Below, one piece after another: positions 1 to 64,000 of a stretch of DNA of 64,000 bases. Under the pieces are notes generated by a model. That model did not search any database and was not told the origin of the DNA. It saw only the letters and a program-made list of their open reading frames with translations. Within the stretch, counting starts at the first letter, position 1. The number at the start of each line of letters is the position of its first letter. The DNA comes from Candidatus Nomurabacteria bacterium (GTDB lineage: Bacteria; Patescibacteriota; WWE3; UBA101185; UBA10185). The translations under genes were made by a program, and so were the position numbers. Location of the stretch: positions 231,601 to 295,600 of the forward strand of contig JACKGU010000001.1 in assembly GCA_020631855.1 (NCBI GenBank), given 5' to 3'.

Positions 1-2622
1 ACTTACTACTGCAACAGATGTTACACCGTCCCCGTCGTTTAGGCGAATAAGCTTTACCCCTTGTGTGGCTCGCCCCAGAGTTGGGAGTTGTTCCTCGTCA
101 AGCCTAATAAATTTACCTGTTCTGGTTGCAATTATAATGTCGTTTTCCACTGTTGTATTTATCATTCTGGCAGCAATTAGGTCGCCGGTTTTATCTGAAA
201 CCTTGTAAGTTAATATTCCTGAGCCTCCTCTGTTCTGTTTTTTATATTCGCTGAGATCGGTTTTTTTACCCATTCCTTTAGAGCTAACTACTAGAAGCTT
301 AAAGTCTTTTTGTTCTTTATCTTGAGGGACACGAACCATGCCTATTACGGAGTCTCCTTTTTTCTTGAACTTAATGCCTGTGACTCCTGCTGCTGCTCTT
401 CCCATTTGCCTGACATCGTTTTCATTGAAGCGAATCGACATTCCCATTTTAGTTGTAAGTATGATATCGTCTTGGCCCTTTGTTATTCTCACCCATGCCA
501 GATTATCCCCCTCGGTTAAGTTAATGGCTATAATTCCCGAAGTTCGAATATTTGCGAAGTCGTTCATTGAGGTTTTTTTAACTCTACCAAGCTCGGTACC
601 GAAGAATATAAAGCCTTGTTCGGCTTCCATTTGTGCGGGGGTTAAGGTTAGCATGGACTGTACATACTCACTTTGCCGAATGTTTAAAAAGTTAACAAGT
701 GCTGTTCCTTTCGAAGACTTTCCTGTTTCCGGAATCTCCCAGATTCTAAGTTTATATACTTTTCCTGTGTTGGTAAAAAACAAAGCGTAATCGTGAGTTT
801 CGCATAAGCGAATAGTGTTAACAACATCTTCCTCTTTCAGTTCCTGGCCTTTTACACCCTTTCCTCCCCTACCCTGTTTCTTATAGATATTTTCGTTTAG
901 CCTTTTTATGTAACCATTCTCAGATATTGTTATAATGCATTGCTCGTTAGGGATTAAATCTTCATCTGCAATTTCTCCTATTTTTCCTTTAACAACTTTT
1001 GTGTGCCTTTCGTCTGCGTATTTTTGCTTTATCTCTAAGAGTTCGTTTTTTACCTCGTTAATTATTAGTTGAGGTGAGCCCAACAAAGCCTCAAATCCTT
1101 CAATGGTGTTTACAATTTCTGCGAGCTCGTCTTCAATTTTTTTGCGCTCTAATGCGGCCAACTTTCTTAGCTGCATGTCAAGAATGGCTTGTGCCTGTAT
1201 GTGGCTCAAAGCAAACTTTGACATAAGGCCTGTTTTTGCAGTTTCCGCGTCTTTGCTGGCCCTGATTAATTTTATAACCTCGTCCAGATTATCAAGGGCT
1301 ATTTTTAAACCTTGTAGCACATGCTCGCGGGATTTAACCTTTTTGAGTAGAAATAGTGTCCTTTTAACTACAATTTCTTGTCGGTGCTTTAAAAACTCCT
1401 CTAAAATTATTTTTAGGGTCATTAGTTTAGGTTCTCCGTTTAGTAGAGCAACCATGTTTGTGTTAAATGTGTTTTGTAAAGGGGTGTACTTATAGAGCTG
1501 GTTTTGTACTTTTTTAACAATGGCGTCTTTTTTAAGTTCTATAACAATCCTCATGCCCTCTCTGTTTGATTCATCTCGTAGTTCTGCGATATCTTTTATT
1601 TTCTTTTCGTGTACAAGGGCCGCAATTTTGGATACTAGGGTGGCTTTTATTACTTGGTAGGGTATTTCGGTAACAATTATTCTTGTTCTCCCGGCTTTCG
1701 TTTCTTCAATTTCCATTTTTGCTCTTGTTACAACCCTTCCCCTACCTGTAGCATACATTTGAAGAATTTCTTTCTGATCGTATATGGTGCCGCCTGTTGG
1801 AAAATCAGGCCCTTTTATAAATTGCGTAAGGTCCTCGACTGTTGCTGCGGAAACGAAGTCGGTTTTAGTGACTTTTAGTCGGTAATTGAGCAGGGCCGGG
1901 CTGTCGGGTTCTTTTGAGTCAATAACATCGATTATGTCTTCGTCGGTGGGTTCAGGCCCTATGTTCGTTGCTTTATTAATAAGTAATTCAAGCCCATCAA
2001 TAATTTCCCCTAAGTTATGAGGAGGGATATTAGTGGCCATGCCTACAGCAATTCCTGTTACCCCGTTTAATAAAAGATTTGGTAGTACAGATGGTAAATA
2101 GACCGGTTCTTCTACCTGTAAGTCATTAACTACATGATTCACAGTTTCTTTATCTATGTCTTTATATAGTTCTTCAGCTATTTTTTGCAGTTTACATTCT
2201 GTATACCTAAATGCTGCGGGGCTGTCTCCGTCTATGCTTCCGAAATTTCCTTGCGGGAAAATTAGTGGGTACCTAAGGGTAAAGTCTTGTCCCATTCTGA
2301 CAAGTGCATCGTAGATTGAGGCGTCGCCGTGAGGGTGATACTTTTTCATAACTTCGCCTACTACTGCTGCGCATTTGTGAAACTTTCCACTCACTTGCAT
2401 GTTTTGGTCCTGCATCGCATAAATTATGCGTCTTTGTACCGGTTTAAGACCATCTCTAACGTCCGGAAGTGCTCTTGAAACAATTACGCTCATGGCATAG
2501 TCTAAGTAAGCTTTTTGCATTTCTTTGGAGATGTCTGCTTTAATTATTGTTGGATCCAACTGTTCGTTTAATACGTCATCGTCACTGTTTTCTGCGATTG
2601 TTTTTATTTCTTCGTCTGCCAT
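1..2622 (-). CDS. gyrA: DNA gyrase subunit A (C-terminal part runs off window start)
   Basis: Manual translation of the minus strand from ATG at 2622-2620 gives MADEEIKTIAENSDDD...MSVIVSRALPDVRDGLKPVQRRIIYAM...HPHGDASIYDALVRMGQDF...GNFGSIDGD. These are canonical GyrA N-terminal motifs including the catalytic-Tyr region. The reading frame stays open to position 1. It is not in the ORF track because it runs off the window edge. Confidence 0.9.
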   Translation of the reverse strand, partial: MADEEIKTIAENSDDDVLNEQLDPTIIKADISKEMQKAYLDYAMSVIVSRALPDVRDGLKPVQRRIIYAMQDQNMQVSGKFHKCAAVVGEVMKKYHPHGDASIYDALVRMGQDFTLRYPLIFPQGNFGSIDGDSPAAFRYTECKLQKIAEELYKDIDKETVNHVVNDLQVEEPVYLPSVLPNLLLNGVTGIAVGMATNIPPHNLGEIIDGLELLINKATNIGPEPTDEDIIDVIDSKEPDSPALLNYRLKVTKTDFVSAATVEDLTQFIKGPDFPTGGTIYDQKEILQMYATGRGRVVTRAKMEIEETKAGRTRIIVTEIPYQVIKATLVSKIAALVHEKKIKDIAELRDESNREGMRIVIELKKDAIVKKVQNQLYKYTPLQNTFNTNMVALLNGEPKLMTLKIILEEFLKHRQEIVVKRTLFLLKKVKSREHVLQGLKIALDNLDEVIKLIRASKDAETAKTGLMSKFALSHIQAQAILDMQLRKLAALERKKIEDELAEIVNTIEGFEALLGSPQLIINEVKNELLEIKQKYADERHTKVVKGKIGEIADEDLIPNEQCIITISENGYIKRLNENIYKKQGRGGKGVKGQELKEEDVVNTIRLCETHDYALFFTNTGKVYKLRIWEIPETGKSSKGTALVNFLNIRQSEYVQSMLTLTPAQMEAEQGFIFFGTELGRVKKTSMNDFANIRTSGIIAINLTEGDNLAWVRITKGQDDIILTTKMGMSIRFNENDVRQMGRAAAGVTGIKFKKKGDSVIGMVRVPQDKEQKDFKLLVVSSKGMGKKTDLSEYKKQNRGGSGILTYKVSDKTGDLIAARMINTTVENDIIIATRTGKFIRLDEEQLPTLGRATQGVKLIRLNDGDGVTSVAVVS

Positions 2623-2631
2623 AGCCTAGTC

Positions 2632-2660
2632 ATGATAGCAGTTTTTTTTATATGTATCAA
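2632..2660 (-). promoter_or_regulatory. Sigma70-like promoter for gyrA (-35 TTGATA, 17-nt spacer, -10 TATCAT on the minus strand); implies a near-leaderless gyrA mRNA
   Basis: Minus-strand sequence is TTGATAcatataaaaaaaactgcTATCATgactaggctATG. The -35 lies at 2660-2655 and the -10 at 2637-2632. The start codon is only about 10 nt downstream. Confidence 0.35.
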
Positions 2661-2663
2661 TTT

Positions 2664-2782
2664 ATAATTTCGTTACTTAAAACTACTTGCATAAGCTAGT
2701 AGATGTAGTTTACCCAACATGTTAGGCTTTGTAATGCAAAGAAATTACAGCAAACCACCTGCATAAGCCGGCGGTAGTTGAT
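2664..2782 (+). repeat. Copy A of an interspersed ~119-bp double-hairpin repeat (starts ATAATTTCGTTACTTAAAACTAC, ends GGCGGTAGTTGAT)
   Basis: Near-identical copies at 7518-7637, 7636-7754 and 35352-35470, a partial copy at 27399-27498 and a fragment at 28249-28293. It contains two stem-loops with loop TGCRTAAGC. Confidence 0.85.
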
Positions 2783-2902
2783 TAAGTGCTTCTTTTTGTT
2801 TAAAAAAGTAGCAGCTTAGATTATTTTCTGTAAGAAACCGATAGACTGGTTGTAGCAATAGACGTCTCTTGTAAATTCCCGAACATAAACTAGAATATAG
2901 CT

Positions 2903-4252
2903 GTGCAAAAGCTTATAGATACAGTAAAAAAACTTCATGATAAAGAATATCGAAAAGCCGGACATTCGGTTTTTGACCATGTACTGGCAGTTTATAACTA
3001 TCTGTTGGATTTAGATATTGACGATCGGGTTATGCTCCAGGCTGCTTTGATCCACCATTCCTTGCCGGAACACGAGGCCGCAGTTACGAAAGTGTGTGAC
3101 GCGGAAACTATAGCTTTTGCTAAAAATTACCAACAGGTAAGGCAGCTGCGTATTAATGTAAAGCCTTATTTCGATGCAGATAGAATAGTTGCTGCAATTA
3201 ATACCTTTGAAGATACTCGTTTGTTGGTTTTGCGATTGGTAGATAAGGCAGTAGATTCAGGTAGTTTATTTGCTCTACTGCCGGAAGATAGAAAAAAACA
3301 AGCAATTAAAAGAATATACTACTATGCGCCGCTCGCAAATCTTCTTGGTTTATCTAAAGTTCAGAGGGTTTTGGAAGAAAATTCCTTTAAAACTCTGTAT
3401 CCGGAGAAGTACTATGAGGTGGAAGATTTTGTTGCCGAGAAGGCTGGAGGTTTGGGCTTAGTGTTAAAAGATGCAATAAGTTTTATCGACTCTATATTAT
3501 ACGAAAACTCTATTCCCGCTACAGTTGAGGGAAGAATTAAAACTATCCCCTCTTTGTTTAAAAAAGCTTGGTCAAAGACAAACAATGGTCCTCAGGATGT
3601 AGCTGATCTTTTAGCAATACGAGTTATAACCGATTCTGTTGCCAATTGTTATGCGGCGGAAAGTTTATTAAACAACATATGGCATGCCTCCGAATCTTTG
3701 CGTAATGACTACATACAAAACCCAAAACCTAGCGGATATAGATCCTTGCATTTAACATACCGTATGTCGGAAGAGCTTATGATTGAGGTTCAGTTCAAAA
3801 CTGCCGAAATGCATGAATATAACGAGCACGGAGCTGCAAGTCATATAATTTATAAATTCGGACCATCTTTTAAGCAAGTGTTGCTAGAAAATTCTGGGTT
3901 TTTGAAGAGGTTAAATTTTTTAGAAAACTCAGAAAATTCAAATATTAAAATTCCTACCAAAAATATATTTGCATATACTCCAAAAGGAGATGTTGTAAAG
4001 CTACCTGCCGGTTCTACAGTAGTGGATTTTGCCTTTTCCTTGCACTCCGATTTAGGTCTAGCTTGTAATGGGGCCTTGGTAAATAATTCCATTAGACCTT
4101 TGAAATATGAACTGCAGACGGGAGATACCGTAACTATATTGTTGAAAAAGTCACACAACCCCGTTTCCCGAGACTGGCTGCAGATTGCAAAAACCAAACG
4201 AGCAAGATCTGCAATAAGAAAAGCAATAAGAAAGTCTTCCGAGACCCAATAG
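2903..4252 (+). CDS. RelA/SpoT-homolog (RSH) (p)ppGpp synthetase. The synthetase motifs and TGS domain are intact, the hydrolase HD motif reads HH, and there is no ACT domain.
   Basis: Synthetase motifs present: DLLAIRVITDSVANCYAAESLLNNIWH, GYRSLH, EVQFKTAEMHEYNEHGAASH. TGS-like segment: FAYTPKGDVVKLPAGSTVVDFAFSLHSDLG. The N-terminus has RKAGHSVFDHVLAV, but where Rel/SpoT has LLHDxxED this protein has ALIHHSLPEHE. Confidence 0.75.
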   Translation: MQKLIDTVKKLHDKEYRKAGHSVFDHVLAVYNYLLDLDIDDRVMLQAALIHHSLPEHEAAVTKVCDAETIAFAKNYQQVRQLRINVKPYFDADRIVAAINTFEDTRLLVLRLVDKAVDSGSLFALLPEDRKKQAIKRIYYYAPLANLLGLSKVQRVLEENSFKTLYPEKYYEVEDFVAEKAGGLGLVLKDAISFIDSILYENSIPATVEGRIKTIPSLFKKAWSKTNNGPQDVADLLAIRVITDSVANCYAAESLLNNIWHASESLRNDYIQNPKPSGYRSLHLTYRMSEELMIEVQFKTAEMHEYNEHGAASHIIYKFGPSFKQVLLENSGFLKRLNFLENSENSNIKIPTKNIFAYTPKGDVVKLPAGSTVVDFAFSLHSDLGLACNGALVNNSIRPLKYELQTGDTVTILLKKSHNPVSRDWLQIAKTKRARSAIRKAIRKSSETQ

Positions 4253-4390
4253 AGCATACGATGCCCATGCTGTTTCTGTTTTTAAAGTCGCCGAATTGTG
4301 TCAGTAAGCGGTTCGGTAGGTATAGAGAGACACACATTGGTTTGTCATAAGTAGCGACAGAAAGTAATTGTGTCGCAAAACTGCGGAATT

Positions 4391-5341
4391 TCACTTTTTT
4401 TGATTGTTGATGGTTTTTTCCAGTGCAGGAGCAATATCTTTTTTTCTGCTCATTTTCGGTCCTATGTCGGCTATGTCGTTTTCGAAAGAAGCTGTAAATG
4501 CTTTTTCTGCCACTGCCTGCTCTTTTTTTGTTTCGCAGATTATCTTAGAATTTATCTGTAAAATATCGGTAATGACGAAAAAAGCCATATCTATGTCCAG
4601 TTTTTGCTTAAGATTCTTCAAGGCAGGAAGTATTTTATCTTTCATTTCTATTACGATTTCAGGCTCAACTGTTTCTATCTGATTTATGAGAACATTTTTA
4701 CCTCCAAAATCGAATATTTTGTAATCCTTAACTACCAGATCTTCAACAGAAAGACCGGCTATATTGGATTTAGCCTTAAAGATTTCGAATGTAAGGTCGG
4801 AGATTATTAGTCCTAGCGCACGGGCCATATCGTGTGCGTATAAATAATCTTCCCCTGTTGTAGTGCTGGATTTCAACCCCTGTGTATCAGAAAGGATAGA
4901 TGAAAGAAGTATTCCCATTATCCCCTTGGCAGGTTTAATGGAGTTGAATTTAAAATATTCATAAACAAGCGTAGCTGTAGACCCCAGAGGCTTGATGTCA
5001 ATTCTTATTGGATGCGGCACATTAACATTTGTTTTATGGTGGTCGATAATCTCAATAATATTTTCTACTATAACCTTTTCGCTTCTTTGAGAATCCTCCG
5101 AGTGATCGACTAGCACGAAAGAATCCGAAGCATCTATTTCAAAATCTTCTATAGTCTTTGGGAGAGGCATTTCGAATTTGTTGAAGACAAATTCTGTTTC
5201 AGCATTTGCCTTTTCGGCCGATACCGCAATCAGTTCCGCGTCCTCGTACCTTCCTATGAGTCGAAGATATTCAGCATATGCTACCGGAGCTGCGACAGAA
5301 TCAAGATCCGGAGATTTATGTCCGATTACAAAAATTCTCAT
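4391..5341 (-). CDS. ppaC: Manganese-dependent inorganic pyrophosphatase (family II, DHH-DHHA2)
   Basis: N-terminus MRIFVIGHKSPDLDSVAAPVAYAEYL matches the family II PPase signature. DHH motif at IIDHH. Length about 316 aa. Confidence 0.75.
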   Translation of the reverse strand: MRIFVIGHKSPDLDSVAAPVAYAEYLRLIGRYEDAELIAVSAEKANAETEFVFNKFEMPLPKTIEDFEIDASDSFVLVDHSEDSQRSEKVIVENIIEIIDHHKTNVNVPHPIRIDIKPLGSTATLVYEYFKFNSIKPAKGIMGILLSSILSDTQGLKSSTTTGEDYLYAHDMARALGLIISDLTFEIFKAKSNIAGLSVEDLVVKDYKIFDFGGKNVLINQIETVEPEIVIEMKDKILPALKNLKQKLDIDMAFFVITDILQINSKIICETKKEQAVAEKAFTASFENDIADIGPKMSRKKDIAPALEKTINNQKK

Positions 5342-5414
5342 TGATCTTCATTTATACCACTTAAGATAGTAGGTTTCAAATTGTGTTTAGGTTTAGGGCT
5401 TGGATTTGAAGGTT

Positions 5415-7439
5415 TTATGTTACGTCGACGTCAGCATTTTTTGCATGAGTTTGAATAAATCTTTTTCTCGGAGCTACCTCTTCTCCCATCAGATTGCTGA
5501 ATACCTCGTCAGCGTGTGCGGCGTCCCCTAGTGTTATAAGCTTTAGTCTTCTAGTTTCAGGGTTCATTGTTGTATCCCAAAGTTCGTTGTCATTCATTTC
5601 TCCCAAACCCTTGAACCTTTGGATCAGGGATTTTTTTCCAATGTCAGTTTTTAAAAAAGCCTCAAGCTCTCGCTCATCTGTAATATATTGTTTGTTTTTC
5701 CCATACACGGCTTTAAATAAAGGTGGCACGGCTACATACAAGTTGCCGTTTTCTATAAGCTGCGGCATGTGTCTGAAGAAGAACGTAAGGTGTAGTGTGA
5801 CAATGTGCGCGCCGTCTACGTCAGCATCTGACATAATAATCAACTTACCGTATCTTAGTCTCGACACATCAAATTGCTCTCCAATACCGGTTCCTATCGC
5901 GATTATTAAAGGCTTAAATTTATCTGACTTAACTATTTTATCCAATCGCGCCCTTTCGGTATTTAGAGGTTTTCCAAAGACCGGCAATACTGCCTGATAC
6001 ATTCTATTTCTTCCTTGCTTGGCGGGACCTGCAGCAGAATCTCCTTCTACAATAAAAAGCTCGGTTTTTTCCGAGTTTTTTTCTGAGCAGTCGGATAGTT
6101 TTCCCGGGAGTACTCCTCCCGTATCTAATGCGCCCTTGCGAATTACGGTGTCTCTGGCTGCTTTTGCAGCAATTCGTGCTTTGAGAGCCAAAAGGTTCTT
6201 GTCAATTATTGCTTGTGCGTCTTTTGGATTTTCTTCCAGATAAACTTCGAGTGCCTCTTTTGTCACTGTTTCTACTGCTGTTCTTGCTTCCGAAGTTCCA
6301 AGCTTTCCCTTTGTTTGCCCTTCGTATTGAAGTTGGGCAGAGTCAATGTTAACCGATACTATTGCGGTTATTCCTTCTTTGAGATCGTCTCCTGAAAGAG
6401 CTTCGGCCTTATCTTTTATTAAATTATGTTTTTTGGCGTAATCATTGATTGTTTTAGTTAGCGCGCTCCTGAAGCCGGTTAAATGCGTTCCCCCCTCCCC
6501 TGTTCGAAGGTGGTTTGCAAATGTTAGTACGTTTTCGGCATATGAGTTGTTGTATTGAAACGCTATTTCAACATCGATATTCTCATAGTTTTTATGTATA
6601 TGGAAAATTTCCGGGTGCATAGGTTTTCGTGATCTGTTTAGAGATTTAATGTAGGCTTTTACGCCGCCTTCAAAATAGAAACAGTATCTCTGATCTGTTC
6701 TATGATCTATAATGTCAAATTTAATGTTTGCGGTTAAATAAGCGTATTCTCTTAACTGATTAACAAAAAATTTATATTTAAAATCCACTGTTTCAAAAAT
6801 GGTTTCGTCCGGTTTAAATTGCACAATTGTTCCTGACTCGGCATCCCACTCTTCCAGCTTCAAGCTCCATTCAGCATTTTTTACTTTTGAAATTGGGTTT
6901 TTAGGGTCTAGAGGCTCTACTTTTCTTAATACTTTCCCCCCGTCGGCATATTCCTGAATAACCAGCTCATCTCCTCTTTTTACAATTACTCGGCACCATT
7001 CTGAAAGTGCGTTTACTACTGAAGCACCTACTCCGTGTAAACCGCTGGATACTTTGTACCCTCCTGCACCAAACTTACCTCCTGCATGAAGCTTAGTGAA
7101 AGCAAGCTCGAGCGCCGACACACCGTAGCCCTTTTTTTCATCGTATGGTATACCTCTGCCGTTATCATAAATTGCCACTGATCCGTCTTTAAAAAACTCT
7201 ACTTTTATATAGTTTGCATACCCTGCCATTGCTTCGTCCATTGAATTGTTAACTACCTCTGTGACTAAGTGGTGCAAGCCTTGTTGCCCAGTTGAGCCGA
7301 TATACATTCCAGGCCTCTTTCTTACCGGATCAAGGCCTTCAAGAACCTGAATCTGATCAGATCCGTAGTTGTTATCCAGGTCAGCCTTTGATTTTTTTGT
7401 TTTTTCTTCTTTCGCCATTGCTTTAAGATTGTATAGCAT
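5415..7439 (-). CDS. gyrB: DNA gyrase subunit B
   Basis: GHKL ATPase and TOPRIM motifs: DPVRKRPGMYIGS, DNGRGIP, LHAGGKFG, GLHGVGASVVNALS, EGDSAAG, PLxGKxLN-like. Length 674 aa. The start may be the downstream Met (MAKEEK). Confidence 0.9.
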   Translation of the reverse strand: MLYNLKAMAKEEKTKKSKADLDNNYGSDQIQVLEGLDPVRKRPGMYIGSTGQQGLHHLVTEVVNNSMDEAMAGYANYIKVEFFKDGSVAIYDNGRGIPYDEKKGYGVSALELAFTKLHAGGKFGAGGYKVSSGLHGVGASVVNALSEWCRVIVKRGDELVIQEYADGGKVLRKVEPLDPKNPISKVKNAEWSLKLEEWDAESGTIVQFKPDETIFETVDFKYKFFVNQLREYAYLTANIKFDIIDHRTDQRYCFYFEGGVKAYIKSLNRSRKPMHPEIFHIHKNYENIDVEIAFQYNNSYAENVLTFANHLRTGEGGTHLTGFRSALTKTINDYAKKHNLIKDKAEALSGDDLKEGITAIVSVNIDSAQLQYEGQTKGKLGTSEARTAVETVTKEALEVYLEENPKDAQAIIDKNLLALKARIAAKAARDTVIRKGALDTGGVLPGKLSDCSEKNSEKTELFIVEGDSAAGPAKQGRNRMYQAVLPVFGKPLNTERARLDKIVKSDKFKPLIIAIGTGIGEQFDVSRLRYGKLIIMSDADVDGAHIVTLHLTFFFRHMPQLIENGNLYVAVPPLFKAVYGKNKQYITDERELEAFLKTDIGKKSLIQRFKGLGEMNDNELWDTTMNPETRRLKLITLGDAAHADEVFSNLMGEEVAPRKRFIQTHAKNADVDVT

Positions 7440-7517
7440 GTTGGATTATGTTTCAAATTATTGGAGTTTGCTGTAGATCGTTAGGTTTAAATGGGCAAAG
7501 AGAAAAACATGCTATTT

Positions 7518-7754
7518 TATAATTTCGTTACTTACAACTATTTTCGCAAGCTAGCAGATGTAGTTCGCACAACATGCTGGGCTTTGCAGTGCAAAGAAAT
7601 TACAGTAAGCCACCTGTGTAAGCTGGTGGTAGTTGATAATTTCGTTACTTACAACTATTTTCGCAAGCTAGCAGATGTAGTTCGCACAACATGCTGGGCT
7701 TTGCAGTGCAAAGAAATTACAGTAAGCCACCTGCGTAAGCTGGTGGTAGTTGAT
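7518..7754 (+). repeat. Tandem duplication (two copies, 7518-7637 and 7636-7754) of the ~119-bp double-hairpin repeat, immediately 5' of the gyrB start
   Basis: The two copies differ by a single substitution (CCACCTGTGTAAGC versus CCACCTGCGTAAGC). Track ORF 7491-7760 is an artefact of this repeat. Confidence 0.9.
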
Positions 7755-8483
7755 CTATGAATTTATTGTTAAAGCGAAGTATTCCAGAGCAAAGCGCTTG
7801 TTTACATTTGTGTTTTGTATCGCATCTGTTATTTCAAGTAGAGCCTCAAGACAAAGCAAATCTTTCTGTTCCATTCTCTCTTTAAGTTGGTTCCCGATTA
7901 TAGTCAGAACATCAAGTATTACATCCGCGTCTTCTTTTGAAAGTTCCTCTGCCCACTCGAGCCTTTGCTGAATTGTCATATATTGTTTTAAATCATGTCT
8001 TCCGGAAGCAGTGTTTGGTTGTTTCGGCTGTTTGTTATTTAGTTCAGAGTCTATGTTTGTTAATGTTATTAATTTGCATCTTGAGCGAACTGTTTGAAGC
8101 AATTTTTCAGGAGCGGGAGTTTCAAGTATAATAAGCATTGAGACTCCCATGTCCTCTAGTGTTTTCAGAAAGGCGTTTTGTGCTTGAACCGTCATTTTGT
8201 GGGCGCTACGAACAATAAGAGTCTTATAGCTGTAATGATGTGGTCTAAGAGTACAATATGTGTTCGCAATTCTAATTTGATCTATGCCTATGGAGTTTCT
8301 ATTGTTTTTAGGCGATATTATTAAAACATCGGGGTTGTTTTCGGGATCGGTGTGGTAGATGTCTTGTAGTAAATTATCAAGATATGTTTTGGAAGCATTA
8401 TAATTTGAACTTTGTAAAATGTGGCTACCTTTTTCCATAGATAAATTAAAGTATATATCTTTTCTTATTGCATACGTTACCAA
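7755..8483 (-). CDS. holB: DNA polymerase III delta-prime subunit-like (clamp-loader AAA+ protein with degenerate Walker A)
   Basis: AQNAFLKTLED (AANALLKTLEEP-like) and VRSRC (SRC motif). There is no GxxGxGKT. The start may be the internal Met (MEKGSH). Confidence 0.55.
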   Translation of the reverse strand: MVTYAIRKDIYFNLSMEKGSHILQSSNYNASKTYLDNLLQDIYHTDPENNPDVLIISPKNNRNSIGIDQIRIANTYCTLRPHHYSYKTLIVRSAHKMTVQAQNAFLKTLEDMGVSMLIILETPAPEKLLQTVRSRCKLITLTNIDSELNNKQPKQPNTASGRHDLKQYMTIQQRLEWAEELSKEDADVILDVLTIIGNQLKERMEQKDLLCLEALLEITDAIQNTNVNKRFALEYFALTINS

Positions 8484-8575
8484 ATTGCTGTTATGATTAA
8501 AAGTGATTTATACAAAATGTTATATTATACAAGTTAATCTTGATAATCTAACGGTTTGTAAAATATCGCTGCCCT

Positions 8576-10345
8576 ATGTCGAATACAATAACCAACAAAG
8601 GAATAGAAGACGTATTGTTTGAAAGAGGCCTTATTAATGACGATCAACTTTCGGCAATAAAGTTTGAACACGTTAACACAGGAAGAAGTACCTCCCAAAT
8701 AATAAAAGATAGGGCCTATGTAAGTACTCAGGACTTTCTAAAAGCCTTTGGAGAAGTCTACGGCATAGAATTTGTAGATTTATCCGAACTTAAGATAAAC
8801 CCTAATATTCTAGAAATTATTCCTGCAAGTTTACTAAAGAAATATCAGTGTGTGCCTTTTGAGCAAAATGGAGATGTGTTGTCTGTGGCTATGGTTGATC
8901 CGCTCGATTTACAGAACATTGAATTTATGGAAAGAAAATCCGGATTTAAAGTTAAACCGTACATTACTACCCCTGCTGATATAGATAAAGTTCTTGCCGA
9001 CACACAGGGAAAAGCAATTAGTGAAGAAATTAGTGCTGCGCTTGAGGAGTTAAGTCAGAATACTTTAAAGCTTAAGGGCGATTCCGGAGATTTGAATGCC
9101 GATGAAGCAACCATTAGCGATGCACCTATAGCAAGAATCGTAGGCATGATACTTGAAACAGCTGTAAAGATTGGCGCCTCAGATGTTCATATCGAGCCTA
9201 GAGAGACGGACACACGTTTGCGTTATAGAGTTGACGGTGTTTTACAGGAAAAACGAACTTTCCCAAGAGAAATGCACGACTCTATTATTGCTCGTATTAA
9301 AATCCTTGCCAACATGAAAATAGACGAAAAGAGAATTCCTTTGGACGGTAGGTTTAAGGTTGCTGTCGGTAACACAGGGACTGATCTAAGAGTTTCAACT
9401 CTCCCAACTGTATATGGCGAAAAGGTAGTTATCCGATTATTAAAAGAGGAAGGTGCGATTTTTACATTTAAAGATTTAGGTTTGCGCGGACTGTCTTTAC
9501 GAAGGCTCGAGGAAGCTTTGATTAAGCCTGTGGGTATGGTGTTGGTAACAGGTCCTACTGGTTCAGGTAAAACTGTTACATTGGCTTCAGCTCTTGCGAA
9601 GCTAAATTCAGTGCGTGTAAATATTGTGTCGATTGAAGATCCGGTTGAAATTAGAGTTCCCGGAGTATCTCATGTGCAAGTTAATCCTCAGGCTGGTTTG
9701 ACTTTTGCCACCGGGTTAAGAGCTTTTTTGCGCCAAGACCCTAACATAATAATGGTAGGAGAAATTAGAGATGGTGAAACTGCCGAACTGGCAATACATG
9801 CCGCTTTAACAGGCCACCTTGTTTTATCCACGTTACACACAAACTCCTCATCCGGAGCTTTACCAAGGCTTCTTGATATGGGAGTAGAAAGCTTTTTGCT
9901 TGCTTCTACTGTCAACGCAATTTTGGCCCAAAGATTGGTTAGGAAGATTTGTGAAAACTGTAAAGAAGAGTATGAGGCTCCTGCGGAGGTCGAAGAAGAT
10001 ATCAGAAAGATACTAGATGACATAAAAAGTTCAGATATTATTATGCATAAAGATCCAGATATAGCTAAAGCGATTCAGAGTGTAAAGTCAGATAAGATTA
10101 AGTTGTACAAAGGTAAGGGCTGTGATAAGTGCGGGCAGTCTGGTTACAAAGGACGAATAGGTATTTTTGAGGTTTTGGAAAATTCTACCAACATTGCGGC
10201 TCTAACTTTGGAGCATAAGCCCGAATCAATAATTCAAGAAGCTGCTGTGGCAGAGGGCATGCTCACTTTAATGAAAGACGGGTATTTAAGAGTAGTTGAG
10301 GGCATCACGACCCTTGAAGAAGTAATGAGGGTTTCGAAAGGATAG
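8576..10345 (+). CDS. pilB: Type IV pilus assembly ATPase PilB (GspE family) with N-terminal GSPII_E_N-like domain
   Basis: Walker A GPTGSGKT, secretion-ATPase motifs, and C-terminal Cys cluster CxxC...CxxC. 589 aa. Confidence 0.85.
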   Translation: MSNTITNKGIEDVLFERGLINDDQLSAIKFEHVNTGRSTSQIIKDRAYVSTQDFLKAFGEVYGIEFVDLSELKINPNILEIIPASLLKKYQCVPFEQNGDVLSVAMVDPLDLQNIEFMERKSGFKVKPYITTPADIDKVLADTQGKAISEEISAALEELSQNTLKLKGDSGDLNADEATISDAPIARIVGMILETAVKIGASDVHIEPRETDTRLRYRVDGVLQEKRTFPREMHDSIIARIKILANMKIDEKRIPLDGRFKVAVGNTGTDLRVSTLPTVYGEKVVIRLLKEEGAIFTFKDLGLRGLSLRRLEEALIKPVGMVLVTGPTGSGKTVTLASALAKLNSVRVNIVSIEDPVEIRVPGVSHVQVNPQAGLTFATGLRAFLRQDPNIIMVGEIRDGETAELAIHAALTGHLVLSTLHTNSSSGALPRLLDMGVESFLLASTVNAILAQRLVRKICENCKEEYEAPAEVEEDIRKILDDIKSSDIIMHKDPDIAKAIQSVKSDKIKLYKGKGCDKCGQSGYKGRIGIFEVLENSTNIAALTLEHKPESIIQEAAVAEGMLTLMKDGYLRVVEGITTLEEVMRVSKG

Positions 10346-10365
10346 CACATCGGTGCTTAAATAAA

Positions 10366-11439
10366 ATGGCAATAAACGCTTCACAGTTATTGGAAAAAGT
10401 AATAGAGGTTAACGCTTCGGATTTGCATTTGGTTGTCGGAATGCCCCCTTCCATAAGAGTTAATACAGTTCTATCTCGCCTTGATGATTACGGCATATTA
10501 AGTATTGAAGATATTCAATATTTTATTTCAAAAATACTTTCGCAAGATCAGCAAAATCTTTTTGATTTGAATAAAGAGCTAGATCTTTCAGTGGCTTTAA
10601 GCAACAAAGCTAGATTCAGAGTTAATGTTTTTTATCAAAAAGGATACCCTTCTGTAGCTTTAAGACTTATTCCCATGCTCGTTCCGAGCCTAGATTCCCT
10701 AAATTTACCGCCCATTATAAAAAATATAGGCGAATTAAAGCAGGGGTTAGTGTTAGTTGTCGGTCCTACAGGTAACGGCAAATCTACTACAATCGCTTCT
10801 ATGATAGATTACATCAATGAAACTCGTTCTGAGCACATTGTTACCGTTGAAGATCCTATTGAATACATTTTCACCAGCAAAAAATCTTTAATAGAGCAAA
10901 GAGAAATGTATTTAGATACTCATTCTTGGGAAGCGGCGCTAAAATCTGTTTTAAGACAAGACCCGAACGTTGTTTTTATTGGAGAGATGCGGGATAAAGA
11001 AACAATGGAGTCTGTTTTGAATATTGCTGAGACTGGTCATTTAGTTTTTGCAACTTTACATACAAACTCAGCTGCGCAAAGCTTGGATAGAGTTATTAGC
11101 TCGTTTCCCGAAACTCAGCAACTGCAGGTAAGGCTCCAACTATCTCAGGTCATCGAAGCGGTAATTTCTCAAAGGCTACTCCCCTCCCCTAATAAGGGCA
11201 CAGTTCCGGCCGTTGAGTTGTTGCTTGCCACTGATGCAGTTAGAAGTCTTATTAGAGAGGGCAAGGCTTATCAAATTGATAATGTTATAAGCACCGGTGC
11301 GACGTATGGAATGATGACTTTAGATGCAAGCTTGGCCTTGCTGGTTTCACAAAACTATGTAGATCTTGAAGAGGCCATGAAAAGGTCGCTAAATCCTGAA
11401 AATTTGAGAAGAATGTTAAAGATGGGAGGTTCTAAGTAA
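10366..11439 (+). CDS. pilT: Type IV pilus retraction ATPase PilT
   Basis: GPTGNGKSTT Walker A, PilT-family length (357 aa), ASDLHL N-terminal motif. Confidence 0.85.
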   Translation: MAINASQLLEKVIEVNASDLHLVVGMPPSIRVNTVLSRLDDYGILSIEDIQYFISKILSQDQQNLFDLNKELDLSVALSNKARFRVNVFYQKGYPSVALRLIPMLVPSLDSLNLPPIIKNIGELKQGLVLVVGPTGNGKSTTIASMIDYINETRSEHIVTVEDPIEYIFTSKKSLIEQREMYLDTHSWEAALKSVLRQDPNVVFIGEMRDKETMESVLNIAETGHLVFATLHTNSAAQSLDRVISSFPETQQLQVRLQLSQVIEAVISQRLLPSPNKGTVPAVELLLATDAVRSLIREGKAYQIDNVISTGATYGMMTLDASLALLVSQNYVDLEEAMKRSLNPENLRRMLKMGGSK

Positions 11440-12642
11440 ATGGCTCTTTACGAATATACGGGTGTAGACAACCTTGGGACAAGAAGATCCGGGAAAGTAG
11501 ACGCAAGATCTGTTGATACGGCTATTGCTCTGTTAAAAAACCAAAATATTCATGTTTTAAATATTGCCGAGAGCAAAGGAACTCTAATTAGCAATATCGG
11601 AGATCTACGAGGAGTTCCGTTTTCAGAGGTAGTTTCTTTTACAAGGCAGATGTCCACAATGATCGGGGCCGGTCTTCCAATCGCAAAAACTTTGGATGTG
11701 CTATCGCAGCAAACTACAAACACCAGGTTTAGAGTTATTTTAGGAGATATTTTACGTGATGTGGAGGGAGGAACTTCTATAGCAGCTTCGTTTAGTAAGT
11801 ATCCGGATGTCTTTTCCAAAACATATCAATCTTTAGTGCGTGCGGGAGAAGCTTCGGGAAAGTTGGATCAAATATTATTGCGTCTGGCCGATACTATGGA
11901 ATCTCAGCGAGAATTAAGAGCGAAATTTAAAACCGCAATGATATATCCGGTTTTGGTAATGGTTGCCATGGTTGGTGTCTTTTTTATGCTAATGGTAGTT
12001 GTTGTTCCGAAACTAGCCGATATGTACGAAAGCCTAGATGCGGAATTGCCAATTATTACTCAACTTATGATTAATCTTTCGGATTTCATGGTCAACAATT
12101 TAATAGTCATAATTCTTGGAATGTTCGGCGGATTATATCTAATTAGATCTTTTTCAAAGACTCCCGGAGGAAGAGAATTTTTTATCAAACTAACCTATGT
12201 CCTGCCCGTTTTTGGCGCAGTTAACAAAAAGAGGGATCTAACAGAATTTTGTCGAACCCTCGGTTTGCTTCTTACTTCTGCTGTTCCTATTGTTGAGGCT
12301 CTCGAGATTGTACACGACGTAGTCTCTTATTATCACTATAAAAATGGGGCTAAGTCCGCGGCCCAGACAATTGAAAAAGGAGGAACTCTCTCGGGGTACT
12401 TAAAAAGCGATTCCAGCTTTCCCCCGATAATAGGAAATATGGCTGCTACAGGTGAGGAAACGGGTAAGCTCGATGAGGTTTTAGATAGACTTGCTGAATT
12501 TTTCAACAGAGAAACGCAGCATGCTGTAGAAGGTCTGTCTGCAGCTCTTGAGCCGTTGATTTTAATAATGTTGGGAGGTATGGTAGCTGTTCTAATCATT
12601 TCGATAATTACTCCTATTTACAAAATTACAACCTCTATCTAG
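11440..12642 (+). CDS. pilC: Type IV pilus platform protein PilC (GspF family)
   Basis: Two GspF repeats and three TM segments. It immediately follows pilT (the stop and start are adjacent). Confidence 0.85.
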   Translation: MALYEYTGVDNLGTRRSGKVDARSVDTAIALLKNQNIHVLNIAESKGTLISNIGDLRGVPFSEVVSFTRQMSTMIGAGLPIAKTLDVLSQQTTNTRFRVILGDILRDVEGGTSIAASFSKYPDVFSKTYQSLVRAGEASGKLDQILLRLADTMESQRELRAKFKTAMIYPVLVMVAMVGVFFMLMVVVVPKLADMYESLDAELPIITQLMINLSDFMVNNLIVIILGMFGGLYLIRSFSKTPGGREFFIKLTYVLPVFGAVNKKRDLTEFCRTLGLLLTSAVPIVEALEIVHDVVSYYHYKNGAKSAAQTIEKGGTLSGYLKSDSSFPPIIGNMAATGEETGKLDEVLDRLAEFFNRETQHAVEGLSAALEPLILIMLGGMVAVLIISIITPIYKITTSI

Positions 12643-12713
12643 GTTATTTGAGGATGTTTTTGTAGGGCAGTTTAGCTTTGTAATTAAATAGAAAATTGAA
12701 AGGGGGTGAAGAA

Positions 12714-13232
12714 ATGACAAAACTAAACAAAAGAAACGAAAAAGGTTTTACATTAGTTGAACTTTTAATCGTTATAGCAATTATTGGTGTACTTGCAGGT
12801 GCAATATTAATAGTTATTAACCCTGCACAGTTATTGGCTAAGTCCAGAGATTCACAAAGACTACAGGATTTAGACTCTCTAAATAAGGCAATAACATTAG
12901 CTATTGCAGAGCAAGAGATAACAATAACTACCACCACAGGTAACTCCGGAACAGGAACTAGGTCTGTAACAGGAGGAGGATGGGTCGGCTTTACACTTTT
13001 CACAGGTAAGACCGCCGGTTTAGGAAAGTATATTCCAACACTTCCTGTTGATCCTACAAACACAGGAAACTACGTGTATTCATACGCGGCAGATGCAACT
13101 TCCGGATCTTATGAATTGAACGCTGTTTTAGAGTCAACAGATAACCAGGCAAAAATGGGAACTGACGGAGGCTCCAGCGCAACTAAGTGGGAAGTAGGTA
13201 CGAACTTGGAACTCATTGATCCGACCCCGTAG
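12714..13232 (+). CDS. pilA: Type IV major pilin (prepilin)
   Basis: MTKLNKRNEKG|FTLVELLIVIAIIGVLA is a class III signal peptide with Gly-1/Phe+1 and Glu+5. A strong SD (AAGGGGG) sits 7 nt upstream of ATG 12714. The track start 12696 is a TTG. Confidence 0.85.
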   Translation: MTKLNKRNEKGFTLVELLIVIAIIGVLAGAILIVINPAQLLAKSRDSQRLQDLDSLNKAITLAIAEQEITITTTTGNSGTGTRSVTGGGWVGFTLFTGKTAGLGKYIPTLPVDPTNTGNYVYSYAADATSGSYELNAVLESTDNQAKMGTDGGSSATKWEVGTNLELIDPTP

Positions 13233-13351
13233 TAATTGTGTGCGCTTCGTGATCGCGCATACTTTTTATGGTCTTTAACTGAGTTAACTAAGTTAAATAT
13301 TTTCTTTAGACTTATGTCTATGTCTGAGGAAAAGGTTAAGTATGCATCTGA

Positions 13352-13378
13352 GGTGCGGAGCCCAAAGGGCTCCGCACC
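13352..13378 (+). terminator. Perfect 12-bp GC-rich hairpin (GGTGCGGAGCCC-AAA-GGGCTCCGCACC) directly after the major pilin gene. It is followed by A8, not T. Possible U-tract-less terminator or mRNA stabiliser.
   Basis: Palindrome read directly from the sequence. Its position after a highly expressed pilin gene is typical for partial terminators. Confidence 0.4.
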
Positions 13379-13504
13379 ATCAAAAAAAATACTGCAATCC
13401 CCTCCTCTCTTTACGGCAAGTATTCTGTAAAACTCTTCACCTTTAAAGAATTTTTGTTATACTAATTTAAGTTAATATTTATTTAAACTGCCTAGCGTAA
13501 TGAA

Positions 13505-14428
13505 TTGGAGAAAATTATGGATTATATAACAGTTTTACTTTATGCAATGCTCTTTATATCAGGAGCTTTTTTGGGATCTTTTATTAATGTAGTGGCCGAT
13601 CGTGCCAGCAAAGGTCAGAGCTTTTTATTTGGCCGCTCTAAGTGCGAGACCTGTAACAAGGTTTTGTCGCCAAGAGATTTGATTCCGGTGCTGTCCTATT
13701 TACTAGCAAAAGGAAAATGCAGGCACTGTAAAGAGAAACTATCTTTGTGGTATCCGATATCCGAAATTGTTACCGGAGCTCTTTTTGCAGGTTTGGCTTA
13801 TTATCTGAATCTTTTTGTTAATGTTTCATACGCTTATGTTTGGGTGTTTTACGTATATTTTGCAATAGTCGGCATGTCCTACATTGCCTTGTTTTTAGCA
13901 GATATCAAATATATGCTTTTGCCGACAAAAATAGTTGTTCCAACAATAGCTTTTGTATTGCTGTTTTTAGCCGGTAATGTGGGCTTTACAATTATATCCT
14001 CATATAAAGCTTTGCAGGCAGATGATTTCGGTAAGTATTTAATAGAGTCGGGGTACTGGCAGACACAGATTTTGCTCATGCTAAGGTCTGTAGCCTATTC
14101 AGTAGGCAGCGCGGCGGCAATTGCTTTATTCTTTTGGATTTTAACCAAAATTAAGCAGGGTCAAGCTATGGGTAAGGGGGATATAAAACTGGCTTTTCTT
14201 ATTGGTCTGGTAAACGGATTTCCTTTTAATGTTCTCGCAATTTTCCTAGGATTCTTAATGGGCGCACTTTACAGCGTAGGTTTATTGGCATTAAAAAAGA
14301 AAACCTTACAAAGCACAATTCCTTTTGGACCATTTCTTATCGTAGGCAGTGTAGTGTCCATCGTTTACGGAGCACAATTACTAAATTGGTTCTTTTCTCT
14401 ATCTAACTTAGTTCCCGCTGCAATGTAG
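13505..14428 (+). CDS. pilD: Prepilin peptidase / N-methyltransferase PilD (A24 family)
   Basis: N-terminal CxxC...CxxC zinc motif (CETCNK...CRHCKE), multiple TM segments, GKGDIKLAF catalytic-Asp region. Confidence 0.85.
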   Translation: MEKIMDYITVLLYAMLFISGAFLGSFINVVADRASKGQSFLFGRSKCETCNKVLSPRDLIPVLSYLLAKGKCRHCKEKLSLWYPISEIVTGALFAGLAYYLNLFVNVSYAYVWVFYVYFAIVGMSYIALFLADIKYMLLPTKIVVPTIAFVLLFLAGNVGFTIISSYKALQADDFGKYLIESGYWQTQILLMLRSVAYSVGSAAAIALFFWILTKIKQGQAMGKGDIKLAFLIGLVNGFPFNVLAIFLGFLMGALYSVGLLALKKKTLQSTIPFGPFLIVGSVVSIVYGAQLLNWFFSLSNLVPAAM

Positions 14429-14469
14429 TTTTGTAGGAAAATTCTTATTTGGTTTGATTTAATTTGTGA

Positions 14470-14498
14470 GGGGCCCGCATCTAAAGATGCGGGCCCCC
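14470..14498 (+). terminator. Perfect 12-bp GC-rich hairpin (GGGGCCCGCATC-TAAAG-GATGCGGGCCCC) after pilD, with no U-tract
   Basis: Palindrome read from the sequence. It has the same architecture as the hairpin after pilA. Confidence 0.4.
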
Positions 14499-14604
14499 AC
14501 CCTTTCGCCCATCCCCTTCTCTACGTTACTCTCATTCTTTGAAATTTTCTTTTCAAGACAACTGCTTTGTTGACTACCATCTGTCTTTTGTATAACATTT
14601 GTAT

Positions 14605-15171
14605 ATGCGACCCATACTGTCTACTGTAAAAAATCGTTTAGCCACATTTTCGTCTGCAAAAAAGACCACAAAAATTCTTTTAATACTTCTAGCGGGCACA
14701 TTTTTAATATTTGGATTTTTATTATTAAGTTCCATGGTTTGCTCTAAAAATAGCTCCTTATTTTGCTCCCGGCTTGCAGTATTATCAAATAATTCGGCTG
14801 ACCAAAAAACAGGGCAAGAACCGAACAACAGTATCTTTTCAAGCCCGGGAATCATTGAAACAGAAACGGGTATTTGGGATGGGCCTAAGTTTATTAGTAG
14901 CGGGGTGACGGGCTCTGAAAGTATTATATATAATGGAAATCTGGCGGCAGCCGATCTATCGAAACCTTCCATGACGCTGACAAAGAATAATGTTTCTACA
15001 GAAATAATTATTGATACAAACACCTTGAATCTTTATTACGCACCACATTCGGACTCGGCAAATCATGAAAACTACCCTATTTCTTCCCTCGAAGATCTCT
15101 TCTTAAAATTGAAAGACGGTGATTTTGTATCATATTTTCCTGGAAAGTTTATAATTGTTCTGTACTATTAA
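14605..15171 (+). CDS. Hypothetical membrane-anchored protein (one N-terminal TM segment)
   Basis: ORF with hydrophobic segment ILLILLAGTFLIFGFLLLSSMV. The first ATG is at 14605 (the track start 14599 is a TTG). Confidence 0.45.
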   Translation: MRPILSTVKNRLATFSSAKKTTKILLILLAGTFLIFGFLLLSSMVCSKNSSLFCSRLAVLSNNSADQKTGQEPNNSIFSSPGIIETETGIWDGPKFISSGVTGSESIIYNGNLAAADLSKPSMTLTKNNVSTEIIIDTNTLNLYYAPHSDSANHENYPISSLEDLFLKLKDGDFVSYFPGKFIIVLYY

Positions 15172-15190
15172 GGCTGCAGGTATTAACAAA

Positions 15191-18100
15191 ATGTACTTAA
15201 TTAAAAACATATTTTTACGATTAAAAATAAAAAGCTTTATTACAGTTGCAAATCCTTTAGCAGCCGGTGCTTTATTTTTAGCAACACTAATTTTTAGTGC
15301 TTCGAGCTTTAGTATTTTTGCACAGGCATGCGCTCCTGATAGTGGGGAACATCACACCTATGATGAATACTTTGTCAACCCGAGGTGTGGTCTTTGGGAT
15401 TTTCCTTGTATAGGCAGTCAATGCGTCGTTAATGAAGGCTACGGTAATCAATGCAACGCCGGTATAGCCAACAATTGTTTGGCGAAAACCAATCAACTGT
15501 CTGAGGGCGAATGTACTGCCATTGGTTATGCTTTTCCTTGTTACTATACCAATATTTGGCCACAACCGCCGTGCTCCACATGTGGGAGCACCGCGGCTGC
15601 AGCGAACCCTCTTTGTGGATCAGATGAATATACCCCATCTGTGTGCACTGTTGCCCCCGATGCTGCCTGCCCTACTAGCACCGTCCCAATACCTGATACA
15701 GACACGCCGGTTACCATTGAAGTTAGAGGTGTTAAGAATGTTCCACGTGACGAGGGCCATGTCTATGGGTTGATGTGGTTTAATAGCGAGAATTCTAGTA
15801 ATGCAGTACGTGTTGACCTTGAAAGGCAAAATGATGCTCTTGGAAATTATACTGGAATTTATAGGAAAACTTTTACACCTTGTGCTACTTACGGCAAGTG
15901 CTATTCTGGGACCGCCAATGAGATGTTGTGGTTCGATGTCTGGATGTCTAATGATAACATAGGTTCGGACACATTTTATTGCGATGACGCAAACTTCTGG
16001 ACCACCCCTCCTACAGCGTCTGAGGATCCTCCATACGCAAGCTTAGCTATTGAGAATCTAACAAGGTCACTTTATTATTCTACGGCTGATGCCGTTTTCA
16101 TAAATGACAATGAAAGAGTTAGAGTTATCGGACAAGGTTTTTCTAATCCAAGTTCTCCTGACATAAATCAAATGAATTTAAGATCGTGCAGTTCTTCTCA
16201 AACTTGCCTCGATGCGAACTCGTCGACAACTGTTGCAACTAGTTCTACCGGTATAGTAGAGACCGAGCTCTCATTCAGTGCCGGAGCGGTTATTAGATAT
16301 TTGGTTAACGCTAGGAATACTACTGCGGCAGGAGCTAATCAGTGGTGCGTTGGATATACTGATCCGGGCTCGTTCGTAAAGTGCGTAAGAAATAATCTAC
16401 CCAACCCTTCCTATAAAGATCTTATAACTTTAAGAATTAATAACTCTCCGCACGCATCGCTTTCAGCTACAGATACAGATACTGGAACTAACTACACAAA
16501 TTCTAGTTTTACAATTTCTCAAGGTACAACACTAAGCTTTACGGCTAACGCTAGCGATACCTATGCAGGCGGAAATCCGGGTATTGTAACCGGAATTTAT
16601 CTAAAAAAATGCAATGACGCCAATAATTGCTCCGGTCTGACCCAAGTCTCTGAGGTTGCAAGTTGCACTAGCGACTCGGGAGTCTCAACTTGTTCTACAC
16701 AGCCTTCGCAATACATAACCTTTAATACTCCCGGAACTTACAAATTTTTAGTAAATGCTGCAGATAATGCTGACCCGAAGGCCTGGTGCTACAGTTACCC
16801 AAATTATAACTATTCGGCCCTTGATGCATATAAGCCTTGTAAAAGAGGCTCAGACACTTTGCCGAATGTGTTAACAATCACCGTGACTGCCGTTAATCAA
16901 GCACCTACAGGTTCCATCGAAACTATAAACTGTTCCTTAGGAGGAAGAGTCTGTGATACTGATGGGGATCGTAATATTATCGTAGTCCCAGGTAACATAA
17001 TTTCTTTTCAGGCTGTTGGTCAGGATGATGGTGGAATCAACTACACAAGAATTGCTTATTGCGAGACTGCCAATTGTGCAAGCCCTACAACGCTGACTAG
17101 CGCTTCTGGGGCTGTCGCATTCTACAATCGCACTTTCTTTCCGGCAGATATAGGGAAGAGCTACTACTTCTTTGTAACGGCAGATGACAATGGGTCTCCC
17201 ACACTTAGTTGTTCAGGAAATCCTTCAGCCTCAACTTATTGCGATAGGCCTTCTAACACAATAGACAAATACACTGTTACTGTGAGCGCAGCTCCAAACG
17301 CATTGCCTGAAGGAACTATTCAATTAGGTACTTCGGCACCCGGTACGATCCAGACTCTAAATCTTGGAGATTCAGGTACTATCGTAGCTAATGTAACTGA
17401 CAGCGATGGCTACATTAACTCTAGCCAAATCATTTACTGCCCTAGCGGCTTTAATAATTGCAGCCCAGCTGACGGTAGTGGTCTGATACTTTCAACTTGC
17501 GGCGTGAACGTTTCACAATGTTCCATTGGATACACTTTTAATACTGTTGGGCCTGCCTATTTTGTTGTCAGAGCTACCGATGATGACTCCGGTGTGTGTT
17601 CGGGGCAGTCTGCCGCCGCAGCTTCCAGATGCGATAGGTCCCTTCCTCTCGACGAAGATAGGTTGACAGTAAATGTCGTTAACAATACCGGTACCACCGA
17701 AAGCTTAACGGGTATTACCTATAACGTTAGTGATGTGGCGGCATGTAGTAATATTACGACCTCGCCAAGGCTCACTTCGGGTGCTGTACAGGAGAGTCTT
17801 TCGGTCACCTATATTAACCACGCAGGTACTTCATATAACGGGAACTGGACAGATGCCAACGGAAACTTTGAAATCAGCAATATACCTATTCCGGAAAACG
17901 GAGATTTGTGTGCGACCGGTAGTTTTACCGACAGTGTCGATTCAAGGTACAGGTACGACTTAGTTTGTTACTCAGATGGAACAACCGTGCAGACACTTAA
18001 CACAAGCTCGACCTGTGCCAGCAATATTACACTCCCAGGCTCTGGAAGCAACAATTATTTCGGTTATGTGAAAGTAGACACTTACCAAGAAGCTTGGTAT

Positions 18101-18940
18101 AGAGTTATTGGAGGTATAGTTGTAAGTTTAGGTGATATAGCTAATACAATAACCAATCCTTATGATTCCGCCCTTGCTTTCTTGGCAACTAGACTAAGCC
18201 TTACTAACGTAAATGTCTCAGCTTTTAGCCGCGGTGCTTTTGATGTGACGAATGGCAAAATAGCACAGCCAGATGCTAATGAAGCTTCTAGCCAAAGATA
18301 TTTCAGCAACATGCCGCCTGAGTTAACTTTTTGGGATACATCTTTTAATTTTGATCCCCCTGCTGGCACCCTAGATTCTCCCCTGCCTTCGGGAAATATT
18401 TGGGGACTTACTAAAGACGTATATAAAATTTCTGCGGCCTCATTAAATGGTATTTTGTCTAGTTCTACTGATGTACTGACATATAATGTTGATTCTAAGA
18501 ATTTAGCAATAATATATGTAATTGCAGACAGCCCAACAGATGTGCTCGTAAAGCGAAGACTGAACACAGGAACAGGGAAACTAATGTTTATAGGAAGTGA
18601 GAATGTTAACTTTGTTTTTGACAGTTCGGTTGGAGTTGGGTGCAATACCAATACGGTTAACAGCATATTTAGAGCAGCCATTATTACTCAGGGTAGCGTG
18701 TATTTTAATACTTCTGGAACCAACAACGACAGCTGTATAGTTGTAGATGGACCTCTCATTGCGGGTGTACCTAATGACAATACTACCGGGAGAATATATT
18801 TATTTAGAAACATGAGTGCGGCCCCAACCGGTAATAGAATTCCTACCGAACAGGTTAGATATAATCCGCAGTATATATACTTGACCGACGAGACTACCGG
18901 TATTATGGTCACGGACGTTATTTGGGAGGAGCTCGAATGA
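15191..18940 (+). CDS. Giant (about 1250 aa) secreted Cys/Ser/Thr/Asn-rich protein; candidate pilus-associated adhesin
   Basis: N-terminal hydrophobic signal-anchor (PLAAGALFLATLIFSASSFSIFAQA), more than 60 Cys, a long uninterrupted ORF, and a stop TGA that overlaps the ATG of the downstream PilX-like gene (ATGA). Confidence 0.6.
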   Translation: MYLIKNIFLRLKIKSFITVANPLAAGALFLATLIFSASSFSIFAQACAPDSGEHHTYDEYFVNPRCGLWDFPCIGSQCVVNEGYGNQCNAGIANNCLAKTNQLSEGECTAIGYAFPCYYTNIWPQPPCSTCGSTAAAANPLCGSDEYTPSVCTVAPDAACPTSTVPIPDTDTPVTIEVRGVKNVPRDEGHVYGLMWFNSENSSNAVRVDLERQNDALGNYTGIYRKTFTPCATYGKCYSGTANEMLWFDVWMSNDNIGSDTFYCDDANFWTTPPTASEDPPYASLAIENLTRSLYYSTADAVFINDNERVRVIGQGFSNPSSPDINQMNLRSCSSSQTCLDANSSTTVATSSTGIVETELSFSAGAVIRYLVNARNTTAAGANQWCVGYTDPGSFVKCVRNNLPNPSYKDLITLRINNSPHASLSATDTDTGTNYTNSSFTISQGTTLSFTANASDTYAGGNPGIVTGIYLKKCNDANNCSGLTQVSEVASCTSDSGVSTCSTQPSQYITFNTPGTYKFLVNAADNADPKAWCYSYPNYNYSALDAYKPCKRGSDTLPNVLTITVTAVNQAPTGSIETINCSLGGRVCDTDGDRNIIVVPGNIISFQAVGQDDGGINYTRIAYCETANCASPTTLTSASGAVAFYNRTFFPADIGKSYYFFVTADDNGSPTLSCSGNPSASTYCDRPSNTIDKYTVTVSAAPNALPEGTIQLGTSAPGTIQTLNLGDSGTIVANVTDSDGYINSSQIIYCPSGFNNCSPADGSGLILSTCGVNVSQCSIGYTFNTVGPAYFVVRATDDDSGVCSGQSAAAASRCDRSLPLDEDRLTVNVVNNTGTTESLTGITYNVSDVAACSNITTSPRLTSGAVQESLSVTYINHAGTSYNGNWTDANGNFEISNIPIPENGDLCATGSFTDSVDSRYRYDLVCYSDGTTVQTLNTSSTCASNITLPGSGSNNYFGYVKVDTYQEAWYRVIGGIVVSLGDIANTITNPYDSALAFLATRLSLTNVNVSAFSRGAFDVTNGKIAQPDANEASSQRYFSNMPPELTFWDTSFNFDPPAGTLDSPLPSGNIWGLTKDVYKISAASLNGILSSSTDVLTYNVDSKNLAIIYVIADSPTDVLVKRRLNTGTGKLMFIGSENVNFVFDSSVGVGCNTNTVNSIFRAAIITQGSVYFNTSGTNNDSCIVVDGPLIAGVPNDNTTGRIYLFRNMSAAPTGNRIPTEQVRYNPQYIYLTDETTGIMVTDVIWEELE

Positions 18941-19884
18941 TGTTAAGCACTATCTCTAAAATGAATTACAGAAGAATTAATGAAATAAAATCGGAGGCAG
19001 GCCAGGTTCTATTGTTTGTGGTTGTAACCATGACAGTTGCCCTTGCTTTGGGAGTAGGCGTATCTCTACAAACCATCTCCACTATATCTGATGTTGCGGA
19101 TACAGATACTGCGCAAAGAGTGTTGGCCGCAGCCGAGGGTGGAGGAGAGAGGGCTTTATCTTTGAAACAGACAGATTTAGCAAATTTAGCAAATGCAAAA
19201 AAAGCAAATAACCTTCCAGGGTACCAAAATTTATGTGCCCCAGCTTTTGGAGATTCTGTTACGGGGGAATTTTTGTGCAAGTTGAACTTTACGCCTGCTG
19301 CAGACTCGGGTGATCCTATATTACTTGAATCTCAGATTGGCGTTGAGTACTTTACATTTAATAAGGAAACCCAAGATGGAACACCCTATTACGAATTTGC
19401 ACTTGGACAGAACAAAGTAAAAGAAGTTGTTATGAACGAATCCAAATCAATAGCAGATATAAAGGTGTGTTGGACCGGAGAGGATGGTTTGTTTTATACA
19501 TCGTATAGCAATAGTGCAAATTTTTATAGACAGGACATTATTTGCCCAGTTGTGGGATGTCCTTCAGGAGTGGGTTCGAACGCCATATCTTCTACAGCAA
19601 GCGATATTTCCGGCTTTAATCAATGTGCTACTCTAAGTACCGGTGATTATGGTACTACTCCGAAGGGGCTTCGATTTAGAACTTTAGGAGCCGACACTAG
19701 GGTTGCCGTAGTCACCGCATCGCCCTTTTTTCCTCCCCAGGGTATTAAAATAACGTCTACAGGTCTACTTGCTGTTCCTGGACAGCCCCCGATAAAAAAA
19801 ATAGTTAGAGTTTATAGGTCTTTTGCTTATGCTCCTGCTCCTTTTGACTTTGCGATTTATTCCGAATCTGAATTAAGTAAATAA
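18937..19884 (+). CDS. PilX-N-like minor pilus protein
   Basis: N-terminal GQVLLFVVVTMTVALALGVG resembles the PilX N-terminal domain. RBS GGGAGGA sits 6 nt upstream. The ATG overlaps the stop of the giant gene. Confidence 0.55.
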   Translation: MMLSTISKMNYRRINEIKSEAGQVLLFVVVTMTVALALGVGVSLQTISTISDVADTDTAQRVLAAAEGGGERALSLKQTDLANLANAKKANNLPGYQNLCAPAFGDSVTGEFLCKLNFTPAADSGDPILLESQIGVEYFTFNKETQDGTPYYEFALGQNKVKEVVMNESKSIADIKVCWTGEDGLFYTSYSNSANFYRQDIICPVVGCPSGVGSNAISSTASDISGFNQCATLSTGDYGTTPKGLRFRTLGADTRVAVVTASPFFPPQGIKITSTGLLAVPGQPPIKKIVRVYRSFAYAPAPFDFAIYSESELSK

Positions 19885-20108
19885 ACCTTATAGTATAGCT
19901 ATTTTACTATTTAAAAAATTTAATTTCTAAATAAGCCCACCCGCTTGACACTCCCCCGCTATTTGATGCATACTTACTGTATGAGTTTTCTGCCCAACAC
20001 CTTTCTCTCACTCTTCTATAATTTGTTTAATAAAAGAGTTTCTGTTTTAACAATCACCTCACGGCATACAAGATTTATTAGATTTTATCTTGGAGGGAGG
20101 TGTAAGAT

Positions 20109-20543
20109 ATGAAAAACATTAAAAATAATTCAAAAGGTTTTACACTTATTGAGCTCTTGATAGTCATCGTTATTATTGGTATCTTGGCAGGTATTGTGCT
20201 CACGGTTTTAAATCCAGCAAGACAACAACAGCGAGCAAGAGAAACAGTTTTGAGAGCTAATACAGAAAAAGTGTGTCTCGCACTTCATTCGTGTGCGGTA
20301 ACAAGCTCCTCAGCTTTAAACTGTGATGATTGGACCGATATAGGTGCTATAAATCCGACCGGTACGCCTACAGGCTCAACTTATCCAATAAGCCCTAGCC
20401 CTGCGACAGCCGCTGGTGACACAATAACAATTACAGGCACTCTAGGTTCCTGTGTATTTACTTGTAATTACAACTTTACTAACTCAACGGCTGGTCAATT
20501 AGCCCTTGGCACGGGCGCTACTTGCCTCATTGGAGTTCAGTAG
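20109..20543 (+). CDS. Type IV pilin/pseudopilin (prepilin N-terminus KG|FTLIELLIVIVIIGILAG)
   Basis: Class III signal peptide. Strong RBS GGAGGGAGG. Confidence 0.8.
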   Translation: MKNIKNNSKGFTLIELLIVIVIIGILAGIVLTVLNPARQQQRARETVLRANTEKVCLALHSCAVTSSSALNCDDWTDIGAINPTGTPTGSTYPISPSPATAAGDTITITGTLGSCVFTCNYNFTNSTAGQLALGTGATCLIGVQ

Positions 20544-20559
20544 TTTTTCAGTGAATTCT

Positions 20560-20592
20560 ATGCCCCTTCTCCAGAAGGGGCATTTTCTTTTT
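20560..20592 (+). terminator. Rho-independent terminator (ATGCCCCTT-CTCCAG-AAGGGGCAT followed by TTTCTTTTT)
   Basis: 9-bp stem plus T-rich tail, 17 nt after the pilin stop codon. Confidence 0.6.
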
Positions 20593-20665
20593 CTGAACAC
20601 CTTAAAAAATGTTGTATATTTGTATCGTTCAGAAAGTGTGTTAACATTTATATAGTAAACTGCCT

Positions 20666-21205
20666 ATGTATAAAATAAAAAAAATTTCACAATCAAAAAA
20701 TAAAGGCTTTACGTTAATAGAGTTGCTCATTGTAGTTTCTGTATTGGGCATATTGGGAGGAGTTTTAACCACAGTTATAAACCCTAAAGTACAAAGAGCT
20801 AAAGCTCAGGATTCTGTTTATGCAACAAATATTCAAAAGCTTGCAGAGGGCATTGAGGCATATTACATTACCGGAAATGGCGTAGCGTATCCGGCTGAGG
20901 ACCCTTCGGGATCTTTAAGTAACGTAATAGCAGACCCGAATAATAACTTATCAAAATACATCGCAACATGGCCGACGGATGCTGCTTATGAATATAGAGT
21001 TTCCAGTGATTCCACAAACGCTTGCTTAAGCGTGCCTATGGCATCAGATCCCGATGTTCGCATAAAGTATGTTTTTAAGTCTTCGACCTCTGGAGCTTGT
21101 TCTGGAAGAGTTGTTAGAGATTGTACGTACAGTTGTTATGAGGGTTCAAGTTTCAATACCAACCTTGATGGTTGTAATTCTTTGACCGGAAATGCCTGTA
21201 ATTAA
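20666..21205 (+). CDS. Type IV pilin/pseudopilin (NKG|FTLIELLIVVSVLGILGG)
   Basis: Class III signal peptide. Confidence 0.8.
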   Translation: MYKIKKISQSKNKGFTLIELLIVVSVLGILGGVLTTVINPKVQRAKAQDSVYATNIQKLAEGIEAYYITGNGVAYPAEDPSGSLSNVIADPNNNLSKYIATWPTDAAYEYRVSSDSTNACLSVPMASDPDVRIKYVFKSSTSGACSGRVVRDCTYSCYEGSSFNTNLDGCNSLTGNACN

Positions 21206-21225
21206 TTTAATGGGTTTTTTACATT

Positions 21226-21723
21226 ATGTATAACAAAAGAAACAAAAATTTAAATCCCGGTTCAGGATTTACATTAATAGAGATTCTGATAGTAGTCGTG
21301 ATAATTACGGTCATTAGCGGAGCAATTTTATCTTTAATAAACTCCGAAGGCTTAAGAGGCAAATCTCGTGATGCTCAGAGAGTTGCTGATATTAAAAAAA
21401 CTCAAAGTGCTTTGGAACTATATTTTGCTGACAACAGGCAGTACCCTGATACATCTTCAGATAAATCTGAGCTGGCGGATATAAGCAGTTTTCTGAGCAG
21501 CTACATGAGTGTAACTCCTACGGACCCCTTAAATACTGGGCAAGTTGACAACCTGTGTGGCAACAGCGCGGTCTATAAATATGTCTATCAATCTGATGGT
21601 TCAGAGTATTATTTAGGAGTTAATATGGAGGATAGTAGGTCAGCCGAGCCTTCCCCTTGTACGGACTTTAGCCTTTTTTGTAACTCTGCCGAAGCAACCT
21701 GTTATGCGGTTCGTAATCCTTAA
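21226..21723 (+). CDS. GspG/PulG-like pseudopilin
   Basis: GSG|FTLIEILIVVVII...RDAQRVADIKKTQSALELYFADNRQYP matches the GspG core motif. Confidence 0.8.
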   Translation: MYNKRNKNLNPGSGFTLIEILIVVVIITVISGAILSLINSEGLRGKSRDAQRVADIKKTQSALELYFADNRQYPDTSSDKSELADISSFLSSYMSVTPTDPLNTGQVDNLCGNSAVYKYVYQSDGSEYYLGVNMEDSRSAEPSPCTDFSLFCNSAEATCYAVRNP

Positions 21724-21725
21724 AG

Positions 21726-22208
21726 ATGCAAACTAGAAGTTCATCCGGCTTAACTTTAATTGAATTAACTATTACTCTTGGCATTATTGTTATTCTAGCT
21801 TCTGTTTTGCTATTGGTAATGGAAATACCCGAACTTGAGCAAAAAGCAAGAGATAATAAGAGACTTAGTGACATTGCTACTATAGAGCGGATAATAAACG
21901 AGTATGCAAATAACGCTAAAAGCTTTCCGGGCATTGCGAATACAACTTACGCAAGCAATGTAATACCTGATGAAGAAGAAGGCCAGGATATCTTGGTGTC
22001 GGGGTGGATATACGCCGATTTCACGCTATACTCCCCTACTCTACCCATTGATCCTAAAAACACAGATAACCACGTTTATTCTTATAGACATAATGGTAAG
22101 GCTTACGAAATAAACGCGTCTTTAGAATACTTTGACAACTTAATGCAAGAAGACAACGGAGACGACCCCGCTCTATATGAGGTGGGTACAAATTTGAGTA
22201 TTTTGTGA
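21726..22208 (+). CDS. Pilin-like protein with atypical leader (SSG|LTLIELTITLGIIVIL)
   Basis: Prepilin-like N-terminus with Leu at +1. Confidence 0.65.
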   Translation: MQTRSSSGLTLIELTITLGIIVILASVLLLVMEIPELEQKARDNKRLSDIATIERIINEYANNAKSFPGIANTTYASNVIPDEEEGQDILVSGWIYADFTLYSPTLPIDPKNTDNHVYSYRHNGKAYEINASLEYFDNLMQEDNGDDPALYEVGTNLSIL

Positions 22209-22238
22209 GATTTATTAAAAGTCTGTATACTTAAATAA

Positions 22239-22769
22239 ATGAAAAGATATACTGCTCAATCAGGCTTTACGCTTATAGAAATGATGATGGTTATTGCCAT
22301 TATGGCAATACTTTCTGGGTTTCTACTTCCCGGTTTGGGGAAATATTTAGACTCTCAATCTCTGTTTCAAGCTCAAGACCAAGTTAAAGGAGATTTACGC
22401 TCTATTCAAACCAGAGCTCTCACCGGAGCCGGTTTTAATGGCACGTATAAGTATTGGGGTGTAATGTTTGTTAACGACCAAAATAAATATGAATATTTTT
22501 TATCGGCTTCAAACAATGACACTACTTGCACTAATGCGGATTTTGACACCCAAGGTACCAGTCAGAGACTACCGGGAAACATGAAAATAGTAAAAACCGA
22601 TTCCGGGGCAGCATCTAATTGTTACTATTTTGCATTTGATAGCGGAAACGCAAATTTTGCCTCTGGGGCTGGTAATATATACATTGGTAACGGGACAAGT
22701 TGCGTCAAAATTACTATAAATTCTGCTGGATTTATTACAGCAGATAGATCTATTGTTGCTTGTAATTAA
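22239..22769 (+). CDS. Pseudopilin (GspH/FimT-like; QSG|FTLIEMMMVIAIMAIL)
   Basis: Class III signal peptide. Confidence 0.75.
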   Translation: MKRYTAQSGFTLIEMMMVIAIMAILSGFLLPGLGKYLDSQSLFQAQDQVKGDLRSIQTRALTGAGFNGTYKYWGVMFVNDQNKYEYFLSASNNDTTCTNADFDTQGTSQRLPGNMKIVKTDSGAASNCYYFAFDSGNANFASGAGNIYIGNGTSCVKITINSAGFITADRSIVACN

Positions 22770-22819
22770 GTTTTGCATCTTAGTATTGCAGTTGAATGCC
22801 GGTATTTAAGGCTACTTAT

Positions 22820-23386
22820 ATGCTATTAAAAGTTAAAAAATTTGTTCAAAATATATATTGGAGGCAAAATCGCCATTTCACAAATTCTCCGCAAGCCGGA
22901 CTGGGGCTTATTGAGACTGTTGTTGCTATGGGAATGTCAGTTTTGGTTATAACCACCCTAGTGTCCTTGTCGGTTTTTACCTTGCGTTCTTCGGTTCGCA
23001 GCAATATGTTTTTACGAGCTTCCAAATTAGCAAACAAACAAATGGAGCTGGTTAGAGCATATAGAGATCAGTCTGCTCTATCCTGGGAACAATTTTTAGT
23101 TACATTAGATGATTGTGACGGTGCAGGACAATTTTGCTTTATGGATGACAATGTTGTTGTTCAGGGTGACAAGTATCGAGACGGCACAGCCCTTAATTTA
23201 GTGACTGTGTATTTTAATATAATTGATCCGGCCAACGATCATCCAAACGATAGCCCTCCAGATGTTGATCCGGAAGATCCCGTTATTAGAGTTTCTGTTA
23301 TAGCTTCTTGGAGCGATATTGCGGGGGGCTCTGCCGATAAAAGTGTTTATGTATATACCGATTTATCTAATTGGCAGAATAAATAA
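22820..23386 (+). CDS. Minor pilin-like protein (AG|LGLIETVVAMGMSVLVITTL)
   Basis: Prepilin-like hydrophobic N-terminus with Glu+5. The start was chosen at an internal Met, so the 5' end is uncertain. Confidence 0.55.
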   Translation: MLLKVKKFVQNIYWRQNRHFTNSPQAGLGLIETVVAMGMSVLVITTLVSLSVFTLRSSVRSNMFLRASKLANKQMELVRAYRDQSALSWEQFLVTLDDCDGAGQFCFMDDNVVVQGDKYRDGTALNLVTVYFNIIDPANDHPNDSPPDVDPEDPVIRVSVIASWSDIAGGSADKSVYVYTDLSNWQNK

Positions 23387-23986
23387 ATGATTTTTGCGAA
23401 TACTAAATATTTACATAGAGTCAAGCCGGTCTGTAAAAGAAAGGATCGGGACGAACAGAAAGGATTTACTTTGCTCGAGTTACTCATTGTCATTGCTCTG
23501 TTGACAATTACTGTTGGGGTCACGGGTGACATAATTTTATCTTTGGTAAGAAGCTACAGTAAAACAAGGGTAACAAATGAGGTTGAACAAACAGGAAATC
23601 TGGCAATGTCTAAGATTGAAAAAGAGTTTCGCGCTGCCCTCTCAGTTTCCTCCCCTGCGCTAGGGGATACTGGAGATGAGCTAAGTTTTATTAGGGTAAT
23701 AGATGGAGTAGAACACACAATTACCTATACAGTAGAAGTTACCGGCGGGCTACTTAGGAGAGAAGACATAAACGGGACAAATATTTCCACTGCTGCAATA
23801 ATTGATGGGGAGGAATCGGCAATTAAAAACCCGGATACCGCTTTTAGCCTAGTCCAGGAAAATCCTTATGTTGTAAAAATAAATTTTGAGCTTAGACAGG
23901 GAGACTCAACACTTCCTGAGACAAGTCCTTTCGCGTCGAAAATTGATCTAGAAACAACTGTAGTAGCCAGAGGATCTTATAGATAG
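23387..23986 (+). CDS. Pseudopilin (GspJ/PilW-like; QKG|FTLLELLIVIALLTI)
   Basis: Class III signal peptide after a 26-aa leader. Confidence 0.7.
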   Translation: MIFANTKYLHRVKPVCKRKDRDEQKGFTLLELLIVIALLTITVGVTGDIILSLVRSYSKTRVTNEVEQTGNLAMSKIEKEFRAALSVSSPALGDTGDELSFIRVIDGVEHTITYTVEVTGGLLRREDINGTNISTAAIIDGEESAIKNPDTAFSLVQENPYVVKINFELRQGDSTLPETSPFASKIDLETTVVARGSYR

Positions 23987-23997
23987 GTAGACTATTT

Positions 23998-24873
23998 ATG
24001 TTTATTTTATTAAGTAAGTTTTGTTCCGGAAGGGTTAAAAATAAATTAAATACCTTCGCAGACGACCATCCCTATTCAGAAAGCGGCCAGGTCTTGGTAA
24101 TAATGGTTTTTGTTATGGTCATTGCTCTTGCTCTGGGCGTATCGATGTCAAACAAGTTCTTATCCGGGACTAGAAATATTACAAACGCTACCCTTGGCTT
24201 GCGGGCACAGGGAGTTGCAGAAGCCGGAATAGAGAACATTTTATTAAAAACAAATGACGAGCTTTACGACTATATTCAATACAACAGCTGCGGGGACAGC
24301 TGTATTGTCTCTTGGACAAACGCCGACGGACTAGTTGAAACAGCTACAATAACGCTAAGCACTCTAGGTAGTTCTTCTGATGCTTATATTTTTCAAATAT
24401 CTCAGAACGAAGTAGAGGAGATAAATTTAAACGGTTACCCCGAGGATACTTCGCTGACTCTTTGCTGGGATGATGATTTTTCTGAGTACACTAGTGTCTA
24501 TGCTGAACTGCTGTCCGGCACTGTTGGTAGTTATACTCTTACACCCCTTGCTTATAACTCCATAAATTATGGCGGAAACAGCAATGGGTTTGACTCTGCC
24601 TCGAGCCAGTTAGGGTATGATAGCTGTTTTGATGTAAATTCAGGCTCCGATCCTTTATCATTAAGAATTCGTATTTTTGGTTCAGATGCAACCATCGCAA
24701 TAATACCCTCTTCTTCTACAGACCTTCCTGCCCAGGGAGTGCTAATTGAATCGGTCGGTGAGGTAGCAGGAACTTATAAGAAAGTTGCAGTAATAAGAAA
24801 AGACGCTTTCATGGGCCCGGAATTTAGCTATGTGCTTTTTTCAACTTCTGAAAACAGCCCGTTGTCTAATTGA
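23998..24873 (+). CDS. Second PilX-N-like minor pilus protein
   Basis: GQVLVIMVFVMVIALALGVSMS N-terminal segment, similar to the 18937-19884 protein. Confidence 0.55.
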   Translation: MFILLSKFCSGRVKNKLNTFADDHPYSESGQVLVIMVFVMVIALALGVSMSNKFLSGTRNITNATLGLRAQGVAEAGIENILLKTNDELYDYIQYNSCGDSCIVSWTNADGLVETATITLSTLGSSSDAYIFQISQNEVEEINLNGYPEDTSLTLCWDDDFSEYTSVYAELLSGTVGSYTLTPLAYNSINYGGNSNGFDSASSQLGYDSCFDVNSGSDPLSLRIRIFGSDATIAIIPSSSTDLPAQGVLIESVGEVAGTYKKVAVIRKDAFMGPEFSYVLFSTSENSPLSN

Positions 24874-24916
24874 TTTAGGAGTAGAATATTTTTTAAATAT
24901 TCTGTAGACTTATATT

Positions 24917-25969
24917 ATGCCCATTATAGGACTTGATCTGGGCCGCCATCAATTTAGGGCGGTAGAATTAGAACAACAAAAAGGTTTTTATATTCTTAAA
25001 AACTACGGTAACTATGAAGGCAGGATGCTCGATTTGGATTTTCGTTCTCCTGACGCTGTCGCAAACTATACCAACGCACTCAAAGAGTTCATTCGAGAGA
25101 GAGATTTTTCAACATCAGGAGTTATCGTAGCATTGCCTGAGCAAGAGGTCTTTATACGGGTCATTAGTACTCCCAAGCTTTCACAAAAAGAGTTAAATAA
25201 TTTTATAAAAATGAATGCTGAGGAATACATTCCTATCCCGATGTCTGAGGTAACTTTTGACGCTCAAATAATAGACTCTAACGAAGTTGTGGATAAAGAA
25301 GATTCCGAAACCGGTAAAACAATGAGCGCCTTGTTAGTGGCTTCAAAAAACGATATCCTAAAAAAATACGTCGAGCTTATAAAATCCGCAGGATTCGTCC
25401 CCAAAGGCATAGAACCAGAAACCTTGTCGATAGAGAGAGTATTAGGGGATACCTTGGATCGTCCAAGCGCGTGCATTATTGTGAATATTGGAGTTTTTTC
25501 TACTCAAATAATAGTTAGTTATAGAGGTTTTGTTCGCTTCACTCGAACCGTGTCGGTAGGCGGAAGCGACCTGACTAAAGCTGTTCAGAAAGCTCTGAAT
25601 TTAGAATTCAATCAGGCAGAAGAATATAAAAAAGCTTACGGTTTAGACGAGAGCCAGGTTGACGGCAAGGTTTACAATGCTATTAAGCCCGTATTTGACA
25701 ATATTCTACTTGAAATAAACAGATCTAAAATGTACTACACAACGCACAATCCTTCTGTTATCATTAACAGAGTAATACTTTCCGGAGGAACTGCCCTTAT
25801 GCCGGGTACACTGCTTTATATTGCAAATAAACTTGATGTTGAAGCCGAGCTTTCCAATCCCTGGAGAACTATAAAAATTTCCGAAAAATTACAAAAAGAT
25901 CGCGATAACCTAATTAAACAAGGGCCAATGTATTCAACAGCGGTTGGACTAGCCCTAAAGGAGGTGTAA
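24917..25969 (+). CDS. pilM: Type IV pilus assembly protein PilM (actin-like)
   Basis: IIGLDLG N-terminal phosphate-1 motif; 350 aa. Confidence 0.8.
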   Translation: MPIIGLDLGRHQFRAVELEQQKGFYILKNYGNYEGRMLDLDFRSPDAVANYTNALKEFIRERDFSTSGVIVALPEQEVFIRVISTPKLSQKELNNFIKMNAEEYIPIPMSEVTFDAQIIDSNEVVDKEDSETGKTMSALLVASKNDILKKYVELIKSAGFVPKGIEPETLSIERVLGDTLDRPSACIIVNIGVFSTQIIVSYRGFVRFTRTVSVGGSDLTKAVQKALNLEFNQAEEYKKAYGLDESQVDGKVYNAIKPVFDNILLEINRSKMYYTTHNPSVIINRVILSGGTALMPGTLLYIANKLDVEAELSNPWRTIKISEKLQKDRDNLIKQGPMYSTAVGLALKEV

Positions 25970-25974
25970 CTGCC

Positions 25975-26565
25975 ATGTCACAAAGTATAAATCTAATTCC
26001 ACAAGAAGAGGTAGTCTCTCAGCAAAAACAGAGTGTTGTTAAGCTGAGCTCTGTATTTTCTGTTGTATTACTTGTTTTAGTGGCTATATACGCTGTGTAT
26101 ATGGTTTACACCGTAAATCAAATTAAAAGTGCAACCAGACAGCATGAACAAAATATCGCTAATCACAGAAAAGACATAAATTCCCTAAAAGAAATAGAGA
26201 TTCTAGCCCGTTCGCTTGACGGCAGATATAAGTTGCTATCGGAGGTTTTGGATAAGAGGCAGAATTATTCTATTTTGCTTGAGGAAATAACCAAGAGAAT
26301 GCCCGTAACTACAAGAATTGATTCTTGGAACATTTCAGCACCCGGGACAGTTATGATTTCAGGAGTAGCAGACGATTACCTTGCTATTGCAAAGCTTTTG
26401 GATAATATGTCTCAGAAAGATTTTGTTGATGCAGGAGAAGGTATGGAGTCTTTGTTGACTGACATTACGTTAAACTCGGTTCAATTAGATAATCAGGACA
26501 CCGATGTTAGTTTTGCTCTCACTGTAAAATACGATTCTAAATTAATTTCGGGAGTGAGAAAATAA
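25975..26565 (+). CDS. pilN: PilN-like bitopic protein
   Basis: N-terminal INLIPQEE (INLLP motif), a single TM segment, then a coiled-coil. Confidence 0.65.
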   Translation: MSQSINLIPQEEVVSQQKQSVVKLSSVFSVVLLVLVAIYAVYMVYTVNQIKSATRQHEQNIANHRKDINSLKEIEILARSLDGRYKLLSEVLDKRQNYSILLEEITKRMPVTTRIDSWNISAPGTVMISGVADDYLAIAKLLDNMSQKDFVDAGEGMESLLTDITLNSVQLDNQDTDVSFALTVKYDSKLISGVRK

Positions 26566-26566
26566 T

Positions 26567-27397
26567 ATGAAAAAAATTAACATAGATACCTTAGCGATAA
26601 AACAAATGGTGGCAAACTTTTTAGTGCCTCTGATTTCTTTAGGCCTTGTAACCGCAATAGGATTTTTAGTACTCTATCCTACTATCTCGAATAGACCTAT
26701 GTACGAAGAAAAGCTAGAGGCTTCAAGGGCATTAGATGAGCAGTTATTAACGAAGCTCGAGAAATTAAATTATCTTGTGGACTATAAGAGTGCCGTAGAT
26801 GAGAATAACTCTCTACTTTCGGATGTTTTAGCTCAAAAGCCTTTAGTTCCCGAACTTCTGACCCAGCTTGATATTATTGCAAAAGAAGCGGGCTTGGGCG
26901 TTGAAAAATTAAGTTACTCTTTTGGAGCCGGCAAAGATACCGCCGAAGGCACCTTAACAGATATAAATGTCAATATGGGGATTATTGGAACTTACGATCA
27001 ACTTGTTGCTTTTTTTAGAGCTTTAGAAAAAGCCGGACGGCTGGTTAACGTAGATAACTACAGGTACACCCTTACCGAAGATAATGCTTTGTCTATAAAT
27101 CTTACTTTTTCTTCCCCTTACGTTGATGTGAAAACCGATGCAGTTACTGATGATCCTATTGCTTTTGACATTTCTGACACTAAGTTTGTGTCGTTAATGT
27201 CATCTCTTAAAGAATTTAAGGTTTACAGAATATCTGTAGATGACTACATAGAAGTTCCTGCAACACCAGAAATTCCGACACAGCAGGGTGAGCAGCCTTT
27301 AGATGCTCCGGCAGAAGTCGGAGTACTTCAACAGCCCGGTGGTGCCGAAGCTCCGGCTCAAGTACCTGTCGTTCCGACCGAAGAGCCCCTTAACTAG
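26567..27397 (+). CDS. pilO: PilO-like bitopic protein
   Basis: Single TM segment, coiled-coil, Pro/Glu-rich C-terminal tail. Position after pilM/pilN. Confidence 0.6.
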   Translation: MKKINIDTLAIKQMVANFLVPLISLGLVTAIGFLVLYPTISNRPMYEEKLEASRALDEQLLTKLEKLNYLVDYKSAVDENNSLLSDVLAQKPLVPELLTQLDIIAKEAGLGVEKLSYSFGAGKDTAEGTLTDINVNMGIIGTYDQLVAFFRALEKAGRLVNVDNYRYTLTEDNALSINLTFSSPYVDVKTDAVTDDPIAFDISDTKFVSLMSSLKEFKVYRISVDDYIEVPATPEIPTQQGEQPLDAPAEVGVLQQPGGAEAPAQVPVVPTEEPLN

Positions 27398-27398
27398 A

Positions 27399-27498
27399 GC
27401 ATTAGCTAATAGATGTAGCTGTAGTTTACCCAACATATTGGGTTTTGCAGCGCAAAGCAATTACAGTAAACCGCCTGCGTAAGCTGGTGGTGGTTGAT
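27399..27498 (+). repeat. Partial copy (3' about 100 bp, second hairpin intact) of the ~119-bp repeat, right after the pilO stop
   Basis: GCATTAGCTAATAGATGTAG...CCGCCTGCGTAAGCTGGTGGTGGTTGAT aligns to copies A, B and E. The stem pairs CCGCC/GGTGG, which requires a G-U wobble. Confidence 0.8.
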
Positions 27499-27526
27499 AG
27501 TACAGGAGATTGCTGTTATATAGCAG

Positions 27527-28234
27527 TTATTCCTTCTGTTGCGTTTTCTTTATATGTAGTTTTTTAGAAGCTTCTTTTCGCCATTTCTCTATTTCTTTAT
27601 GATTTCCGCTTAAAAGCACCTCCGGTACTTTTAAGCCCATAAAATCTTGCGGTCTGGTATATTGAGGAAATTCGGGCATATCGTCATCTGTGAAAGACTC
27701 TATTTCCGCAGCCTCTTCTTTTTCAAGTACGCCTGGTAAAAGCCTTGAGACGCTTTCAATAATTGAAAGTGCTGGAAGTTCCCCTCCTGACAAAACAAAG
27801 TCGCCTAAAGAGACAGCCCTTATTTCAACTTTTTTATCAAGTATGGTGTTTAATTCAAAAATTCTACTGTCCATTCCTTCGTATCGCCCGCAAACTATAG
27901 TTATTCTATTAAAGTTTTTAAGATCTCTTGCCATTTTTTGGTTGTATGTCTCACCTTGGGGAGAAGTAACTATAATTATGTTTTTTTCTTCCGGTACGTA
28001 ATTTGCAATAGATTTATTTATAGCCTTGAAAAGAGGTTCTATCATGAGAAGCATGCCTATTCCCCCTCCATAGGGTTTATCGTCTATAGTTCCGTATGAG
28101 TCAAGCGGGAAGTCTCTTAAATTTATAGAATTTACCTTAATTAGTTCTCTTTCGATAGCTTTTTTATATGGTAAGACTTTTAGAAAAGAGTTAATAAGCT
28201 CGGGAAATACAGTAATAACGTCAAAATTAATCAT
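27527..28234 (-). CDS. trmD: tRNA (guanine37-N1)-methyltransferase
   Basis: MINFDVITVFPE...YGGGIGMLL is the SPOUT TrmD signature. Confidence 0.9.
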   Translation of the reverse strand: MINFDVITVFPELINSFLKVLPYKKAIERELIKVNSINLRDFPLDSYGTIDDKPYGGGIGMLLMIEPLFKAINKSIANYVPEEKNIIIVTSPQGETYNQKMARDLKNFNRITIVCGRYEGMDSRIFELNTILDKKVEIRAVSLGDFVLSGGELPALSIIESVSRLLPGVLEKEEAAEIESFTDDDMPEFPQYTRPQDFMGLKVPEVLLSGNHKEIEKWRKEASKKLHIKKTQQKE

Positions 28235-28248
28235 TAATTCTTTTGTTT

Positions 28249-28293
28249 ATAATTTCGTTACTTAAAACTACTTTCGTATTGTTGAAGATTAGC
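28249..28293 (+). repeat. Degenerate 5' fragment of the ~119-bp repeat (ATAATTTCGTTACTTAAAACTACTTTCG...) 15 bp upstream of the trmD start codon
   Basis: The first about 28 nt are identical to copy A, then it diverges. It overlaps the stop of the KH-protein gene. Confidence 0.6.
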
Positions 28294-28555
28294 TATTTGT
28301 GCTTTCGGCCTCTTCGCTTTCACCGTCTTCGCTTATATCGACATATACTTTAACATTATCTTTGATTGCCTTCGCTCTTGCCAACGCTCTTATATTATTT
28401 ATGGTTCTTCCCTCTTTTCCTATAACCACGCCCATGTCCTCTTTTGCAGGTTTAATTAAAATTCTGACAATCGAGCCTTCAACCGTTTCCTCTATTTTCA
28501 TTTCATCTGGGTGTTTTACTATATTTTTGACAATATATTCTAAAAATTCTTTCAT
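28289..28555 (-). CDS. KH-domain RNA-binding protein (YlqC/UPF0109 family)
   Basis: VVIGKEGRTINNIRALARA KH GxxG motif. Located between rpsP and trmD, as in Firmicutes. Confidence 0.8.
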   Translation of the reverse strand: MKEFLEYIVKNIVKHPDEMKIEETVEGSIVRILIKPAKEDMGVVIGKEGRTINNIRALARAKAIKDNVKVYVDISEDGESEEAESTNS

Positions 28556-28571
28556 ATGCTTTCAGTCGCAG

Positions 28572-29006
28572 TTATTCGGCAGCTGCTGTTGCTTCCTCTG
28601 CTGTTTCGGCCAGCTCCTGCGCAATTTCCTCTTTAGTTTCCGCCTCACTGTTCATAGAATCTTTTTCGGGCTGATCCTTATTATCTTCGGCCCCTTTTGT
28701 AGTGTTAGATCCTTCTGTGGCAGAGCTTTCGGATGATTTTTGTTCATTCTGACGTGTATATTTTTTAAATTCGTATTCGCCGTTTAAGAGGGCTGTCACA
28801 GCGTCTGTAACTAGCGCTCCTTTGGATTTCCACTGTTCAACCTTATCTTTATCGATTTCGTATTGTACCGGCTTTACCGAAGGATTGTAGTGGCCTAGAA
28901 TATCTAAATACTTGCCGTTTCTCTTGTCTTTGGTTGTAGACACGACAATCTTAAATGCGTGTGCCTTTTTTCTGCCTATTTTAGCTAATCTTATTGTGAC
29001 TGACAT
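28572..29006 (-). CDS. rpsP: 30S ribosomal protein S16 with about 60-aa acidic C-terminal extension
   Basis: MSVTIRLAKIGRKKAHAFKIVV...GHYNP. Confidence 0.9.
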   Translation of the reverse strand: MSVTIRLAKIGRKKAHAFKIVVSTTKDKRNGKYLDILGHYNPSVKPVQYEIDKDKVEQWKSKGALVTDAVTALLNGEYEFKKYTRQNEQKSSESSATEGSNTTKGAEDNKDQPEKDSMNSEAETKEEIAQELAETAEEATAAAE

Positions 29007-29023
29007 AGTACTAGTGGATTGTA

Positions 29024-29716
29024 TCAGACAGAGGTAAGCTTGTCCAATGCATTTTTAGCTGCACTTTGCTCTGCTTTTTGCTTACTTTTCCCCTCCCCTA
29101 CTCCATACTGTTCCTCGTCTAGATATACTGCCACTCTGAATGTTTTTTCATGGTCAGCGCCCCAAGATTCGAGAACTCTGTAGTATGGAGTAATACCGGT
29201 TTTCTCTTGTGCGGTCTCTTGAAATTTAGATTTAGCGTCTTTATAGGTCTCATCTTCAACTATCTGCTCTACTTTGTAAAATAAGTTTTTTTCAGTAAAT
29301 TGACGGCAAAAATCCAATCCTTTATCAAGATATAGAGCTCCAAGGACGGCTTCAAATGTATTTGCAAGTATATATTCTCTGTCTCGACCGCCCGAAGTTT
29401 CCTCGCCTTTGGACAAAAATAACAATTCTCCGTAACCAAGTCTTCTGGCATCGTGGGCAAGAGATTTTGTACACACTACCGCGGACCTGAAGTTTGTTAG
29501 ATCTCCCTCCGGAGAATTCGGGTACATCTTAAACAGATATTCTGAAGATAGCAATTGGAGTACCGCATCGCCTAAAAATTCCAGTCTTTCGTTGGAAGTG
29601 TTAATTTCTGGATTTTCGTTTAAATAAGACCTGTGTGTAAATGCTTTTTCAAAAACGGCTTCGTTCGCTATTGTTGTTTCGATTATACTTTCAAATTTTT
29701 CTTTATTAAAAGTCAT
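29024..29716 (-). CDS. rnc: Ribonuclease III
   Basis: ERLEFLGDAVL catalytic signature plus a C-terminal dsRBD. Confidence 0.9.
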   Translation of the reverse strand: MTFNKEKFESIIETTIANEAVFEKAFTHRSYLNENPEINTSNERLEFLGDAVLQLLSSEYLFKMYPNSPEGDLTNFRSAVVCTKSLAHDARRLGYGELLFLSKGEETSGGRDREYILANTFEAVLGALYLDKGLDFCRQFTEKNLFYKVEQIVEDETYKDAKSKFQETAQEKTGITPYYRVLESWGADHEKTFRVAVYLDEEQYGVGEGKSKQKAEQSAAKNALDKLTSV

Positions 29717-29749
29717 AAAAATAGTTTCACTATAAGAACTGTGCTTTGA

Positions 29750-29983
29750 CTATTCTAATTTGTCTCCTAAATAATCCATCAGCTCCCCTACTGTTTCAAA
29801 CTCTTGTTTTCTGCTTAATAAATCTTCTATCTCATACATATCTTCGATTTCGGTCAGAATATCAATCAGCTCAAATTCCCCAATATTTAAATCGTCTTCA
29901 AAATAGGAGTCGTCATGTATCTCTTCAATTTCGACTCCTGCCCTGTCTGCTATTAACTCTTTAATTTCTTTTTTATAATTCAT
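29750..29983 (-). CDS. Acyl-carrier-protein homolog lacking the phosphopantetheine-attachment serine
   Basis: Aligns to AcpP ([23 protein letters not shown] versus FEDDLNIGEFELIDILTEIEDMY); the DSL motif is replaced by EFE. It lies upstream of rnc, as acpA does in Bacillus. Confidence 0.7.
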   Translation of the reverse strand: MNYKKEIKELIADRAGVEIEEIHDDSYFEDDLNIGEFELIDILTEIEDMYEIEDLLSRKQEFETVGELMDYLGDKLE

Positions 29984-30019
29984 ATTATTCTGTTTATAAT
30001 CTATCTCGGTGTGTTCCGA

Positions 30020-30478
30020 TTAATTATGAACCTCTTTCTTTTCTAAATCTACTACTGCACCTAATACCCCATTAATAAATTTACTGGATGTATCATTTCC
30101 GAACTCCTTGCTAAGTTCAATTGCTTCGTCAATAGCAACCTTTTGTGGCGTGTTGCTGTTGTAAAGGATCTCAAACACAGAAATTCGCAGGATTATTAAA
30201 TCAATTTTTGATATTTTGTCAACCGGCCATTCGGGAGCACAGTATGAAATTGTCCCATCGATTTTATCTGTTTCTTTCTGTACGCCATTTAATATCTCAA
30301 AAAGAAGCCGCTGGTCATAAGATTTATCTTTTTCCCCAAGCACATCCTCGGCCGTCTCTATGGTATTTTCGATAGAGTAGGTTGAGTCTGGATCCGCCTC
30401 CTGTTGCTGGGGCATGCTAAATAGTACTGCTACCGCGAGTCTTCTGGCGCTGTGTCTGGGATCTTTAGTGTTTTTCAT
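30020..30478 (-). CDS. nusB: Transcription antitermination factor NusB
   Basis: RHSARRLAVAVLF and FINGVLGAV motifs. Confidence 0.8.
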   Translation of the reverse strand: MKNTKDPRHSARRLAVAVLFSMPQQQEADPDSTYSIENTIETAEDVLGEKDKSYDQRLLFEILNGVQKETDKIDGTISYCAPEWPVDKISKIDLIILRISVFEILYNSNTPQKVAIDEAIELSKEFGNDTSSKFINGVLGAVVDLEKKEVHN

Positions 30479-30622
30479 CGGCAGTTGCCCTTGTTAATTT
30501 TTGTACGCAGACCATATTTCATGAAACTAAATAGCTGTATTTAGTTCAATTCTTCTCTCATATTGCCATTTTAAGTGCAATTTGGCTCTGTATTAGTTTG
30601 CGATGTAACAGAACAGAACAGA

Positions 30623-30775
30623 CTATTCCTTACCGCAAGAGTCACAAACTCTGTGAGGGAGTTTTTGAGCTTTACAATGCTCGCACTGTACGGTTTGTAC
30701 AACTTGTTGCTGCATCTTTTCGTCTCTTTTTCTTCGGACTCTTCCTTTACTATGTTTTCTTTTAGGTCTTGGCAT
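30623..30775 (-). CDS. rpmF: 50S ribosomal protein L32 (not in ORF track, below 60 aa)
   Basis: Manual translation gives MPRPKRKHSKGRVRRKRDEKMQQQVVQTVQCEHCKAQKLPHRVCDSCGKE, which is the L32 zinc-ribbon signature. Confidence 0.85.
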   Translation of the reverse strand: MPRPKRKHSKGRVRRKRDEKMQQQVVQTVQCEHCKAQKLPHRVCDSCGKE

Positions 30776-31000
30776 ACCCTAGTAAAGTACCACTATAAGG
30801 ATGAATTAGCAAGAGGTTTTGAGAGCTTGGTATGCGAGAAGAACTGGGGCGGGGGTTTTAGCGGCTTGAGTCATTTACTCGTTTGTCAAGAAGATGAAAT
30901 TTTTTCGTTGATTCGGTGTTGCCAGCGCAGAGTTCCATGTACTGGAATATTTTTTTGCGTAGCTTATCGTTTCTTAGTCTGTATGGGACCTTAAGGGCAC

Positions 31001-32674
31001 CTATGTGTTACGAACTGTATTAGGTAATAATAAGGCTTTAACTATTTTTTCCACTCTTTGAGCGGGATTTTCTTTTTTAGGTTCACCGGCTACTAATGCT
31101 ACATCTTCAATAGCATGGGGCTGCGATCGTGGATTGCTTATAAATAAACCCTCTATCAAATCTAAATCTAAGAAAGAAAGATCTTGTTGTTGTTCAGGAG
31201 TAGGATTATTTACATCTCGCATGTATGTACTGCCACCGTCTAAAGATACCGTACGCTTGTATTCCCAGCCAGTTCTATCTGGTTTATATTTGTGTCTCAT
31301 TGTAATTTCCACATCACCTTTAGATATAATCAGTGTATGAAAATCCCCCTCTTTTTCAGCGAGCTTTATTCTAACACCCTCTGTACTTACTGTAATAACT
31401 TGCACTACTCTTCTTTCTGATTTAATACCAGTATCATACCCAGCATTGGCAACGGTGGTATGAGAAAGAGTCGCTTCCACATAATCTGCTGTGTTTAGTT
31501 CTGGTATCCAACGAGCAGCAATATCTACGTTACACGCTTTTCCATCACAGCTGGCCCCATAAAGATGAGTCACCTCTGTATTTTGAGGTTGTTCACCTTG
31601 TTCACCTTGTTCCTCTAACTTTCTGGCAAAGAAAGGGAAACAAGGCTCATCCGGACCATTCCTGTCATGGCGAGTTGTCGTAGAAGCTACATCAAGAAGT
31701 GAGTCCTTGGCCGTTTTCTCGCACACGGCAAGTGCCGGAAATCTTGCCTTATCCTTAGGGGTAATTATACGAGAAATATTTGCTCCGGCGGCTACAAGCA
31801 GTCTATTTAACAGTGCGGTCTGTTCTTCATCCCTGTCTTTAAGTCCAGCGCTGTCAGACATTTTGATAAAACCTCGTACTAGAGAGTATATAGAAGGTAC
31901 GCCCAAATCCTGTAACTTAGCAATTCGTTCTATCGCATATTGCGGCAAAGTTTCTATTTCCCTTGTTAAATTATAATACAATCTTGCTGTCTCAGGGCCG
32001 CACCGCTTATAAATATCTATGATTGTCAAAATATTGTGTTCAGCTTTGAGCGGGCTTTCTGGATACTGAATTCTGCCAGCATCAAGGTCTGTTTTTGCAA
32101 GTACAAGCAGGGCCATAAGAGCCTCTGCGTGGGGTAGGGTTTCGAGCAAAGCAAGATCTCCATTGAGTTTCAAAATTTTGGGTAACCTTCTATTTAAAAC
32201 ATCGGGAAATGGCAGTTGCCGCAATAATTGAGCGACTCTCGTGTTAAAATTAGGACTCTGTTCGGCTAAAATTTCTCGCTCTCTACCTGTTTCGAGTTCG
32301 GCAAGCAGGTTCTCACGAGAACCAATATAGGATGTCCCGTCGCCCTGTTTTTTTAGTATTACTGTCTTGCCTTCCTCCGATCCATCCTTGACATTAAAAA
32401 TTATGGTAACCGCTCCGTGTTTTCCTGGTCCCCCCTTTTCTGTGCGAATAGTGAGGGAGCCTTGGTCTCCACTTAGCCCAAAGGTTTGTTCTACTTTATT
32501 AGCGTCTGTGGGTTCAGTAGAGATCATAAAAGGTTTTAATAAACTCATGTTCTCATTGTAACAAGAACAATTTATGCTGTAAACCTCTCTTGAAACTAAG
32601 TCTGTTGCGTAAGTGCCGTAAGACCATAGAACAAATTTGTAGTTAGCACCCTTGCTGCTGTAAGATAGAGACAC
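31001..32674 (-). CDS. Hypothetical protein, 557 aa, in a GC-rich islet; no recognisable domains
   Basis: Long uninterrupted ORF with GC visibly higher than neighbours. The start may be the internal Met (MSLLKPF). Confidence 0.55.
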   Translation of the reverse strand: MSLSYSSKGANYKFVLWSYGTYATDLVSREVYSINCSCYNENMSLLKPFMISTEPTDANKVEQTFGLSGDQGSLTIRTEKGGPGKHGAVTIIFNVKDGSEEGKTVILKKQGDGTSYIGSRENLLAELETGREREILAEQSPNFNTRVAQLLRQLPFPDVLNRRLPKILKLNGDLALLETLPHAEALMALLVLAKTDLDAGRIQYPESPLKAEHNILTIIDIYKRCGPETARLYYNLTREIETLPQYAIERIAKLQDLGVPSIYSLVRGFIKMSDSAGLKDRDEEQTALLNRLLVAAGANISRIITPKDKARFPALAVCEKTAKDSLLDVASTTTRHDRNGPDEPCFPFFARKLEEQGEQGEQPQNTEVTHLYGASCDGKACNVDIAARWIPELNTADYVEATLSHTTVANAGYDTGIKSERRVVQVITVSTEGVRIKLAEKEGDFHTLIISKGDVEITMRHKYKPDRTGWEYKRTVSLDGGSTYMRDVNNPTPEQQQDLSFLDLDLIEGLFISNPRSQPHAIEDVALVAGEPKKENPAQRVEKIVKALLLPNTVRNT

Positions 32675-32742
32675 CCCTCTCGTTAAATAAGGTCTTAGTT
32701 CACAACAGTGAGAAAAAATTTCAGATATAGCTTTATAGTATC

Positions 32743-33300
32743 TTATTTCCCAAAACCAATAATGCTTAAAAAACTCTCCCCGTATTTTCTGGATTGCAGA
32801 ATCTTTAGGCTTGTTCCTATAAGCTGTTCCTCCAAATTCAGGTCCTTGGAATGAGAAAAAGCTATCAAGCCCCCCTTTTCTAGTATTTCCGCTAAATTTT
32901 TTAATAAAAATTTATGTTTCAAATCGCTATAAAAAGGATCGCAGAAAATAACATTGTATTTTTTGTATATATTAGCAATGTATTTTATGCAATCGCTGTG
33001 AAATATTTGTGCTAGATCCTGAAGTCCGCATGTTGATAGATTTTCTTGAATTGTAGTAATTGCTCTTTTGTTATGATCTACAAAATCGCAATGTTTTGCC
33101 CCTCTGCTTAGCGCCTCAATTCCGGCACTACCTGAGCCCGCGAAAAGGTCTAAACAGTTTGCATTTACTATTTTCTCACCAATAATGTTGAAAAGGGCTT
33201 GTTTAAAAACATCCTTATGAACCCTTATTCCTTCGATGTCGGGTATTTTCAGTTTTCTATTTTTTGCAGTTCCTGACGTGACTCTAGTTGTAATATCCAT
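32743..33300 (-). CDS. rsmD: 16S rRNA (guanine966-N2)-methyltransferase RsmD
   Basis: DLFAGSGSAGIEALSRGA and DPFY motifs. Confidence 0.85.
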   Translation of the reverse strand: MDITTRVTSGTAKNRKLKIPDIEGIRVHKDVFKQALFNIIGEKIVNANCLDLFAGSGSAGIEALSRGAKHCDFVDHNKRAITTIQENLSTCGLQDLAQIFHSDCIKYIANIYKKYNVIFCDPFYSDLKHKFLLKNLAEILEKGGLIAFSHSKDLNLEEQLIGTSLKILQSRKYGESFLSIIGFGK

Positions 33301-33303
33301 GTG

Positions 33304-35322
33304 TTAATTAGATACAGCCATAGAGGCATGTTCGTCAAGTTTCTGTTTCAAATTAGGTAAGTCCTCCAGTTGGCCGTAAAGCTCTTCCGCCGCCTTTTTA
33401 GCTGTTCTAACGGCTTTCAGATCACTAAAATCGGCGTATTTAAAGTTTTTAAATCCATGTTGTTGGGTTCCGTAAATGTTTCCTTGACCTCTGTATTTCA
33501 TATCTATTTCTGCCAGTTTTAGCCCCGAGCTTGTGATTTCTAAATTTTTTAATCTTGTATAGGAATTTTTTGAATATCCCGACATGAACAAGAAGCAGAA
33601 TCCTTCTTTTGCTCCTCTTCCAACCCTTCCTCGTAGTTGATGCAATGAGGCCAGCCCATAACGTTCCGCACTTTCTATCACAATTATTGTAGCCTCGGGA
33701 ATATCGACTCCCACTTCAATCACCGGTGTCGAGATTAAAAACTTTATTTTACCTGTGCGAAAATTGTCTAAGGTTTGATTTTTCTCTTTTTCACTCATAC
33801 GCCCATGCAACAACCCAACGGCCTTGCCCTTTAGACTGCCTTGTTGAAGCCGCTGAAACTCCGTTTCAGCGGCCCTAATATTCTCAAAATCCTCATTTGT
33901 GGAAGATTCAATAAATGGGCAAACTATAAACGTAGGTTCGTTTCTCTTTCTAATCCATTCAAATACCTTATTTCTCTGAGACTCGGAGATTACTTTTGTT
34001 GTAATCTTTTTTTCTGTATTCGGTACAGTATCTAAAGTAGAAATTTCAAGATGTCCGTATATAGTGAGTGCTAAGGTTCGAGGTATGGGTGTTGCCGTCA
34101 TAGACAAAAGATGGGGTTTTATTTCATTTGTTCCCATGACTTTTGATCTTTGTTCGACTCCGAATCGGTGTTGTTCGTCAATAATTACAAGTCCCAAATT
34201 TTTGACCCCTTTTTTTAAGTGAAGTAATGCGTGAGTTCCAATTATTATGCTTGGTGTGCTTTCTTCGATAGGCTGTTTCTCGCTGCCCGTTATAAGCAGA
34301 ACTTTAATCCCCAAAGGTTCTAGAAATTTTTTAAATGTTGAATAGTGCTGTTGGGCTAAAATTCCTGTTGGCGCCATGTATATTGTGCTGTGCCCGTTTA
34401 GTAAAGTATTATATGCTGCTGCAACAGCAACAATGGTTTTACCTGAGCCAACGTCCCCCTCAAGGAGTCTGTTCATAGGTCGTTCCCTATCCGTGTCATT
34501 TAGAATTTCTTCTATAGCTTTTTCCTGGGAATTTGTTAATGAAAACCCAAGATTTTTTGTAAAGTTAGATACATCAAGTTTTTTATAATCAAGCCTGTAT
34601 GCTGAAAAGGCGCTTTTCCACGTATCCTTTGTCTTTTGAACTTTAAGCAGCTCTATAACCAACTCTCTAAATGCTAAACTCTTCTCTGCTTGGGAGATGT
34701 CTTGTGTACCTTCTGGCATGTGCAGGTGGCATAATGCGGTAGGCAGGTCTAGAAGATTGTATTCTGAAAGTAATTTTTCCGGCAAATATTCCCCTATAGC
34801 CCCTTCTTCTAAAAGTTTTGGTAAAATGTCGTTAATCCTAGACCTCAGCCACTTTGAAGTTAGGCCTGCTGTTTCAGGATAAATTGGTACAATCCTTGCA
34901 GTACTAACCCCTTGTTTATCGATTTCTTCAAATTGTGGAGAAGGCATAGATATTTTATTATTGAAGACTTGAACTTTCCCGCTAAAGTAATATTCATTTT
35001 CTAGTTTTATGCTTTTTGCAATATATTGTTGATTAAACCAAACAACCTCAACTTTTCCCGATGAGTCCCCTACTACGGCCTTCGTAAGACGTTTGCCGGT
35101 TTTGGTATAAATATTGTCTATTTTGTTTATTTTGGCCTTTATGGTCACATTTTTATCTGGTTCCAGTTCGGCAATATTGGTTATTTTTGAATAGTCTTCG
35201 TATCTAATCGGTCGGTGGTAAAGTAAATCTTCTATGGAGTATATACCGAGTTTTGCCAGCAAATCTTTGTATTTTGGGCCGATTTTTGCTATTGTAGCCA
35301 CATTAGAGCTTATTTTATGCAT
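33304..35322 (-). CDS. recG: ATP-dependent DNA helicase RecG
   Basis: Wedge domain, Walker A GDVGSGKT, DEQHRFG, TATPIPRTLAL. Confidence 0.9.
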   Translation of the reverse strand: MHKISSNVATIAKIGPKYKDLLAKLGIYSIEDLLYHRPIRYEDYSKITNIAELEPDKNVTIKAKINKIDNIYTKTGKRLTKAVVGDSSGKVEVVWFNQQYIAKSIKLENEYYFSGKVQVFNNKISMPSPQFEEIDKQGVSTARIVPIYPETAGLTSKWLRSRINDILPKLLEEGAIGEYLPEKLLSEYNLLDLPTALCHLHMPEGTQDISQAEKSLAFRELVIELLKVQKTKDTWKSAFSAYRLDYKKLDVSNFTKNLGFSLTNSQEKAIEEILNDTDRERPMNRLLEGDVGSGKTIVAVAAAYNTLLNGHSTIYMAPTGILAQQHYSTFKKFLEPLGIKVLLITGSEKQPIEESTPSIIIGTHALLHLKKGVKNLGLVIIDEQHRFGVEQRSKVMGTNEIKPHLLSMTATPIPRTLALTIYGHLEISTLDTVPNTEKKITTKVISESQRNKVFEWIRKRNEPTFIVCPFIESSTNEDFENIRAAETEFQRLQQGSLKGKAVGLLHGRMSEKEKNQTLDNFRTGKIKFLISTPVIEVGVDIPEATIIVIESAERYGLASLHQLRGRVGRGAKEGFCFLFMSGYSKNSYTRLKNLEITSSGLKLAEIDMKYRGQGNIYGTQQHGFKNFKYADFSDLKAVRTAKKAAEELYGQLEDLPNLKQKLDEHASMAVSN

Positions 35323-35351
35323 ATTATTATTTTATCGTATCATTTAATTTT

Positions 35352-35470
35352 ATAATTTCGTTAATTAAAACTACTCGCGTTAGCTAGTAGATGCAGTTTA
35401 CTCAACATGCGGGGCTTTGCAACTTAAAGAAATTACAGCAAACCGCCCGCGTAAGCTGGCGGTAGTTGAT
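35352..35470 (+). repeat. Copy E of the ~119-bp double-hairpin repeat, 30 bp upstream of the recG start
   Basis: ATAATTTCGTTAATTAAAACTACTCGCGTTAGCTAGTAG...CCGCCCGCGTAAGCTGGCGGTAGTTGAT. Both hairpins are intact, with compensatory substitutions relative to A and B. Confidence 0.85.
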
Positions 35471-35506
35471 TATTTTAATTAAATTGTACTGTGATTTTAG
35501 GATTTT

Positions 35507-36343
35507 ATGAATCTTGAACCTAGTTTCAGTCCCAAAGGGACGAGGGAAAGACACTACGAATTTAATGGCGCCGACGGTGACCTTTTTGGTTTTACAGTTG
35601 ACCACATTGAGCAAGTAAATCCTTCACGAGGTTACATGAGCGCTTTATCAAGAGCTGAGATCGGCAAAGGCTCTGCCTCCTTAACTATCGAGGTGGTTCA
35701 TCACGCAGGCTTTCCCCGCTCAAATCTTATTGATGCTCAAGGGGCAGATGAGAGAGGTCTAATCTCACTACCTTTTTCCTCGCTATTCTTTGCATTAAAG
35801 GTTTCTCGGCCCTTGCAGGCTGTTGAAATTGACTACCTAAATCAAAGTGCTCCTGGAGATACAGCAGAAATAATTAGTGCGCATCGAGCGTTCTTGTTAC
35901 AAGGAAATCTAGTTCCCCTCATCACGCCCGTCTCGGGAATTCATGCATTGGAAATAACTCGCAAAGACAATAAAACAGGATTCTACCCTCAACCTGGATC
36001 TGGGTTTCATGGATATTCTGCATACATTCCCACAAGAGCTTTTCAGGGCTATGTAGTGACAACTATAGACCCTGCTTTAATGCGTAGACTTTTTCATCCA
36101 GTTTATGAAAGCTCTCGCATTGTTGGAGCCGATACGATTTGCGGTTCTACATATGTAAGACCCATAAACATTATTAGGCCCGATCAATTGTATTTACTTG
36201 ACAGTCAAGCATTTTGGAATTTGTTGCCGGCGTTTCGTGATGGCGGGATATTATACGGTCGTGAGAAACCTAGGCAAAATATACCCCTAAATATTAGGGA
36301 ATTGACTTTTCCAGTTTGTGTTTTGCCCGATCTGAAGTTTTAA
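35507..36343 (+). CDS. Hypothetical protein (278 aa), GC-rich islet
   Basis: Long ORF, about 47% GC by eye, no recognisable motifs. Confidence 0.5.
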   Translation: MNLEPSFSPKGTRERHYEFNGADGDLFGFTVDHIEQVNPSRGYMSALSRAEIGKGSASLTIEVVHHAGFPRSNLIDAQGADERGLISLPFSSLFFALKVSRPLQAVEIDYLNQSAPGDTAEIISAHRAFLLQGNLVPLITPVSGIHALEITRKDNKTGFYPQPGSGFHGYSAYIPTRAFQGYVVTTIDPALMRRLFHPVYESSRIVGADTICGSTYVRPINIIRPDQLYLLDSQAFWNLLPAFRDGGILYGREKPRQNIPLNIRELTFPVCVLPDLKF

Positions 36344-36528
36344 TAGCTGCAGTACCTTTAAGATTAGTTTTTCGGTTATTGTTAGTACGGCTCTTGTAAT
36401 TATAAAATTATCAATTAATTCTATTTTCTTTCTTTTTTAATAAGATTTTGCCCATAAGAAATTTTGAGGGTTTGGGGTTTAGCTTTTTTCTCTTTCTTAT
36501 TATTCTTCTGTTATAATTCTAACGTTAT

Positions 36529-37104
36529 ATGGCAATTTTTGAAGGTGAAACTCCTTATACAAATAGCACCAGATTTGAGTTAATCGAGCAAGGTACAGGT
36601 GGTGTCAAAATTATAGTTTATATTGCTGGTAAAGCAGGGGTGGGGCTAGAAATAGAGGCTGAAATTTTGAGGTTTTATGGCCCCAGCCCAGCTGTTGCAA
36701 GAGGGGGCGATTTGTTTGTTTCCTCTGTAAGGACCACTACTGGTTTCGGGTTAGAAATTTTCTCACCTAAAGCTGTTTTACCTGCCACCACTGGTTCTTC
36801 CGGCCCTTTTCAATTGCGTCCAAAAATTCTGGAACTGCCTCTCTGGTTTACTCAAGATAAAGGTAAGGATACTGCTCGATCTAACAACCATTTCGATGTT
36901 ACTTATTTATCAATTTTAGCAACTCAACCTGAAGCAAGTCTTGTTGGGTATGACGAAAATCTTCGAAGATGGCGCTTTAATGATCCTAAAGTTAAAGTAA
37001 ACGTGGGTTTGTTTAATCAGATCATTTTACAACGCCAGCATGACGAGATATTTTATCGTGACGGTTTACCTCCCCGAAAATACATCTTGCAAAGGAATAT
37101 TTGA
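36529..37104 (+). CDS. Hypothetical protein (191 aa), GC-rich islet
   Basis: ORF co-oriented with the 35507 gene; no recognisable motifs. Confidence 0.45.
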   Translation: MAIFEGETPYTNSTRFELIEQGTGGVKIIVYIAGKAGVGLEIEAEILRFYGPSPAVARGGDLFVSSVRTTTGFGLEIFSPKAVLPATTGSSGPFQLRPKILELPLWFTQDKGKDTARSNNHFDVTYLSILATQPEASLVGYDENLRRWRFNDPKVKVNVGLFNQIILQRQHDEIFYRDGLPPRKYILQRNI

Positions 37105-37364
37105 GATTGCTTTAAATCACATAAGGCAATACACTCGTAGCAATAATACTCAAAGTGCAAAGAATAACAATAAACTTAACAAGATTTTTTTTGTTAAAGA
37201 TCCGCTTAAGTTTTTTGCTTCTATAAAACTTAAACTTTTTTTTATGTCCCGGTAATGATATTAGATCCATAACGCCCCTGAGCGTGGGTAGTTTTTTATT
37301 TTCTTTTAAGATTTTTTTAAACACTGCGCTATTCCTATAAATAAATTTTTTCGTAGTTTTATGA

Positions 37365-38564
37365 CTATTCCAGTCTTATAAAAGTACGTTTTCCAAATTT
37401 AATAATATCGCCTTTTATAAACTTATGCACTGAGTTGGGTTCTGTTACTTTGTTGCCATTCAGTTCAAGTCCTCCTTGAGATATTGTTCTTTTTATTTCT
37501 CCTGACGAGAATTTATTTCCAAGTTCTTTTCTTATAAAATCAAGAATGGTTTGACTTCCGGTGCTTGTGCTTTGAGTAAAAAGCTCTTCTGAGATTTCTT
37601 TATTTTGCACAGTTTCTTCAAAGACCCTTGCTGCGGTTTTTGCGTCTTCTGTGGAGTGGTAAAATGTGACTATTTCTTCGGCCAACATTTTTTTAAAGAT
37701 CATTGGGTTTGCACCGTTATTCATTTCTTTCTTCATTTTCTCTATGTCCTCTAAAGGTATCCTTGTAGAAAGTTCAAAGTAATCGAATATAACCTCGTCG
37801 ACAATTGACATCACCATTCCATACATGTCAATTGCGGATGCAGTAACTGGTATAAAATTCTTTAGGCTTTTTCCCATTGGTCGGCCATCGCTTCCGGTAA
37901 GCAATTTCATAACTACTGCGGATTGAGGCTTCAAATTAAACGCGGGCATTAATTTTCTTCCGGCTAAGAGGTTAAAAGTCTGGTCTGTACCTCCCATCTC
38001 TACATCTGCTTTTAGTACGACCGAATCGTACCCTTGCATTAAGGGATACAAGAATTCATCGAGCCCGATTGGTTTGTTTGCTTTGTAACGCAACATAAAA
38101 GTTTCTCTGTCTAGCATTTGGGAAACAGTAAACTGCTTTGCTAGGTTGATGATCTGATTAAAGTCTAAAGGTTTTAACCACTCAGAGTTATGTCTTATTT
38201 CTACCTGTTCGGGAATTACTGTTTTAAAAAATTGCTCTACATATGTTTTTTCATTTTCGGCTATGTCGTGTGTGTTAGTTTCATCTCGCATGTCTACTTT
38301 ATCGGAATGATCGCCTATTAAAGTTGTAAAGTCTCCTATTATCAAAGTTACTCTATGCCCAAGTTCCTGAAAATCTCTTATTTTTCTTTGTACAACCGCA
38401 TGCCCCAAATGAATAAGAGGGCCTGTAACATCAATTCCTAATTTTATGTGAAGTTGTTTTCCTGATAAGAGTTTTTCTTCCAATTCTTTGTAGGTGAATA
38501 TTTCGTGCACTCCCCTAGTTAGTATGTCTTTAATTTTCTCTTTGTCGGTACTGACTTTTGACAT
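37365..38564 (-). CDS. tyrS: Tyrosyl-tRNA synthetase with C-terminal S4 domain
   Basis: HIGH-type motif HLGHAV, KMSKS-like PMGKS, S4-like C-terminus. Confidence 0.8.
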   Translation of the reverse strand: MSKVSTDKEKIKDILTRGVHEIFTYKELEEKLLSGKQLHIKLGIDVTGPLIHLGHAVVQRKIRDFQELGHRVTLIIGDFTTLIGDHSDKVDMRDETNTHDIAENEKTYVEQFFKTVIPEQVEIRHNSEWLKPLDFNQIINLAKQFTVSQMLDRETFMLRYKANKPIGLDEFLYPLMQGYDSVVLKADVEMGGTDQTFNLLAGRKLMPAFNLKPQSAVVMKLLTGSDGRPMGKSLKNFIPVTASAIDMYGMVMSIVDEVIFDYFELSTRIPLEDIEKMKKEMNNGANPMIFKKMLAEEIVTFYHSTEDAKTAARVFEETVQNKEISEELFTQSTSTGSQTILDFIRKELGNKFSSGEIKRTISQGGLELNGNKVTEPNSVHKFIKGDIIKFGKRTFIRLE

Positions 38565-38665
38565 TGAGTAATTATAGCATTATGCAAAGATATTTCGCAT
38601 AACCAAATCTGTATCAAATACCTACAATTAAGGAGCTTTGTTCATAAATGTTATAATTACCTGAT

Positions 38666-41359
38666 ATGTTTAAGAACCTGTTTTTCCTATTTGGTGCCAA
38701 ACCTAAATATAGATCAATTCAAAGAAATAAGAAAAATCGATTTAAGTTTATACCGTTCGATAAAGCTTTTGGTAAATCCGGAGAAAAGGTAAAGATTGAT
38801 AAAAATAATGTATCGCCCAAGCTTCTTGTGGCTACGTATTTAGCAACCGGGGCGTTAATAGCTGTGATTTTAGGCATAGTCGTTCTAATTATTGTCTTTG
38901 CAACTTTTTCTAGAGATCTGCCCGACCCGAATAAGCTTCTTGAGAGAGATCGTGAGCTATCCACGAGACTTTATGATAGAAACGGTAAACCTTTGTTTGA
39001 GGTTTATGGAGAAAAAAATAGGCAATTAATTCAGGTTTCGGATGTTTCTCCTAATCTGGTTTATGCAACATTGGCTACGGAAGACGCCAACTTTTATTCA
39101 CACCGAGGCTTTTTTCTTAAAGGAATGTTAAGAGCACTTGTTAATATGGTTAAAGGTGAAGGTCTTCAAAGTGGCTCGACAATTACTCAGCAGGTAGCAA
39201 AAAATGCAGCCTTGTCGCAGGATCGCACCATAACCAGAAAGGTTAAAGAAATAATTTTAGCCTTACAGCTGGAAAATAAATACTCAAAGGAGCAAATTTT
39301 ACAAATGTATTTAAACGAAACTCCATATGGAGGGCAAAATTATGGTGTTTTGACTGCCGCAAAGGCTTATTTTAATAAACACCCACGTGACCTGACGTTG
39401 GCCGAAGCGGCATATATTGCAGGTTTACCCCAAAGCCCGACTAGCTATTCTTTTTACGGCCCGACTCCGGAAAAAGGTATAGCAAGAAAAAATTATGTTC
39501 TGTCCCTGCTTAAGGATTATGGTTGGCAGGGAGAGGATGGTAAAAGGCACTATATTACTGAGGAAGAGTATGAACGTGCAGCAAACGAAGAACTTTTATT
39601 CCAGAAGCCCGATATTCAATTTGAAGCACCTCATTTTGTCTTTTATACCAAAGATTATCTTTCTCAGTTATTTGGCCCGGACATGGTGGAACAAGGAGGA
39701 CTACAAGTCACAACGACACTCGATCTTGATCTGCAAAGGGAGGCAGAAAAGATAGTAAGAGAAGAAGTTGATAAATCAGCTTATCTTAATGTAGGGAACG
39801 GCGCTTTGGTAGCTGTTCAGCCCGGCACAGGGAACATTTTAGCTATGGTTGGTTCTAAAGACTATTCCGCTGATTCCGCTCCCGAAGGATGTACGCCAGG
39901 AATTGCAGGTGAAGATGGTTGTGTTTTTGACCCTAATGTTAATGTCACTACATCCTTAAGGCAGCCCGGTTCCTCCATTAAGCCTATTACCTACGCTACC
40001 ATGCTCGAGCAAGGTTACACAGCCGCTTATCCGTTTTTAGACGTAGAATCCAAATTTGCAGGCTCTGCTCCTGACAAACCTTATATTCCCAAAAACTATG
40101 ACGGAAAATATCGAGGGCCTATGTCTATGAGACGCTCTCTTGCTAATTCGCTCAATATCCCAGCAGTAAAAGCTCTGGAGATTGTTGGAATACAAAATAT
40201 GCTCAACACAGCAGAAGAGATGGGAATAACAACACTAACCAGGAAAAATGAATACGGCTTGTCGTTGGCTTTAGGCGCAGGAGAAACAAAGCTACTTGAA
40301 ATGACAAATGCTTTTGCGGTGTTTGCTAATAATGGTGAATACGCAACACCAACTCCAATTATTGAAGTCAAAAATGCTCGAGGTGAGGTTATTTACAAAG
40401 CTGTGCCTGCAAAACACAACGCTATTTCACCTGAGACAGCCTTTATTATAAGCGATATTCTTTCTGATGACGGTGCTCGATCTGACGTTTTTGGAACAGG
40501 AAGCTTATTAAACATTCCTGGTCATAAAGTTGCAGTAAAGACGGGTACAACTAATGATCTTCGCGATAACTATGCTGTGGGGTATACCCCAATAGTAGCA
40601 GTAGGAGTATGGGTTGGTAATAATAACAACGAAGCTATGAGTAATGTTGCTTCAGGTATAACCGGCGCCACCCCTATCTACCACCGCTTTATGGCCGCTT
40701 TCTTAGAAGGCAAGGAGGAGCAAAAGTTTGAGGCTCCATCAAATGTTGAGAAGGTAACTGTGGATTCTCTGACAGGCATGTTACCCTATGCTGATTTTTC
40801 ACAGCGCCCCGAGTGGTTTATTAAAGGAACAGAACCCACATCCCCAAGTGAGTGGTATCAGCGAATTGAAATTTGTAAACCGGACGGCTTGCTTGCGAGC
40901 CAGTCATGCAGAGAGGCTGATAAAACTTCTGTAGAAACTTTTATTGATATTCAAGCAGAGCTTGAAAAATGGCAAGTTTACGTAGACAAGTGGATTGGAG
41001 AAAACTTTTCGGGAGACTCCAAATACTTTCCTCCACGTACAGTTTCTTCTTTAAAGTTTGATGGCGGAGATGTGCAGAAAGACACTAATCCGGTTGTAAG
41101 TATCGCAAATTTTAAAAACGGATCTGATGCCCCTTTGGAGTTTAGATTAAAAGTCGAGGTTTCCTCCCCTAATGACATAGATTACGTAAAAATTTATTTA
41201 GATGGAAACGAAGTCACAAAGGATAAATCTGAGCCCTTTGGATATAATTTTACATTTACTTCCGCCGACGTTGGTAAGCATGAGTTTAAAGCTTCCGCGG
41301 TTGACGAGGACGGCCGCGAAGGCGACGTTAAGATAAGTTTAGAGATAGTGCCTTATTAA
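38666..41359 (+). CDS. Class A penicillin-binding protein (glycosyltransferase plus transpeptidase) with C-terminal extension
   Basis: GT51 motifs EDANFYSHRGF and GSTITQQVAKN. TP motifs SSIK and KTGTTND. N-terminal TM segment. Confidence 0.85.
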   Translation: MFKNLFFLFGAKPKYRSIQRNKKNRFKFIPFDKAFGKSGEKVKIDKNNVSPKLLVATYLATGALIAVILGIVVLIIVFATFSRDLPDPNKLLERDRELSTRLYDRNGKPLFEVYGEKNRQLIQVSDVSPNLVYATLATEDANFYSHRGFFLKGMLRALVNMVKGEGLQSGSTITQQVAKNAALSQDRTITRKVKEIILALQLENKYSKEQILQMYLNETPYGGQNYGVLTAAKAYFNKHPRDLTLAEAAYIAGLPQSPTSYSFYGPTPEKGIARKNYVLSLLKDYGWQGEDGKRHYITEEEYERAANEELLFQKPDIQFEAPHFVFYTKDYLSQLFGPDMVEQGGLQVTTTLDLDLQREAEKIVREEVDKSAYLNVGNGALVAVQPGTGNILAMVGSKDYSADSAPEGCTPGIAGEDGCVFDPNVNVTTSLRQPGSSIKPITYATMLEQGYTAAYPFLDVESKFAGSAPDKPYIPKNYDGKYRGPMSMRRSLANSLNIPAVKALEIVGIQNMLNTAEEMGITTLTRKNEYGLSLALGAGETKLLEMTNAFAVFANNGEYATPTPIIEVKNARGEVIYKAVPAKHNAISPETAFIISDILSDDGARSDVFGTGSLLNIPGHKVAVKTGTTNDLRDNYAVGYTPIVAVGVWVGNNNNEAMSNVASGITGATPIYHRFMAAFLEGKEEQKFEAPSNVEKVTVDSLTGMLPYADFSQRPEWFIKGTEPTSPSEWYQRIEICKPDGLLASQSCREADKTSVETFIDIQAELEKWQVYVDKWIGENFSGDSKYFPPRTVSSLKFDGGDVQKDTNPVVSIANFKNGSDAPLEFRLKVEVSSPNDIDYVKIYLDGNEVTKDKSEPFGYNFTFTSADVGKHEFKASAVDEDGREGDVKISLEIVPY

Positions 41360-41404
41360 GTAAATATTGCTAAGACAGGCTAGCTCGGATCTTTTTGTTA
41401 GTAT

Positions 41405-42376
41405 TTAGTTCGTATCCACCGCAGGTCTAAAAATAGGTTTTGGTCCTAACGTTCTTACTTGTAAATCTTCTTGGCCTATTGGAGATTGTAACGCTTTCGC
41501 AATGGCCTCTGATATAACATCTCCAACCGTTTCTTTGCCGTTTCTGCCGTCACTACCTGTGTCAGTTGTGTATGGTTTAGCCGGTCCGAAGATTTGCAAA
41601 ATGCGGTTTGCTGTTTTTCCCGCCGTATCCGCAATAGCAAATTGACGCCATGTATCACTTTCTCCATGTAGTAAAGTACCAATCTCCTCATTACCATCTA
41701 TGATCGCTAAGAGCTGAAGCAATGTGTCGAGTTCATTCCTTGCTATTACCCGAGTTTGAGGCTTTGCCAAGGAATCCTTTTCATCTTCTGGTAAAATTCC
41801 AAGTGAGAGTATTAGAAAAATTGCTTCCTCTTCCGTCATTTCTTTTTCCATCATTGTTGCTGCTTTATAAAAGTTAGCAACTCTACGTTTTATATCAGCA
41901 GGGTTTGCTATTACCCCACCCTCCATCGATCCTAACTGTAGCAAACCTTCGAGCACTCCGCTAGCTGTCTCTATAGCTATTAGCCTACTTTCATGAGCAC
42001 TTCTCGCCCCTTGTTGTCGGGTTGCCCTTAACCTTTCCTCCGCATTTTGAAACTCAAGAAATCCTGCAGAATTGAGGATTTCCAGAGCATCGACTGGGGA
42101 AAGTGATTCGGTGAAAGCACCCGAATGTCCTACTTTCTGGGCGTTATTAGTCTCTAGTTTCAGCGCCTTTCCGCAGGTATCGTACAACTGAAATAAAGTA
42201 GCTTTACGTTGATTTCGTTTACTCCAGTAATTAGGACTTCCTATCTTCTCTTCCCCCTCGATGTTCTCAGTTGTTACTGCGGCCAGATCATCACTTAGTC
42301 TATGTGCATCTTCCGCAAGCTGCTTCACGGTTTCCGTACCTGGTTCTGTTTGTAATTGCAAATGGGGTTTTCTCAT
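41405..42376 (-). CDS. Hypothetical protein (323 aa), GC-rich islet
   Basis: Long ORF, elevated GC, no recognisable motifs. Confidence 0.5.
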   Translation of the reverse strand: MRKPHLQLQTEPGTETVKQLAEDAHRLSDDLAAVTTENIEGEEKIGSPNYWSKRNQRKATLFQLYDTCGKALKLETNNAQKVGHSGAFTESLSPVDALEILNSAGFLEFQNAEERLRATRQQGARSAHESRLIAIETASGVLEGLLQLGSMEGGVIANPADIKRRVANFYKAATMMEKEMTEEEAIFLILSLGILPEDEKDSLAKPQTRVIARNELDTLLQLLAIIDGNEEIGTLLHGESDTWRQFAIADTAGKTANRILQIFGPAKPYTTDTGSDGRNGKETVGDVISEAIAKALQSPIGQEDLQVRTLGPKPIFRPAVDTN

Positions 42377-42464
42377 CCTTATTTCCTTTAAAATTATTAT
42401 TTATCCTGTAATTATACATTTTTTTTACACATTTTAGCAACTCCGAAAAGCCAACACTTGCAGC

Positions 42465-44537
42465 TTAATTAATGCCTATTAGAGGCAGGTCCCAGCTTCC
42501 TTCTTGGTCTTGATTTGTTAAGTTTTTTGTTCTTAAACCCTCGACTCTAGTGATTTCTTCTACAACCAAATTTTTAATACGTTGCAGCTCTTCAGCTTTT
42601 TGAGCGGTGCTATATATTCTTATGGTAACAGCTTTTGTTGCGGATTTTAAATCTACGCCATCTTGGTAGACGTCAAGCGCTGTTATTCGGCCAACTCCTG
42701 CTATCTTTTCAATATTTTTTACTACGGGCCCAAGAGATCTTTTCTCTTTACAAACTATGGTAATATCGAAATCCATCGTATGTGCGTTGTGCAGAGCTAA
42801 TCTCTTATTAGCTACGGCTAAGTTATCTTTAAGCGCTTGGGATAGCCTCTCGGTGTACAGGACGAAACTGTCCACATATAATTCCCCCACCTCGGTGTCT
42901 TTCACTAAGATCGTTGCTCTAGCAGGTTTGTTAGTTTCAGATCTTTCTTCTGTGTTTTGAGAGCTGGGGCTTTCTTTTAGCTCGTATTCTTTTTGATCTA
43001 TATTCAGGTTCAAAAAAAGCGAGGCAAGAATTTTTCTTACCCTCTTGTTCAAATCGAGCACTGATTCCCCGTCTCTTAAAGTTGTTAGAACTTGTAGTGT
43101 TTTAATTTCTTTGTAGTTCTCGTAAATTTTGGGATCCCCCTCTAAGGTATATGTTTTTCCTAGCTCAAAAATTTCAGGTTGTCTTAAATTTAGTTTTGCA
43201 TAGTGCGTTAAGATCGGTTTAAGAGTTTCTTTTATAGTATATCTTAGACCTGCTTTCTCTTCTGTTAGGGCGTTAACTAGTTTAACCTGCCTTTGGTTTT
43301 CAGGATCGGCAGGCACAAGTGGGTCGGTAGAGTGCTCGTGTAGTCCTATGCTGCATAATATGTCTCGTATCTTTTCTTCGAGTACATAACTTGTGGGTGT
43401 TATTTCTTTTGGAGGCGTTGTTGTCATTTTTGCCATCGGTATGTTCGAGAACCCGTAAATTCTTAGTATGTCAGAAACTATATCGTCCTCGACACAGACG
43501 TCTGTTCTAAAGTAAGGAACCTCGAGAACCAACGCCTCCTCCTCCTCTTTTAGTATTTTGTAATCAAGATTTGTTAGAATTTGTTTTATTTTGTCTTTCT
43601 CTATGAGCAACCCGCCTATTTTTAGGATTCGATCAAACCTCAACCGCATATTTTTAGGTAACCATCTTTCGCTGTCCGGGAAGTAATCTCCGTTTTCGTA
43701 TGCGCTCCCTCCTGCAATGTCCAAAATAAGTTTTGTTGCTCTGTCTATAGCAAGCTTATTGTTGTAAGGATGGAGGAATTTGTCGTATCTTTGAACTGTT
43801 TCGTTTATTATTTTTAGTTTACGTGAGTTTTTTCTTACGCTGGTTTGATCGTAGCTTCCGGAATCAAGTAAAATGTCGGTTGTACTTTGATCAATAGCAA
43901 CTGCCTCACCCCCCACTATCCCCCCGATAATAGTTGGCTTGTCGTTTGTGCTTAGTATAGTTATGTCTTCATCTAAAGTTATACTTTCTCCAAGAAGTGT
44001 AGTTATGCTCTCCCCCTTTATCGCTTTTCTAAAAGTTATTTCGCGTGTTTCCATTTTACTTAGATCGTGTGCGTGCAGGGGCTGCCCAAGTTCAACCATT
44101 ACATAATTTGTTATGTCCACTATGTTGTTTATAGGAACCATTCCGTACTCGATTAGTCTTTTTTTAAGCCACTCAGGTGATTCTTTTACTTTTACATTGT
44201 AGATTACCCTTGTATAAAAACGATTAACAAAACCTTTGTCTTTAACTGTAATTTTAACTTTTTCTTTCTCGGGTAACATTGCAAGTTCTTGTGTGTGCAT
44301 TTCCGGCATCTTTAGAGAAACATTTTCAAATGCAGCCAGATCACGTGCGCATCCGATAATACCAAGCCAATCTGCTCTGTCCATCCTATGTTCCAGATCT
44401 AAAATTTCGTTTCCAAATTCTGATTTTTCTATTGGTTTGTCCAAAAGCAGCCCCAAAAAAGTAAATGAGCTAGCTAGCTCAAAGGCCGTCTTGTTTATAG
44501 CTACATATTGTTTTAGCCACTCTAAAGGTATTTTCAT
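42465..44537 (-). CDS. pheT: Phenylalanyl-tRNA synthetase beta subunit (short form lacking the N-terminal OB-fold tRNA-binding domain)
   Basis: B1 start MKIPLEWLKQYV runs directly into the RADWLGIIGCARD region. B3/4 and B5 domains and a C-terminal FDX-ACB-like domain are present. Confidence 0.8.
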   Translation of the reverse strand: MKIPLEWLKQYVAINKTAFELASSFTFLGLLLDKPIEKSEFGNEILDLEHRMDRADWLGIIGCARDLAAFENVSLKMPEMHTQELAMLPEKEKVKITVKDKGFVNRFYTRVIYNVKVKESPEWLKKRLIEYGMVPINNIVDITNYVMVELGQPLHAHDLSKMETREITFRKAIKGESITTLLGESITLDEDITILSTNDKPTIIGGIVGGEAVAIDQSTTDILLDSGSYDQTSVRKNSRKLKIINETVQRYDKFLHPYNNKLAIDRATKLILDIAGGSAYENGDYFPDSERWLPKNMRLRFDRILKIGGLLIEKDKIKQILTNLDYKILKEEEEALVLEVPYFRTDVCVEDDIVSDILRIYGFSNIPMAKMTTTPPKEITPTSYVLEEKIRDILCSIGLHEHSTDPLVPADPENQRQVKLVNALTEEKAGLRYTIKETLKPILTHYAKLNLRQPEIFELGKTYTLEGDPKIYENYKEIKTLQVLTTLRDGESVLDLNKRVRKILASLFLNLNIDQKEYELKESPSSQNTEERSETNKPARATILVKDTEVGELYVDSFVLYTERLSQALKDNLAVANKRLALHNAHTMDFDITIVCKEKRSLGPVVKNIEKIAGVGRITALDVYQDGVDLKSATKAVTIRIYSTAQKAEELQRIKNLVVEEITRVEGLRTKNLTNQDQEGSWDLPLIGIN

Positions 44538-45586
44538 AGGTATGCCAGCTTGCCTCCATATAAAGTACGCAAATCGCTAACGCCAAATTTTTGCATTACC
44601 AGTCTATCTAATCCCATTCCAAAAGCGAAGCCTGTATAAATTTCAGGGTCTATTCCACACATTTTTAGTGTGTTATAGTGAATCATCCCTGAACCTAAAG
44701 CCTCGATCCACCCACGATATTTACAGACATCGCAACCTTCCCCACCACAAAACTTACATTGCATATCTACTCCCACCCCCGGCGAAACCTCGGGGTAATA
44801 TTTGTACCTGAACCTAACCTTTGTGTCTTCACCGTAGAGGTATTTATGAGCCTGCTCCAGCGTACTCATTAGATGTTGTATAGTGATTCCCTTGTCGACC
44901 ACAAAACCTTGATATTGGTTAAAGTACGCTCCATTTGTCGAACTTAGGGTTTCGTTTCGGAAACATTTCCCCGGAACAACTACTCTAATAGGAGGTTCGT
45001 AGTTTGTTAAAATTCTTGCTTCCACAGACGAGGTGTGTGTTCTTAAGACTATGTCCATTTCATCTCCGAGCTGTTGTATAAAAAGGGTGTCTTGCAAATC
45101 TGTGGCAGGGTGGCCTTCGGGTAAATTAAGCTTTCTAAAATTGAACAGTGCAGTTTCTATTTCAGGCCCCTCGGCTACTGAGAATCCGCTATACCTAAAA
45201 AATTCATTTAGCTGTCGGATGACCTGAGTTGTAGGGTGCAAAAAGCCTGCATTAGTAGCTTTTTCAGGCAATGTTAAATCAAGCAAAGGGTCGTTAAGGC
45301 TTTCCTCTGCGAGTAAATTCTTTTTATCATTTATTTTGTTTTTCTGTTCTTCTATAAGAGTATTTATTTTCGGTCCATATAGCTTTTTTTCTTCAGAAGA
45401 TAGAGAAGGGATTTTTTTAACTAACATTGTAGTCAGCCCCGCTGACTTTGATAGATATTTAAGGTAGACTTCGTTAATTTTTGCCTCTGAGGTTGCAGTT
45501 TCCAAATCAAGCTCAAATTGTTTTTGTATTTCTGTTATGTTTTGCTGCATCTTTACTATAGTATGACAGAAAGGCTTATCTGGCAA
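44534..45586 (-). CDS. pheS: Phenylalanyl-tRNA synthetase alpha subunit
   Basis: Class II motifs (FRNE...), C-terminal GWIEALGSGMIH. 4-bp overlap with pheT. Confidence 0.85.
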   Translation of the reverse strand: MPDKPFCHTIVKMQQNITEIQKQFELDLETATSEAKINEVYLKYLSKSAGLTTMLVKKIPSLSSEEKKLYGPKINTLIEEQKNKINDKKNLLAEESLNDPLLDLTLPEKATNAGFLHPTTQVIRQLNEFFRYSGFSVAEGPEIETALFNFRKLNLPEGHPATDLQDTLFIQQLGDEMDIVLRTHTSSVEARILTNYEPPIRVVVPGKCFRNETLSSTNGAYFNQYQGFVVDKGITIQHLMSTLEQAHKYLYGEDTKVRFRYKYYPEVSPGVGVDMQCKFCGGEGCDVCKYRGWIEALGSGMIHYNTLKMCGIDPEIYTGFAFGMGLDRLVMQKFGVSDLRTLYGGKLAYL

Positions 45587-46170
45587 TATTCACATAAGGT
45601 CTTCTTAGATTAATTTCAATTGTTTAATTTTTATTATGATTGGCCTTTTGTCGGGTAAAATTAGCAAACATAGTGAATCCTCTACCATTAAGCTAAAATA
45701 TAGGTGAAATAAATATTATGGTTAGTACCTTGCGCAGAGAGAATTTAATGCCTCAGAGACTGATGGTGGCATAAGTTTTCATTACGAATCGATAGAGCTA
45801 TTCTGTAATGGATTAAGCCTAGATGCAAGCGAACCTCTTCCTGTACCTAGCCCGTGTGCTGGAATACACGCGTGTCTAGATGTTGCAGTAAATGGTTCTG
45901 TTTCAGTGACTTCGGTATGCGAAAGGAGCTGCTCCTTTTATATTCGGGGGGGGGTGGTTCTCCCCGGTTATGAAGCAAAGCTCTGAGCAAGGGCAGTTAA
46001 AAAGAACATTGTGTTTATCGGAATAAGGTTTTTTGGTTCTAGTTACACCTATAGTTATAAAGACGCTGGGGGATCAGAAGGTTATAGATACGATAAAGGG
46101 TAGTTTTTTGATGCTGATATAGCTCTCGCGCAAAATACTCAAGATCTTTATAGAGATAGAAATAGGAGAC

Positions 46171-46200
46171 GGGCTTTAGGTCGCGAAGCCCTATTTATTT
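46171..46200 (+). terminator. Candidate intrinsic terminator (GGGCTT-TAGGTCGCG-AAGCCC followed by TATTTATTT) inside the long pheS/PP2C intergenic region
   Basis: 6-bp GC stem plus a T-rich tail. No annotated plus-strand gene lies upstream of it. Confidence 0.3.
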
Positions 46201-46311
46201 GAGGAAATAATAAGTAAAAACACTAGATTTCTGAAATTTGATGCTTGCTTCCGCCTCTTTTTTATTGGAGAATAAAGATTATGTATTTCTTTGTGATTAA
46301 ATATCAAGAAA

Positions 46312-47286
46312 ATGATTAAGAGGGTGGGTCGCCAAGGTGAGCCCGTGGAGCGACAAGCTAATGAGGCGCTAAAAATTCTAGGTATTACGCGCCTAGTTGA
46401 GCCAAAAGATCCGCGAGTGCCCTCGGGTGATGCTGTTGTCGTGTCTAAGCGAATAGGGGCCTTCTGTGTCATCGACGGAGTTGGCGGAAGCGTAAATGGC
46501 CCGGAAGTTAAAGGTGACAGTCGGGCTGCAGGTATAGTAGCACGCGCAGTAGAGAAAAGAATTGAAGATGTTTCCCGTCCTATTGATAGTACAAAGCTCG
46601 CCGTTGAATTTCTGCTAGGTCTTCAAAGTGATGCTAAGTCTGAGTTAGAAGCTGTGGGCAGATACGAACGTCATTCTGCAGAAAAATATATTGGCGCTAC
46701 CCTAACCGCAGTTCTAGTCGGTAAAGTCAAAATTGCTGTGTTAAATGTAGGAGACTGTCGTGCAGTATACTTTCCAAGGAAAGGCAAAACTTACGAGCCA
46801 CCAAAGCATCTAACTCTTGATGATACACGTTTAGTTCAGATTTTGGCTGCGCGAGAGGGCGCAGAAAGGGAGTTGTTGTTAAAGCAGCAAAAAGCTATGG
46901 CAGCTATGGAAGACCCCTCATTGTATACGATTCCAGGAAATACCCTACCCATTGGCATGGATACTTTCTTGCGAACGACGGCCGAAGTTACTAATATGGT
47001 GTCGTCGTTCGCAAGCACTGGGTCTGTAGAAGGGAATGTGGAGATATACGATAGGAGCGATTTGGGGCCAGGTTTATTGCTCCTTATGAGCGATGGGACT
47101 CATGAGGTCTGTTCGGACCCTGCTCTGCTGAGGGTCCTTAATGGATTAAAGCCTCGCCAGAATCCTGCAGAAGCAGTAAGAGACCTAGTTATAGCAGAAA
47201 GGAATCGTTTAGGTCAAGGTCGTTGTAGATACAAGATCGACGATGCCAGTAATATATGTGTGACGCTAGGACAGCCCAAGTTGTGA
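46312..47286 (+). CDS. PP2C/PPM-family Ser/Thr protein phosphatase (apparently catalytic)
   Basis: VIDGVGGSVNG, GATLTAVLV...VLNVGDCRAVYF, LLLLMSDGTHEV and DDASNICVTL match the PPM metal-binding motifs. About 52% GC. Confidence 0.65.
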   Translation: MIKRVGRQGEPVERQANEALKILGITRLVEPKDPRVPSGDAVVVSKRIGAFCVIDGVGGSVNGPEVKGDSRAAGIVARAVEKRIEDVSRPIDSTKLAVEFLLGLQSDAKSELEAVGRYERHSAEKYIGATLTAVLVGKVKIAVLNVGDCRAVYFPRKGKTYEPPKHLTLDDTRLVQILAAREGAERELLLKQQKAMAAMEDPSLYTIPGNTLPIGMDTFLRTTAEVTNMVSSFASTGSVEGNVEIYDRSDLGPGLLLLMSDGTHEVCSDPALLRVLNGLKPRQNPAEAVRDLVIAERNRLGQGRCRYKIDDASNICVTLGQPKL

Positions 47287-47525
47287 ATGTCATGTTTGCA
47301 TAGTTAAAAGGTCTCTTATATAACTTTATACTGCCAAATATCTTCCATGGGCGGCAACCGTAGTAAAAGTCCCAAGGCAATAAATGATGATCTTAGATAC
47401 AACTGTGCGTTTGAATCTTTCGTGCGTTCCTTCATTCTTTATTACCCATCCTGTTTTTTTTGACGAACATAAAGTTCTATGGTAACTTTTTGTTAATATT
47501 TTTTTGTTACCAATAAATTACAGAT

Positions 47526-48365
47526 ATGCCTCACGAACAAACTGATACAGAGCATCCAGAAATGGGAGAATTTCGTATAAAACATTTTAATGATCAAGAA
47601 ATTCTGGATACTGTCTGTGTTGAGGGTGTGTGCAGCGCCCTTAAGGGTCCCGGCACTGCAGTTGAGCAGTTTGCTCTACCCGCCGAGGCAGTGGGGTTAG
47701 TATTGGTACATGCTCGTAGTACACACGGTCATGGCCCAAGAGATATGGAAGCTGATCCTACAACTGCGGCTGCGCGCCAAGCTTCAGAAATTTTTAAAGA
47801 GCATCTTGTACAGCACTTAGCAAGGCGGCCGCAGTATGGTAATGATTACGATGCACTTTTAGCTTCTTACCAAGCTATTGAACCTGCTTTATTACCTCGG
47901 GGTGATAATCTTGCAATTTCGGTAGCCTGTTTGTTAGTGCGGCAAGAAGGCGTGGCATTTTCTAATCTTGGAGATACCCGTGTGTACATGGTTAACCCAA
48001 AAACCGGCACAGCGCGTTCTCTAACTTTAGATACTCCTGCCACGGCGCATCGAAGAGAATACGATAAAGCACAAGCTTTTAGAGATCAAGATGGGGCACG
48101 AATTCTAGTTGATGGGCCGAGAAATCCACGATCTGGCTTTGTGGGTAATAGTAATTTTCCTCCAGCCATTGAAGTTAGTAACCGAGGCTTTCTCGGACTT
48201 AATGAAGCATGGTTAGTAGTCACTACCCGGGAAATTAATAGTTGTTTAACTGCGCTCGATCTTGCTCAATTAAGTGGTGCACTCAATCAACCTGTTCTTT
48301 TCCAAAGGGACGTATTGAATAGGGTTCAAAAAGGTGCTGTGGCTGTTATTGCTTTAGGACACTAA
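47526..48365 (+). CDS. Divergent PP2C-like protein with degenerate metal-binding motifs (possible pseudophosphatase)
   Basis: Keeps AISVACLLV...FSNLGDTRVYMV (GDSR-like). The DGxGG, SDG and DN-T motifs are replaced (LVHARSTHGHG, TTREI, GAVAVIAL). Confidence 0.5.
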   Translation: MPHEQTDTEHPEMGEFRIKHFNDQEILDTVCVEGVCSALKGPGTAVEQFALPAEAVGLVLVHARSTHGHGPRDMEADPTTAAARQASEIFKEHLVQHLARRPQYGNDYDALLASYQAIEPALLPRGDNLAISVACLLVRQEGVAFSNLGDTRVYMVNPKTGTARSLTLDTPATAHRREYDKAQAFRDQDGARILVDGPRNPRSGFVGNSNFPPAIEVSNRGFLGLNEAWLVVTTREINSCLTALDLAQLSGALNQPVLFQRDVLNRVQKGAVAVIALGH

Positions 48366-48467
48366 CATGCACCTTGATTCGTGCTCAATACTATGAGTTC
48401 TTTGTGTTTCACGTTGTGTTAATTACCTATGCGTTATTTAGAGATATGTTAGGTAGGGTTTTTGCTT

Positions 48468-48821
48468 CTATTTAATGGCTTTAACTTTGTTTACCACTTC
48501 TTCAAAAGCTTTAGGATCGTTTATAGCAATCTCAGAAAGCATCTTTCTGTTAAGCACTATGCCGGTTTTAGGCAGTATATGCATGAATGTGCTGTAATTT
48601 ATTTCATGCTGGGTCAGGGCTCCGCTTATCCTTGAAATCCAGAGTTTTCTCATGTCTCTTCGTCTTATTCTGCGTCCTGCAAAGGCGTGCTCCCCTGCCC
48701 TTAGGACTGCCTCATTGGCTCGTCTAAAGAGTTTACTACGAGTTCCTCTGTAGCCTTTTGCTAGTTTTATTATGCTTCTATGTTTATTTCTGGCTCTTGG
48801 GCCACCTTTAACTCTAGTCAT
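48468..48821 (-). CDS. rplT: 50S ribosomal protein L20
   Basis: MTRVKGGPRARNKHRSIIKLAKGYRG. Confidence 0.9.
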   Translation of the reverse strand: MTRVKGGPRARNKHRSIIKLAKGYRGTRSKLFRRANEAVLRAGEHAFAGRRIRRRDMRKLWISRISGALTQHEINYSTFMHILPKTGIVLNRKMLSEIAINDPKAFEEVVNKVKAIK

Positions 48822-48824
48822 CGT

Positions 48825-49148
48825 TTATTCCTTTTCTATTGGAGCAACTTTTTTCTTACTCACCTTTTTTGAGGTAGTTGCTTTGGAGTTACTTTTTGTT
48901 TCCGTAGCCGCCGCTTCAACGTTCTCTGATTCTACTACATTTAATGTTATTTTGGAACCGCTTTTGCCTAGCATTTGTTTGATGTTTTTTATGTATCCTT
49001 TGCTGACTACAGCGCCCAAACCTCTTTTGCGGGTTTTTTTATTGGCTGACCACTTTCTCTTTAAATGTCCGGTTCTATTTTGTTTTTTTAGTATAATTCC
49101 GTTTTTAGTTATTTTTACCCTTTTTGATAGTGTTTTTCTTGTTTTCAT
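48825..49148 (-). CDS. rpmI: 50S ribosomal protein L35 with about 45-aa Lys/Ala/Glu-rich C-terminal tail
   Basis: MKTRKTLSKRVKITKNGIILKKQNRTGHLKRK. Confidence 0.85.
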   Translation of the reverse strand: MKTRKTLSKRVKITKNGIILKKQNRTGHLKRKWSANKKTRKRGLGAVVSKGYIKNIKQMLGKSGSKITLNVVESENVEAAATETKSNSKATTSKKVSKKKVAPIEKE

Positions 49149-49150
49149 AT

Positions 49151-49672
49151 TTATCCTTTGTTAAGCACTGCTATTATGTTTCTGCCTTGAATTCTAATTT
49201 GATCTTCAAGTTTTGCAATGTCTGTAAGAGCGGCTACAAATTTTTCTACTTTTTCTACTCCTATTTCAGGATGTGCTTGCTCTCTTCCTTTCATCACTAC
49301 TGTGACTTTTACTTGGTTACCGTCCATTAAAAACTCACGTGCGCGATCTGTTTTAACTTTTATTGCCCCTTCGTCTATGTAAGGGCCAAATCTAAACTCC
49401 TTTAACTTGCTTTTTTTGGCTTTAGCTTTTATTTCCGAGCTCTTTTTTCTCTCCTTATAAAGATATTTGTTAAAGTCCAAAATTTTAGCTATTGGCGGTT
49501 TTGCGTTTTCGGTAATTACTACCAGATCAAGTTCTTTTGATCTTGCTACTGCCAGTGCCTCTGATGTACTTAGAACACCTAGGTTTTCGCCATCCCCATC
49601 GTCTACTATTCGTAATTCAGGGTATCTTATTCGGTCATTTGTTTTGTAGTATTTGCTTTTTTCTTGTTTCAT
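49151..49672 (-). CDS. infC: Translation initiation factor IF-3
   Basis: IRYPELRIVDDGDGENLGVLSTSEALAVARSKELDLVVI. Confidence 0.9.
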   Translation of the reverse strand: MKQEKSKYYKTNDRIRYPELRIVDDGDGENLGVLSTSEALAVARSKELDLVVITENAKPPIAKILDFNKYLYKERKKSSEIKAKAKKSKLKEFRFGPYIDEGAIKVKTDRAREFLMDGNQVKVTVVMKGREQAHPEIGVEKVEKFVAALTDIAKLEDQIRIQGRNIIAVLNKG

Positions 49673-49752
49673 TCGTTAAACGAACCAAAATTACCATAAC
49701 AATGGGTGTTTGGTCAAATAATTCCTTGTTAGTTAGGGTTGGTTTTGGGAGA

Positions 49753-49833
49753 GGGGGGGGGGGGGGGCGGGGGGGGGCGGGGGGGGCCCGCCCCCCGCCC
49801 CCCCCCCCCCGCCCCCCCCCCCCCCCCCCCCCC
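49753..49833. repeat. About 81-bp homopolymeric tract: about 34 nt of poly-G immediately followed by about 47 nt of poly-C (a perfect G-run/C-run inverted repeat)
   Basis: Read directly from the sequence. It is extremely atypical for this AT-rich genome. The track ORFs encoding poly-Gly/poly-Pro here are artefacts. Confidence 0.9.
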
Positions 49834-49867
49834 GACCGGATCTCAAAAGACCCGGCCTCAGGATTCT

Positions 49868-50473
49868 TTACTCCCCAATCGAATTAAACTCAAAGTCAAA
49901 AATACCGACAGCCCCCTGCTTTGTATCGGACACGGTACCGGTAGAAAACCTTACAACCAGTCCCTTTACTGCCCCCGCGTCAATACTTCCTAAACTAAAT
50001 CCCTGTGTCTTCCACTTTACAATCGTATCTCTACCATAAGATACTCCGAGCTCAGTCTCATCAGCTGTCCCATCTGAGTTAGCGTCATTCCACTCTATTA
50101 TCTCAACGTATATTAGCTGCCTAAGCTCATCGGGATCATTGGCTGTGAGATAGTCGGAATTAGTAGTTACTGTGACTCTGGAACTGCCGTTGTTATACAA
50201 CTTCACTAAATAGTCCGCAGTCCAGTTAGACGAAATATTACTAAAAGACGGCCCTTGTATCTCATCTGCCAAATTTGCGCCATCCGCACCTAAAGACAGG
50301 TCCCTCAACAGCTTTAGATCAGCACTGCCTACACTAAAAGTAGAGCCAAGCACTTGCCCTTTGTCGACAAAAGCAGCATAAGCAACACCCGCAAAAGAGC
50401 AAAGCAATAACACGAGAACCAACACACCCGCACTTGCATGCATTTTTTTATTTATTTTTTTAAACATTTTCAC
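49868..50473 (-). CDS. Secreted protein with SipW-cognate (TasA/camelysin-type) signal peptide
   Basis: N-terminus ...AGVLVLVLLLCSFAGVAYAAFVDKGQVLGSTFSVGSADLKL matches the AAFxD...xTFxxGxLDL pattern. Confidence 0.5.
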   Translation of the reverse strand: MKMFKKINKKMHASAGVLVLVLLLCSFAGVAYAAFVDKGQVLGSTFSVGSADLKLLRDLSLGADGANLADEIQGPSFSNISSNWTADYLVKLYNNGSSRVTVTTNSDYLTANDPDELRQLIYVEIIEWNDANSDGTADETELGVSYGRDTIVKWKTQGFSLGSIDAGAVKGLVVRFSTGTVSDTKQGAVGIFDFEFNSIGE

Positions 50474-50491
50474 CTCCTTTCTAAATACTCT

Positions 50492-51331
50492 CTACAGTAG
50501 CGCTTGCTTATAAACAAATTTATGTGAAAAACTTTTATTATAAGAATTTATAGGTATATGAACTCGATCTTGCGACCTTATTTCTTGGTTATTATGCAAT
50601 GATTTATTGCCAAAATTTTCCTCATCATCTCTTTGCCCCTTTGCAGAATCTAGCTGAAACATGCTTTTTATGCTTATAAATTCAGAGTCGGAAACAACTA
50701 CATGGTCTATTAAATTAATGCCCAAGCCTTTTCCAAATTCTGCTAAAATTTTTGTGAGAGAAATATCCTCGGAACTGGGTGTGGGGTCATTCGAGGGATG
50801 ATTGTGAACCAAAATGATCGAAACAGCACCTTTAAGCAAAGCCATTCGGAAGATCTCCCTACAACTGACTAAAGTTTGATTTACTGTTCCTATAGTCAGC
50901 AGATCTAACGAAATTAAGTTATTTCTGGTGTCCAAATTTAGTAAATACAAATGTTCCACCTCTTGATTCATAAGTCTAGAACGCACCACCTCAAATACAT
51001 CTTTAGGGCTTGATATTTTTCTATTTCGTATATTTTCAACAGTCGTTAGGCGGGCAAACATTTCTTTTAAGGCGAGGAGCGAGGATATTTTGGCAGGCCC
51101 TAAACCTTTCACCTTCAAGAGTTGTTCTTTTGGAGCATTAATAACACACCTAAGTCCTCCGAGCTGAGACAGTATGTTAGTACTTAGTTCAATAACACCA
51201 ACTCCGCTAACACCTGTTCTAAGTATTATTGCTAACAACTCTGCGTCGGTAAGATGTGAGGAGCCGAGAGTTTCAATTTTCTCCCGTGGCAAAAGATCTG
51301 TTCGATCGAATAGTTTGGAATTTTTATGCAT
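50492..51331 (-). CDS. radC: RadC-like JAB/MPN-domain protein
   Basis: HhH region (LTDAELLAIILRTG) and JAMM motif (HNHPSNDPTPSSED). The start may be 51331 (MHKNS) or 51361. Confidence 0.75.
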   Translation of the reverse strand: MHKNSKLFDRTDLLPREKIETLGSSHLTDAELLAIILRTGVSGVGVIELSTNILSQLGGLRCVINAPKEQLLKVKGLGPAKISSLLALKEMFARLTTVENIRNRKISSPKDVFEVVRSRLMNQEVEHLYLLNLDTRNNLISLDLLTIGTVNQTLVSCREIFRMALLKGAVSIILVHNHPSNDPTPSSEDISLTKILAEFGKGLGINLIDHVVVSDSEFISIKSMFQLDSAKGQRDDEENFGNKSLHNNQEIRSQDRVHIPINSYNKSFSHKFVYKQALL

Positions 51332-51390
51332 ACTCACAATATAGGTTATTGCAACATGCATTTGTATATTGTATTCTAACTTTAGTAGAT

Positions 51391-51672
51391 ATGCTCAGCT
51401 ACAAAATTGGTAAAAAAATAAAAAAAGTTAGAGTAGACAATAAACTTTCTCAAAGAAGGTTTGGGGAAAAAATTGGCTTATCGGCTAAAACTATTTCGGC
51501 CTATGAGTGCGGTCGAATTTCTCCGCCCTATCACGTACTTGAGCAAATTTCACACACATACAATGCTGTCCTTGTGAACCCGCCAATAGCAAAAATAAAA
51601 TTTATTGAAAAACAGCTCGAAGTTTTAGAGCAAGCGTTACAAACATTAAAAACCGAGCTTAGACAGTTTTAA
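51391..51672 (+). CDS. XRE-family helix-turn-helix transcriptional regulator (93 aa)
   Basis: IGKKIKKVRVDNKLSQRRFGEKIGLSAKTISAYECGRISP is a classical HTH_XRE. The start was chosen at ATG 51391; the track ORF from 51256 overlaps radC. Confidence 0.65.
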   Translation: MLSYKIGKKIKKVRVDNKLSQRRFGEKIGLSAKTISAYECGRISPPYHVLEQISHTYNAVLVNPPIAKIKFIEKQLEVLEQALQTLKTELRQF

Positions 51673-51731
51673 TCTCAATAACTGCGAGGTATGGGTAAAG
51701 CGGACAATAGAGATACGCTGAAATTAAGCTC

Positions 51732-52175
51732 CTATCTCTTTGAGAATTGAGGTCGCTTTCGAGCTTTTCTAAGGTAAGGCTTCTTTCTTTCAACCATCCT
51801 GGAATCTCGAGTCAATAGATCTAATTTCTTTAAATTCAGTTCGAATTCTTCGTCTATTTTAGCTAAAGCCCTGGAAATTCCGAGAACTACAGCTCCTAAC
51901 TGGGCTGATTTTCCGGAGCCAGATACTTTTATGGTTGCGCTAAACTGTGCTTCGGGGTGAGAAACACCAATTGCATGAAAAGGTTTAGTCCAAGCTAATG
52001 TTTCTTTTTCGGAAGGAAAGTACTCAGCAATAGGCATGCCATTTATCAGTATTTGGCCTTTTTCTTTATACAGAAAAACGCTTGCAACCGAGGTCTTTCT
52101 TCTGCCGGTTCCCGATATAAAATCTTTTCGCGGCTTCATTATTTCTTTATGAACTTCTGTTTGCTGTTTTTTCAT
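51732..52175 (-). CDS. rpsI: 30S ribosomal protein S9
   Basis: GTGRRKTSVASV...KPYLRKARKRPQFSKR. Confidence 0.9.
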   Translation of the reverse strand: MKKQQTEVHKEIMKPRKDFISGTGRRKTSVASVFLYKEKGQILINGMPIAEYFPSEKETLAWTKPFHAIGVSHPEAQFSATIKVSGSGKSAQLGAVVLGISRALAKIDEEFELNLKKLDLLTRDSRMVERKKPYLRKARKRPQFSKR

Positions 52176-52594
52176 TTTTGCTGCGCCTCATGAGGATGCT
52201 GATCGCCCTCATATATATATAAATTTGCCATTCTTATTTTTTGTAATTTGTTCTTGGGTAACATATTTTTAACTGCTCTTCTTATGACTTCGTTAGGCCT
52301 TCTGTCCAATAAACTCCTAAGGTTTTCATTTCTGATACCTCCAGGATAACCAGTGTGTCTGTAATATGTTTTGTCGTCAAGCTTTCTGCCGGTTACAGCT
52401 ACTTTTTTGGAATTAAGAACAACAACTTTGTCCCCAACATTGATATTAGGTGTATAAATGGCTTTGTTTTTACCAATGAGTAATTTTGCAATCTCTTGCG
52501 CAGCATCTCCTAATATTCTTCCGCGAACATCTATAAAATGCCACTCTTGTTGTATATATGTTATTTTTGGTGTTGTCGTTTTAAGTATTTTCAT
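52172..52594 (-). CDS. rplM: 50S ribosomal protein L13
   Basis: WHFIDVRGRILGDAAQEIAKLL. Confidence 0.9.
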   Translation of the reverse strand: MKILKTTTPKITYIQQEWHFIDVRGRILGDAAQEIAKLLIGKNKAIYTPNINVGDKVVVLNSKKVAVTGRKLDDKTYYRHTGYPGGIRNENLRSLLDRRPNEVIRRAVKNMLPKNKLQKIRMANLYIYEGDQHPHEAQQK

Positions 52595-52599
52595 TTTAA

Positions 52600-53139
52600 T
52601 TATTGTTCTTTCGCTACATTTGTTGAACTATCATCTATTACTTCCATAGCATTTTCAACCACGACCTCTGATTCACTTTTCTCAGATACCTTAGATCCCT
52701 TTGTTTTCTTTTCTATTGTTTTTTTTCCGTCGGCTTTTTCTGGCGTAACCTTTGCCTTAGAATCTTTTGTTTTGGTTTCCTTTGTTTTTACAAACTCCAG
52801 CCTTGCCATAGGAGCATTATCGCCATCTCTATAGCCTAGCTTTACTATTCTGGTGTATCCTCCCGGTCTTTTTTCAAAGGAAGGTGCGACATCGGAAAAT
52901 AATTTTTTAAGAGCCTCGTTTGATCGCAGTTTAGCATTTACTTTATTTAAAGCATCGAAAGAGTTTCCAGTGCGCGCTTTTGTTACCAACTTCTCAACAT
53001 AAGGCTTAACAAACTTTGCTTTTGCAAGCGTTGTTTCAACCTTACCGTGCAAAATGAGGGATGCAGACAAGTTTCTAAGCAAAGCTTTTCTATGGTCAGT
53101 ATCCCTATTCATCTTTTTTGTGTTTACACGGTGCCTCAT
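52600..53139 (-). CDS. rplQ: 50S ribosomal protein L17 with about 60-aa Lys-rich C-terminal tail
   Basis: MRHRVNTKKMNRDTDHRKALLRNL...GGYTRIVKLGYRDGDNAPMARLEF. Confidence 0.9.
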   Translation of the reverse strand: MRHRVNTKKMNRDTDHRKALLRNLSASLILHGKVETTLAKAKFVKPYVEKLVTKARTGNSFDALNKVNAKLRSNEALKKLFSDVAPSFEKRPGGYTRIVKLGYRDGDNAPMARLEFVKTKETKTKDSKAKVTPEKADGKKTIEKKTKGSKVSEKSESEVVVENAMEVIDDSSTNVAKEQ

Positions 53140-53140
53140 A

Positions 53141-54085
53141 TTATCTTAGATTTTCTTTTTCAAGTAACTTTATAATCTCTTTTACTGATTTCTCACCCAA
53201 ATTCTTAACGTCCGCTATTTCCTCATCGGTCATCTTTGCTAACTGACTTAGTTTTTCAATACCGTGTTTTCTCAATGCATTCACTGTTCTAGTAGGAAGT
53301 GATAGATCTTCTAAATATACATCGTCTTTAGATGAAGAATTTCCTGTGGTATCTTCAGCGGCATCGCTCTGAGAACTTGCAGGAACAATGATCTCTTCTA
53401 CGTATTCTTCTTTACTGGCAAATTTTGAAAAGAAATTTCTTAAAAGTGTAGCAGCTTCTGTTAATGCCTCTTCCGGCTTAACAGCACCATCAGTTTGAAC
53501 GGTTATAATCAGTTCATCCAGATCGGTAACATCCCCTTTTCTTGTTGGGGTAACCTCATATGAAACTTTGAGAACCGGAGAAAATAGAGCATCTATAACA
53601 ATTGCTCCAAGTTTGGCTGTTTCACGACTTTCTGCTATTGAGTAACCTACACCTTGCTCTATGATTAGTTCGGCTTCAAAAGTTGTTTTATCATCAGCAA
53701 GCTCTGCGATTACAAAATCCTTATTTATTACTTCAACTTCAGATGATATTTTTATATCTCCTGCAGTAACTGCACCTTTGCCCTTTTTCTTTATAGTCCC
53801 AATTACAGGAGAGTCAGAGTGAGATCTAACGACTATTTCCTTCATATTCAAGCAAAGATCCACTACGTCCTGTTTAACACCTGGGATTGTGGTGAATTGG
53901 TGGGTGATTCCCGGAAATGTAACTTGGGTTACTGCCGCACCTTTTATTGAAGTTAAAAGAACTCTTCGAATACTACTTCCAAGAGTGTTTCCGTAACCTT
54001 TTGGTAATGGCTTAAAACTAAAAACACCTACAGAGTTTTTCTCTGATACTTTATTAATTTTGATCTCATTTGGTTGTAATAACAC
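53141..54085 (-). CDS. rpoA: DNA-directed RNA polymerase alpha subunit
   Basis: N-terminal domain and alpha-CTD (DLSLPTRTVNALRKHGIEKLSQL). Confidence 0.9.
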   Translation of the reverse strand: MLLQPNEIKINKVSEKNSVGVFSFKPLPKGYGNTLGSSIRRVLLTSIKGAAVTQVTFPGITHQFTTIPGVKQDVVDLCLNMKEIVVRSHSDSPVIGTIKKKGKGAVTAGDIKISSEVEVINKDFVIAELADDKTTFEAELIIEQGVGYSIAESRETAKLGAIVIDALFSPVLKVSYEVTPTRKGDVTDLDELIITVQTDGAVKPEEALTEAATLLRNFFSKFASKEEYVEEIIVPASSQSDAAEDTTGNSSSKDDVYLEDLSLPTRTVNALRKHGIEKLSQLAKMTDEEIADVKNLGEKSVKEIIKLLEKENLR

Positions 54086-54101
54086 TTCGGTCTCCTTTAA
54101 A

Positions 54102-54704
54102 CTATCTAGAATAGAATTCTATAATTAACTGAACATTTATGTTTTCAGATAAATCTTCCAGCGTAGGCATTCTGGTGAATTTAACATATCTTTCGGTTAC
54201 ATTTGCCGTTAGCCAGTCCGGCATAACAAAACCTTCTCTTAGCTGAATCTTATCAAAACTAACGGGCTTAATAATATCGCCAACCTTTACCCTGTAGGAG
54301 GGGATATTAACAGGTTTACCATTCACAGTAAAGATGTTTGATCTAATAAACTGTCTTGCCTGGGCTCTTGAAACTGCAAAACCACTTCTGTAGACTGCTG
54401 TATCTAATCTTGTTTCAAGCTGCTGCATTAAAACCTCTCCTGAAACTCCTTTAACTCTTAGAGCTTCTTGAACATAGGTATTAAATTGTTTTTCCAGCAA
54501 TCCATAAATTCTTTTTACTTTCTGCTTTTCTCGTAATTGCTTTCCGTACTCGGATAACCTTCCTCGTGTGTTTCCGTGCTGACCCGGCGCATAAGCTTTC
54601 TTATTCATGGCACATTTCTCCGATTCACATCGGGTACCTTTTAGATAGAGCTTTTCGCCCTCTCTTCTACATAATCTGCATTTTGGTCCGTTATATCTTG
54701 CCAT
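54102..54704 (-). CDS. rpsD: 30S ribosomal protein S4
   Basis: MARYNGPKCRLCRREGEKLYLKGTRC. Confidence 0.9.
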   Translation of the reverse strand: MARYNGPKCRLCRREGEKLYLKGTRCESEKCAMNKKAYAPGQHGNTRGRLSEYGKQLREKQKVKRIYGLLEKQFNTYVQEALRVKGVSGEVLMQQLETRLDTAVYRSGFAVSRAQARQFIRSNIFTVNGKPVNIPSYRVKVGDIIKPVSFDKIQLREGFVMPDWLTANVTERYVKFTRMPTLEDLSENINVQLIIEFYSR

Positions 54705-54715
54705 AATTCTCCAAA

Positions 54716-55108
54716 TTAAACTCTTCTTTTATTCTTCGGCCTACACCCGTTATGAGGAATTGGGGTGATGTCCGCAATTGATGTTACTCTTAAACCGGCA
54801 CTTTTTAGGGCCTTAATAGAAGCAATCCTTCCCATTCCCGGCCCTTTAACTAAAACAGCTACTTCTCTCATGCCACTCTCGTAAGCCGCCTGAGCAGTAG
54901 CTTCTGTAGACTTAGTAGCAGCAAAAGGAGTAGATTTTCTCGAGCCTTTAAAGCCTGCTTTTCCGGTACTTCCCGAGAATAAAACATTACCTTTGTCATC
55001 AGTAAAAGTTATTAAAGTGTTATTAAAACCTGCCAAAATATAAACTCTTCCTGATGAAGGTGTAATTGACTTGCTTTTTGATGACTTCTTTTTTTTCTGT
55101 ACTGCCAT
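54716..55108 (-). CDS. rpsK: 30S ribosomal protein S11
   Basis: ...GSRKSTPFAA...HNGCRPKNKRRV. Confidence 0.9.
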   Translation of the reverse strand: MAVQKKKKSSKSKSITPSSGRVYILAGFNNTLITFTDDKGNVLFSGSTGKAGFKGSRKSTPFAATKSTEATAQAAYESGMREVAVLVKGPGMGRIASIKALKSAGLRVTSIADITPIPHNGCRPKNKRRV

Positions 55109-55109
55109 A

Positions 55110-55496
55110 TTATTTCTTAGTTAACTTTTTCTGCGTCCCGCCGACTGTCTTTCTTTTTCCTTTTCTTGTACGGGCGTTAGTGCTTGTTCTTTGTCCTCTG
55201 GCGGGCAAGCCTTTCTTGTGGCGTTCCCCTCTGTAGGACCTAATTTCCTGCAACCTTCTGATGTTTTGAGTTACTATTCTTCTTAACTCGCCTTCAATTG
55301 GTAGAGCAAGCTTTTCAACATGCGCTCTTATCGAAGCTATTTGTGCGTCCGAAAGATCTTTCGCTCTTATATCAGGATCTATTTTTGTGGCTTCAAGGAT
55401 CTCGTTGCTTTTTTTTAAACCTATGCCTCTCACATAAGTCAAAGCCACTTCGATTCTTTTATTTTCAGGTATATCTACTCCAAGTACTCTAGCCAT
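55110..55496 (-). CDS. rpsM: 30S ribosomal protein S13
   Basis: MARVLGVDIPENKRIEVALTYVRGIG. Confidence 0.9.
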   Translation of the reverse strand: MARVLGVDIPENKRIEVALTYVRGIGLKKSNEILEATKIDPDIRAKDLSDAQIASIRAHVEKLALPIEGELRRIVTQNIRRLQEIRSYRGERHKKGLPARGQRTSTNARTRKGKRKTVGGTQKKLTKK

Positions 55497-55497
55497 A

Positions 55498-55611
55498 TTA
55501 TCCTTGTCTCTGCTTGTGCTTTGGGTTTGTACAAATAACCCTTAACACTCCGCTCCTTCTTATTATTTTGCAGTTTCTGCAAATTGTTTTTACTGACGAT
55601 CTAACTTTCAT
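55498..55611 (-). CDS. rpmJ: 50S ribosomal protein L36 (not in ORF track)
   Basis: Manual translation gives [37 protein letters not shown]. Confidence 0.9.
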
Positions 55612-55830
55612 TTATCTAAACCTATAAGTAATTCGACCTCTTGTCAAATCATGAGGCGAAAACTCAACTTTTACCTTATCTCCAGGCAATATTCTTATTT
55701 TAAACTTTCTTAGCTTTCCTGCAAGTACAGACCAAGCCTCTTCCCCGGGGCCAAATTCTATCAAAAAAAGCCCCCCTGTTTGAGATTCTTTTACTATTCC
55801 TTCTTTTATAACTACTTCTTTAGTGTTCAT
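55612..55830 (-). CDS. infA: Translation initiation factor IF-1
   Basis: S1-like IF-1 sequence, 72 aa. Confidence 0.9.
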   Translation of the reverse strand: MNTKEVVIKEGIVKESQTGGLFLIEFGPGEEAWSVLAGKLRKFKIRILPGDKVKVEFSPHDLTRGRITYRFR

Positions 55831-55879
55831 CTACAAAATATACTGACGCGCCAAATTCTATCAAAATAAAGCTATAGCG

Positions 55880-56623
55880 TCAATTAAATACCGTTAGGAT
55901 TTTTGGCTCTGTTTTTCCGACAACAACGGTATGTTCGAACAACCCTGATAAACTACCATCTAAAGTCCTATATGTCCAGTCATCCCGCTCTAAAGCCAAC
56001 TCGGGCTTTCCTTTCTGATAAATAATTTCTATGGCTAAAACCATGTTTTCCTTTAATTTCATGCCTTTTCCGGGCTTTCCGTAGCACGGCACATATGGGT
56101 CCTCATGGAGCTGCTTGCCGATTCCATGCCCAACCAAATCTCTTGAAACGCTCCACCCATGCTTTTCAACCGCGGACTGCATTTCAAATGAAATATCCCC
56201 AAGCCTGTTGCCCTCTACAGCCTTGCTAATAGCCTTCTCAAGCCCCTCTTTGCCTGCTGACAGGAATTCTGACTCTTTTGACGTACCGACCTCAACGGTG
56301 TGAGATAAATCGGTGTGAAAGCCTAAATAAAGAGCTCCGAGGTCTATGCTGACAATATCACCATCTTTAAGACGGTAATCATTAGGCAACCCATGAACAA
56401 TACCCTCGTTTACGTTTATACAAGTTGTAAATCTGTAATTATCAACTGTCATGAAAGATGCTTTAGCGCCGCTGCCAGAAATATAATCAGCAGCTACAGA
56501 ATCCAGTTCAATCAACGATACTCCGGCCCTTACATTTGAGAGAACCGCGCTCATAGCTCCGGCAGATATTCTTCCGCAACGTGTCATTTTCTCAATATCA
56601 GAGTTTGATTTACTATAACCCAT
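55880..56623 (-). CDS. map: Methionine aminopeptidase type I
   Basis: Pita-bread fold metal-ligand motifs (D...D...H...E...E). Confidence 0.85.
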   Translation of the reverse strand: MGYSKSNSDIEKMTRCGRISAGAMSAVLSNVRAGVSLIELDSVAADYISGSGAKASFMTVDNYRFTTCINVNEGIVHGLPNDYRLKDGDIVSIDLGALYLGFHTDLSHTVEVGTSKESEFLSAGKEGLEKAISKAVEGNRLGDISFEMQSAVEKHGWSVSRDLVGHGIGKQLHEDPYVPCYGKPGKGMKLKENMVLAIEIIYQKGKPELALERDDWTYRTLDGSLSGLFEHTVVVGKTEPKILTVFN

Positions 56624-56624
56624 G

Positions 56625-57236
56625 CTAATCCTGAAGCACTTTAATTACTAACTCAGCAACTTCAGCGGGACTGCCCCCCGCATCTACTTCAAAAACTTTT
56701 CCTAAAGCTCTAAAATGATCTACAACCTTCATAGTGTCAGAATAGTATATCTCTAGTCTTTTATTAACTGACTCTTCGGTATCATCGGCCCTTTGAATCA
56801 AATTGCCTTTACATTTGGCCACCTCTTCAGGGGGTAGAGTATAAATATTGTATGTTTTACCGTCAGAATCACAGATCCTTCTTCCTGTAATTCTTCTCAC
56901 ACACTCTTCTCTGGATAATACGAGAACTATCACTTTGTCGTAGCCGGGATCAAAATACTTTAAATCAATCATCGCACGTCCCCAACCATCCAAAATATAA
57001 CCTTTAGCACAATCTTCCCTTGACACTCTCTCTTCTATCAAAGATGCCACTAGGTCTTGGGATACCAACACACCCTTACCCATAAGATCGTTTATCTCTT
57101 CAAACCTTGGGTGTGATGGAGGGATTTCCCTTAGTAGCTGCCCCGAAGATATTGCCGGAATTCCAAGGCGTTTAGACACTATATCCCCTACTGTACCTTT
57201 ACCTGAGCCTTGGGGGCCTAGCAACAAAACTTTCAT
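56625..57236 (-). CDS. adk: Adenylate kinase
   Basis: P-loop GPQGSGKGT; LID with Cys cluster. Confidence 0.9.
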   Translation of the reverse strand: MKVLLLGPQGSGKGTVGDIVSKRLGIPAISSGQLLREIPPSHPRFEEINDLMGKGVLVSQDLVASLIEERVSREDCAKGYILDGWGRAMIDLKYFDPGYDKVIVLVLSREECVRRITGRRICDSDGKTYNIYTLPPEEVAKCKGNLIQRADDTEESVNKRLEIYYSDTMKVVDHFRALGKVFEVDAGGSPAEVAELVIKVLQD

Positions 57237-57506
57237 TTATAATCCTAATAACGCCATCAGATCGCCTGCCTGATCTTTCATTTTTTTCTCCGATTTTTTA
57301 TCAATCTGCTTCAAAGCATCGTTTAACATGGCCTTGATATCAGATCTTTCCTCACCATCTATGACTATTTTTTCAATGCGCTTATCTCCTCTTACTAGTA
57401 CAGAGTTGTTGCCTTTTTCTTCCTGATGAAAAATTTGCTCTAATTGAGATTTTATATCTGACTGTAATTTTCTGGCTTTATTTACTGCTTTCAATTTATC
57501 TATCAT
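57237..57506 (-). CDS. YbaB/EbfC-like nucleoid-associated protein (tentative), inserted between secY and adk
   Basis: Pattern VLVRGDKRIEKIVIDGE...DIKAMLNDALKQ and a C-terminal MALLGL tail resemble the YbaB family. Low-complexity N-terminal helix. Confidence 0.45.
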   Translation of the reverse strand: MIDKLKAVNKARKLQSDIKSQLEQIFHQEEKGNNSVLVRGDKRIEKIVIDGEERSDIKAMLNDALKQIDKKSEKKMKDQAGDLMALLGL

Positions 57507-57519
57507 TAGAAATGCCTTT

Positions 57520-58776
57520 CTACCTTAAATACCCTTCATAACTTCTTGTAGCTTTCATTGAATCAATTTGGCGTACCGTTTCGAGAATAACAGAAACTAC
57601 AATCAATAAACCGGTACCGCCAATAGTTAAGTTTGATACGCCAAACAGTCTCTGAAGCAGATACGGCAAGATAGCTATTAAACCAAGAAAAACTGATCCT
57701 ACTAAGGTTAACCTTACAACAATCATGGTTAAATGGTCTTTGGTCGATTTGCCAGGTCTAATTCCAGGTATAAAGCCGCCTCTCTTTTTTATATCATCTG
57801 CAACCTTTTCAGGGTTAAATTGCAAAAATGTATAGAAAAAAGTAAAAGCAACAACTAACAGAAAGTAAAGTGCATTATATAAAAAGGATGTTGACGTAAA
57901 GTTATTAAATAAAAAAACTCCTAAAGAAACCAGCCTGTCGTTTCCGGAAGACATAAGAGGACTGCTCAAAAAAGAGGGGATTAAAACAATTGAAACTGCA
58001 AAAATAATAGGTATAACTCCGGCCTGGTTAATTTTTATCGGCAAGTAATTGGTAACTTTCTGGGATTTAGAGCCCCTGCGGCCATATTCCAGAGCTACAT
58101 TTCTTGTACCTTCGTTGACCAAAACGACACCGATAATTACAAGTAAGGACAGGAGTACGAAAGCTAATATTGTAGGAAGGTCGTAAGTAGAACGCTGTAT
58201 GTATGCCTGCAGCAATGATGCCGGCAACCTACTAATAATACCTACAAAAATTAGTAAAGAGACACCGTTTCCTACACCATACTCAGTAACTAAATCTCCT
58301 AACCATACTAAGAAAAGTACCCCCGCTGTAAGTGTGAATACTAAAACAGAGAGATCCAACACACCAAGGCTTTGAATCAATCCTTGTTTTTGGAACAAAA
58401 AATAAATTCCATATGCTTGAAGTATCGATATAGGTAGCGTTAGCCAGCGCGTATACTGATCAATCTTATCTCTGCCATATTGGCCCTCCTTCGAGAGCTC
58501 TTCGAGGCTCGGAATCATCAAGGTGAGAAGCTGGAGTATGATAGAAGCATTGATATAAGGACCTAAAGCTAAAGTTACTATAGAAAAGTTTTGAAAACCC
58601 CCACCCGTAAATAAATCAAAAAATCCAAAAATGGTGCTACCTGCAACATAGTTTCTTATTGCTGTCGCGTCTACGCCTGGAACCGGGACATGAGTTAGTA
58701 AACGAAAAACTAAAACTACAAAAAGTGTAAAAAGTATTTTTCTTCTTACTTCGACGTTTTTTAAAATTGTGAACAT
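57520..58776 (-). CDS. secY: Preprotein translocase SecY
   Basis: 10 TM segments and SecY signature regions. Confidence 0.9.
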   Translation of the reverse strand: MFTILKNVEVRRKILFTLFVVLVFRLLTHVPVPGVDATAIRNYVAGSTIFGFFDLFTGGGFQNFSIVTLALGPYINASIILQLLTLMIPSLEELSKEGQYGRDKIDQYTRWLTLPISILQAYGIYFLFQKQGLIQSLGVLDLSVLVFTLTAGVLFLVWLGDLVTEYGVGNGVSLLIFVGIISRLPASLLQAYIQRSTYDLPTILAFVLLSLLVIIGVVLVNEGTRNVALEYGRRGSKSQKVTNYLPIKINQAGVIPIIFAVSIVLIPSFLSSPLMSSGNDRLVSLGVFLFNNFTSTSFLYNALYFLLVVAFTFFYTFLQFNPEKVADDIKKRGGFIPGIRPGKSTKDHLTMIVVRLTLVGSVFLGLIAILPYLLQRLFGVSNLTIGGTGLLIVVSVILETVRQIDSMKATRSYEGYLR

Positions 58777-58780
58777 GAAT

Positions 58781-59224
58781 TTATTTTATAGTACAGCCTG
58801 CTTTTGTTAAAGCAGTATTAGCTGATTCCGAAAGTAAAAACCCATAAACTGTCACTTTAACTTCTATCTTTCCTGTGTTAAGAAGTTTGACACCGTGCTT
58901 TGGGAGTTTCTTTAAAATGCCTGCTTTAACAAAATCGGTTGGGGTCACTACAGAACCATCTTTAAACTTATTTAGCCTGCTTACTGAAATCCCTACAATA
59001 GATTTTGCTGTAGGGTTTCTAAATCCACCTATTTCCGGCATCTTTTTATATAAAGGTACCTGACCGCCTTCAAATCCAAAAGGAATGCTGTTTCCCGACC
59101 TGGCTTTCTGGCCTTTCTGGCCAAAACCTACAACATGCCCGCCTACTCCAGATCCGTATCCTCTCCCGAGTCTTTTAGCTTTTCTTTTCGTGCCTTTTAA
59201 TTTTGTTAAGTTATGTAACTCCAT
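58781..59224 (-). CDS. rplO: 50S ribosomal protein L15
   Basis: KRLGRGYGSGVGGH. Confidence 0.9.
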   Translation of the reverse strand: MELHNLTKLKGTKRKAKRLGRGYGSGVGGHVVGFGQKGQKARSGNSIPFGFEGGQVPLYKKMPEIGGFRNPTAKSIVGISVSRLNKFKDGSVVTPTDFVKAGILKKLPKHGVKLLNTGKIEVKVTVYGFLLSESANTALTKAGCTIK

Positions 59225-59670
59225 TATCTTCCTTTTATAGTTTCGAGCGCCTTAATGGTGCAAAATACATTAGTAATTTTATTTCTTGATCCTAAAAGCT
59301 TTGCCGAAACGTCCTTGATACCCGCTAACTCCATAACGTGTCTAACAGCTCCGCCGGCAATGATTCCAGAACCTTCAGGAGCAGGCATCATTTTTACTAT
59401 AGAGGCCTTGTATTTCATAACAACCGAATGTGCAATTGTATTGTTATTAATATTTATCTCTACAACATCTTTTCTCGCCTGCTTTGATGCTTTTCTTATA
59501 GCTGAAGAAATATCGGGCGCCTTCCCTAAAGCCGCCCCAACTGTGCCGCTTTTATTCCCGACAACAACCAGTGCGGTAAAACCCGGTTTATTTCCACCTT
59601 TATTCTTTTTTGAAACTCTCTTAGTTTCAACTATTCGTTCTTCGAACTGTGATGCATCATACTGTGGCAT
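59224..59670 (-). CDS. rpsE: 30S ribosomal protein S5
   Basis: S5 dsRBD and C-terminal domain. It directly abuts rplO, with no L30 gene between them. Confidence 0.9.
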   Translation of the reverse strand: MPQYDASQFEERIVETKRVSKKNKGGNKPGFTALVVVGNKSGTVGAALGKAPDISSAIRKASKQARKDVVEININNNTIAHSVVMKYKASIVKMMPAPEGSGIIAGGAVRHVMELAGIKDVSAKLLGSRNKITNVFCTIKALETIKGR

Positions 59671-59671
59671 A

Positions 59672-60031
59672 TTAAAATTCCAATCCTCCCTTTCGGGCTC
59701 CTTCTGCTAAAGAGGCTACTCTACCGTGGTATCTATAGCCGTTTCGATCAAATACTACTTTTGTGATCTTTTTTTCTAGTGCTACTTTAGCAAACTTTTC
59801 GCCTAAATCAAAGGCTGCAGCCACTTTATTTTTACCAACATGTGTTTCTTTTACCAAATTAAAAGCGGTTGCCAATGTTTTGCCTGTAGTGTCGTCTATT
59901 GCCTGGCAGTAAGTATATTTATTTGATCTATATACAGAGAGTCTTGGCTTTTCAGCTGTACCAACAATATTTTTCCTTGCTCTTAGTTTTCTTTTTATTT
60001 TGCTATTAGCAATATCAGATGTTCTTTGCAT
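59672..60031 (-). CDS. rplR: 50S ribosomal protein L18
   Basis: L18 sequence, 119 aa. Confidence 0.9.
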   Translation of the reverse strand: MQRTSDIANSKIKRKLRARKNIVGTAEKPRLSVYRSNKYTYCQAIDDTTGKTLATAFNLVKETHVGKNKVAAAFDLGEKFAKVALEKKITKVVFDRNGYRYHGRVASLAEGARKGGLEF

Positions 60032-60573
60032 TATTTTTTACCTGCCTTTCCGGCTTTTCTTCTAACTACCTCGCCTTTGTATTTTATACCCTTACCTTTG
60101 TAAGGCTCCGGTTTTCTAATTTTTCTAATCTTTGCTGCAGTTAGGCCAACTAATTGCTTATCGATTCCGTGAATTGTTATATTCTGATTACCATCTACTG
60201 CAAAGGTTATGCCTTCCGGAGCTTCAACCTCTACCGGATGCGAATAGCCTACCGAGAGAGATATTTTTTGAGGATTCTCGGACTTAACTCTATATCCTAC
60301 ACCAACTAGCTCGAGGTCTTTGGTGTAACCTTCTGTAACTCCTTGAACCATATTAGCAATTAGAGCCCTCGTTAAACCCCAAAATGCGGGAGTATTTTTT
60401 GTTTCCTTTAGTACTACGGTGGTTAAGTTATCTCCACTAATCTGTACTCCAATTTCGGGTCTTATTTCATGTGACAAATTACCTTTAGGACCTGACACAG
60501 AAACTACACCTTTTTCATAAGTGACTTTTACAGAAGCAGGTATAGTTATTTCTTTTTTACCAATTCTAGACAT
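60031..60573 (-). CDS. rplF: 50S ribosomal protein L6
   Basis: MSRIGKKEITIPASVKV. Confidence 0.9.
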   Translation of the reverse strand: MSRIGKKEITIPASVKVTYEKGVVSVSGPKGNLSHEIRPEIGVQISGDNLTTVVLKETKNTPAFWGLTRALIANMVQGVTEGYTKDLELVGVGYRVKSENPQKISLSVGYSHPVEVEAPEGITFAVDGNQNITIHGIDKQLVGLTAAKIRKIRKPEPYKGKGIKYKGEVVRRKAGKAGKK

Positions 60574-60970
60574 TGCTTACCTCACAAATTACCTCACCGC
60601 CCAATTTTTTCTTTTTTGCATCTACTGAGGTCATTACGCCTCTGGAAGTAGATACAATAACAGTTTTTTGATTTCCATATATAGGCTCTAAACCTGCGTG
60701 TCCCAAATAAACCCTTCTCCCAGGTTTTGAGACTCTTTTTGCATTTTTAAGAACCGGCATCCCATCTTTGTATGCAAGAGCAAGGTGTAATCTTTTAAAA
60801 GAAGAGTCTTTTTCTTTAAAAGTTTTTACCTCTTCAAGAAAGTGCCTCTCTTTAAGTACTTTCGCTACTGCTTCGCACTCTTTAGAATGAACAGTTTCAA
60901 TAAACTTATTCTTTGCCATGGAGGCATTCTTTAAAGAACTTAGCATGTTTGATAATAAATCTTGTGACAT
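60566..60970 (-). CDS. rpsH: 30S ribosomal protein S8
   Basis: S8 sequence, 134 aa. Confidence 0.9.
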   Translation of the reverse strand: MSQDLLSNMLSSLKNASMAKNKFIETVHSKECEAVAKVLKERHFLEEVKTFKEKDSSFKRLHLALAYKDGMPVLKNAKRVSKPGRRVYLGHAGLEPIYGNQKTVIVSTSRGVMTSVDAKKKKLGGEVICEVSNV

Positions 60971-60973
60971 GTT

Positions 60974-61159
60974 TTACCAGCTAGCCTTTCTTACACCCGG
61001 AATTTCACCTTTGTGTGCTAATTCTCTAAAACATTTTCTACAAATGCTGAATCGTCTCATAAAACCTCTTGGATTTCCACATAATTCACAGCGGTTGTAT
61101 TCTCTTGTTGAGAATTTCGCCGGTCTTTTCTGTTTTGCTATTAATGCTTTTTTTGCCAT
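60974..61159 (-). CDS. rpsZ: 30S ribosomal protein S14 type Z (zinc-binding)
   Basis: [25 protein letters not shown]. Confidence 0.9.
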
Positions 61160-61160
61160 A

Positions 61161-61703
61161 TTACGCTTCTTTCTTAAAAGGCATCCCTAATTTTTTTAAC
61201 AATGCCGTACTTTTTTGCTTGTTTCCATTCTTTATACAGAATGTGACCTGTATACTCCTAATTCCTTTTACCTTGTTAGGGTTAACTTCAGGGAACACTG
61301 TGTGTTCTTTTATTCCCACAGAGTAATTTCCGCTTCCGTCAAATGAGGCCAAGCTTAGCCCATTAAAATCTCTAACACGGGGCATGACGATATTAACAAA
61401 TTTTTCAAAAAAAGCCCACATTCTCGCATCTCGAAGTGTCACGCTGTAACCCACAACATCTCCCTGTCTTATCTTGAACCCTGCCTCTGACTTCTTAGCG
61501 GAGGAGGCTATCGGCTTCTGTCCTGCAATAGCAGACAATTCTTCGACAAAGGAATCAACAGCTTCTTTGCTCTCTCTAAAAGGCCCGATTCCAGCATTTA
61601 TAACAATCTTCGAAAGTTTTGGTGCCTGCATTAAATTAGTAAGACCTAAATCCTTAACCAACTCATTTGCTATTTTATCTTTATATATATCTCTTAAACT
61701 CAT
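61161..61703 (-). CDS. rplE: 50S ribosomal protein L5
   Basis: L5 sequence, 180 aa. Confidence 0.9.
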
Positions 61704-61704
61704 T

Positions 61705-62010
61705 TTAAATCTTATCTCCTGAGGCCTTTGAGGCTCTTATATATTTTTTTCCGTCGGCCTGCATTTTTATTTTTGTAGGCCTGTTTGCTTTATCATCAAA
61801 ATACATTACATTCGAAACGTGAATCGCCTTTTCAATCGACACAATTCCGCCTTCTTTAACTTGAGGGCCTGGCTTGAGATGCTTTGTGACCAGATTTATT
61901 CCCTCTACTACCACCTTGTCCTCATTTCTAAAGGTTTTTAAAACTTTGCCTTTTTTACCCTTGTCCTTACCGGTAATTATTTGAACTGTATCGCCTACTC
62001 TGATCTTCAC
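61705..62010 (-). CDS. rplX: 50S ribosomal protein L24
   Basis: MKIRVGDTVQIITGKDKGKKGKV. Confidence 0.9.
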   Translation of the reverse strand: MKIRVGDTVQIITGKDKGKKGKVLKTFRNEDKVVVEGINLVTKHLKPGPQVKEGGIVSIEKAIHVSNVMYFDDKANRPTKIKMQADGKKYIRASKASGDKI

Positions 62011-62375
62011 CAGACCTCCTTTGCCAATGAGGCAACTTTTAAGTACCCTCTGTCTCTAATTTCTCTTGCAACGGGGCCAAAAACTCTAGTACCGGCCATG
62101 TTCTTATCTTTGTTTATAACTACACCTGCATTATCGCTAAATCTAATGTAGGTTCCGTCACTTCTTCTGTACTCTTTTCGGGTTCTCACTATTATGGCTT
62201 TAACTACTGAGTGATCTTTCACCACGCCTTTAGAGGATGCGCCGTTCACTACGACTGTAATAATATCTCCGACCTTAGCAACCTTCTGCTTAGAGTTTCC
62301 CGGTATACCTATAACTTTCAAGCTTTTTGCTCCGCAGTTATCGGCTGAATTAATTACAGATCCTATGTGAATCAT
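62007..62375 (-). CDS. rplN: 50S ribosomal protein L14
   Basis: MIHIGSVINSADNCGAK. Confidence 0.9.
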   Translation of the reverse strand: MIHIGSVINSADNCGAKSLKVIGIPGNSKQKVAKVGDIITVVVNGASSKGVVKDHSVVKAIIVRTRKEYRRSDGTYIRFSDNAGVVINKDKNMAGTRVFGPVAREIRDRGYLKVASLAKEVW

Positions 62376-62605
62376 TCTAATACCTCCGTAACTTCCCAGG
62401 AAACATTCTTGCTGTAAGGCCTAGATTCAACAATTTTCACGTTATCTCCAACCTTCGCATTAACAATATTTCTTGCACTGTATTTCATAGTATTTTTAAG
62501 CATTTTTCCATAAAACGGGTGTCTTTTTGGCGACTCCACAGCAACCACAACTGTTTTCTGCATTTTATCGGCTATGACTTTTCCTACAAATATTTTTTTT
62601 GGCAT
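62372..62605 (-). CDS. rpsQ: 30S ribosomal protein S17
   Basis: S17 OB-fold sequence, 77 aa. Confidence 0.9.
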   Translation of the reverse strand: MPKKIFVGKVIADKMQKTVVVAVESPKRHPFYGKMLKNTMKYSARNIVNAKVGDNVKIVESRPYSKNVSWEVTEVLE

Positions 62606-62606
62606 A

Positions 62607-62807
62607 TCAATTTTTCTCCTCTAGCGCATTTACTGCGGTCTGAATTCTTGCAATATTCTTTCTGAGTTGCCTAAGCTTTGTAACATTTTTTTCCTTATTT
62701 TTCAAAAGATTCGCTACAAAATCTTCTTTATCTTTTTTTGCAACTTTTAACATTTCAAGCAGCTGCTCTCTGTTTTTATTTTTCAAATCTAGTTTAGTGT
62801 TAGTCAT
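62607..62807 (-). CDS. rpmC: 50S ribosomal protein L29
   Basis: 66-aa helical protein in the canonical position. Confidence 0.85.
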   Translation of the reverse strand: MTNTKLDLKNKNREQLLEMLKVAKKDKEDFVANLLKNKEKNVTKLRQLRKNIARIQTAVNALEEKN

Positions 62808-62814
62808 AATACTC

Positions 62815-63222
62815 CTACTCAGCAGACACGAACCTGGTTTTTACCGGTAACTTATCTGCGGCTCTCTTGAATGCTGCTTTGGCTACTTCTTCTGTGACCC
62901 CTGCTATTTCAAAAAGTATTTTTCCGGGTTTCACAACTGCAGCGTAATGTGACGCAGGGGACTTACCTCCGCCCATTCTTGTTTCGTTAGGCTTCTTTGT
63001 GATCGGCTTGTCAGGGAAAACCCTGATCCATACTTTACCTGTTCTCTTTGTCTTGTGCGCAATAGCTTTTCTGGCCGCCTCTATCTGCCTTGAAGTTATT
63101 AAACATCTATCATCGGCTTTTAAAGCATACTCACCAAAGGATATAGTACTACCTCTAACGGCGAGGCCTTTGTTGTTTCCACGCATACTTCTTCTAAATT
63201 TTACTTTTTTAGGCATCAACAT
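62815..63222 (-). CDS. rplP: 50S ribosomal protein L16
   Basis: [19 protein letters not shown]. Confidence 0.9.
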
Positions 63223-63224
63223 GT

Positions 63225-63857
63225 TTAAGCCTCCACCTCACCATTATAAATCCATACTTTAATACCTATGGTTCCGTATATCAAATGGCAAGTAACCTGT
63301 GCATAATCAATATCAGCTCTTAAAGTCTGCCTTGGAACCGGGCCTCGTGAAAATACATCAGATCTGGCTATAGAGTTACCTCCGCTTAATAAGCCGGATA
63401 TTTTGATCTTAACGCCCTTTGCCCCCTTATCCATAGCGGACGTTGTGGCCGCCATACATACTCTCCTGTAGGACATTCTGCGTTTTAACTGACGAGATAT
63501 ATAGTCTGCAACTAATCTTGCGTTTGCCTCAGCGTTTTTTACCTCTTCAACAGTTAATTTAACTTTTGCGTTAGTTAACTTTTTTATCTCTTTCTGAAGT
63601 TCTTCTACTCCGGAACCTCCTCTACCTATAACTAATCCCGGTTTAGAGACTCTTATAATAAGACTTACCTCGTTGTGCGACCTTTCGATTTCTACGCTTT
63701 CCAATCCTGCATTACCAAGTTTTTTGTCTAAAAAGTCACGAATAACCTTATCTTCTACCACTAGTTTTCCGAAACCTTTTTTATCGGTAGTCCAGCGAGA
63801 TTTCCAATCTTTTGTTATTCCTAATCTAAATCCGTAAGGATGAATCTTTTGTGCCAT
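63225..63857 (-). CDS. rpsC: 30S ribosomal protein S3
   Basis: [24 protein letters not shown] domain. Confidence 0.9.
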
Positions 63858-63858
63858 A

Positions 63859-64000
63859 TTATTCAGACTTCCTTTCGTCTAAGCCTACTACTATGTGGCA
63901 AGATCTCTTAAATATAGGGCTAAACCTTCCCCTTGCCTGAGGTCTTCCGGTTTTTCTCATTGGACCTTCGTTTACATATGATTCTGAAACAACCAAAGAC
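63859..64000 (-). CDS. rplV: 50S ribosomal protein L22 (C-terminal part; gene continues beyond window end)
   Basis: Manual translation gives ...VNEGPMRKTGRPQARGRFSPIFKRSCHIVVGLDERKSE followed by a stop 1 nt before the rpsC start. Confidence 0.8.
   Translation of the reverse strand, partial: SLVVSESYVNEGPMRKTGRPQARGRFSPIFKRSCHIVVGLDERKSE

Follow-up and report, generated by a model that had tools for sequence, protein, structure and literature searches.

IS608 of Helicobacter pylori and ISDra2 of Deinococcus radiodurans carry neither terminal inverted repeats (TIRs) nor target-site duplications (TSDs), and their ends are marked by subterminal hairpins, which are imperfect palindromes on one strand. 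In IS608, the transposase TnpA binds these palindromes on that strand (PMC3201880, PMC5934647). The left cut is made 3' of TTAC, outside the element and 19 nt 5' of the left hairpin, and the right cut 3' of TCAA, inside the element and 10 nt 3' of the right hairpin (PMC3201880). Guide sequences of four bases lie directly 5' of the hairpin feet, the left one (GL) being AAAG, which goes with TTAC, and the right one (GR) GAAT, which goes with TCAA (PMC3201880, PMC5934647). The contacts include the pairs A+16:T-3 and A+17:T-4, and A+42 and T+43, which directly follow the left hairpin, take part in triplets (PMC3201880, PMC5934647). The excised circle has a right-end/left-end junction, and insertion occurs on the 3' side of the target, which is not duplicated (PMC3201880, PMC5934647).

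PATEs are defined by the lack of inverted terminal repeats and of target duplication, by a length too short for a transposase, by near-terminal palindromes that are alike, by a 5' distance exceeding the 3' one, and by a targeting sequence of 4-5 nt at the 5' end (PMC3119063). They have been described as minimal IS605 derivatives mobilised in trans (PMC10055086, PMC7290912) and are reported often to encode omega-RNAs (PMC10055086).

Another group of intergenic hairpin repeats, REP/BIME, is associated with RAYT (TnpA-REP). These repeats are recognised as single-stranded DNA by a Y1 HUH enzyme; REPs are single palindromes of 20-40 nt with a 5' GTAG, usually found in inverted pairs.

Here we describe a 117-nt repeat found in a window of 64,000 nucleotides from a Candidatus Nomurabacteria bacterium, a member of the CPR/Patescibacteria. 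The repeat shares with IS608 and ISDra2 the lack of TIRs and TSDs and the one-strand, imperfectly palindromic subterminal hairpins. Its left-end site is TTAT/TTTAT, the counterpart of TTAC in IS608 and TTGAT in ISDra2, and its putative right cleavage site lies, as in both, inside the element and a few bases 3' of the hairpin. Four-base guides can be placed 5' of the feet by the same positional rule, AT follows the left hairpin, and tandem copies are joined right end to left end in the way seen in the circle intermediate. The spacings (17 and 8 nt, versus 19 and 10 in IS608) show the same asymmetry. Unlike IS608 and ISDra2, the element is only 117 nt long without tnpA or tnpB, has no sequence similarity to them, and resides in a CPR/Patescibacteria host.

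The resemblance extends to the PATEs of Haloquadratum walsbyi and Geobacillus stearothermophilus, which are likewise too short for a protein, lack TIRs and target duplication, have similar near-terminal palindromes with a longer 5' distance and a short 5' targeting oligonucleotide, and form decayed, heterogeneous families (PMC3119063, PMC10055086). For those PATEs, related full-length IS605-type elements with matching ends are known, and none was found for the repeat studied here; the passages searched on them note no exact, repeated head-to-tail pairs, which do occur here. We hold with about even confidence that the repeat is a PATE-like, non-autonomous element of the IS200/IS605 type, gene-less, with its left and right ends fused and its copies mostly decayed.

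Copies of the repeat and their genomic setting

Repeat finding, blastn and nhmmer agreed on the repeat family and on its inventory, so the family recognised in the first-pass annotation is real and, as stated there, has a single orientation. On the + strand of the window lie four complete 117-nt units, together with a copy truncated at its 5' end and a fragment of the 5' end; each of them is intergenic, and a profile search of both strands found no further copies. The length originally given, about 119 bp, identified the repeat unit but was slightly too long, as it took in bases of an invariant 5' flank, TT(T)AT. Including this flank, repeat finding, blastn and nhmmer place the full copies at 2661-2782 (A), 7516-7637 (B), 7633-7754 (C) and 35349-35470 (E).

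Copy A occupies the spacer between gyrA (- strand) and relA/spoT (+ strand), where a TTTAT flank (2661-2665) precedes the unit proper (2666-2782, AATTTCG...GGTAGTTGAT); the last four bases of the flank, TTAT, are the putative left cleavage and target site (CL). Copies B and C lie between gyrB and holB, both on the - strand, and form a head-to-tail pair: the TTTAT flank of B (7516-7520) is followed by its unit (7521-7637) and directly by that of C (7638-7754), with a junction reading ...GTTGAT/AATTTCG and lacking TTTAT. The two units differ by 1 nt, and TRF reported an array at 7519-7754 with 2.0 copies, a period of 117 and 99% matches, in agreement with the initial description of this tandem. 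An 89-aa open reading frame runs across the pair; it is stopped in copy A and thus not conserved, and we rejected a protein-coding reading. Copy E has its TTTAT flank at 35349-35353 and its unit at 35354-35470, between recG (- strand) and a gene for a 278-aa protein (+ strand). The 5'-truncated copy D was placed at 27399-27498 by repeat finding, blastn and nhmmer and is lengthened to 27389 by local alignment; between 27389 and 27498 it covers element positions ~16-122 with a 6-nt insertion, and it separates pilO (+ strand) from trmD (- strand). The last codons and the stop of pilO come from its degenerate left part. Fragment F (28246 to ~28276), located between trmD and a KH-domain gene (both - strand), is made up of TTTAT and ~26 nt from the start of the left end.

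Other contigs of the same Candidatus Nomurabacteria species carry nine more copies or fragments. Scanning JGI/ENA metagenome contigs with a 22-mer from the right end recovered five true loci, in the same samples as carry the host organism, and two chance matches in coding sequence (L013 and L016). Around the metagenome copies, genes for an ABC ATPase and a large surface protein form one flanking pair and those for PolA and a ClpB-like ATPase another; GroEL and glycogen synthase genes are further neighbours. Two more head-to-tail arrays were found, at L012 (5142-5380) and at L017 (11040-11198, with the second unit truncated). Several metagenome contigs begin or stop inside the element, as expected of a multi-copy repeat. 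All true matches to the right-end pattern in metagenome contigs were short, and none was a full-length IS with these ends. All retrievable strains are near-identical and carry the same copies, contigs with identical proteins all come from the same strain, and the TrmD of the nearest relative is 58% identical.

A scan of species-representative genomes with a 5' 22-mer gave five single matches, consistent with chance and none of them in the source species. Two scans of viral contigs and a blastn search of the consensus against plasmids and phages returned nothing similar, and a megablast against phages, with the first 25 kb of the window as query, gave no match. The genes around the copies in the window encode GyrA, GyrB, HolB, RecG, TrmD, PilB/M/N/O, RelA/SpoT and a ribosomal-protein cluster, and the window is bacterial chromosome. 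Neither a Y1 transposase nor genes for TnpB, RAYT or Rep were present in the window or in the annotated or scanned loci, which amount to ~110 kb of unique sequence. These data support a dispersed, non-coding, lineage-specific repeat family. DGRs, integron attC sites, CRISPR and TIGR arrays were considered and set aside, with housekeeping neighbours and no spacers or variable regions.

The proximity of copies to gyrA, gyrB/holB, recG and polA raises a reading in which the repeat would be a cis-acting module of the host (a promoter, a terminator, a protein-binding cassette or a supercoiling-sensitive cruciform), spread by recombination and kept for the regulation of neighbouring genes. Conserved blocks of primary sequence and -10-like hexamers on both strands of the left boundary are compatible with such a role, as is the arrangement around trmD, where fragment F keeps only the left boundary, upstream of the gene, and copy D only the right part, downstream of it. 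We nevertheless consider it very unlikely: the sigma-70-like promoters that serve gyrA and gyrB lie outside the element, none of the copies contains a terminator-like site, and the neighbours, which also include GroEL, ClpB-like, ABC ATPase, glycogen synthase and pilus genes, stand in all relative orientations. Moreover, the copies diverge by 15-27% without maintenance of their stems. A narrower version, a minus-strand terminator-promoter cassette, was rejected on the same promoters of gyrA and gyrB and on the copies at L012, L014 and L015, which are reversed relative to the genes.

Hairpins, boundaries and tandem junctions

Each unit contains four local hairpins: H1, a central CCCAACATGTTGGG palindrome, the stem-loop CTTTGC-NNN-GCAAAG, and H3. 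The two stem-loops reported at first, H1 and H3, are thus present, and the two central hairpins have to be added to them. The left half of the unit consists of AATTTCGTTACTT, AAAA, H1 (CTACT T GC RYAA GC T AGTAG), AT and GTAGTTTA; the middle continues with the CCCAACATGTTGGG palindrome, CTTTGC NNN GCAAAG and AAATTACAG; and the right half is made up of CAAA, H3 (CCACC T GC RTAA GC Y GGTGG), TAGT and TGAT. The loops are GTAA, GCAA or ATAA and are closed by G-C pairs. The motif TGCRTAAGC, described as common to the loops, occurs exactly at four sites in the window, and the other hairpins have variants of it (TTCGCAAGC, CGCGTTAGC).

Copy A illustrates the layout on the + strand. The putative left guide, AAAA (2679-2682), comprises the four bases 5' of the H1 foot and fits the IS608 rule with the TTAT of CL. 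H1 (CTACT-T-GC[ATAA]GC-T-AGTAG) follows at 2683-2702, with AT directly 3' of it, as in the consensus. The two central hairpins, a CCCAACATGTTAGG palindrome and CTTTGT-AAT-GCAAAG, extend over 2713-2741, and the conserved core AAAGAAATTACAGCAA (2738-2753) is complementary to the 5' end, TAATTTCGTT. The putative right guide, CAAA (2751-2754), is formed by the four bases 5' of the H3 foot and pairs by the IS608 rule with the putative right cleavage site (CR), TGAT, the last four bases of the unit (2779-2782), which end 8 nt 3' of the H3 foot. H3 itself (CCACC-T-GC[ATAA]GC-C-GGCGG, 2755-2774) includes an A·C mismatch in this copy. The same guides and right cleavage site (GL AAAA, GR CAAA and CR TGAT) are intact in copy E.

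The two outer hairpins are 79% alike. Two stem pairs differ between them in a compensated way (T-A to C-G, CTACT/AGTAG versus CCACC/GGTGG), both have a T·T or T·C mismatch in the same position, and they are, judging by their sequences, paralogous. Across the copies, 84% of the H1 cells are paired.

An inverted-repeat scan of copies A and E found no TIRs, only the internal hairpins and the complementarity between the 5' end and the core. The left boundary is highly constrained: among 11 independent solo boundaries, TTAT was present in all and TTTAT in 9, and alignment of the flanks showed unrelated sequence farther upstream. TTAT lies 17 nt from the H1 foot and is missing at all three tandem junctions. 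It may be sequence of the element rather than of the target. On the right, the flanks are unrelated between loci (T, C, A, T, A, A, T, A...) and the terminal TTGAT is constant, which indicates that TTGAT is the element's own sequence and not a duplicated target; as the right flanks are also unrelated to the left one, there is no target-site duplication. The lack of TIRs, of a target-site duplication and of a nearby transposase, already noted in the first pass, was thus borne out by the inverted-repeat scan, the flank alignment and the gene annotation. A classical MITE, with TIRs and a TSD, was discarded for want of both. The label "REP/MITE-like" attached to the family pointed in the right direction and needs to be made more precise, because the lack of TIRs and TSDs, together with subterminal palindromes and a fixed 5' tetranucleotide, is the signature of IS200/IS605-type elements (PATEs). 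The reverse choice of active strand was also examined and dropped: the flanks 5' of ATCAAC... on the minus strand have no conserved oligonucleotide in common.

All three tandems (7521-7754 in the window, L012 and L017) share the junction TGAT/AATTTCG without TTTAT. In tandems of two complete units, each unit is closest to its partner (99.1% identity for B and C and 93.2% for the two units of L012, versus 73-87% otherwise), and the pair at L017 has private variants in common. This points to right-end/left-end junctions that were formed locally. Orientation is uniform within each contig whatever the orientation of the genes (5 of 5 loci in the window, 3 of 3 in L017 and 2 of 2 in L012), an outcome with a probability of about 1 in 128 by our count if orientation were random. 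Skews at four-fold sites and in intergenic DNA, which we tried as indicators of replication direction, were contradictory and weak, and tracked gene orientation.

Precise head-to-tail tandems and biased orientation would also be produced by another HUH enzyme, either in a REP/BIME-like system with a domesticated RAYT or in a non-autonomous rolling-circle element (IS91/Helitron-like), whose read-through would generate such arrays. The repeat has in common with REP/BIME that it is an intergenic hairpin repeat without TIRs or TSDs, abundant for the size of the genome; GTAG motifs adjoin both of its palindromes, and its 3' hairpin is subterminal, a few bases from the end. It departs from REPs in being a two-ended 117-nt unit with two palindromes in direct orientation, no inverted pairs, GTAG on the 3' side, and distinct, putative left and right cleavage sites. 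Furthermore, its complementarity between guides and cleavage sites at both ends follows the scheme of IS608 specifically, and no RAYT or Rep gene is found in the ~110 kb covered. We therefore regard such an enzyme as an unlikely source of the family.

Pairing and conservation across ten copies

The first-pass annotation had read the substitutions in the stems, including some tolerated only as G-U pairs, as compensatory and hence as a sign of selection on a folded RNA. We aligned 10 full copies and counted the pairs in the four local hairpins and in the long-range helix. Standard pairs occupied 89.1% of the cells, against 26-52% when the partners were slid by 1-3 columns, and the hairpins are real. 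The compensation claimed for them is another matter. Shuffled alignments contained 89.4% paired cells, and 394 of 500 shuffles reached the observed value; the covariation score was 0.115, versus 0.131 in shuffles; and a single pair showed a double change, against 2.8 expected. Stems were substituted at 10.0% and unpaired columns at 11.0%. The H3 stems on which the claim had been based (CCACC/GGTGG, CCGCC/GGCGG and CCGCC/GGTGG) left out copy A, whose CCACC/GGCGG has an A·C mismatch, and over the 10 copies the pair in question (columns 97/112) was AU in five, GC in one, GU in one and A·C in three. In four of the metagenome copies the 5' arm of H3 is fixed by the way they were retrieved, through identity to columns 78-99; H1 and the two central hairpins, which are free of this ascertainment bias, showed no double change either. 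Compensatory change is thus not in excess, the pairs are not kept by compensation across the 10 copies, and selection for RNA structure is not supported.

As single-stranded DNA, the reconstructed consensus is strongly structured and folded at -23.8 kcal/mol on the + strand (z = -4.6), with z = -3.1 on the - strand, and three single copies folded as + strand RNA had z scores of -0.6, -0.75 and -2.4 relative to shuffles. The simplest reading is that of a well-structured master sequence from which the copies have since drifted. The lack of compensation, with stems changing like loops, is what dead transposon copies are expected to show.

Primary sequence is retained elsewhere. The best-conserved blocks are not the hairpin stems but the first ~17 nt and AAAGAAATTACAG, which are complementary to each other (TAATTTCGTT and AAAGAAATTA). 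A permutation test of the conserved core gave p = 0.006, a value that we discount, since four metagenome copies had been picked for their identity to that block. TATAAT spans the left boundary of all solo copies, and GATAAT is present at the tandem junctions.

This constant TATAAT keeps alive the possibility that the family is transcribed. The repeats could then be genes for a small structured RNA on the + strand (an sRNA or an omega-RNA-like scaffold), each with its own -10 box, for which the perfect hexamer at solo copies would serve, and with GNRA-like tetraloops, to which the GTAA, GCAA and ATAA loops with G-C closing pairs correspond. The block from the -10 box to ~+1 is among the best conserved and survives in fragments, derived cells contain slightly more G·T than A·C pairs on the + strand (27 versus 19), and the omega-RNAs reported for PATEs (PMC10055086) would provide a precedent. 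The element also resembles the omega-RNAs of TnpB/IscB in the right ends of IS200/IS605 elements, in that a structured non-coding region stops exactly at the right boundary and that the 5' flank TTAT/TTTAT resembles the motifs that serve as TAMs in those systems. Several observations nonetheless make an RNA gene decidedly unlikely. Covariation is no higher than in shuffles, stems change like unpaired columns, and on the + strand two of the three copies are no more stably folded than their shuffled versions. A -35 box is missing, and neither a canonical promoter nor a terminator-like site brackets the element. A transcript starting ~7 nt after TATAAT would not contain the 5' side of the long-range helix, which is conserved. 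Relative to genes the copies show every orientation, some being antisense to holB and the KH-domain gene, and truncated copies are common. Compared with TnpB/IscB omega-RNAs, moreover, TnpB is not encoded nearby, the right part measures only ~70 nt, and covariation is lacking. The comparison with Rfam proposed at the outset yielded nothing at gathering thresholds over the whole window (Rfam 15) and only noise for the tandem at E <= 10. A tRNA-derived SINE, which had been named as an outcome that could overturn the first interpretation, found no counterpart in our scan, which detected neither tRNA nor tmRNA.

Most improbable of all, in our view, is that the repeats still work as modules. Insertion 3' of TTTAT would create the TATAAT promoter, and the copies would supply omega-RNA-like guides to a TnpB/IscB-type nuclease or repressor encoded elsewhere in the reduced CPR genome; the proposed transcript would comprise the right-end scaffold (central hairpins, AAAGAAATTACAG core and H3) and run out into the 3' flank. 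In a variant of this idea, the copies near gyrA, gyrB, recG and polA would have been co-opted as single-strand or cruciform sensors of topology.

A PATE-like reading and its meaning for the host

The PATE-like reading draws on the anatomy of the ends. Every sequence-level feature by which PATEs are defined appears to be present in the repeat. In the consensus, the left guide AAAA can be matched with TTAT and the right guide CAAA with TGAT: all six Watson-Crick positions (C1:G2, C2:G1 and C4:G4 at each end) fit, position 3 is A/A at both ends, and the only difference between the two cleavage sites (T or G) is mirrored by the only difference between the two guides (A or C). This match was read from the consensus and from our own choice of hairpin feet; allowing for that choice and for AT-richness, we estimate the probability of such a fit by chance at roughly 0.01-0.03, which is suggestive and not proof. 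Both ends are intact, guides and cleavage sites alike, in 3 of the 10 copies (A, E and the copy at L015) and mutated in the others. We propose that most copies, which are 73-87% identical and many of which have mutated guides or stems, would be immobile fossils drifting neutrally in intergenic DNA.

By analogy with IS608, TnpA, a Y1 HUH transposase that would be supplied in trans, would bind H1 on the left and H3 on the right of the + ("top") strand. The four bases 5' of each hairpin foot would act as guides, AAAA pairing with the flanking TTAT and CAAA with the terminal TGAT. Cuts 3' of TTAT and 3' of TGAT would release the 117-nt unit as a single-strand circle with the junction TGAT/AATTTCG, and the circle would go back into single-stranded DNA on the 3' side of another TTAT. 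Head-to-tail pairs might arise when a right end is joined to the left end of a sister copy, or by re-insertion of the circle beside its own TGAT; either route would account for the tandems, because their junction is identical to the right-end/left-end junction of the circle. The uniform orientation fits a strand-specific, single-strand transposition coupled to replication (PMC5027513).

Several points count against the PATE-like reading. It does not predict the conservation of the first ~17 nt and of the AAAGAAATTACAG block. Insertion beside TGAT would require an A·G mismatch with the left guide. Lastly, neither a tnpA or TnpB gene nor a full-length partner IS was found in the ~110 kb covered or among the metagenome right-end matches.

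The repeat has practical consequences for the genomes that carry it. It fragments metagenome assemblies of the host species, has given rise to spurious gene calls, such as the "ORF" across the tandem, and has donated a stop codon to pilO. The family reveals neither a new class of RNA nor a new class of mobile element; what is unusual is the host. If the PATE-like reading is true, a CPR/Patescibacteria bacterium with a small genome has, or recently had, a single-strand transposition system of the IS200/IS605 type, whose 117-nt hairpin units would litter the spacers between essential genes (gyrA, gyrB, recG, trmD, polA and groEL). It would also be a compact natural case in which the guide/cleavage code of IS608 may be read from sequence (TTAT/AAAA and TGAT/CAAA), with predicted sites that could be tested with oligonucleotides.

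Conserved blocks of the element

The two best-conserved blocks of the element, TAATTTCGTT and AAAGAAATTA, occupy columns 5-14 and 78-87, corresponding in copy A to positions 2665-2674 and 2738-2747 of the window. These blocks are 90% complementary to each other (92% over 12 nt in copy E), and the core of the element is also able to pair with TGTAGTTT. The pairing of TAATTTCGTT with AAAGAAATTA is predicted, and the copies offer no variation that bears on it.

The element's 5' 22-mer, ATAATTTCGTTATTTATAACTA, also occurs in a contig of Parcubacteria GW2011_GWA2_36_10 (L005, 3230-3300), placed between a canonical TTGACA-17-TATCAT promoter and the apparent start of a tRNA gene. The number of matches to this 22-mer is consistent with chance. 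The succession of a -10 hexamer and AATTTCGTTA nevertheless recurs, a hint that the element's 5' block could be akin to a promoter-proximal leader.

Sequences and genes adjoining the copies

Four of the nine element loci adjoin genes of DNA topology, replication, or repair (gyrA, gyrB/holB, recG, and polA): window 2661-2782, 7516-7754, and 35349-35470, and positions 6189-6308 of contig L015. This adjacency could reflect chance, preferential insertion where DNA is single-stranded or forks stall, or co-option.

Shortly 3' of its full copy, L015 carries in minus orientation a solitary perfect palindrome, CAAA-CCACTTGC|GCAAGTG (6150-6175), similar to the right guide and hairpin of the element. It may be what is left of another copy, or a hairpin on its own. 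On another contig with a copy, L012, the truncated copy L012p is adjoined by TGGTGGAGATGGGGGGAATCGAACCCCC (approximately 1330-1410), a stretch resembling, on the opposite strand, the 3' terminus of a tRNA or tmRNA gene.

Assembly breaks and a G/C run

Metagenome and Logan contigs of the same species repeatedly end inside the element (L008, L011, L017, L021, and L022), and one contig of 27.7 kb has its two ends exactly at copy C and copy E. Assemblies of the Candidatus Nomurabacteria host are broken up by the repeat.

The spacer that separates infC from the next minus-strand gene contains, at window positions 49753-49834, a run of about 35 G (with a few C) followed directly by about 47 C (with a few G). 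Either this is an enormous inverted repeat of G and C, or it arose as an artifact of assembly or sequencing, such as a poly-G read join.

Reading frames overlapping the repeat

An 89-aa open reading frame on the plus strand (7491-7760) spans both tandem units, B and C, since the unit length of 117 nt is divisible by 3. It is a called gene in the JGI annotation of sample 3300010350. Its frame is closed by a stop in copy A, and the open reading frame is thus almost certainly spurious. At copy D, the last codons of pilO (…P L N *), including the TAG stop, lie within the degenerate left part of the copy (27386-27398), where the sequence reads CTTAACTAG; the corresponding stretch of the element is CTTAAAACTAC. 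It thus seems that this pilus-assembly gene owes its end to the repeat.

Follow-up and report, generated by a model that had tools for sequence, protein, structure and literature searches.

A complete secretin-less type IV pilus locus in a WWE3-like CPR bacterium, with a conserved gene pair that may encode a sticky pilus tip

The 64-kb stretch of DNA analysed here (the window), from an ultra-small bacterium of the candidate phyla radiation (CPR), carries on its plus strand a real and complete set of genes for a type IV pilus (T4P) that can be retracted; the cluster extends from the ATG of PilB at 8576 to the stop codon of PilO, which ends at 27397. The first part of the locus codes for PilB, PilT, PilC, a pilin, PilD, a small membrane protein, a secreted protein of 1249 aa and the PilX-like protein X1; after X1 come seven further prepilins, a second PilX-like protein, X2, and PilM, PilN and PilO. 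The sequence-only reading of this DNA had listed these genes in this order and on this strand, with eight prepilin and two PilX-like genes among them, and ORF inspection together with profile matches finds all of them within 8576-27397, in the same number. The host is represented by a CPR/Patescibacteria MAG labelled Nomurabacteria or WWE3 in its source names. Within the genome collection, a WWE3 MAG comes closest to it, with the same gene order and with PilT 64% and PilB 68% identical; moreover, in the ribosomal operon of the window S5 is directly followed by L15, without L30 between them. On these grounds we assign the host to the CPR bacteria. Promoter-like sites are no commoner than expected by chance (49 found, 48.6 expected), and operon boundaries were therefore inferred from hairpins and intergenic gaps alone.

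The extension ATPase, PilB (8576-10345; 589 aa), matches Pfam T2SSE (4.3e-126) and, at the N-terminus, MshEN (2e-20), and it has the Walker A sequence GPTGSGKT and a tetra-Cys motif. Its best NCBIfam model is TIGR02538 PilB, at 570 bits (below the cut-off of 675), followed by GspE at 532 and TadA at 49. The retraction ATPase that had been proposed from the sequence is indeed encoded: PilT (10366-11439; 357 aa), with the motifs GPTGNGKS and AVRSLIRE (AIRNLIRE-type), scores 434.7 bits against TIGR01420 PilT/PilU, whose cut-off is 319.1. Thus, the two ATPases belong to the PilB and PilT families and not to the Tad family, GspE scoring slightly below PilB. The platform protein PilC (11440-12642; 400 aa) matches Pfam T2SSF over two stretches (1.3e-63) and scores 347 bits with the GspF and 327 bits with the PilC model of NCBIfam. 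The prepilin peptidase PilD (13517-14428, start codon corrected to 13517; 303 aa) matches A24_N_bact (2.7e-28) and Peptidase_A24 (4.8e-9) and has the CxxC...CxxC and GKGD motifs. At the far end of the locus lie PilM (24917-25969; 350 aa; PilM_2 1e-44, TIGR01175 182.9 bits, cut-off 133), PilN (25975-26565; 196 aa; PF05137 28.3 bits, cut-off 22.8; N-terminal INLIP motif) and PilO (26567-27397; 276 aa; PF04350 37.6 bits over residues 53-178, cut-off 22), the last with an extension of about 60 aa that is kept in the related loci L089 and L091 and an acidic, Pro-rich tail. PilT and PilM exceed curated cut-offs. None of PilB, PilC and the pilins reaches its NCBIfam equivalog cut-off, which is what one would expect in a divergent phylum.

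The closeness of the GspE and GspF scores to those of the PilB and PilC models is also what a type II secretion-like system would give, in which a short pseudopilus exports folded proteins and no long surface pilus is made; several of the pilins are weakly GspG- or GspH-like, and the minor pilins follow the GspH-I-J-K order. We regard this as highly improbable, because a PilT above its curated cut-off together with PilM/N/O is a hallmark of type IVa pili and not of type II secretion, and because GspC, GspD, GspL and GspM are absent. Moreover, type II secretion is a diderm system, whereas CPR bacteria have no outer membrane according to the literature (10.1101/335083), and genetic work has tied the pili observed on cultivated CPR to loci of this type (PMC12206443). 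Family searches detected no gene for a secretin, PilP, TsaP or PilF anywhere within the 64-kb window, in line with the absence of PilQ, PilP, TsaP and PilF claimed before. The pilus spanning a single membrane plus wall that had been deduced from this absence is supported by the presence of PilT and PilM/N/O, by the lack of a secretin in the 64 kb and by the CPR host. We conclude, with a probability of roughly 0.88, that a single contiguous locus of a WWE3-like CPR bacterium encodes here a type IVa-like pilus, the fibre of which crosses the cytoplasmic membrane and the wall without an outer-membrane secretin. This secretin-less reading is correct and supported, yet it is already known for CPR: secretin-less PilB/T/C/D/M loci have been reported across the group since 2013-2019, with Saccharibacteria experiments in 2022-2025, and have been read in the same way (PMC3812714; bioRxiv 10.1101/335083; PMC7143001; PMC9894109; PMC12206443). 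The new element is a conserved gene pair, coding for the large secreted protein and X1, which may specify a sticky pilus tip.

Eight ORFs have the class-III signal G/[FL][TG]L[VIL]E (the slash follows the conserved Gly) near the N-terminus, and no other ORF in the whole window does; a further regex match, in the ORF at 50495-51394, falls at residue 64 and thus is not a leader, so that this ORF was rejected as a ninth prepilin. N_methyl matches seven of the eight, pil13 weakly and below the cut-off. The PilA-position prepilin (12714-13232; 172 aa; leader MTKLNKRNEKG/FTLVE; N_methyl 4e-10) starts at the ATG at 12714, behind a strong Shine-Dalgarno sequence (AAGGAGG), and not at 12696; its orthologues in L009, L089 and L091 keep its place in the locus, and it is followed downstream by a hairpin (13352-13378; -30.8 kcal/mol). 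An ORF of 64 aa at 13236-13430 is unlikely to be a gene. The prepilin pil10 (20109-20543; 144 aa; KG/FTLIE; N_methyl 9.5e-11) has the Shine-Dalgarno sequence GGAGGGAGG and is followed by a terminator-like hairpin with a U-rich tail (20560-20583; 10-bp stem with 6 GC pairs; -23.3 kcal/mol, z = -5.45). The PilA-position pilin is a candidate for the major pilin and pil10 a second candidate for an abundantly made one; in both cases a strong ribosome-binding site precedes the gene and a hairpin follows it. The next genes are pil11 (20666-21205; 179 aa; KG/FTLIE; N_methyl 1.8e-8), with collinear orthologues in L089, L091 and L093, and pil12 (21226-21723; 165 aa; SG/FTLIE; N_methyl 2.4e-6). The latter had been singled out as GspG-like; it is a prepilin, but the GspG label is weak, with 18 bits against 21 for T2SSG and 39 against 88.85 for TIGR01710. 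The prepilin pil13 (21726-22208; 160 aa; SG/LTLIE; N_methyl 8e-4) has a paralogue in the PilA-position pilin (tblastn gives about 33% identity with the pilA region) and orthologues in related loci (1e-38 to 1e-42).

Three minor pilins follow. In the GspH/FimU position, pil14 (22239-22769; 176 aa; N_methyl 3e-8) has GspH as its best NCBIfam match (35 bits, N-terminus only) and lies upstream of the I-J-K-like genes in a conserved order. The PilV/GspI-like pil15 (22796-23386; 196 aa; AG/LGLIETVVA) has no Pfam match and is recognisable through its motif alone, G[IL][GA]L[VI]E[TV][VI]A being present in all of its orthologues. In the PilW/GspJ position, pil16 (23387-23986; 199 aa; KG/FTLLE; N_methyl 2.4e-7) has weak ComGF and PRK10557 matches and orthologues at 1e-34 to 1e-41. 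In related loci X2 (23998-24873; 291 aa), a PilX/PilK-like protein in the GspK position, always closes this GspH-I-J-K-ordered set, its orthologues (1e-56 to 1e-68) being placed in every case after the last minor pilin and before PilM. X1 (18937-19884; 315 aa), the start of which was corrected to 18937/18940, is a PilX/PilK-like pilin-like protein and a paralogue of X2 (BLASTP 1e-19). In X1 a hydrophobic helix comes after an invariant GQ, and there is no Glu at +5; its family of 16 homologues has no Pfam match, although weak matches to PilX_N occur in 5 of the 17 members (best E 0.0012). The AF2 model of X1 (pLDDT 76) shows a pilin-typical N-terminal helix of 54 residues and a beta-sandwich, in which it resembles TM7x PilX1 as published, a protein without a PilD signal and with a beta-jelly-roll domain (PMC12206443).

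Between pilD and X1 lie a bitopic membrane protein (14605-15171; 188 aa) and the large secreted protein (15191-18940; 1249 aa, 44 Cys), which together with X1 form a three-gene module specific to the lineage. The membrane protein, an ORF on which gene callers disagree and whose start was corrected to 14605, has no Pfam or NCBIfam match; single-TM proteins of 173-205 aa occupy the same position in L009, L089, L091 and L092 with an identity of only 17-27%. By eye, the large protein (start corrected to 15191) has a signal peptide and then a Cys-rich region, after which come some four Ig-like repeats and a region weakly resembling CarboxypepD_reg; the conserved C-terminal domain (aa 1046-1249) is supported by an HMM. 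It has no Pfam or NCBIfam family match and only 7 matches among 1.84 billion representatives; the C-terminal-domain HMM, however, finds the equivalent large proteins of related loci (1e-13 to 1e-82). The extreme C-terminus, G....[DE][VI].[WFY], is kept in all eight family members and is unstructured in the AF2 monomer; for the C-terminal domain AF2 gives no reliable model (pLDDT 49).

The order pilB/T/C, pilin, pilD, TM protein, large protein, X1, pilins, X2, pilMNO recurs in L089 and L091, where the pilin orthologues are 1:1 and collinear. In 23 of 25 informative loci (the window, all 6 found through homologues and 16 of 18 from metagenomes), a variable Cys-rich secreted protein (0.5-1.8 thousand aa), of which a C-terminal domain of about 200 aa and the extreme C-terminus are conserved, lies directly upstream of the X1 orthologue, the ORF with the C-terminal domain ending at or overlapping the X1 start; one of the two exceptions, both metagenomic, is truncated at a contig end. 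In the window, the X1 start overlaps the large-protein stop at ATGA, behind GGAGG. In L009 and L091 insertions of unrelated genes (a histidine kinase, a response regulator, a radical-SAM gene) separate pilD from the module, which is thus linked less tightly to the machinery genes than the large protein is to X1.

Could the large protein and the membrane protein upstream be ordinary cell-surface or wall proteins inside the locus, and not pilus parts? The interval after pilD does take unrelated insertions in relatives, in L103 the large gene is downstream of the X gene and set apart from it, and the large protein carries a signal peptide of the ordinary Sec type in place of a pilin signal and lacks homology to any pilus tip protein, its sequence and fold resembling neither PilY1/PilC, MshQ nor any solved protein. 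We nevertheless find this doubtful, because the pairing with X1 is kept although the large proteins have diverged past recognition by BLAST, because their junctions overlap or nearly abut, and because strong conservation is confined to the C-terminal domain next to X1, as in PilY1. Moreover, after signal-peptide cleavage the large protein has no recognisable anchor (neither a sortase motif nor a C-terminal TM), and it would therefore need a partner to stay on the cell.

From this gene content we infer, on the basis of established T4P biology, that PilD would cut the eight prepilins after the conserved Gly and that PilM/PilN/PilO and the PilC platform would form the membrane assembly complex. 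A priming complex of pil14, pil15, pil16 and the Glu5-less X2, in GspH-I-J-K order, would start the fibre, PilB would polymerise the major pilin (the PilA-position pilin, pil10 or both) and PilT would depolymerise it, leading to retraction. Translation of X1 would be coupled to that of the large protein within the module between pilD and the pilin array. Tentatively, and with somewhat less than even odds, the large protein may be a lineage-specific pilus-tip adhesin docked through X1: its C-terminal domain and extreme C-terminal peptide would dock onto X1, much as PilC/PilY1 on PilK or MshQ on MshP, and the fast-evolving N-terminal and central part would bind a target surface or host cell. Large tip proteins are known to donate a beta-strand to PilK-family pilins, and I-J-K synteny is near-invariant (PMC13533445). 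If so, the pilus would have two alternative tips, X2 alone or X1 with the adhesin. However, X1 and X2 have in common a conserved C-terminal FDF.[IL][YF] motif, and X1 may thus supply its own terminal strand in cis, GspK-like, needing no partner.

By analogy with cultivated Saccharibacteria, the pilus probably serves for twitching, for attaching to a host cell or a surface and possibly for taking up DNA; an episymbiont lifestyle, like DNA uptake, is suggested by relatives and not by this sequence. A pilus primarily for competence, the fibre of which would bind environmental DNA and retract to a ComEC channel instead of serving adhesion or motility, would need the PilT-driven retraction that is available here, and T4P occur together with ComEC and DprA in CPR genomes, WWE3 included, for which DNA uptake has been proposed (PMC3812714; 10.1101/335083; PMC7143001). 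That this is the main function seems unlikely, as comEA, comEC and dprA were not found in the 64-kb window, and in TM7x the one deletable pilus is reportedly dispensable for competence (PMC12206443). The competence models also score far lower, with 248 bits for ComGA against 570 for PilB and 131 for ComGB against 327-347 for PilC/GspF. Competence and adhesion are compatible with each other; the large Cys-rich protein with its Ig-like repeats is the more adhesin-like.

The genes between positions 8576 and 27397 run uninterrupted on the plus strand and, as judged from ORF listing, translation and profile searches against Pfam and NCBIfam, provide all the features of a T4aP machinery: the extension ATPase PilB (8576-10345; T2SSE, 4.3e-126, and MshEN, 2e-20), the retraction ATPase PilT (10366-11439; TIGR01420, 434.7 bits, above the cut-off of 319.1), PilC (11440-12642; T2SSF in two stretches, 1.3e-63), PilD (13517-14428; A24_N_bact and Peptidase_A24), PilM (24917-25969; PilM_2, 1e-44, above the cut-off), PilN (25975-26565; 28.3 bits against a cut-off of 22.8) and PilO (26567-27397; 37.6 bits against a cut-off of 22). 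The core order, pilB-pilT-pilC-pilin-pilD, is also that of the Saccharibacteria, Paceibacterota, Parcubacteria and Moraniibacteriota loci that we fetched. Profile searches found no PilQ secretin, PilP, TsaP or PilF in the 64-kb window, a difference from the diderm T4aP that is expected for the monoderm or CPR form. In Clostridia and in Streptococcus sanguinis, too, the monoderm T4aP comprises PilB, PilT, PilC, PilD, PilM/N/O and several pilins, without a secretin or PilP. PilO itself carries, at residues ~180-276, a conserved extension of ~60 residues (…AVTDDPI.FD…YRISVDD…) followed by an acidic, Pro-rich tail; both are present in the orthologues of the related loci L089 and L091, neither matches any family, and they may form a wall-spanning element replacing the PilP/PilQ contacts.

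The best NCBIfam model for PilB is PilB (570 bits, a score below the 675-bit equivalog cut-off), ahead of GspE (532), ComGA (~248) and TadA (49). The profile searches assign the ATPases to the PilB and PilT types, not to a Tad system, and so bear out the sequence-only reading. A T2SS does share with this locus the gene order of its tip, GspH-GspI-GspJ-GspK, which is that of pil14-pil15-pil16-X2 (the last three prepilins of the cluster and a PilX/PilK-like protein), with a last member that lacks Glu5 in both; PilT and PilM/N/O, however, argue against a T2SS, and the rest of its genes are absent. A Tad/Flp pilus was rejected on the TadA score (49 bits against 570 for PilB), the Flp and TadE/F families not being found by Pfam among the products of the locus. 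A Com (ComG) pseudopilus was likewise rejected: ComGA and ComGB score ~248 and 131 bits, short of their cut-offs of 300 and 240 and well below PilB and PilC, and PilT is present.

The interpretation as a secretin-less pilus of the CPR type, with no secretin near the locus, is thus supported within the 64-kb window, but it is already published for CPR. PilB, PilT, PilC, PilD and PilM are co-localised, without PilQ, across CPR, which was taken to indicate a non-Gram-negative envelope (Meheust et al., 10.1101/335083), and the complete genome of the Microgenomates Ch65 has a single-locus T4P without pilQ, with the same inference about the envelope (PMC7143001); for WWE3 and three other candidate phyla, T4P had been described together with pilT, a number of pilins and ComEC (Kantor et al., 2013, PMC3812714). 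The inventory of Ch65 and of the CPR-wide set is shared with this locus, which adds only PilN, PilO and a conserved pair of a large secreted protein and a PilX-like protein, none of them described in those two reports. As a secretin-less pilus locus it is conceptually nothing new, albeit a clean and complete example from a little-studied WWE3-like branch; the sole element beyond published descriptions is the lineage-specific, conserved candidate adhesin module discussed below.

The host is a CPR/Patescibacteria bacterium, as indicated by the source names, by the closest locus and by the absence of L30 from the ribosomal operon, and it probably belongs to the WWE3 lineage. The taxonomy labels conflict: the NCBI MAG record reads Candidatus Nomurabacteria bacterium, and proteins of the same 90%-identity clusters from another assembly, as well as the closest representative genome, carry the label candidate division WWE3. 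In a search of 185,579 species-representative genomes (its own genome not being one of them), the locus that comes closest is that of a WWE3 MAG, with PilT 64% and PilB 68% identical. In the ribosomal operon (window ~50500-64000, minus strand; locus L008) S5 is directly followed by L15, with no L30 between them, an arrangement characteristic of CPR. Contig JACKGV010000006.1 (629,590 bp) of MAG GCA_020631795.1 contains the window at full identity, and further copies of the strain, at 99.97-100% nucleotide identity over 6.6-21 kb, are present in ENA, JGI and Logan assemblies. Outside the pilus locus, the window encodes gyrA/gyrB, RelA/SpoT, PheST, a class A PBP, a tRNA-synt_1b aminoacyl-tRNA synthetase, RecG, IF3 and the S10-spc-alpha operon with SecY, in addition to a few proteins without a family; no ComEC or ComEA, and no tRNA or Rfam family, was found in the 64 kb. 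Five ORFs of 191-557 aa (31001-32674, minus; 35507-36343, plus; 36529-37104, plus; 41405-42376, minus; 47526-48365, plus) have no Pfam match at E <= 0.1, no pilin motif and no signal peptide obvious by eye, and are CPR "dark matter" proteins among housekeeping genes. The spacer that separates gyrB (5415-7439, minus) from the gene for DNA polymerase III delta' (7755-8483, minus) holds a tandem duplication of a 117-bp unit (7519-7754; 2.0 copies in perfect register, 99% identical); an 89-aa ORF that overlaps it is probably spurious.

A six-frame motif scan of the whole window detected exactly eight class-III signal peptides (Gly -1, Glu +5) at an ORF N-terminus, seven of them in proteins that also match N_methyl. 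One of the eight occupies the PilA position (12714-13232; N_methyl), and the other seven, pil10-pil16, lie at 20109-23986 (N_methyl in six, the gene at 22796-23386 being recognised by its motif only). A ninth match, at residue 64 of the unrelated ORF 50495-51394, is not a leader. The eight signal peptides, together with the paralogy of X1 and X2, show that eight prepilin genes and two PilX-like genes had been counted correctly by the sequence-only reading; only some of its start codons had to be adjusted, and its "GspG-like" label for the prepilin at 21226-21723 is weak, the scores being sub-threshold. The seven genes pil10-pil16 have one-to-one orthologues, in the same order, in L089, L091 and L093 (related loci found through homologues; a few duplications in L089), and X2 is in these loci always the last of the set, followed by pilM. 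The order pil14-pil15-pil16-X2 is furthermore kept in L089, L091, L100, L104, L106 and L109, the last four being metagenome loci. The orthologues of pil15 all start with G[IL][GA]L[VI]E[TV][VI]A, which we take to be a PilV/GspI-type N-terminus; the best model for pil14 is GspH, weakly, pil16 has weak matches to ComGF and PpdC-like models, and X2 lacks Glu5. From position and N-terminal motifs, this order would thus mirror GspH-I-J-K and FimU-PilV-PilW-PilX. The synteny of I-J-K is almost invariant in T4P and T2SS (Ellison et al., PMC13533445).

The PilA-position pilin and pil10 both have strong ribosome-binding sites and an unusually stable hairpin at the 3' side, and either gene, or both, may encode an abundant pilin. 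These two hairpins are the only ones that stand out on folding, and promoter-like and terminator-like sites occur in the window at chance frequency. The hairpin after pil10 (20560-20583; -23.3 kcal/mol, z = -5.5) has a U-tail. The other, at 13352-13378 in the 284-bp spacer between the pilin gene and pilD (13233-13516), has a 12-bp perfect GC-rich stem (-30.8 kcal/mol, z = -8.4) and is not a canonical terminator, because it is followed by an A-run and by no U-run; a 64-aa ORF that spans it (13236-13430) is probably not a gene.

X1 (315 aa; 18937-19884) and X2 (291 aa; 23998-24873), both on the plus strand and without a family, are paralogues over their full length (BLASTP, 1e-19). Their family is small, with only 16 homologues among 5.8 billion clusters, none of which has a Pfam domain; PilX_N (PF14341) is matched weakly at E <= 1 by five of 17 members (best 0.0012), X1 and X2 themselves not matching it. 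In every member an invariant GQ precedes the hydrophobic helix and an A-A-E-G-x-E motif is present; position 5 is occupied by a hydrophobic residue (F or I in X1 and X2) in place of Glu5. The two proteins represent separate orthologous groups, since X2 orthologues match at 1e-56 to 1e-68 and X1 orthologues at 1e-34 to 1e-43, against 1e-13 to 1e-31 across the groups. X2 is encoded directly after the GspI- and GspJ-like genes, whereas X1 follows the large protein. An AF2 model of X1 (17-sequence alignment; pLDDT 76, pTM 0.69) has a 54-residue N-terminal helix (residues 20-73), two short helices and a 13-strand beta-sandwich, so that the predicted structure resembles a pilin, in the form of a large-headed "lollipop". 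It lacks the alpha-domain of GspK and its fold is not GspK-like, in which it differs from the T2SS tip; a Foldseek search of the PDB with this model returned generic beta-sandwiches only, GspK and XcpX not being retrieved. Profiles of the X family and of the C-terminus of the large proteins found nothing meaningful among PDB sequences, the bromodomain matches obtained being spurious, and hhalign detected no relation between the two families.

The large protein encoded at 15191-18940 (plus strand; 1249 aa, no family) has a Sec-type signal (…SIFAQA|C) and 44 Cys residues, and is rich in Ser, Thr and Asn. By eye only, it contains about four Ig-like repeats of ~130 aa, with boundaries like the "VN.AP" junctions of cadherin-like and Ig-like domains; a BLASTP self-comparison did not detect internal repeats. 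No significant Pfam or NCBIfam family was found for the whole protein or its segments, eight segments giving at E <= 1 a weak CarboxypepD_reg match (E 0.0094) and otherwise noise. Neither the full-length protein nor its last 370 aa retrieved anything in word-indexed homology searches, the cluster representative being an N-terminal fragment only, and an exhaustive HMMER scan of 1.84 billion representatives found seven matches; the protein is therefore a near-orphan. A C-terminal domain of ~200 aa is common to those seven matches and to the large proteins that relatives encode in the corresponding place, and an HMM of it recognised proteins outside its build at 1e-31 and 3e-39 (L089, 1811 aa, and L091, 558 aa). 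The lengths range from a 258-aa fragment to 1811 aa, and the N-terminal and central parts have diverged so far that BLAST does not recognise them, even when the window is compared with the WWE3 relative. The last ~14 residues contain G....[DE][VI].[WFY] in 8/8 members; in an AF2 monomer model of the domain (5-sequence alignment), which is poor (pLDDT 49), they are unstructured.

The strongest evidence on the large protein is its genomic context. In the window and in the related loci L009, L089, L091, L092, L093 and L094, a protein with the C-terminal domain abuts or overlaps the start of the X1 orthologue, and the same pairing is seen in 16 of 18 metagenome loci, which were retrieved with the X family through an alignment of its closer subset (overall 23/25). 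Of the two exceptions, one is truncated where its contig stops, and the other has its large gene 1.4 kb downstream. The window itself shows the large gene's stop codon overlapping the start codon of X1 (ATGA), behind a GGGAGGAG sequence.

The gene content is observed; the steps by which the pilus would work are drawn from established T4P biology. PilD would process the prepilins, PilC would form a membrane complex with PilM, PilN and PilO, and the H-I-J-K-like set would prime a fibre that PilB extends, PilT retracts and that leaves through the wall without a secretin. The large protein would be a tip adhesin held by X1, analogous to PilC/PilY1-PilK and MshQ-MshP, in which, according to prediction, a large protein encoded beside a PilK homologue supplies a beta-strand from its last ~10 residues (PMC13533445). 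Those systems also have a large secreted protein (~1000-1200 aa) next to a PilK-family pilin without Glu5, a variable N-terminal part combined with a conserved C-terminal part and extreme C-terminal peptide, and a conserved I-J-K order (PMC13533445). On the other hand, the window protein has no PilY1 beta-propeller, no vWA domain, no sequence similarity to PilY1 or MshQ and no relative in the PDB, and its gene lies upstream of an extra PilK paralogue, X1, in contrast to the PilY1/MshQ-type gene, which lies downstream of the I-J-K set. Moreover, X1 and X2 both end in a conserved FDF.[IL][YF] tail, which could supply the strand in cis, as in GspK. Both this tail and the want of PilY1 similarity speak against the adhesin model, so that a tip adhesin held by X1 is, by analogy, a tentative proposal for the protein of the window. 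More broadly, we give a probability of about 0.4 to the reading in which the large Cys-rich secreted proteins form an undescribed family of T4P tip adhesins, found in a WWE3-like CPR clade only, each loaded by X1, with X2 at an adhesin-free tip.

In S. sanguinis, a member of another phylum, adhesive modules are grafted onto the pilins themselves; the candidate adhesin is here a separate Sec-secreted protein. The T4P-1 of TM7x (Nanosynbacter lyticus) and the T4P of TM7i (PMC12206443, PMC9894109) belong, as here, to CPR hosts and combine in one locus pilB, pilT, pilC, pilD, pilM/N/O and several pilins, no secretin being described; the PilX-type proteins of TM7x, without a PilD signal and with beta-rich C-terminal domains (PMC12206443), resemble X1 and X2. 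Compared by description, this locus differs in having PilMNO at its far end instead of upstream, eight pilins instead of five and two paralogous PilX-like genes. The X-family HMM also picks up small proteins in the T4P loci of other CPR, over a stretch of ~80-100 residues at the N-terminal end; in the fetched Saccharibacteria loci the match is confined to that region, and nothing equivalent to the large-protein/X1 module was detected. TM7x was found to have two distinct pili (PMC12206443), and T4P drive host association and twitching in cultivated Saccharibacteria (PMC9894109). T4P are considered the main organ with which CPR bacteria locate other cells, hold on to them and perhaps feed on them. 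If the proposed reading is true, one machine would make two kinds of pilus tip, with a fast-evolving adhesin body setting host or surface specificity. The large protein and its dedicated PilX-like partner are a concrete candidate for the part of the pilus that, in this lineage, recognises the host, and the predicted C-terminal docking on a PilK-family subunit would extend the recently proposed rule of beta-strand addition to CPR.

Several further features of the module deserve mention. Public annotations of positions 14574-15171 differ between assemblies of the same sequence, giving a 188-aa plus-strand membrane protein, a 66-aa fragment or a minus-strand ORF of 132/149 aa; the single-TM proteins that relatives encode in this position speak for the 188-aa version (14605-15171, single TM, no family). 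Across loci, these upstream membrane proteins have no significant mutual similarity and are therefore treated as positional analogues only. Unrelated genes separate pilD from the membrane-protein/large-protein/X1 module in L009 (14015-15157, minus) and L091 (2526-6623), with a histidine kinase in both and, in L091, a response regulator and a radical-SAM protein in addition; they may regulate the pilus locally, or the interval may be a hot spot for insertions. At 0.443, the G+C content of the middle of the large gene (16001-18000) is the highest in the window, against about 0.39 elsewhere. In the metagenome loci L106 and L107 (2234-7002), a single X1 orthologue is preceded by a tandem pair of large genes, of about 830-860 aa and 718 aa, each ending in the C-terminal domain, an arrangement that points to duplication and diversification of the candidate adhesin gene.

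Follow-up and report, generated by a model that had tools for sequence, protein, structure and literature searches.

The window analysed here is a stretch of 64,000 nucleotides from an ultrasmall bacterium of the CPR that is uncultivated, and its type IV pilus (T4P) cluster is complete: pilB, pilT, pilC, a pilin gene, pilD, a cassette, seven pilin genes, K2, pilM, pilN and pilO. The large gene of the cassette (15191..18940 including the stop codon, forward strand) encodes a secreted, cysteine-rich, modular protein of 1249 residues, with no match in Pfam, NCBIfam or the PDB sequences. Its reading frame, given in the first-pass annotation as 15191-18940, is real and open without interruption from 15155 to 18940, and the first ATG, at 15191, is the start called in five of six public contigs among those listed; all public contigs with the gene are at least 99.98% identical across the whole locus and belong to the same strain. 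The organism turns up repeatedly in metagenomes from digesters and from wastewater. The stop codon (TGA, 18938-18940) overlaps the ATG (18937-18939) of the next gene, K1 (18937..19884, forward strand), which encodes a PilX/GspK-like minor pilin paralogue of 315 residues, the candidate docking partner of the large protein. A Shine-Dalgarno-like GGGAGGA for K1 (18923..18929, forward strand) lies inside the last codons of the large gene, 7 nt upstream of this ATG, and a second in-frame ATG follows at 18940-18942, within GAATGATG; both the ATGA overlap and the embedded GGGAGGA pointed out at first reading are thus real.

Upstream of the large gene, with its stop 19 nt before the ATG, lies a gene that may be the third of the cassette (14605..15171, forward strand), for an N-terminally anchored small membrane protein of 188-190 residues with one strong hydrophobic segment at about residues 25-45. 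This gene call is uncertain: gene callers differ at the locus, some giving an antisense reading frame. In four further loci (L007, L008, L009 and L089) the large gene is likewise preceded by a gene for a protein of about this length and membrane layout; among these small proteins the only significantly similar pair is that of L007 and L008 (E 4e-8), the window protein reaching E 0.26 against L008. Downstream of the cassette, p6 and p7 (22796..23986, forward strand) encode PilV/GspI-like and PilW/GspJ-like minor pilins, assigned from weak NCBIfam matches to PilV, GspI, GspJ and ComGF and from an N_methyl match in p7. They are followed by K2 (23998..24873, forward strand), a second PilX/GspK-like paralogue, of 291 residues, in the conserved position before pilM. 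This arrangement, with p6 and p7 directly upstream of K2, agrees with the I-J-K gene order (PMC13533445), and p6 and p7 are presumed to act as I and J in the tip complex. K1, in turn, is not placed after I-J genes.

The label of K1 as PilX-like, also given in the first-pass annotation, is based on synteny, paralogy and N-terminal features, and has no significant match to the PilX_N or GspK families behind it. The N-terminus is built in the style of PilX/GspK (…SEAG/QVLLFVVVTMTVALALG, with Gly at -1 and, in place of Glu, Phe at +5), and the protein is a paralogue of K2 (25% identity, E 9e-19). Of nine aligned members, one matches PilX_N (PF14341; E 0.25) and one matches T2SS_GspK (E 0.028), in neither case the window protein, and a profile of the K proteins finds no match among the PDB sequences. 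K1 and K2 fall into separate orthologue groups, and the neighbor of the long forms of the large protein, described below, is always K1.

The large protein contains 44 cysteines, well short of the more than 60 first counted; at 3.5% of the residues, this is about 3.5 times the 1.0% found in the window's reading frames of at least 200 residues, and disulfides may form among them. The Ser/Thr/Asn-rich stretches are present as described, these residues making up 29.7% of the protein, with a maximum of 42% at residues 401-500. The 30 N-x-S/T sequons exceed the 21.4 ± 3.9 expected from shuffles (p ~0.03), an excess that weakly favors glycosylation. The GC content of the gene is raised as noted earlier (43.1%, against 39.4% in the window), whereas its GC3 (0.362) is ordinary, lying inside the 0.29-0.38 of its neighbors; the excess is found at codon position 2 (0.498) and thus reflects amino-acid composition and is no sign of foreign origin. 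Horizontal transfer, as an explanation of the GC content, was rejected in view of the normal GC3.

The protein begins with a signal peptide (residues 1-46; 15191..15328, forward strand) in n-h-c layout, with a K/R-rich n-region and a hydrophobic core at residues 16-45, closing in AQA before Cys. Because an AxA-type site is present in the signal peptides of all family members, cleavage of this N-terminus by signal peptidase I, by prediction after AQA, is more probable than its retention as the signal anchor originally proposed. A lipoprotein reading of the Cys at +1 was rejected, as the lipobox is poor and other family members do not share the residue. Residues 16-45 are the sole hydrophobic segment of the protein, and the C-terminal region holds neither an LPXTG sorting signal nor a hydrophobic tail, and sortase anchoring of the MSCRAMM kind was rejected. 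Neither a class III prepilin motif of the type G-F-T-L-x-E nor an N_methyl match is found; in this, and in its signal peptidase I-type signal, the protein differs from the modular type IV pilins, S. sanguinis PilB/PilC and TM7x PilX1/PilX2. Throughout the family, members have a signal peptidase I-type signal peptide and no prepilin motif, second transmembrane segment or LPXTG, so that their retention at the cell would need a protein partner.

The mature part starts with a cysteine-rich module (residues 47-165; 15329..15685, forward strand), with 13 cysteines and without a family match; other long forms likewise start with cysteine-rich modules, which are not alignable to this one. The following region (residues 166-330; 15686..16180, forward strand) is of unassigned fold, has no family match and is unlike the internal repeats. 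These repeats, four divergent tandem units of about 100-140 residues with conserved Cys pairs (residues 331-830; 16181..17680, forward strand), escape BLAST self-comparison and are revealed by Smith-Waterman alignment with shuffling: pairwise local alignments give z scores of 5.1-7.4 over 200 shuffles, none of which reaches the observed score. In Pfam they match InlK_D3, PKD and Cadherin_4 at E 0.04-0.23, all under the gathering scores, and they have weak matches to the cadherin-like repeat proteins P0002 and P0007; they are probably Ig/PKD/cadherin-like stalk domains. A linker domain (residues 831-963; 17681..18079, forward strand) is weakly CarboxypepD_reg-like (Pfam E 0.011, below the cut-off) and partly conserved in other long forms, aligning with P0004, P0005, P0008 and L089. 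Searches of Pfam and NCBIfam with the whole protein and eight segments return no significant match to an adhesin domain in this payload, and no toxin or enzyme domain.

The last ~285 residues (964-1249; 18080..18937, forward strand) form a conserved core that defines a small family of about 15 members found. The full protein finds no homologue in a word-indexed search; exhaustive phmmer against 1.84 billion cluster representatives returns seven matches, of which one is this same protein in truncated form and two are cadherin-repeat noise, and profile searches enlarged the family by one and then by six proteins. Where their context is available, all members lie in T4P loci of the Patescibacteria type. 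Searches of Pfam and NCBIfam with the whole protein, its eight segments and all family members yield nothing significant, the core itself matches nothing in Pfam or the PDB, and PDB sequence searches with the large protein, the core profile and the K profile yield nothing meaningful; the core is, by its sequence, a previously undescribed domain. Confidence is low in both AF2 models of it, with a mean pLDDT of 48 in one and 55 in the other; pLDDT 70-83 is reached in one model, over core residues 90-240 only, and the terminal strand stays below 50. The Foldseek comparison of an AlphaFold-type model, suggested in the first-pass annotation as a check, was run on the core alone and yields, for this low-confidence model, no significant match to PDB or viral structures; the best is to an ice-binding-like β-solenoid (DUF3494 fold; E 0.17, TM at most 0.32). 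As modelled, the confident part resembles generic β-solenoids. We propose that the core, predicted to be β-rich, is a pilus-docking domain.

The family occurs in short forms of about 330 residues (6 of the ~15 members recovered), which consist of signal peptide and core alone, and in long forms of 690-1249 residues, in which the core carries cysteine-rich N-terminal payloads unrelated to one another. Payloads are exchanged between members, and the architecture is that of an anchor which is kept and functional ends which vary. The short forms lie between pilD and a single K gene, overlapping both; being free of payload and making up 6 of ~15 members, they suggest that the primary role of the family may be assembly rather than adhesion. 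The core would then be a priming or licensing factor of pilus assembly in this Patescibacteria clade, required along with the K pilin for initiating or stabilising the filament, and the N-terminal extension secondary and maybe no adhesin, for example a spacer that crosses the wall or S-layer. The assembly role of PilY1/PilC is indeed separable from adhesion (PMC13533445). However, large, cysteine-rich, repeat-bearing and mutually unrelated payloads are hard to explain without an outward role in binding or recognition, and an assembly function is compatible with a tip adhesin, since PilY1 does both; we regard an assembly factor with an incidental extension as unlikely.

In 9 of the 10 loci with downstream sequence, a gene of the core family lies directly upstream of a K-like gene (K profile E 1e-71 to 1e-112), with an overlap of 4-8 nt in six to seven loci and a gap of at most 40 nt elsewhere. 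L007 has a member without a neighboring K gene, and in the related Woesebacteria and Collierbacteria loci a core-domain gene is not found within 10 kb of the K-like genes. In the closest genome, WWE3 UBA1379 (PilC 59% identical), the genes for the transmembrane protein, the large protein and K1 lie between gyrB and holB, while the remaining pilus genes keep the order that they have in the window; these three have thus relocated as a cassette. These observations bear on another reading, that the large protein is a cell-surface or S-layer protein whose only tie to the pilus is a common operon, with no physical contact between the two. Cysteine-rich, Ig-repeat surface proteins are common in Patescibacteria, and searches of Pfam, NCBIfam, homologues and the PDB give no significant similarity of the large protein to any pilus protein. 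Set against this, adjacency to K holds across core proteins that are merely 20-29% identical, the cassette moves together with K1, its genes overlap, and a wall-anchoring motif is absent; a bystander surface protein is thus improbable.

The extreme C-terminus of the large protein (…GIMVTDVIWEELE; 18902..18937, forward strand), which reads …DVIWEELE (with the preceding residue, …TDVIWEELE), is a candidate donor β-strand: in all 15 family members examined (15/15) a conserved W or F is followed by only 2-4 residues to the end of the chain. In PilC/PilY1, the last ~10 residues complete the β-sheet of a pilin of the PilK/PilX/GspK family, as do, by prediction, those of the ~1200-residue MshQ (PMC13533445). 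The family end, 2-4 residues past the W/F, fits this terminal-strand mechanism. A C-terminal segment resembling F-D/N-F-x-φ-x-S is kept in K1, K2 and the proteins of single-K loci alike, so that no K is obviously short of a strand that would need supply in trans.

A conserved end of this kind also weighs on the reading of the large protein as an effector, which would bind a minor pilin transiently and then be released, or be delivered to a host cell. The factors TcpF and CofJ, secreted by T4b pili, bind the tip minor pilins TcpB and CofB in this way; such secreted, tip-bound factors are covered by Oki et al. 2022, as cited in PMC13533445 (reference 49). A Sec signal peptide without an anchor and the tight linkage to a minor pilin gene would suit an effector. 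Yet Patescibacteria are thought to have no outer membrane, so that export by Sec would by itself set the protein free; the conservation of its very end and the K paralogue dedicated to it point rather to a structural interface that is stable, and Pfam and NCBIfam detect no toxin or enzyme in it. We consider an effector very unlikely.

Among known systems, the closest parallel to a tip-associated large protein is PilY1/PilC of Pseudomonas, Neisseria and Myxococcus: these, too, are large non-pilins with a Sec signal beside a PilX/PilK-family gene, an arrangement found here in 9 of 10 loci, with a variable N-terminal and a conserved C-terminal part, and the conserved extreme C-terminus of the protein described here could act like the strand of about 10 residues that they put into PilK (PMC13533445). 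The similarity does not extend to sequence, as the first-pass annotation had said: the PilY1/PilC β-propeller (Neisseria_PilC, PF05567) is not matched in Pfam or NCBIfam by the whole protein at E up to 0.1 or by segments at E up to 5, and no PilY1/PilC chain is among the Foldseek PDB matches of the low-confidence core model. Unlike the seven-bladed propeller, the core of ~285 residues is modelled as small, β-rich and possibly solenoid-like; its gene lies upstream of the K gene, whereas theirs lie downstream, and its host is of the Patescibacteria type, presumably monoderm. MshQ of the Vibrio cholerae MSHA pilus is likewise about 1200 residues long, without homology to PilY1 and encoded beside a PilK homologue (MshP), the donation of its C-terminal strand being a prediction (PMC13533445); it differs in gene order and lineage and has no detectable sequence similarity to the large protein. 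In the Saccharibacteria, PilX1 and PilX2 of TM7x are, as here, the largest proteins encoded in a patescibacterial T4P locus and candidates for host binding at the tip; such proteins promote host binding, which the deletion of PilX2 lowers (PMC11623550). They fuse a pilin-like helix to a jelly-roll or β-propeller in one polypeptide, whereas here the pilin-like K1 and the large protein, with its ordinary signal peptide, are separate. ComZ of Thermus thermophilus and CpaL/TadG of Tad pili are also large tip-associated proteins, with a β-solenoid or other large insert and a minor-pilin function; unlike the large protein, ComZ and CpaL bear their own pilin-like domain in cis. ComZ appears at rank 12 of the Foldseek matches of the core model (E 1.6, probability 0.13), which is not significant.

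We put at roughly one in two the probability that the large protein is a non-pilin, tip-associated modular adhesin, a functional analogue of PilY1, PilC and MshQ whose conserved C-terminal domain, with the strand at its end, docks onto a PilX-like paralogue dedicated to it. The first-pass suggestion of a large, secreted non-pilin tied to a PilX-like gene and a candidate tip adhesin is strengthened by the core family, the adjacency to K in 9 of 10 loci, the differing payloads and the relocation of the cassette, while the tip location and the adhesion are inferred. The protein would be exported by Sec as an accessory protein of the pilus, its core would dock with the terminal strand onto co-translated K1, and K1 would join p6 (GspI-like) and p7 (GspJ-like) in the pilus-priming complex, finally at the tip; physical binding to K1 and donation of the β-strand are inferred. 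The N-terminal part of ~920 residues, comprising the cysteine-rich module, the unassigned domain, four Ig-like repeats and the CarboxypepD_reg-like domain, would jut from the tip, forming a stalk stabilised by disulfides and a head for binding to the surface of a host cell or of a substrate.

A bolder extension, which is possible and which we hold tentatively, is that in one Patescibacteria clade the docking-domain family mounts exchangeable cysteine-rich recognition modules on the type IV pilus. It would give its strand in trans to K1, a dedicated product of the duplication of a GspK-like pilin, while K2 would build a plain tip, so that one machine would make either of two tips, with the specificity for host or substrate set by the payload that is swapped in; the principle of PilY1/PilC would thus have been reinvented independently, by non-homologous means, in ultrasmall bacteria. 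Host recognition and attachment are little understood in ultrasmall Patescibacteria; type IV pili are their best-supported attachment device, and the binding component has been identified only in a few oral Saccharibacteria. If the proposal holds, the docking domain, paired with a GspK-like pilin, would provide a sequence handle for the variable tip protein in the metagenomes of this clade, payload turnover could be related to host range, and the rule put forward recently, by which a tip adhesin completes the sheet of PilK, would reach a further lineage and a family of proteins to which PilY1 is not related.

A complete type IV pilus (T4P) cluster at 8576-27397 comprises, in order and all on the + strand, pilB, pilT, pilC, a pilin gene, pilD, a small membrane protein gene, the large gene (15191-18940; 1249 aa), the PilX/GspK-like K1 (18937-19884; 315 aa), seven pilin-like genes p1-p7, a second PilX/GspK-like gene, K2 (23998-24873), and finally pilM, pilN and pilO. 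Elsewhere the window encodes housekeeping functions (RelA/SpoT, RecG, PheT, GyrB); a class A penicillin-binding protein (transglycosylase and transpeptidase) encoded at 38666-41359 has an Ig-like Big_7 domain at its C-terminus (E 8e-8). Contig JACKGV010000006.1 of NCBI assembly GCA_020631795.1 is 100% identical to the window over 23,750 bp, and all public contigs with the large gene show at least 99.98% identity over the locus. The sole sequence variant of the gene seen is P0001 (395 aa), of all cluster representatives the one most similar to the large protein. It is a truncated copy that matches residues 1-381 at 99% identity, a single A-to-T substitution turning TPPTASEDPP into TPPTTSEDPP, and then runs on into 14 unrelated residues; it probably stems from a contig end or a frameshift in the assembly. 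By PilC similarity, the genome in the collection that stands nearest at species level is a 'candidate division WWE3' MAG (59% identity), followed by other Patescibacteria.

The large reading frame is real and begins at its first ATG, at 15191; as about 6.5% of random codons are stops in 39% GC DNA (our own calculation), 1250 stop-free codons cannot be chance. Its TGA overlaps the ATG of K1 within GAATGATG, and a GGGAGGA precedes the K1 start, both as first annotated; the distance from the GGGAGGA to that start is 7 nt. The first-pass annotation had, however, put the cysteines at more than 60, where we count 44 (3.5%, against 1.0% for the long ORFs of the window), and had read the N-terminus as a signal-anchor; the charged n-region, single hydrophobic core (residues 16-45) and AQA↓C site indicate a Sec signal peptide that is probably cleaved, because an AxA-type site is found in every relative. 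The higher GC content it noted is there (43.1% against 39.4%); the excess sits in codon position 2 (0.498), while GC3 does not stand out within the locus (0.362), so that the signal reflects a Ser/Thr/Ala/Gly/Cys-rich composition rather than a foreign origin. N-x-S/T sequons are in mild excess (30, against 21.4 ± 3.9 expected). The pilin-like proteins p1, p2, p3 and p5 (20109-22769) are likewise Cys-rich (2.3-4.2%); in this organism the exported pilus proteins thus seem to be Cys-rich in general, and not just the large one.

Behind the signal peptide follow a Cys-rich module (residues 47-165; 13 Cys), a region without recognisable features (166-330), a tandem array of four divergent repeats, 100-140 residues long and with conserved Cys pairs (331-830), a weakly CarboxypepD_reg-like domain (831-963; Pfam E 0.011, under threshold) and the C-terminal core (964-1249). 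The repeats carry the pattern 'Y-F-V-x-A-x-D … T-V-x-V' and resemble each other significantly (z 5.1-7.4 over shuffles, with none of 200 shuffles as high); their Ig/PKD/cadherin-type Pfam matches are all sub-threshold. A second hydrophobic segment and an LPXTG motif were looked for in the protein and neither was found; sortase anchoring is rejected on both counts, and a modular pilin for want of a prepilin signal. Membership of the PilY1/PilC family is rejected as well, the domain having been tested for in the large protein and found absent, in agreement with the earlier reading.

By sequence the large protein is almost an orphan: a word-indexed homologue search with it gave zero matches, and an exhaustive one over 1.84 billion cluster representatives gave seven, four of which (P0003-P0006) are similar only over the C-terminal ~350 residues. 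Iterated alignment searches and inspection of loci fetched via PilC and K1 brought the family sharing this core to ~15 members. Its long forms, in which an N-terminal payload precedes the core, measure 1249 aa in the window, ~880 aa in the WWE3 relative L009, 686 aa in L008, ~690 aa in L007, ~790 aa in L089 and 790 aa in P0005/L092; the short forms (P0009-P0014; 328-346 aa) consist of signal peptide and core, nothing else. The payloads are all Cys-rich (2-8.5%), and by BLAST the others are unrelated to that of the large protein (best E 0.15); the L009 payload contains, by eye, a putative PA14-like stretch and two putative PKD-like repeats. An aromatic residue stands 2-4 residues before the C-terminus in all 15 members. 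The core matches nothing in Pfam, NCBIfam or PDB sequences, and we found no paper describing the family. AF2 was run twice on the core, with 6 and with 12 aligned sequences, and reached mean pLDDT values of 47.8 and 55.1; values of 70-83 were confined to core residues ~90-240, modelled as short β-strands in series and one short helix. Foldseek gave no significant match for the core, either in a viral library or in the PDB (best E in the PDB 0.17). Its top PDB ranks, none of them significant, are β-solenoids (ice-binding proteins, LβH acyltransferases, hemolysin A and Ag43); the Thermus competence pilin ComZ stands at rank 12 (E 1.6).

The strongest evidence is the genomic context across relatives. 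A K-like gene lies directly 3' of the core-domain gene in nine of the ten loci with downstream sequence (the window, L008, L009, L014, L089, L090/L091, L092, L093 and L094; K profile E 1e-71 to 1e-112), overlapping it by 4-8 nt in six to seven of the nine and elsewhere separated by at most 40 nt. Long-form genomes have two K paralogues, in separate orthologue groups, and the large gene always adjoins K1; short-form genomes have a single K, in the order pilD-core-K, all overlapping. In L090, L093 and L094 the three genes overlap in succession: the last 38 nt of pilD already belong to the core gene, and the last 8 nt of the core gene to K. All short forms have a conserved stretch of ~12 residues at their start (M-x-x-G-F-L-H-G-T…), which may owe its conservation to the overlap with the pilD frame. 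The sole exception is L007, a 7.5-kb contig, where the neighbour is a convergent gene (4699-6657, - strand) for a secreted 652-aa protein; its C-terminal third is weakly core-like (E 0.001, small database) and it ends …VQWKNVE. This protein may stand for a remoter branch of the family, outside visible pilus context. In the loci of the more distant Woesebacteria and Collierbacteria, pilM is preceded by a K-like gene, and there is no core-domain gene within 10 kb. The pilus locus of L009 is colinear with that of the window except for a cassette of three genes, those of the small TM protein, the large protein and K1. This cassette is found between gyrB and holB, not between pilD and p1, and has therefore moved as a unit. 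In the window, the gyrB-holB intergenic region occupied by this cassette in L009, its closest relative, holds a perfect-register tandem duplication (7519-7754; 117 bp x 2.0, 99% match). Alternatively, the large protein may belong to the cell surface and have no more than the operon in common with the pilus; the conserved K adjacency and the joint relocation with K1 speak against this.

The 'PilX-like' label of K1 derives from N-terminal features, paralogy to K2 and an I-J-K-type gene order; family models gave it no significant match. K1, K2 and the single-K proteins all retain a similar C-terminal segment, and a missing strand in K1, looked for in the sequences, is not shown by them. Public gene calls conflict at 14574-15171, some contigs having a 188-aa membrane protein on the + strand and others a 132-149-aa antisense ORF and a 66-aa fragment; the + strand reading matches the small TM protein kept upstream in relatives, with a similarity that is not significant (E 0.26). 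A promoter-like site (TTGACA-18-CATACT, 19945-19974) lies upstream of the p1 pilin gene (20109-20543), and a strong terminator-like hairpin with T-run directly 3' of it (20560-20583); p1 may be a separately and highly expressed major pilin, a rival for that role to the pilin at 12696-13232.

In PilC/PilY1, the last ~10 residues enter a minor pilin of the PilK/PilX/GspK family as its final β-strand, and the same insertion is predicted for MshQ, which has ~1200 aa and is not a homologue of PilY1 (2026 study, PMC13533445). The large protein resembles all three in how it would work: it is Sec-exported without pilin helix or anchor, its N-terminus is variable and its C-terminus conserved, the aromatic residue at the extreme C-terminus keeps its position in 15 of 15 members, and a K-type partner is tightly coupled to it. 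From its export, conserved C-terminus and coupled partner we propose that it docks on K1; it would join the priming complex with p6 and p7 and so reach the tip of the pilus, there to bind a host cell or surface through its Cys-rich Ig-repeat payload. Every step beyond being encoded next to K1 we infer. The core may instead be mainly an assembly factor, as 6 of the ~15 members recovered are payload-free, or the large protein may depend on the pilus for its secretion and bind the tip pilin only transiently, like TcpF/CofJ. Large tip-candidate T4P proteins matter in host binding in Saccharibacteria (PMC11623550). We rate the core-domain proteins as a non-homologous family of putative tip-associated accessory proteins in Patescibacteria, similar to PilY1, PilC and MshQ in their proposed way of working.
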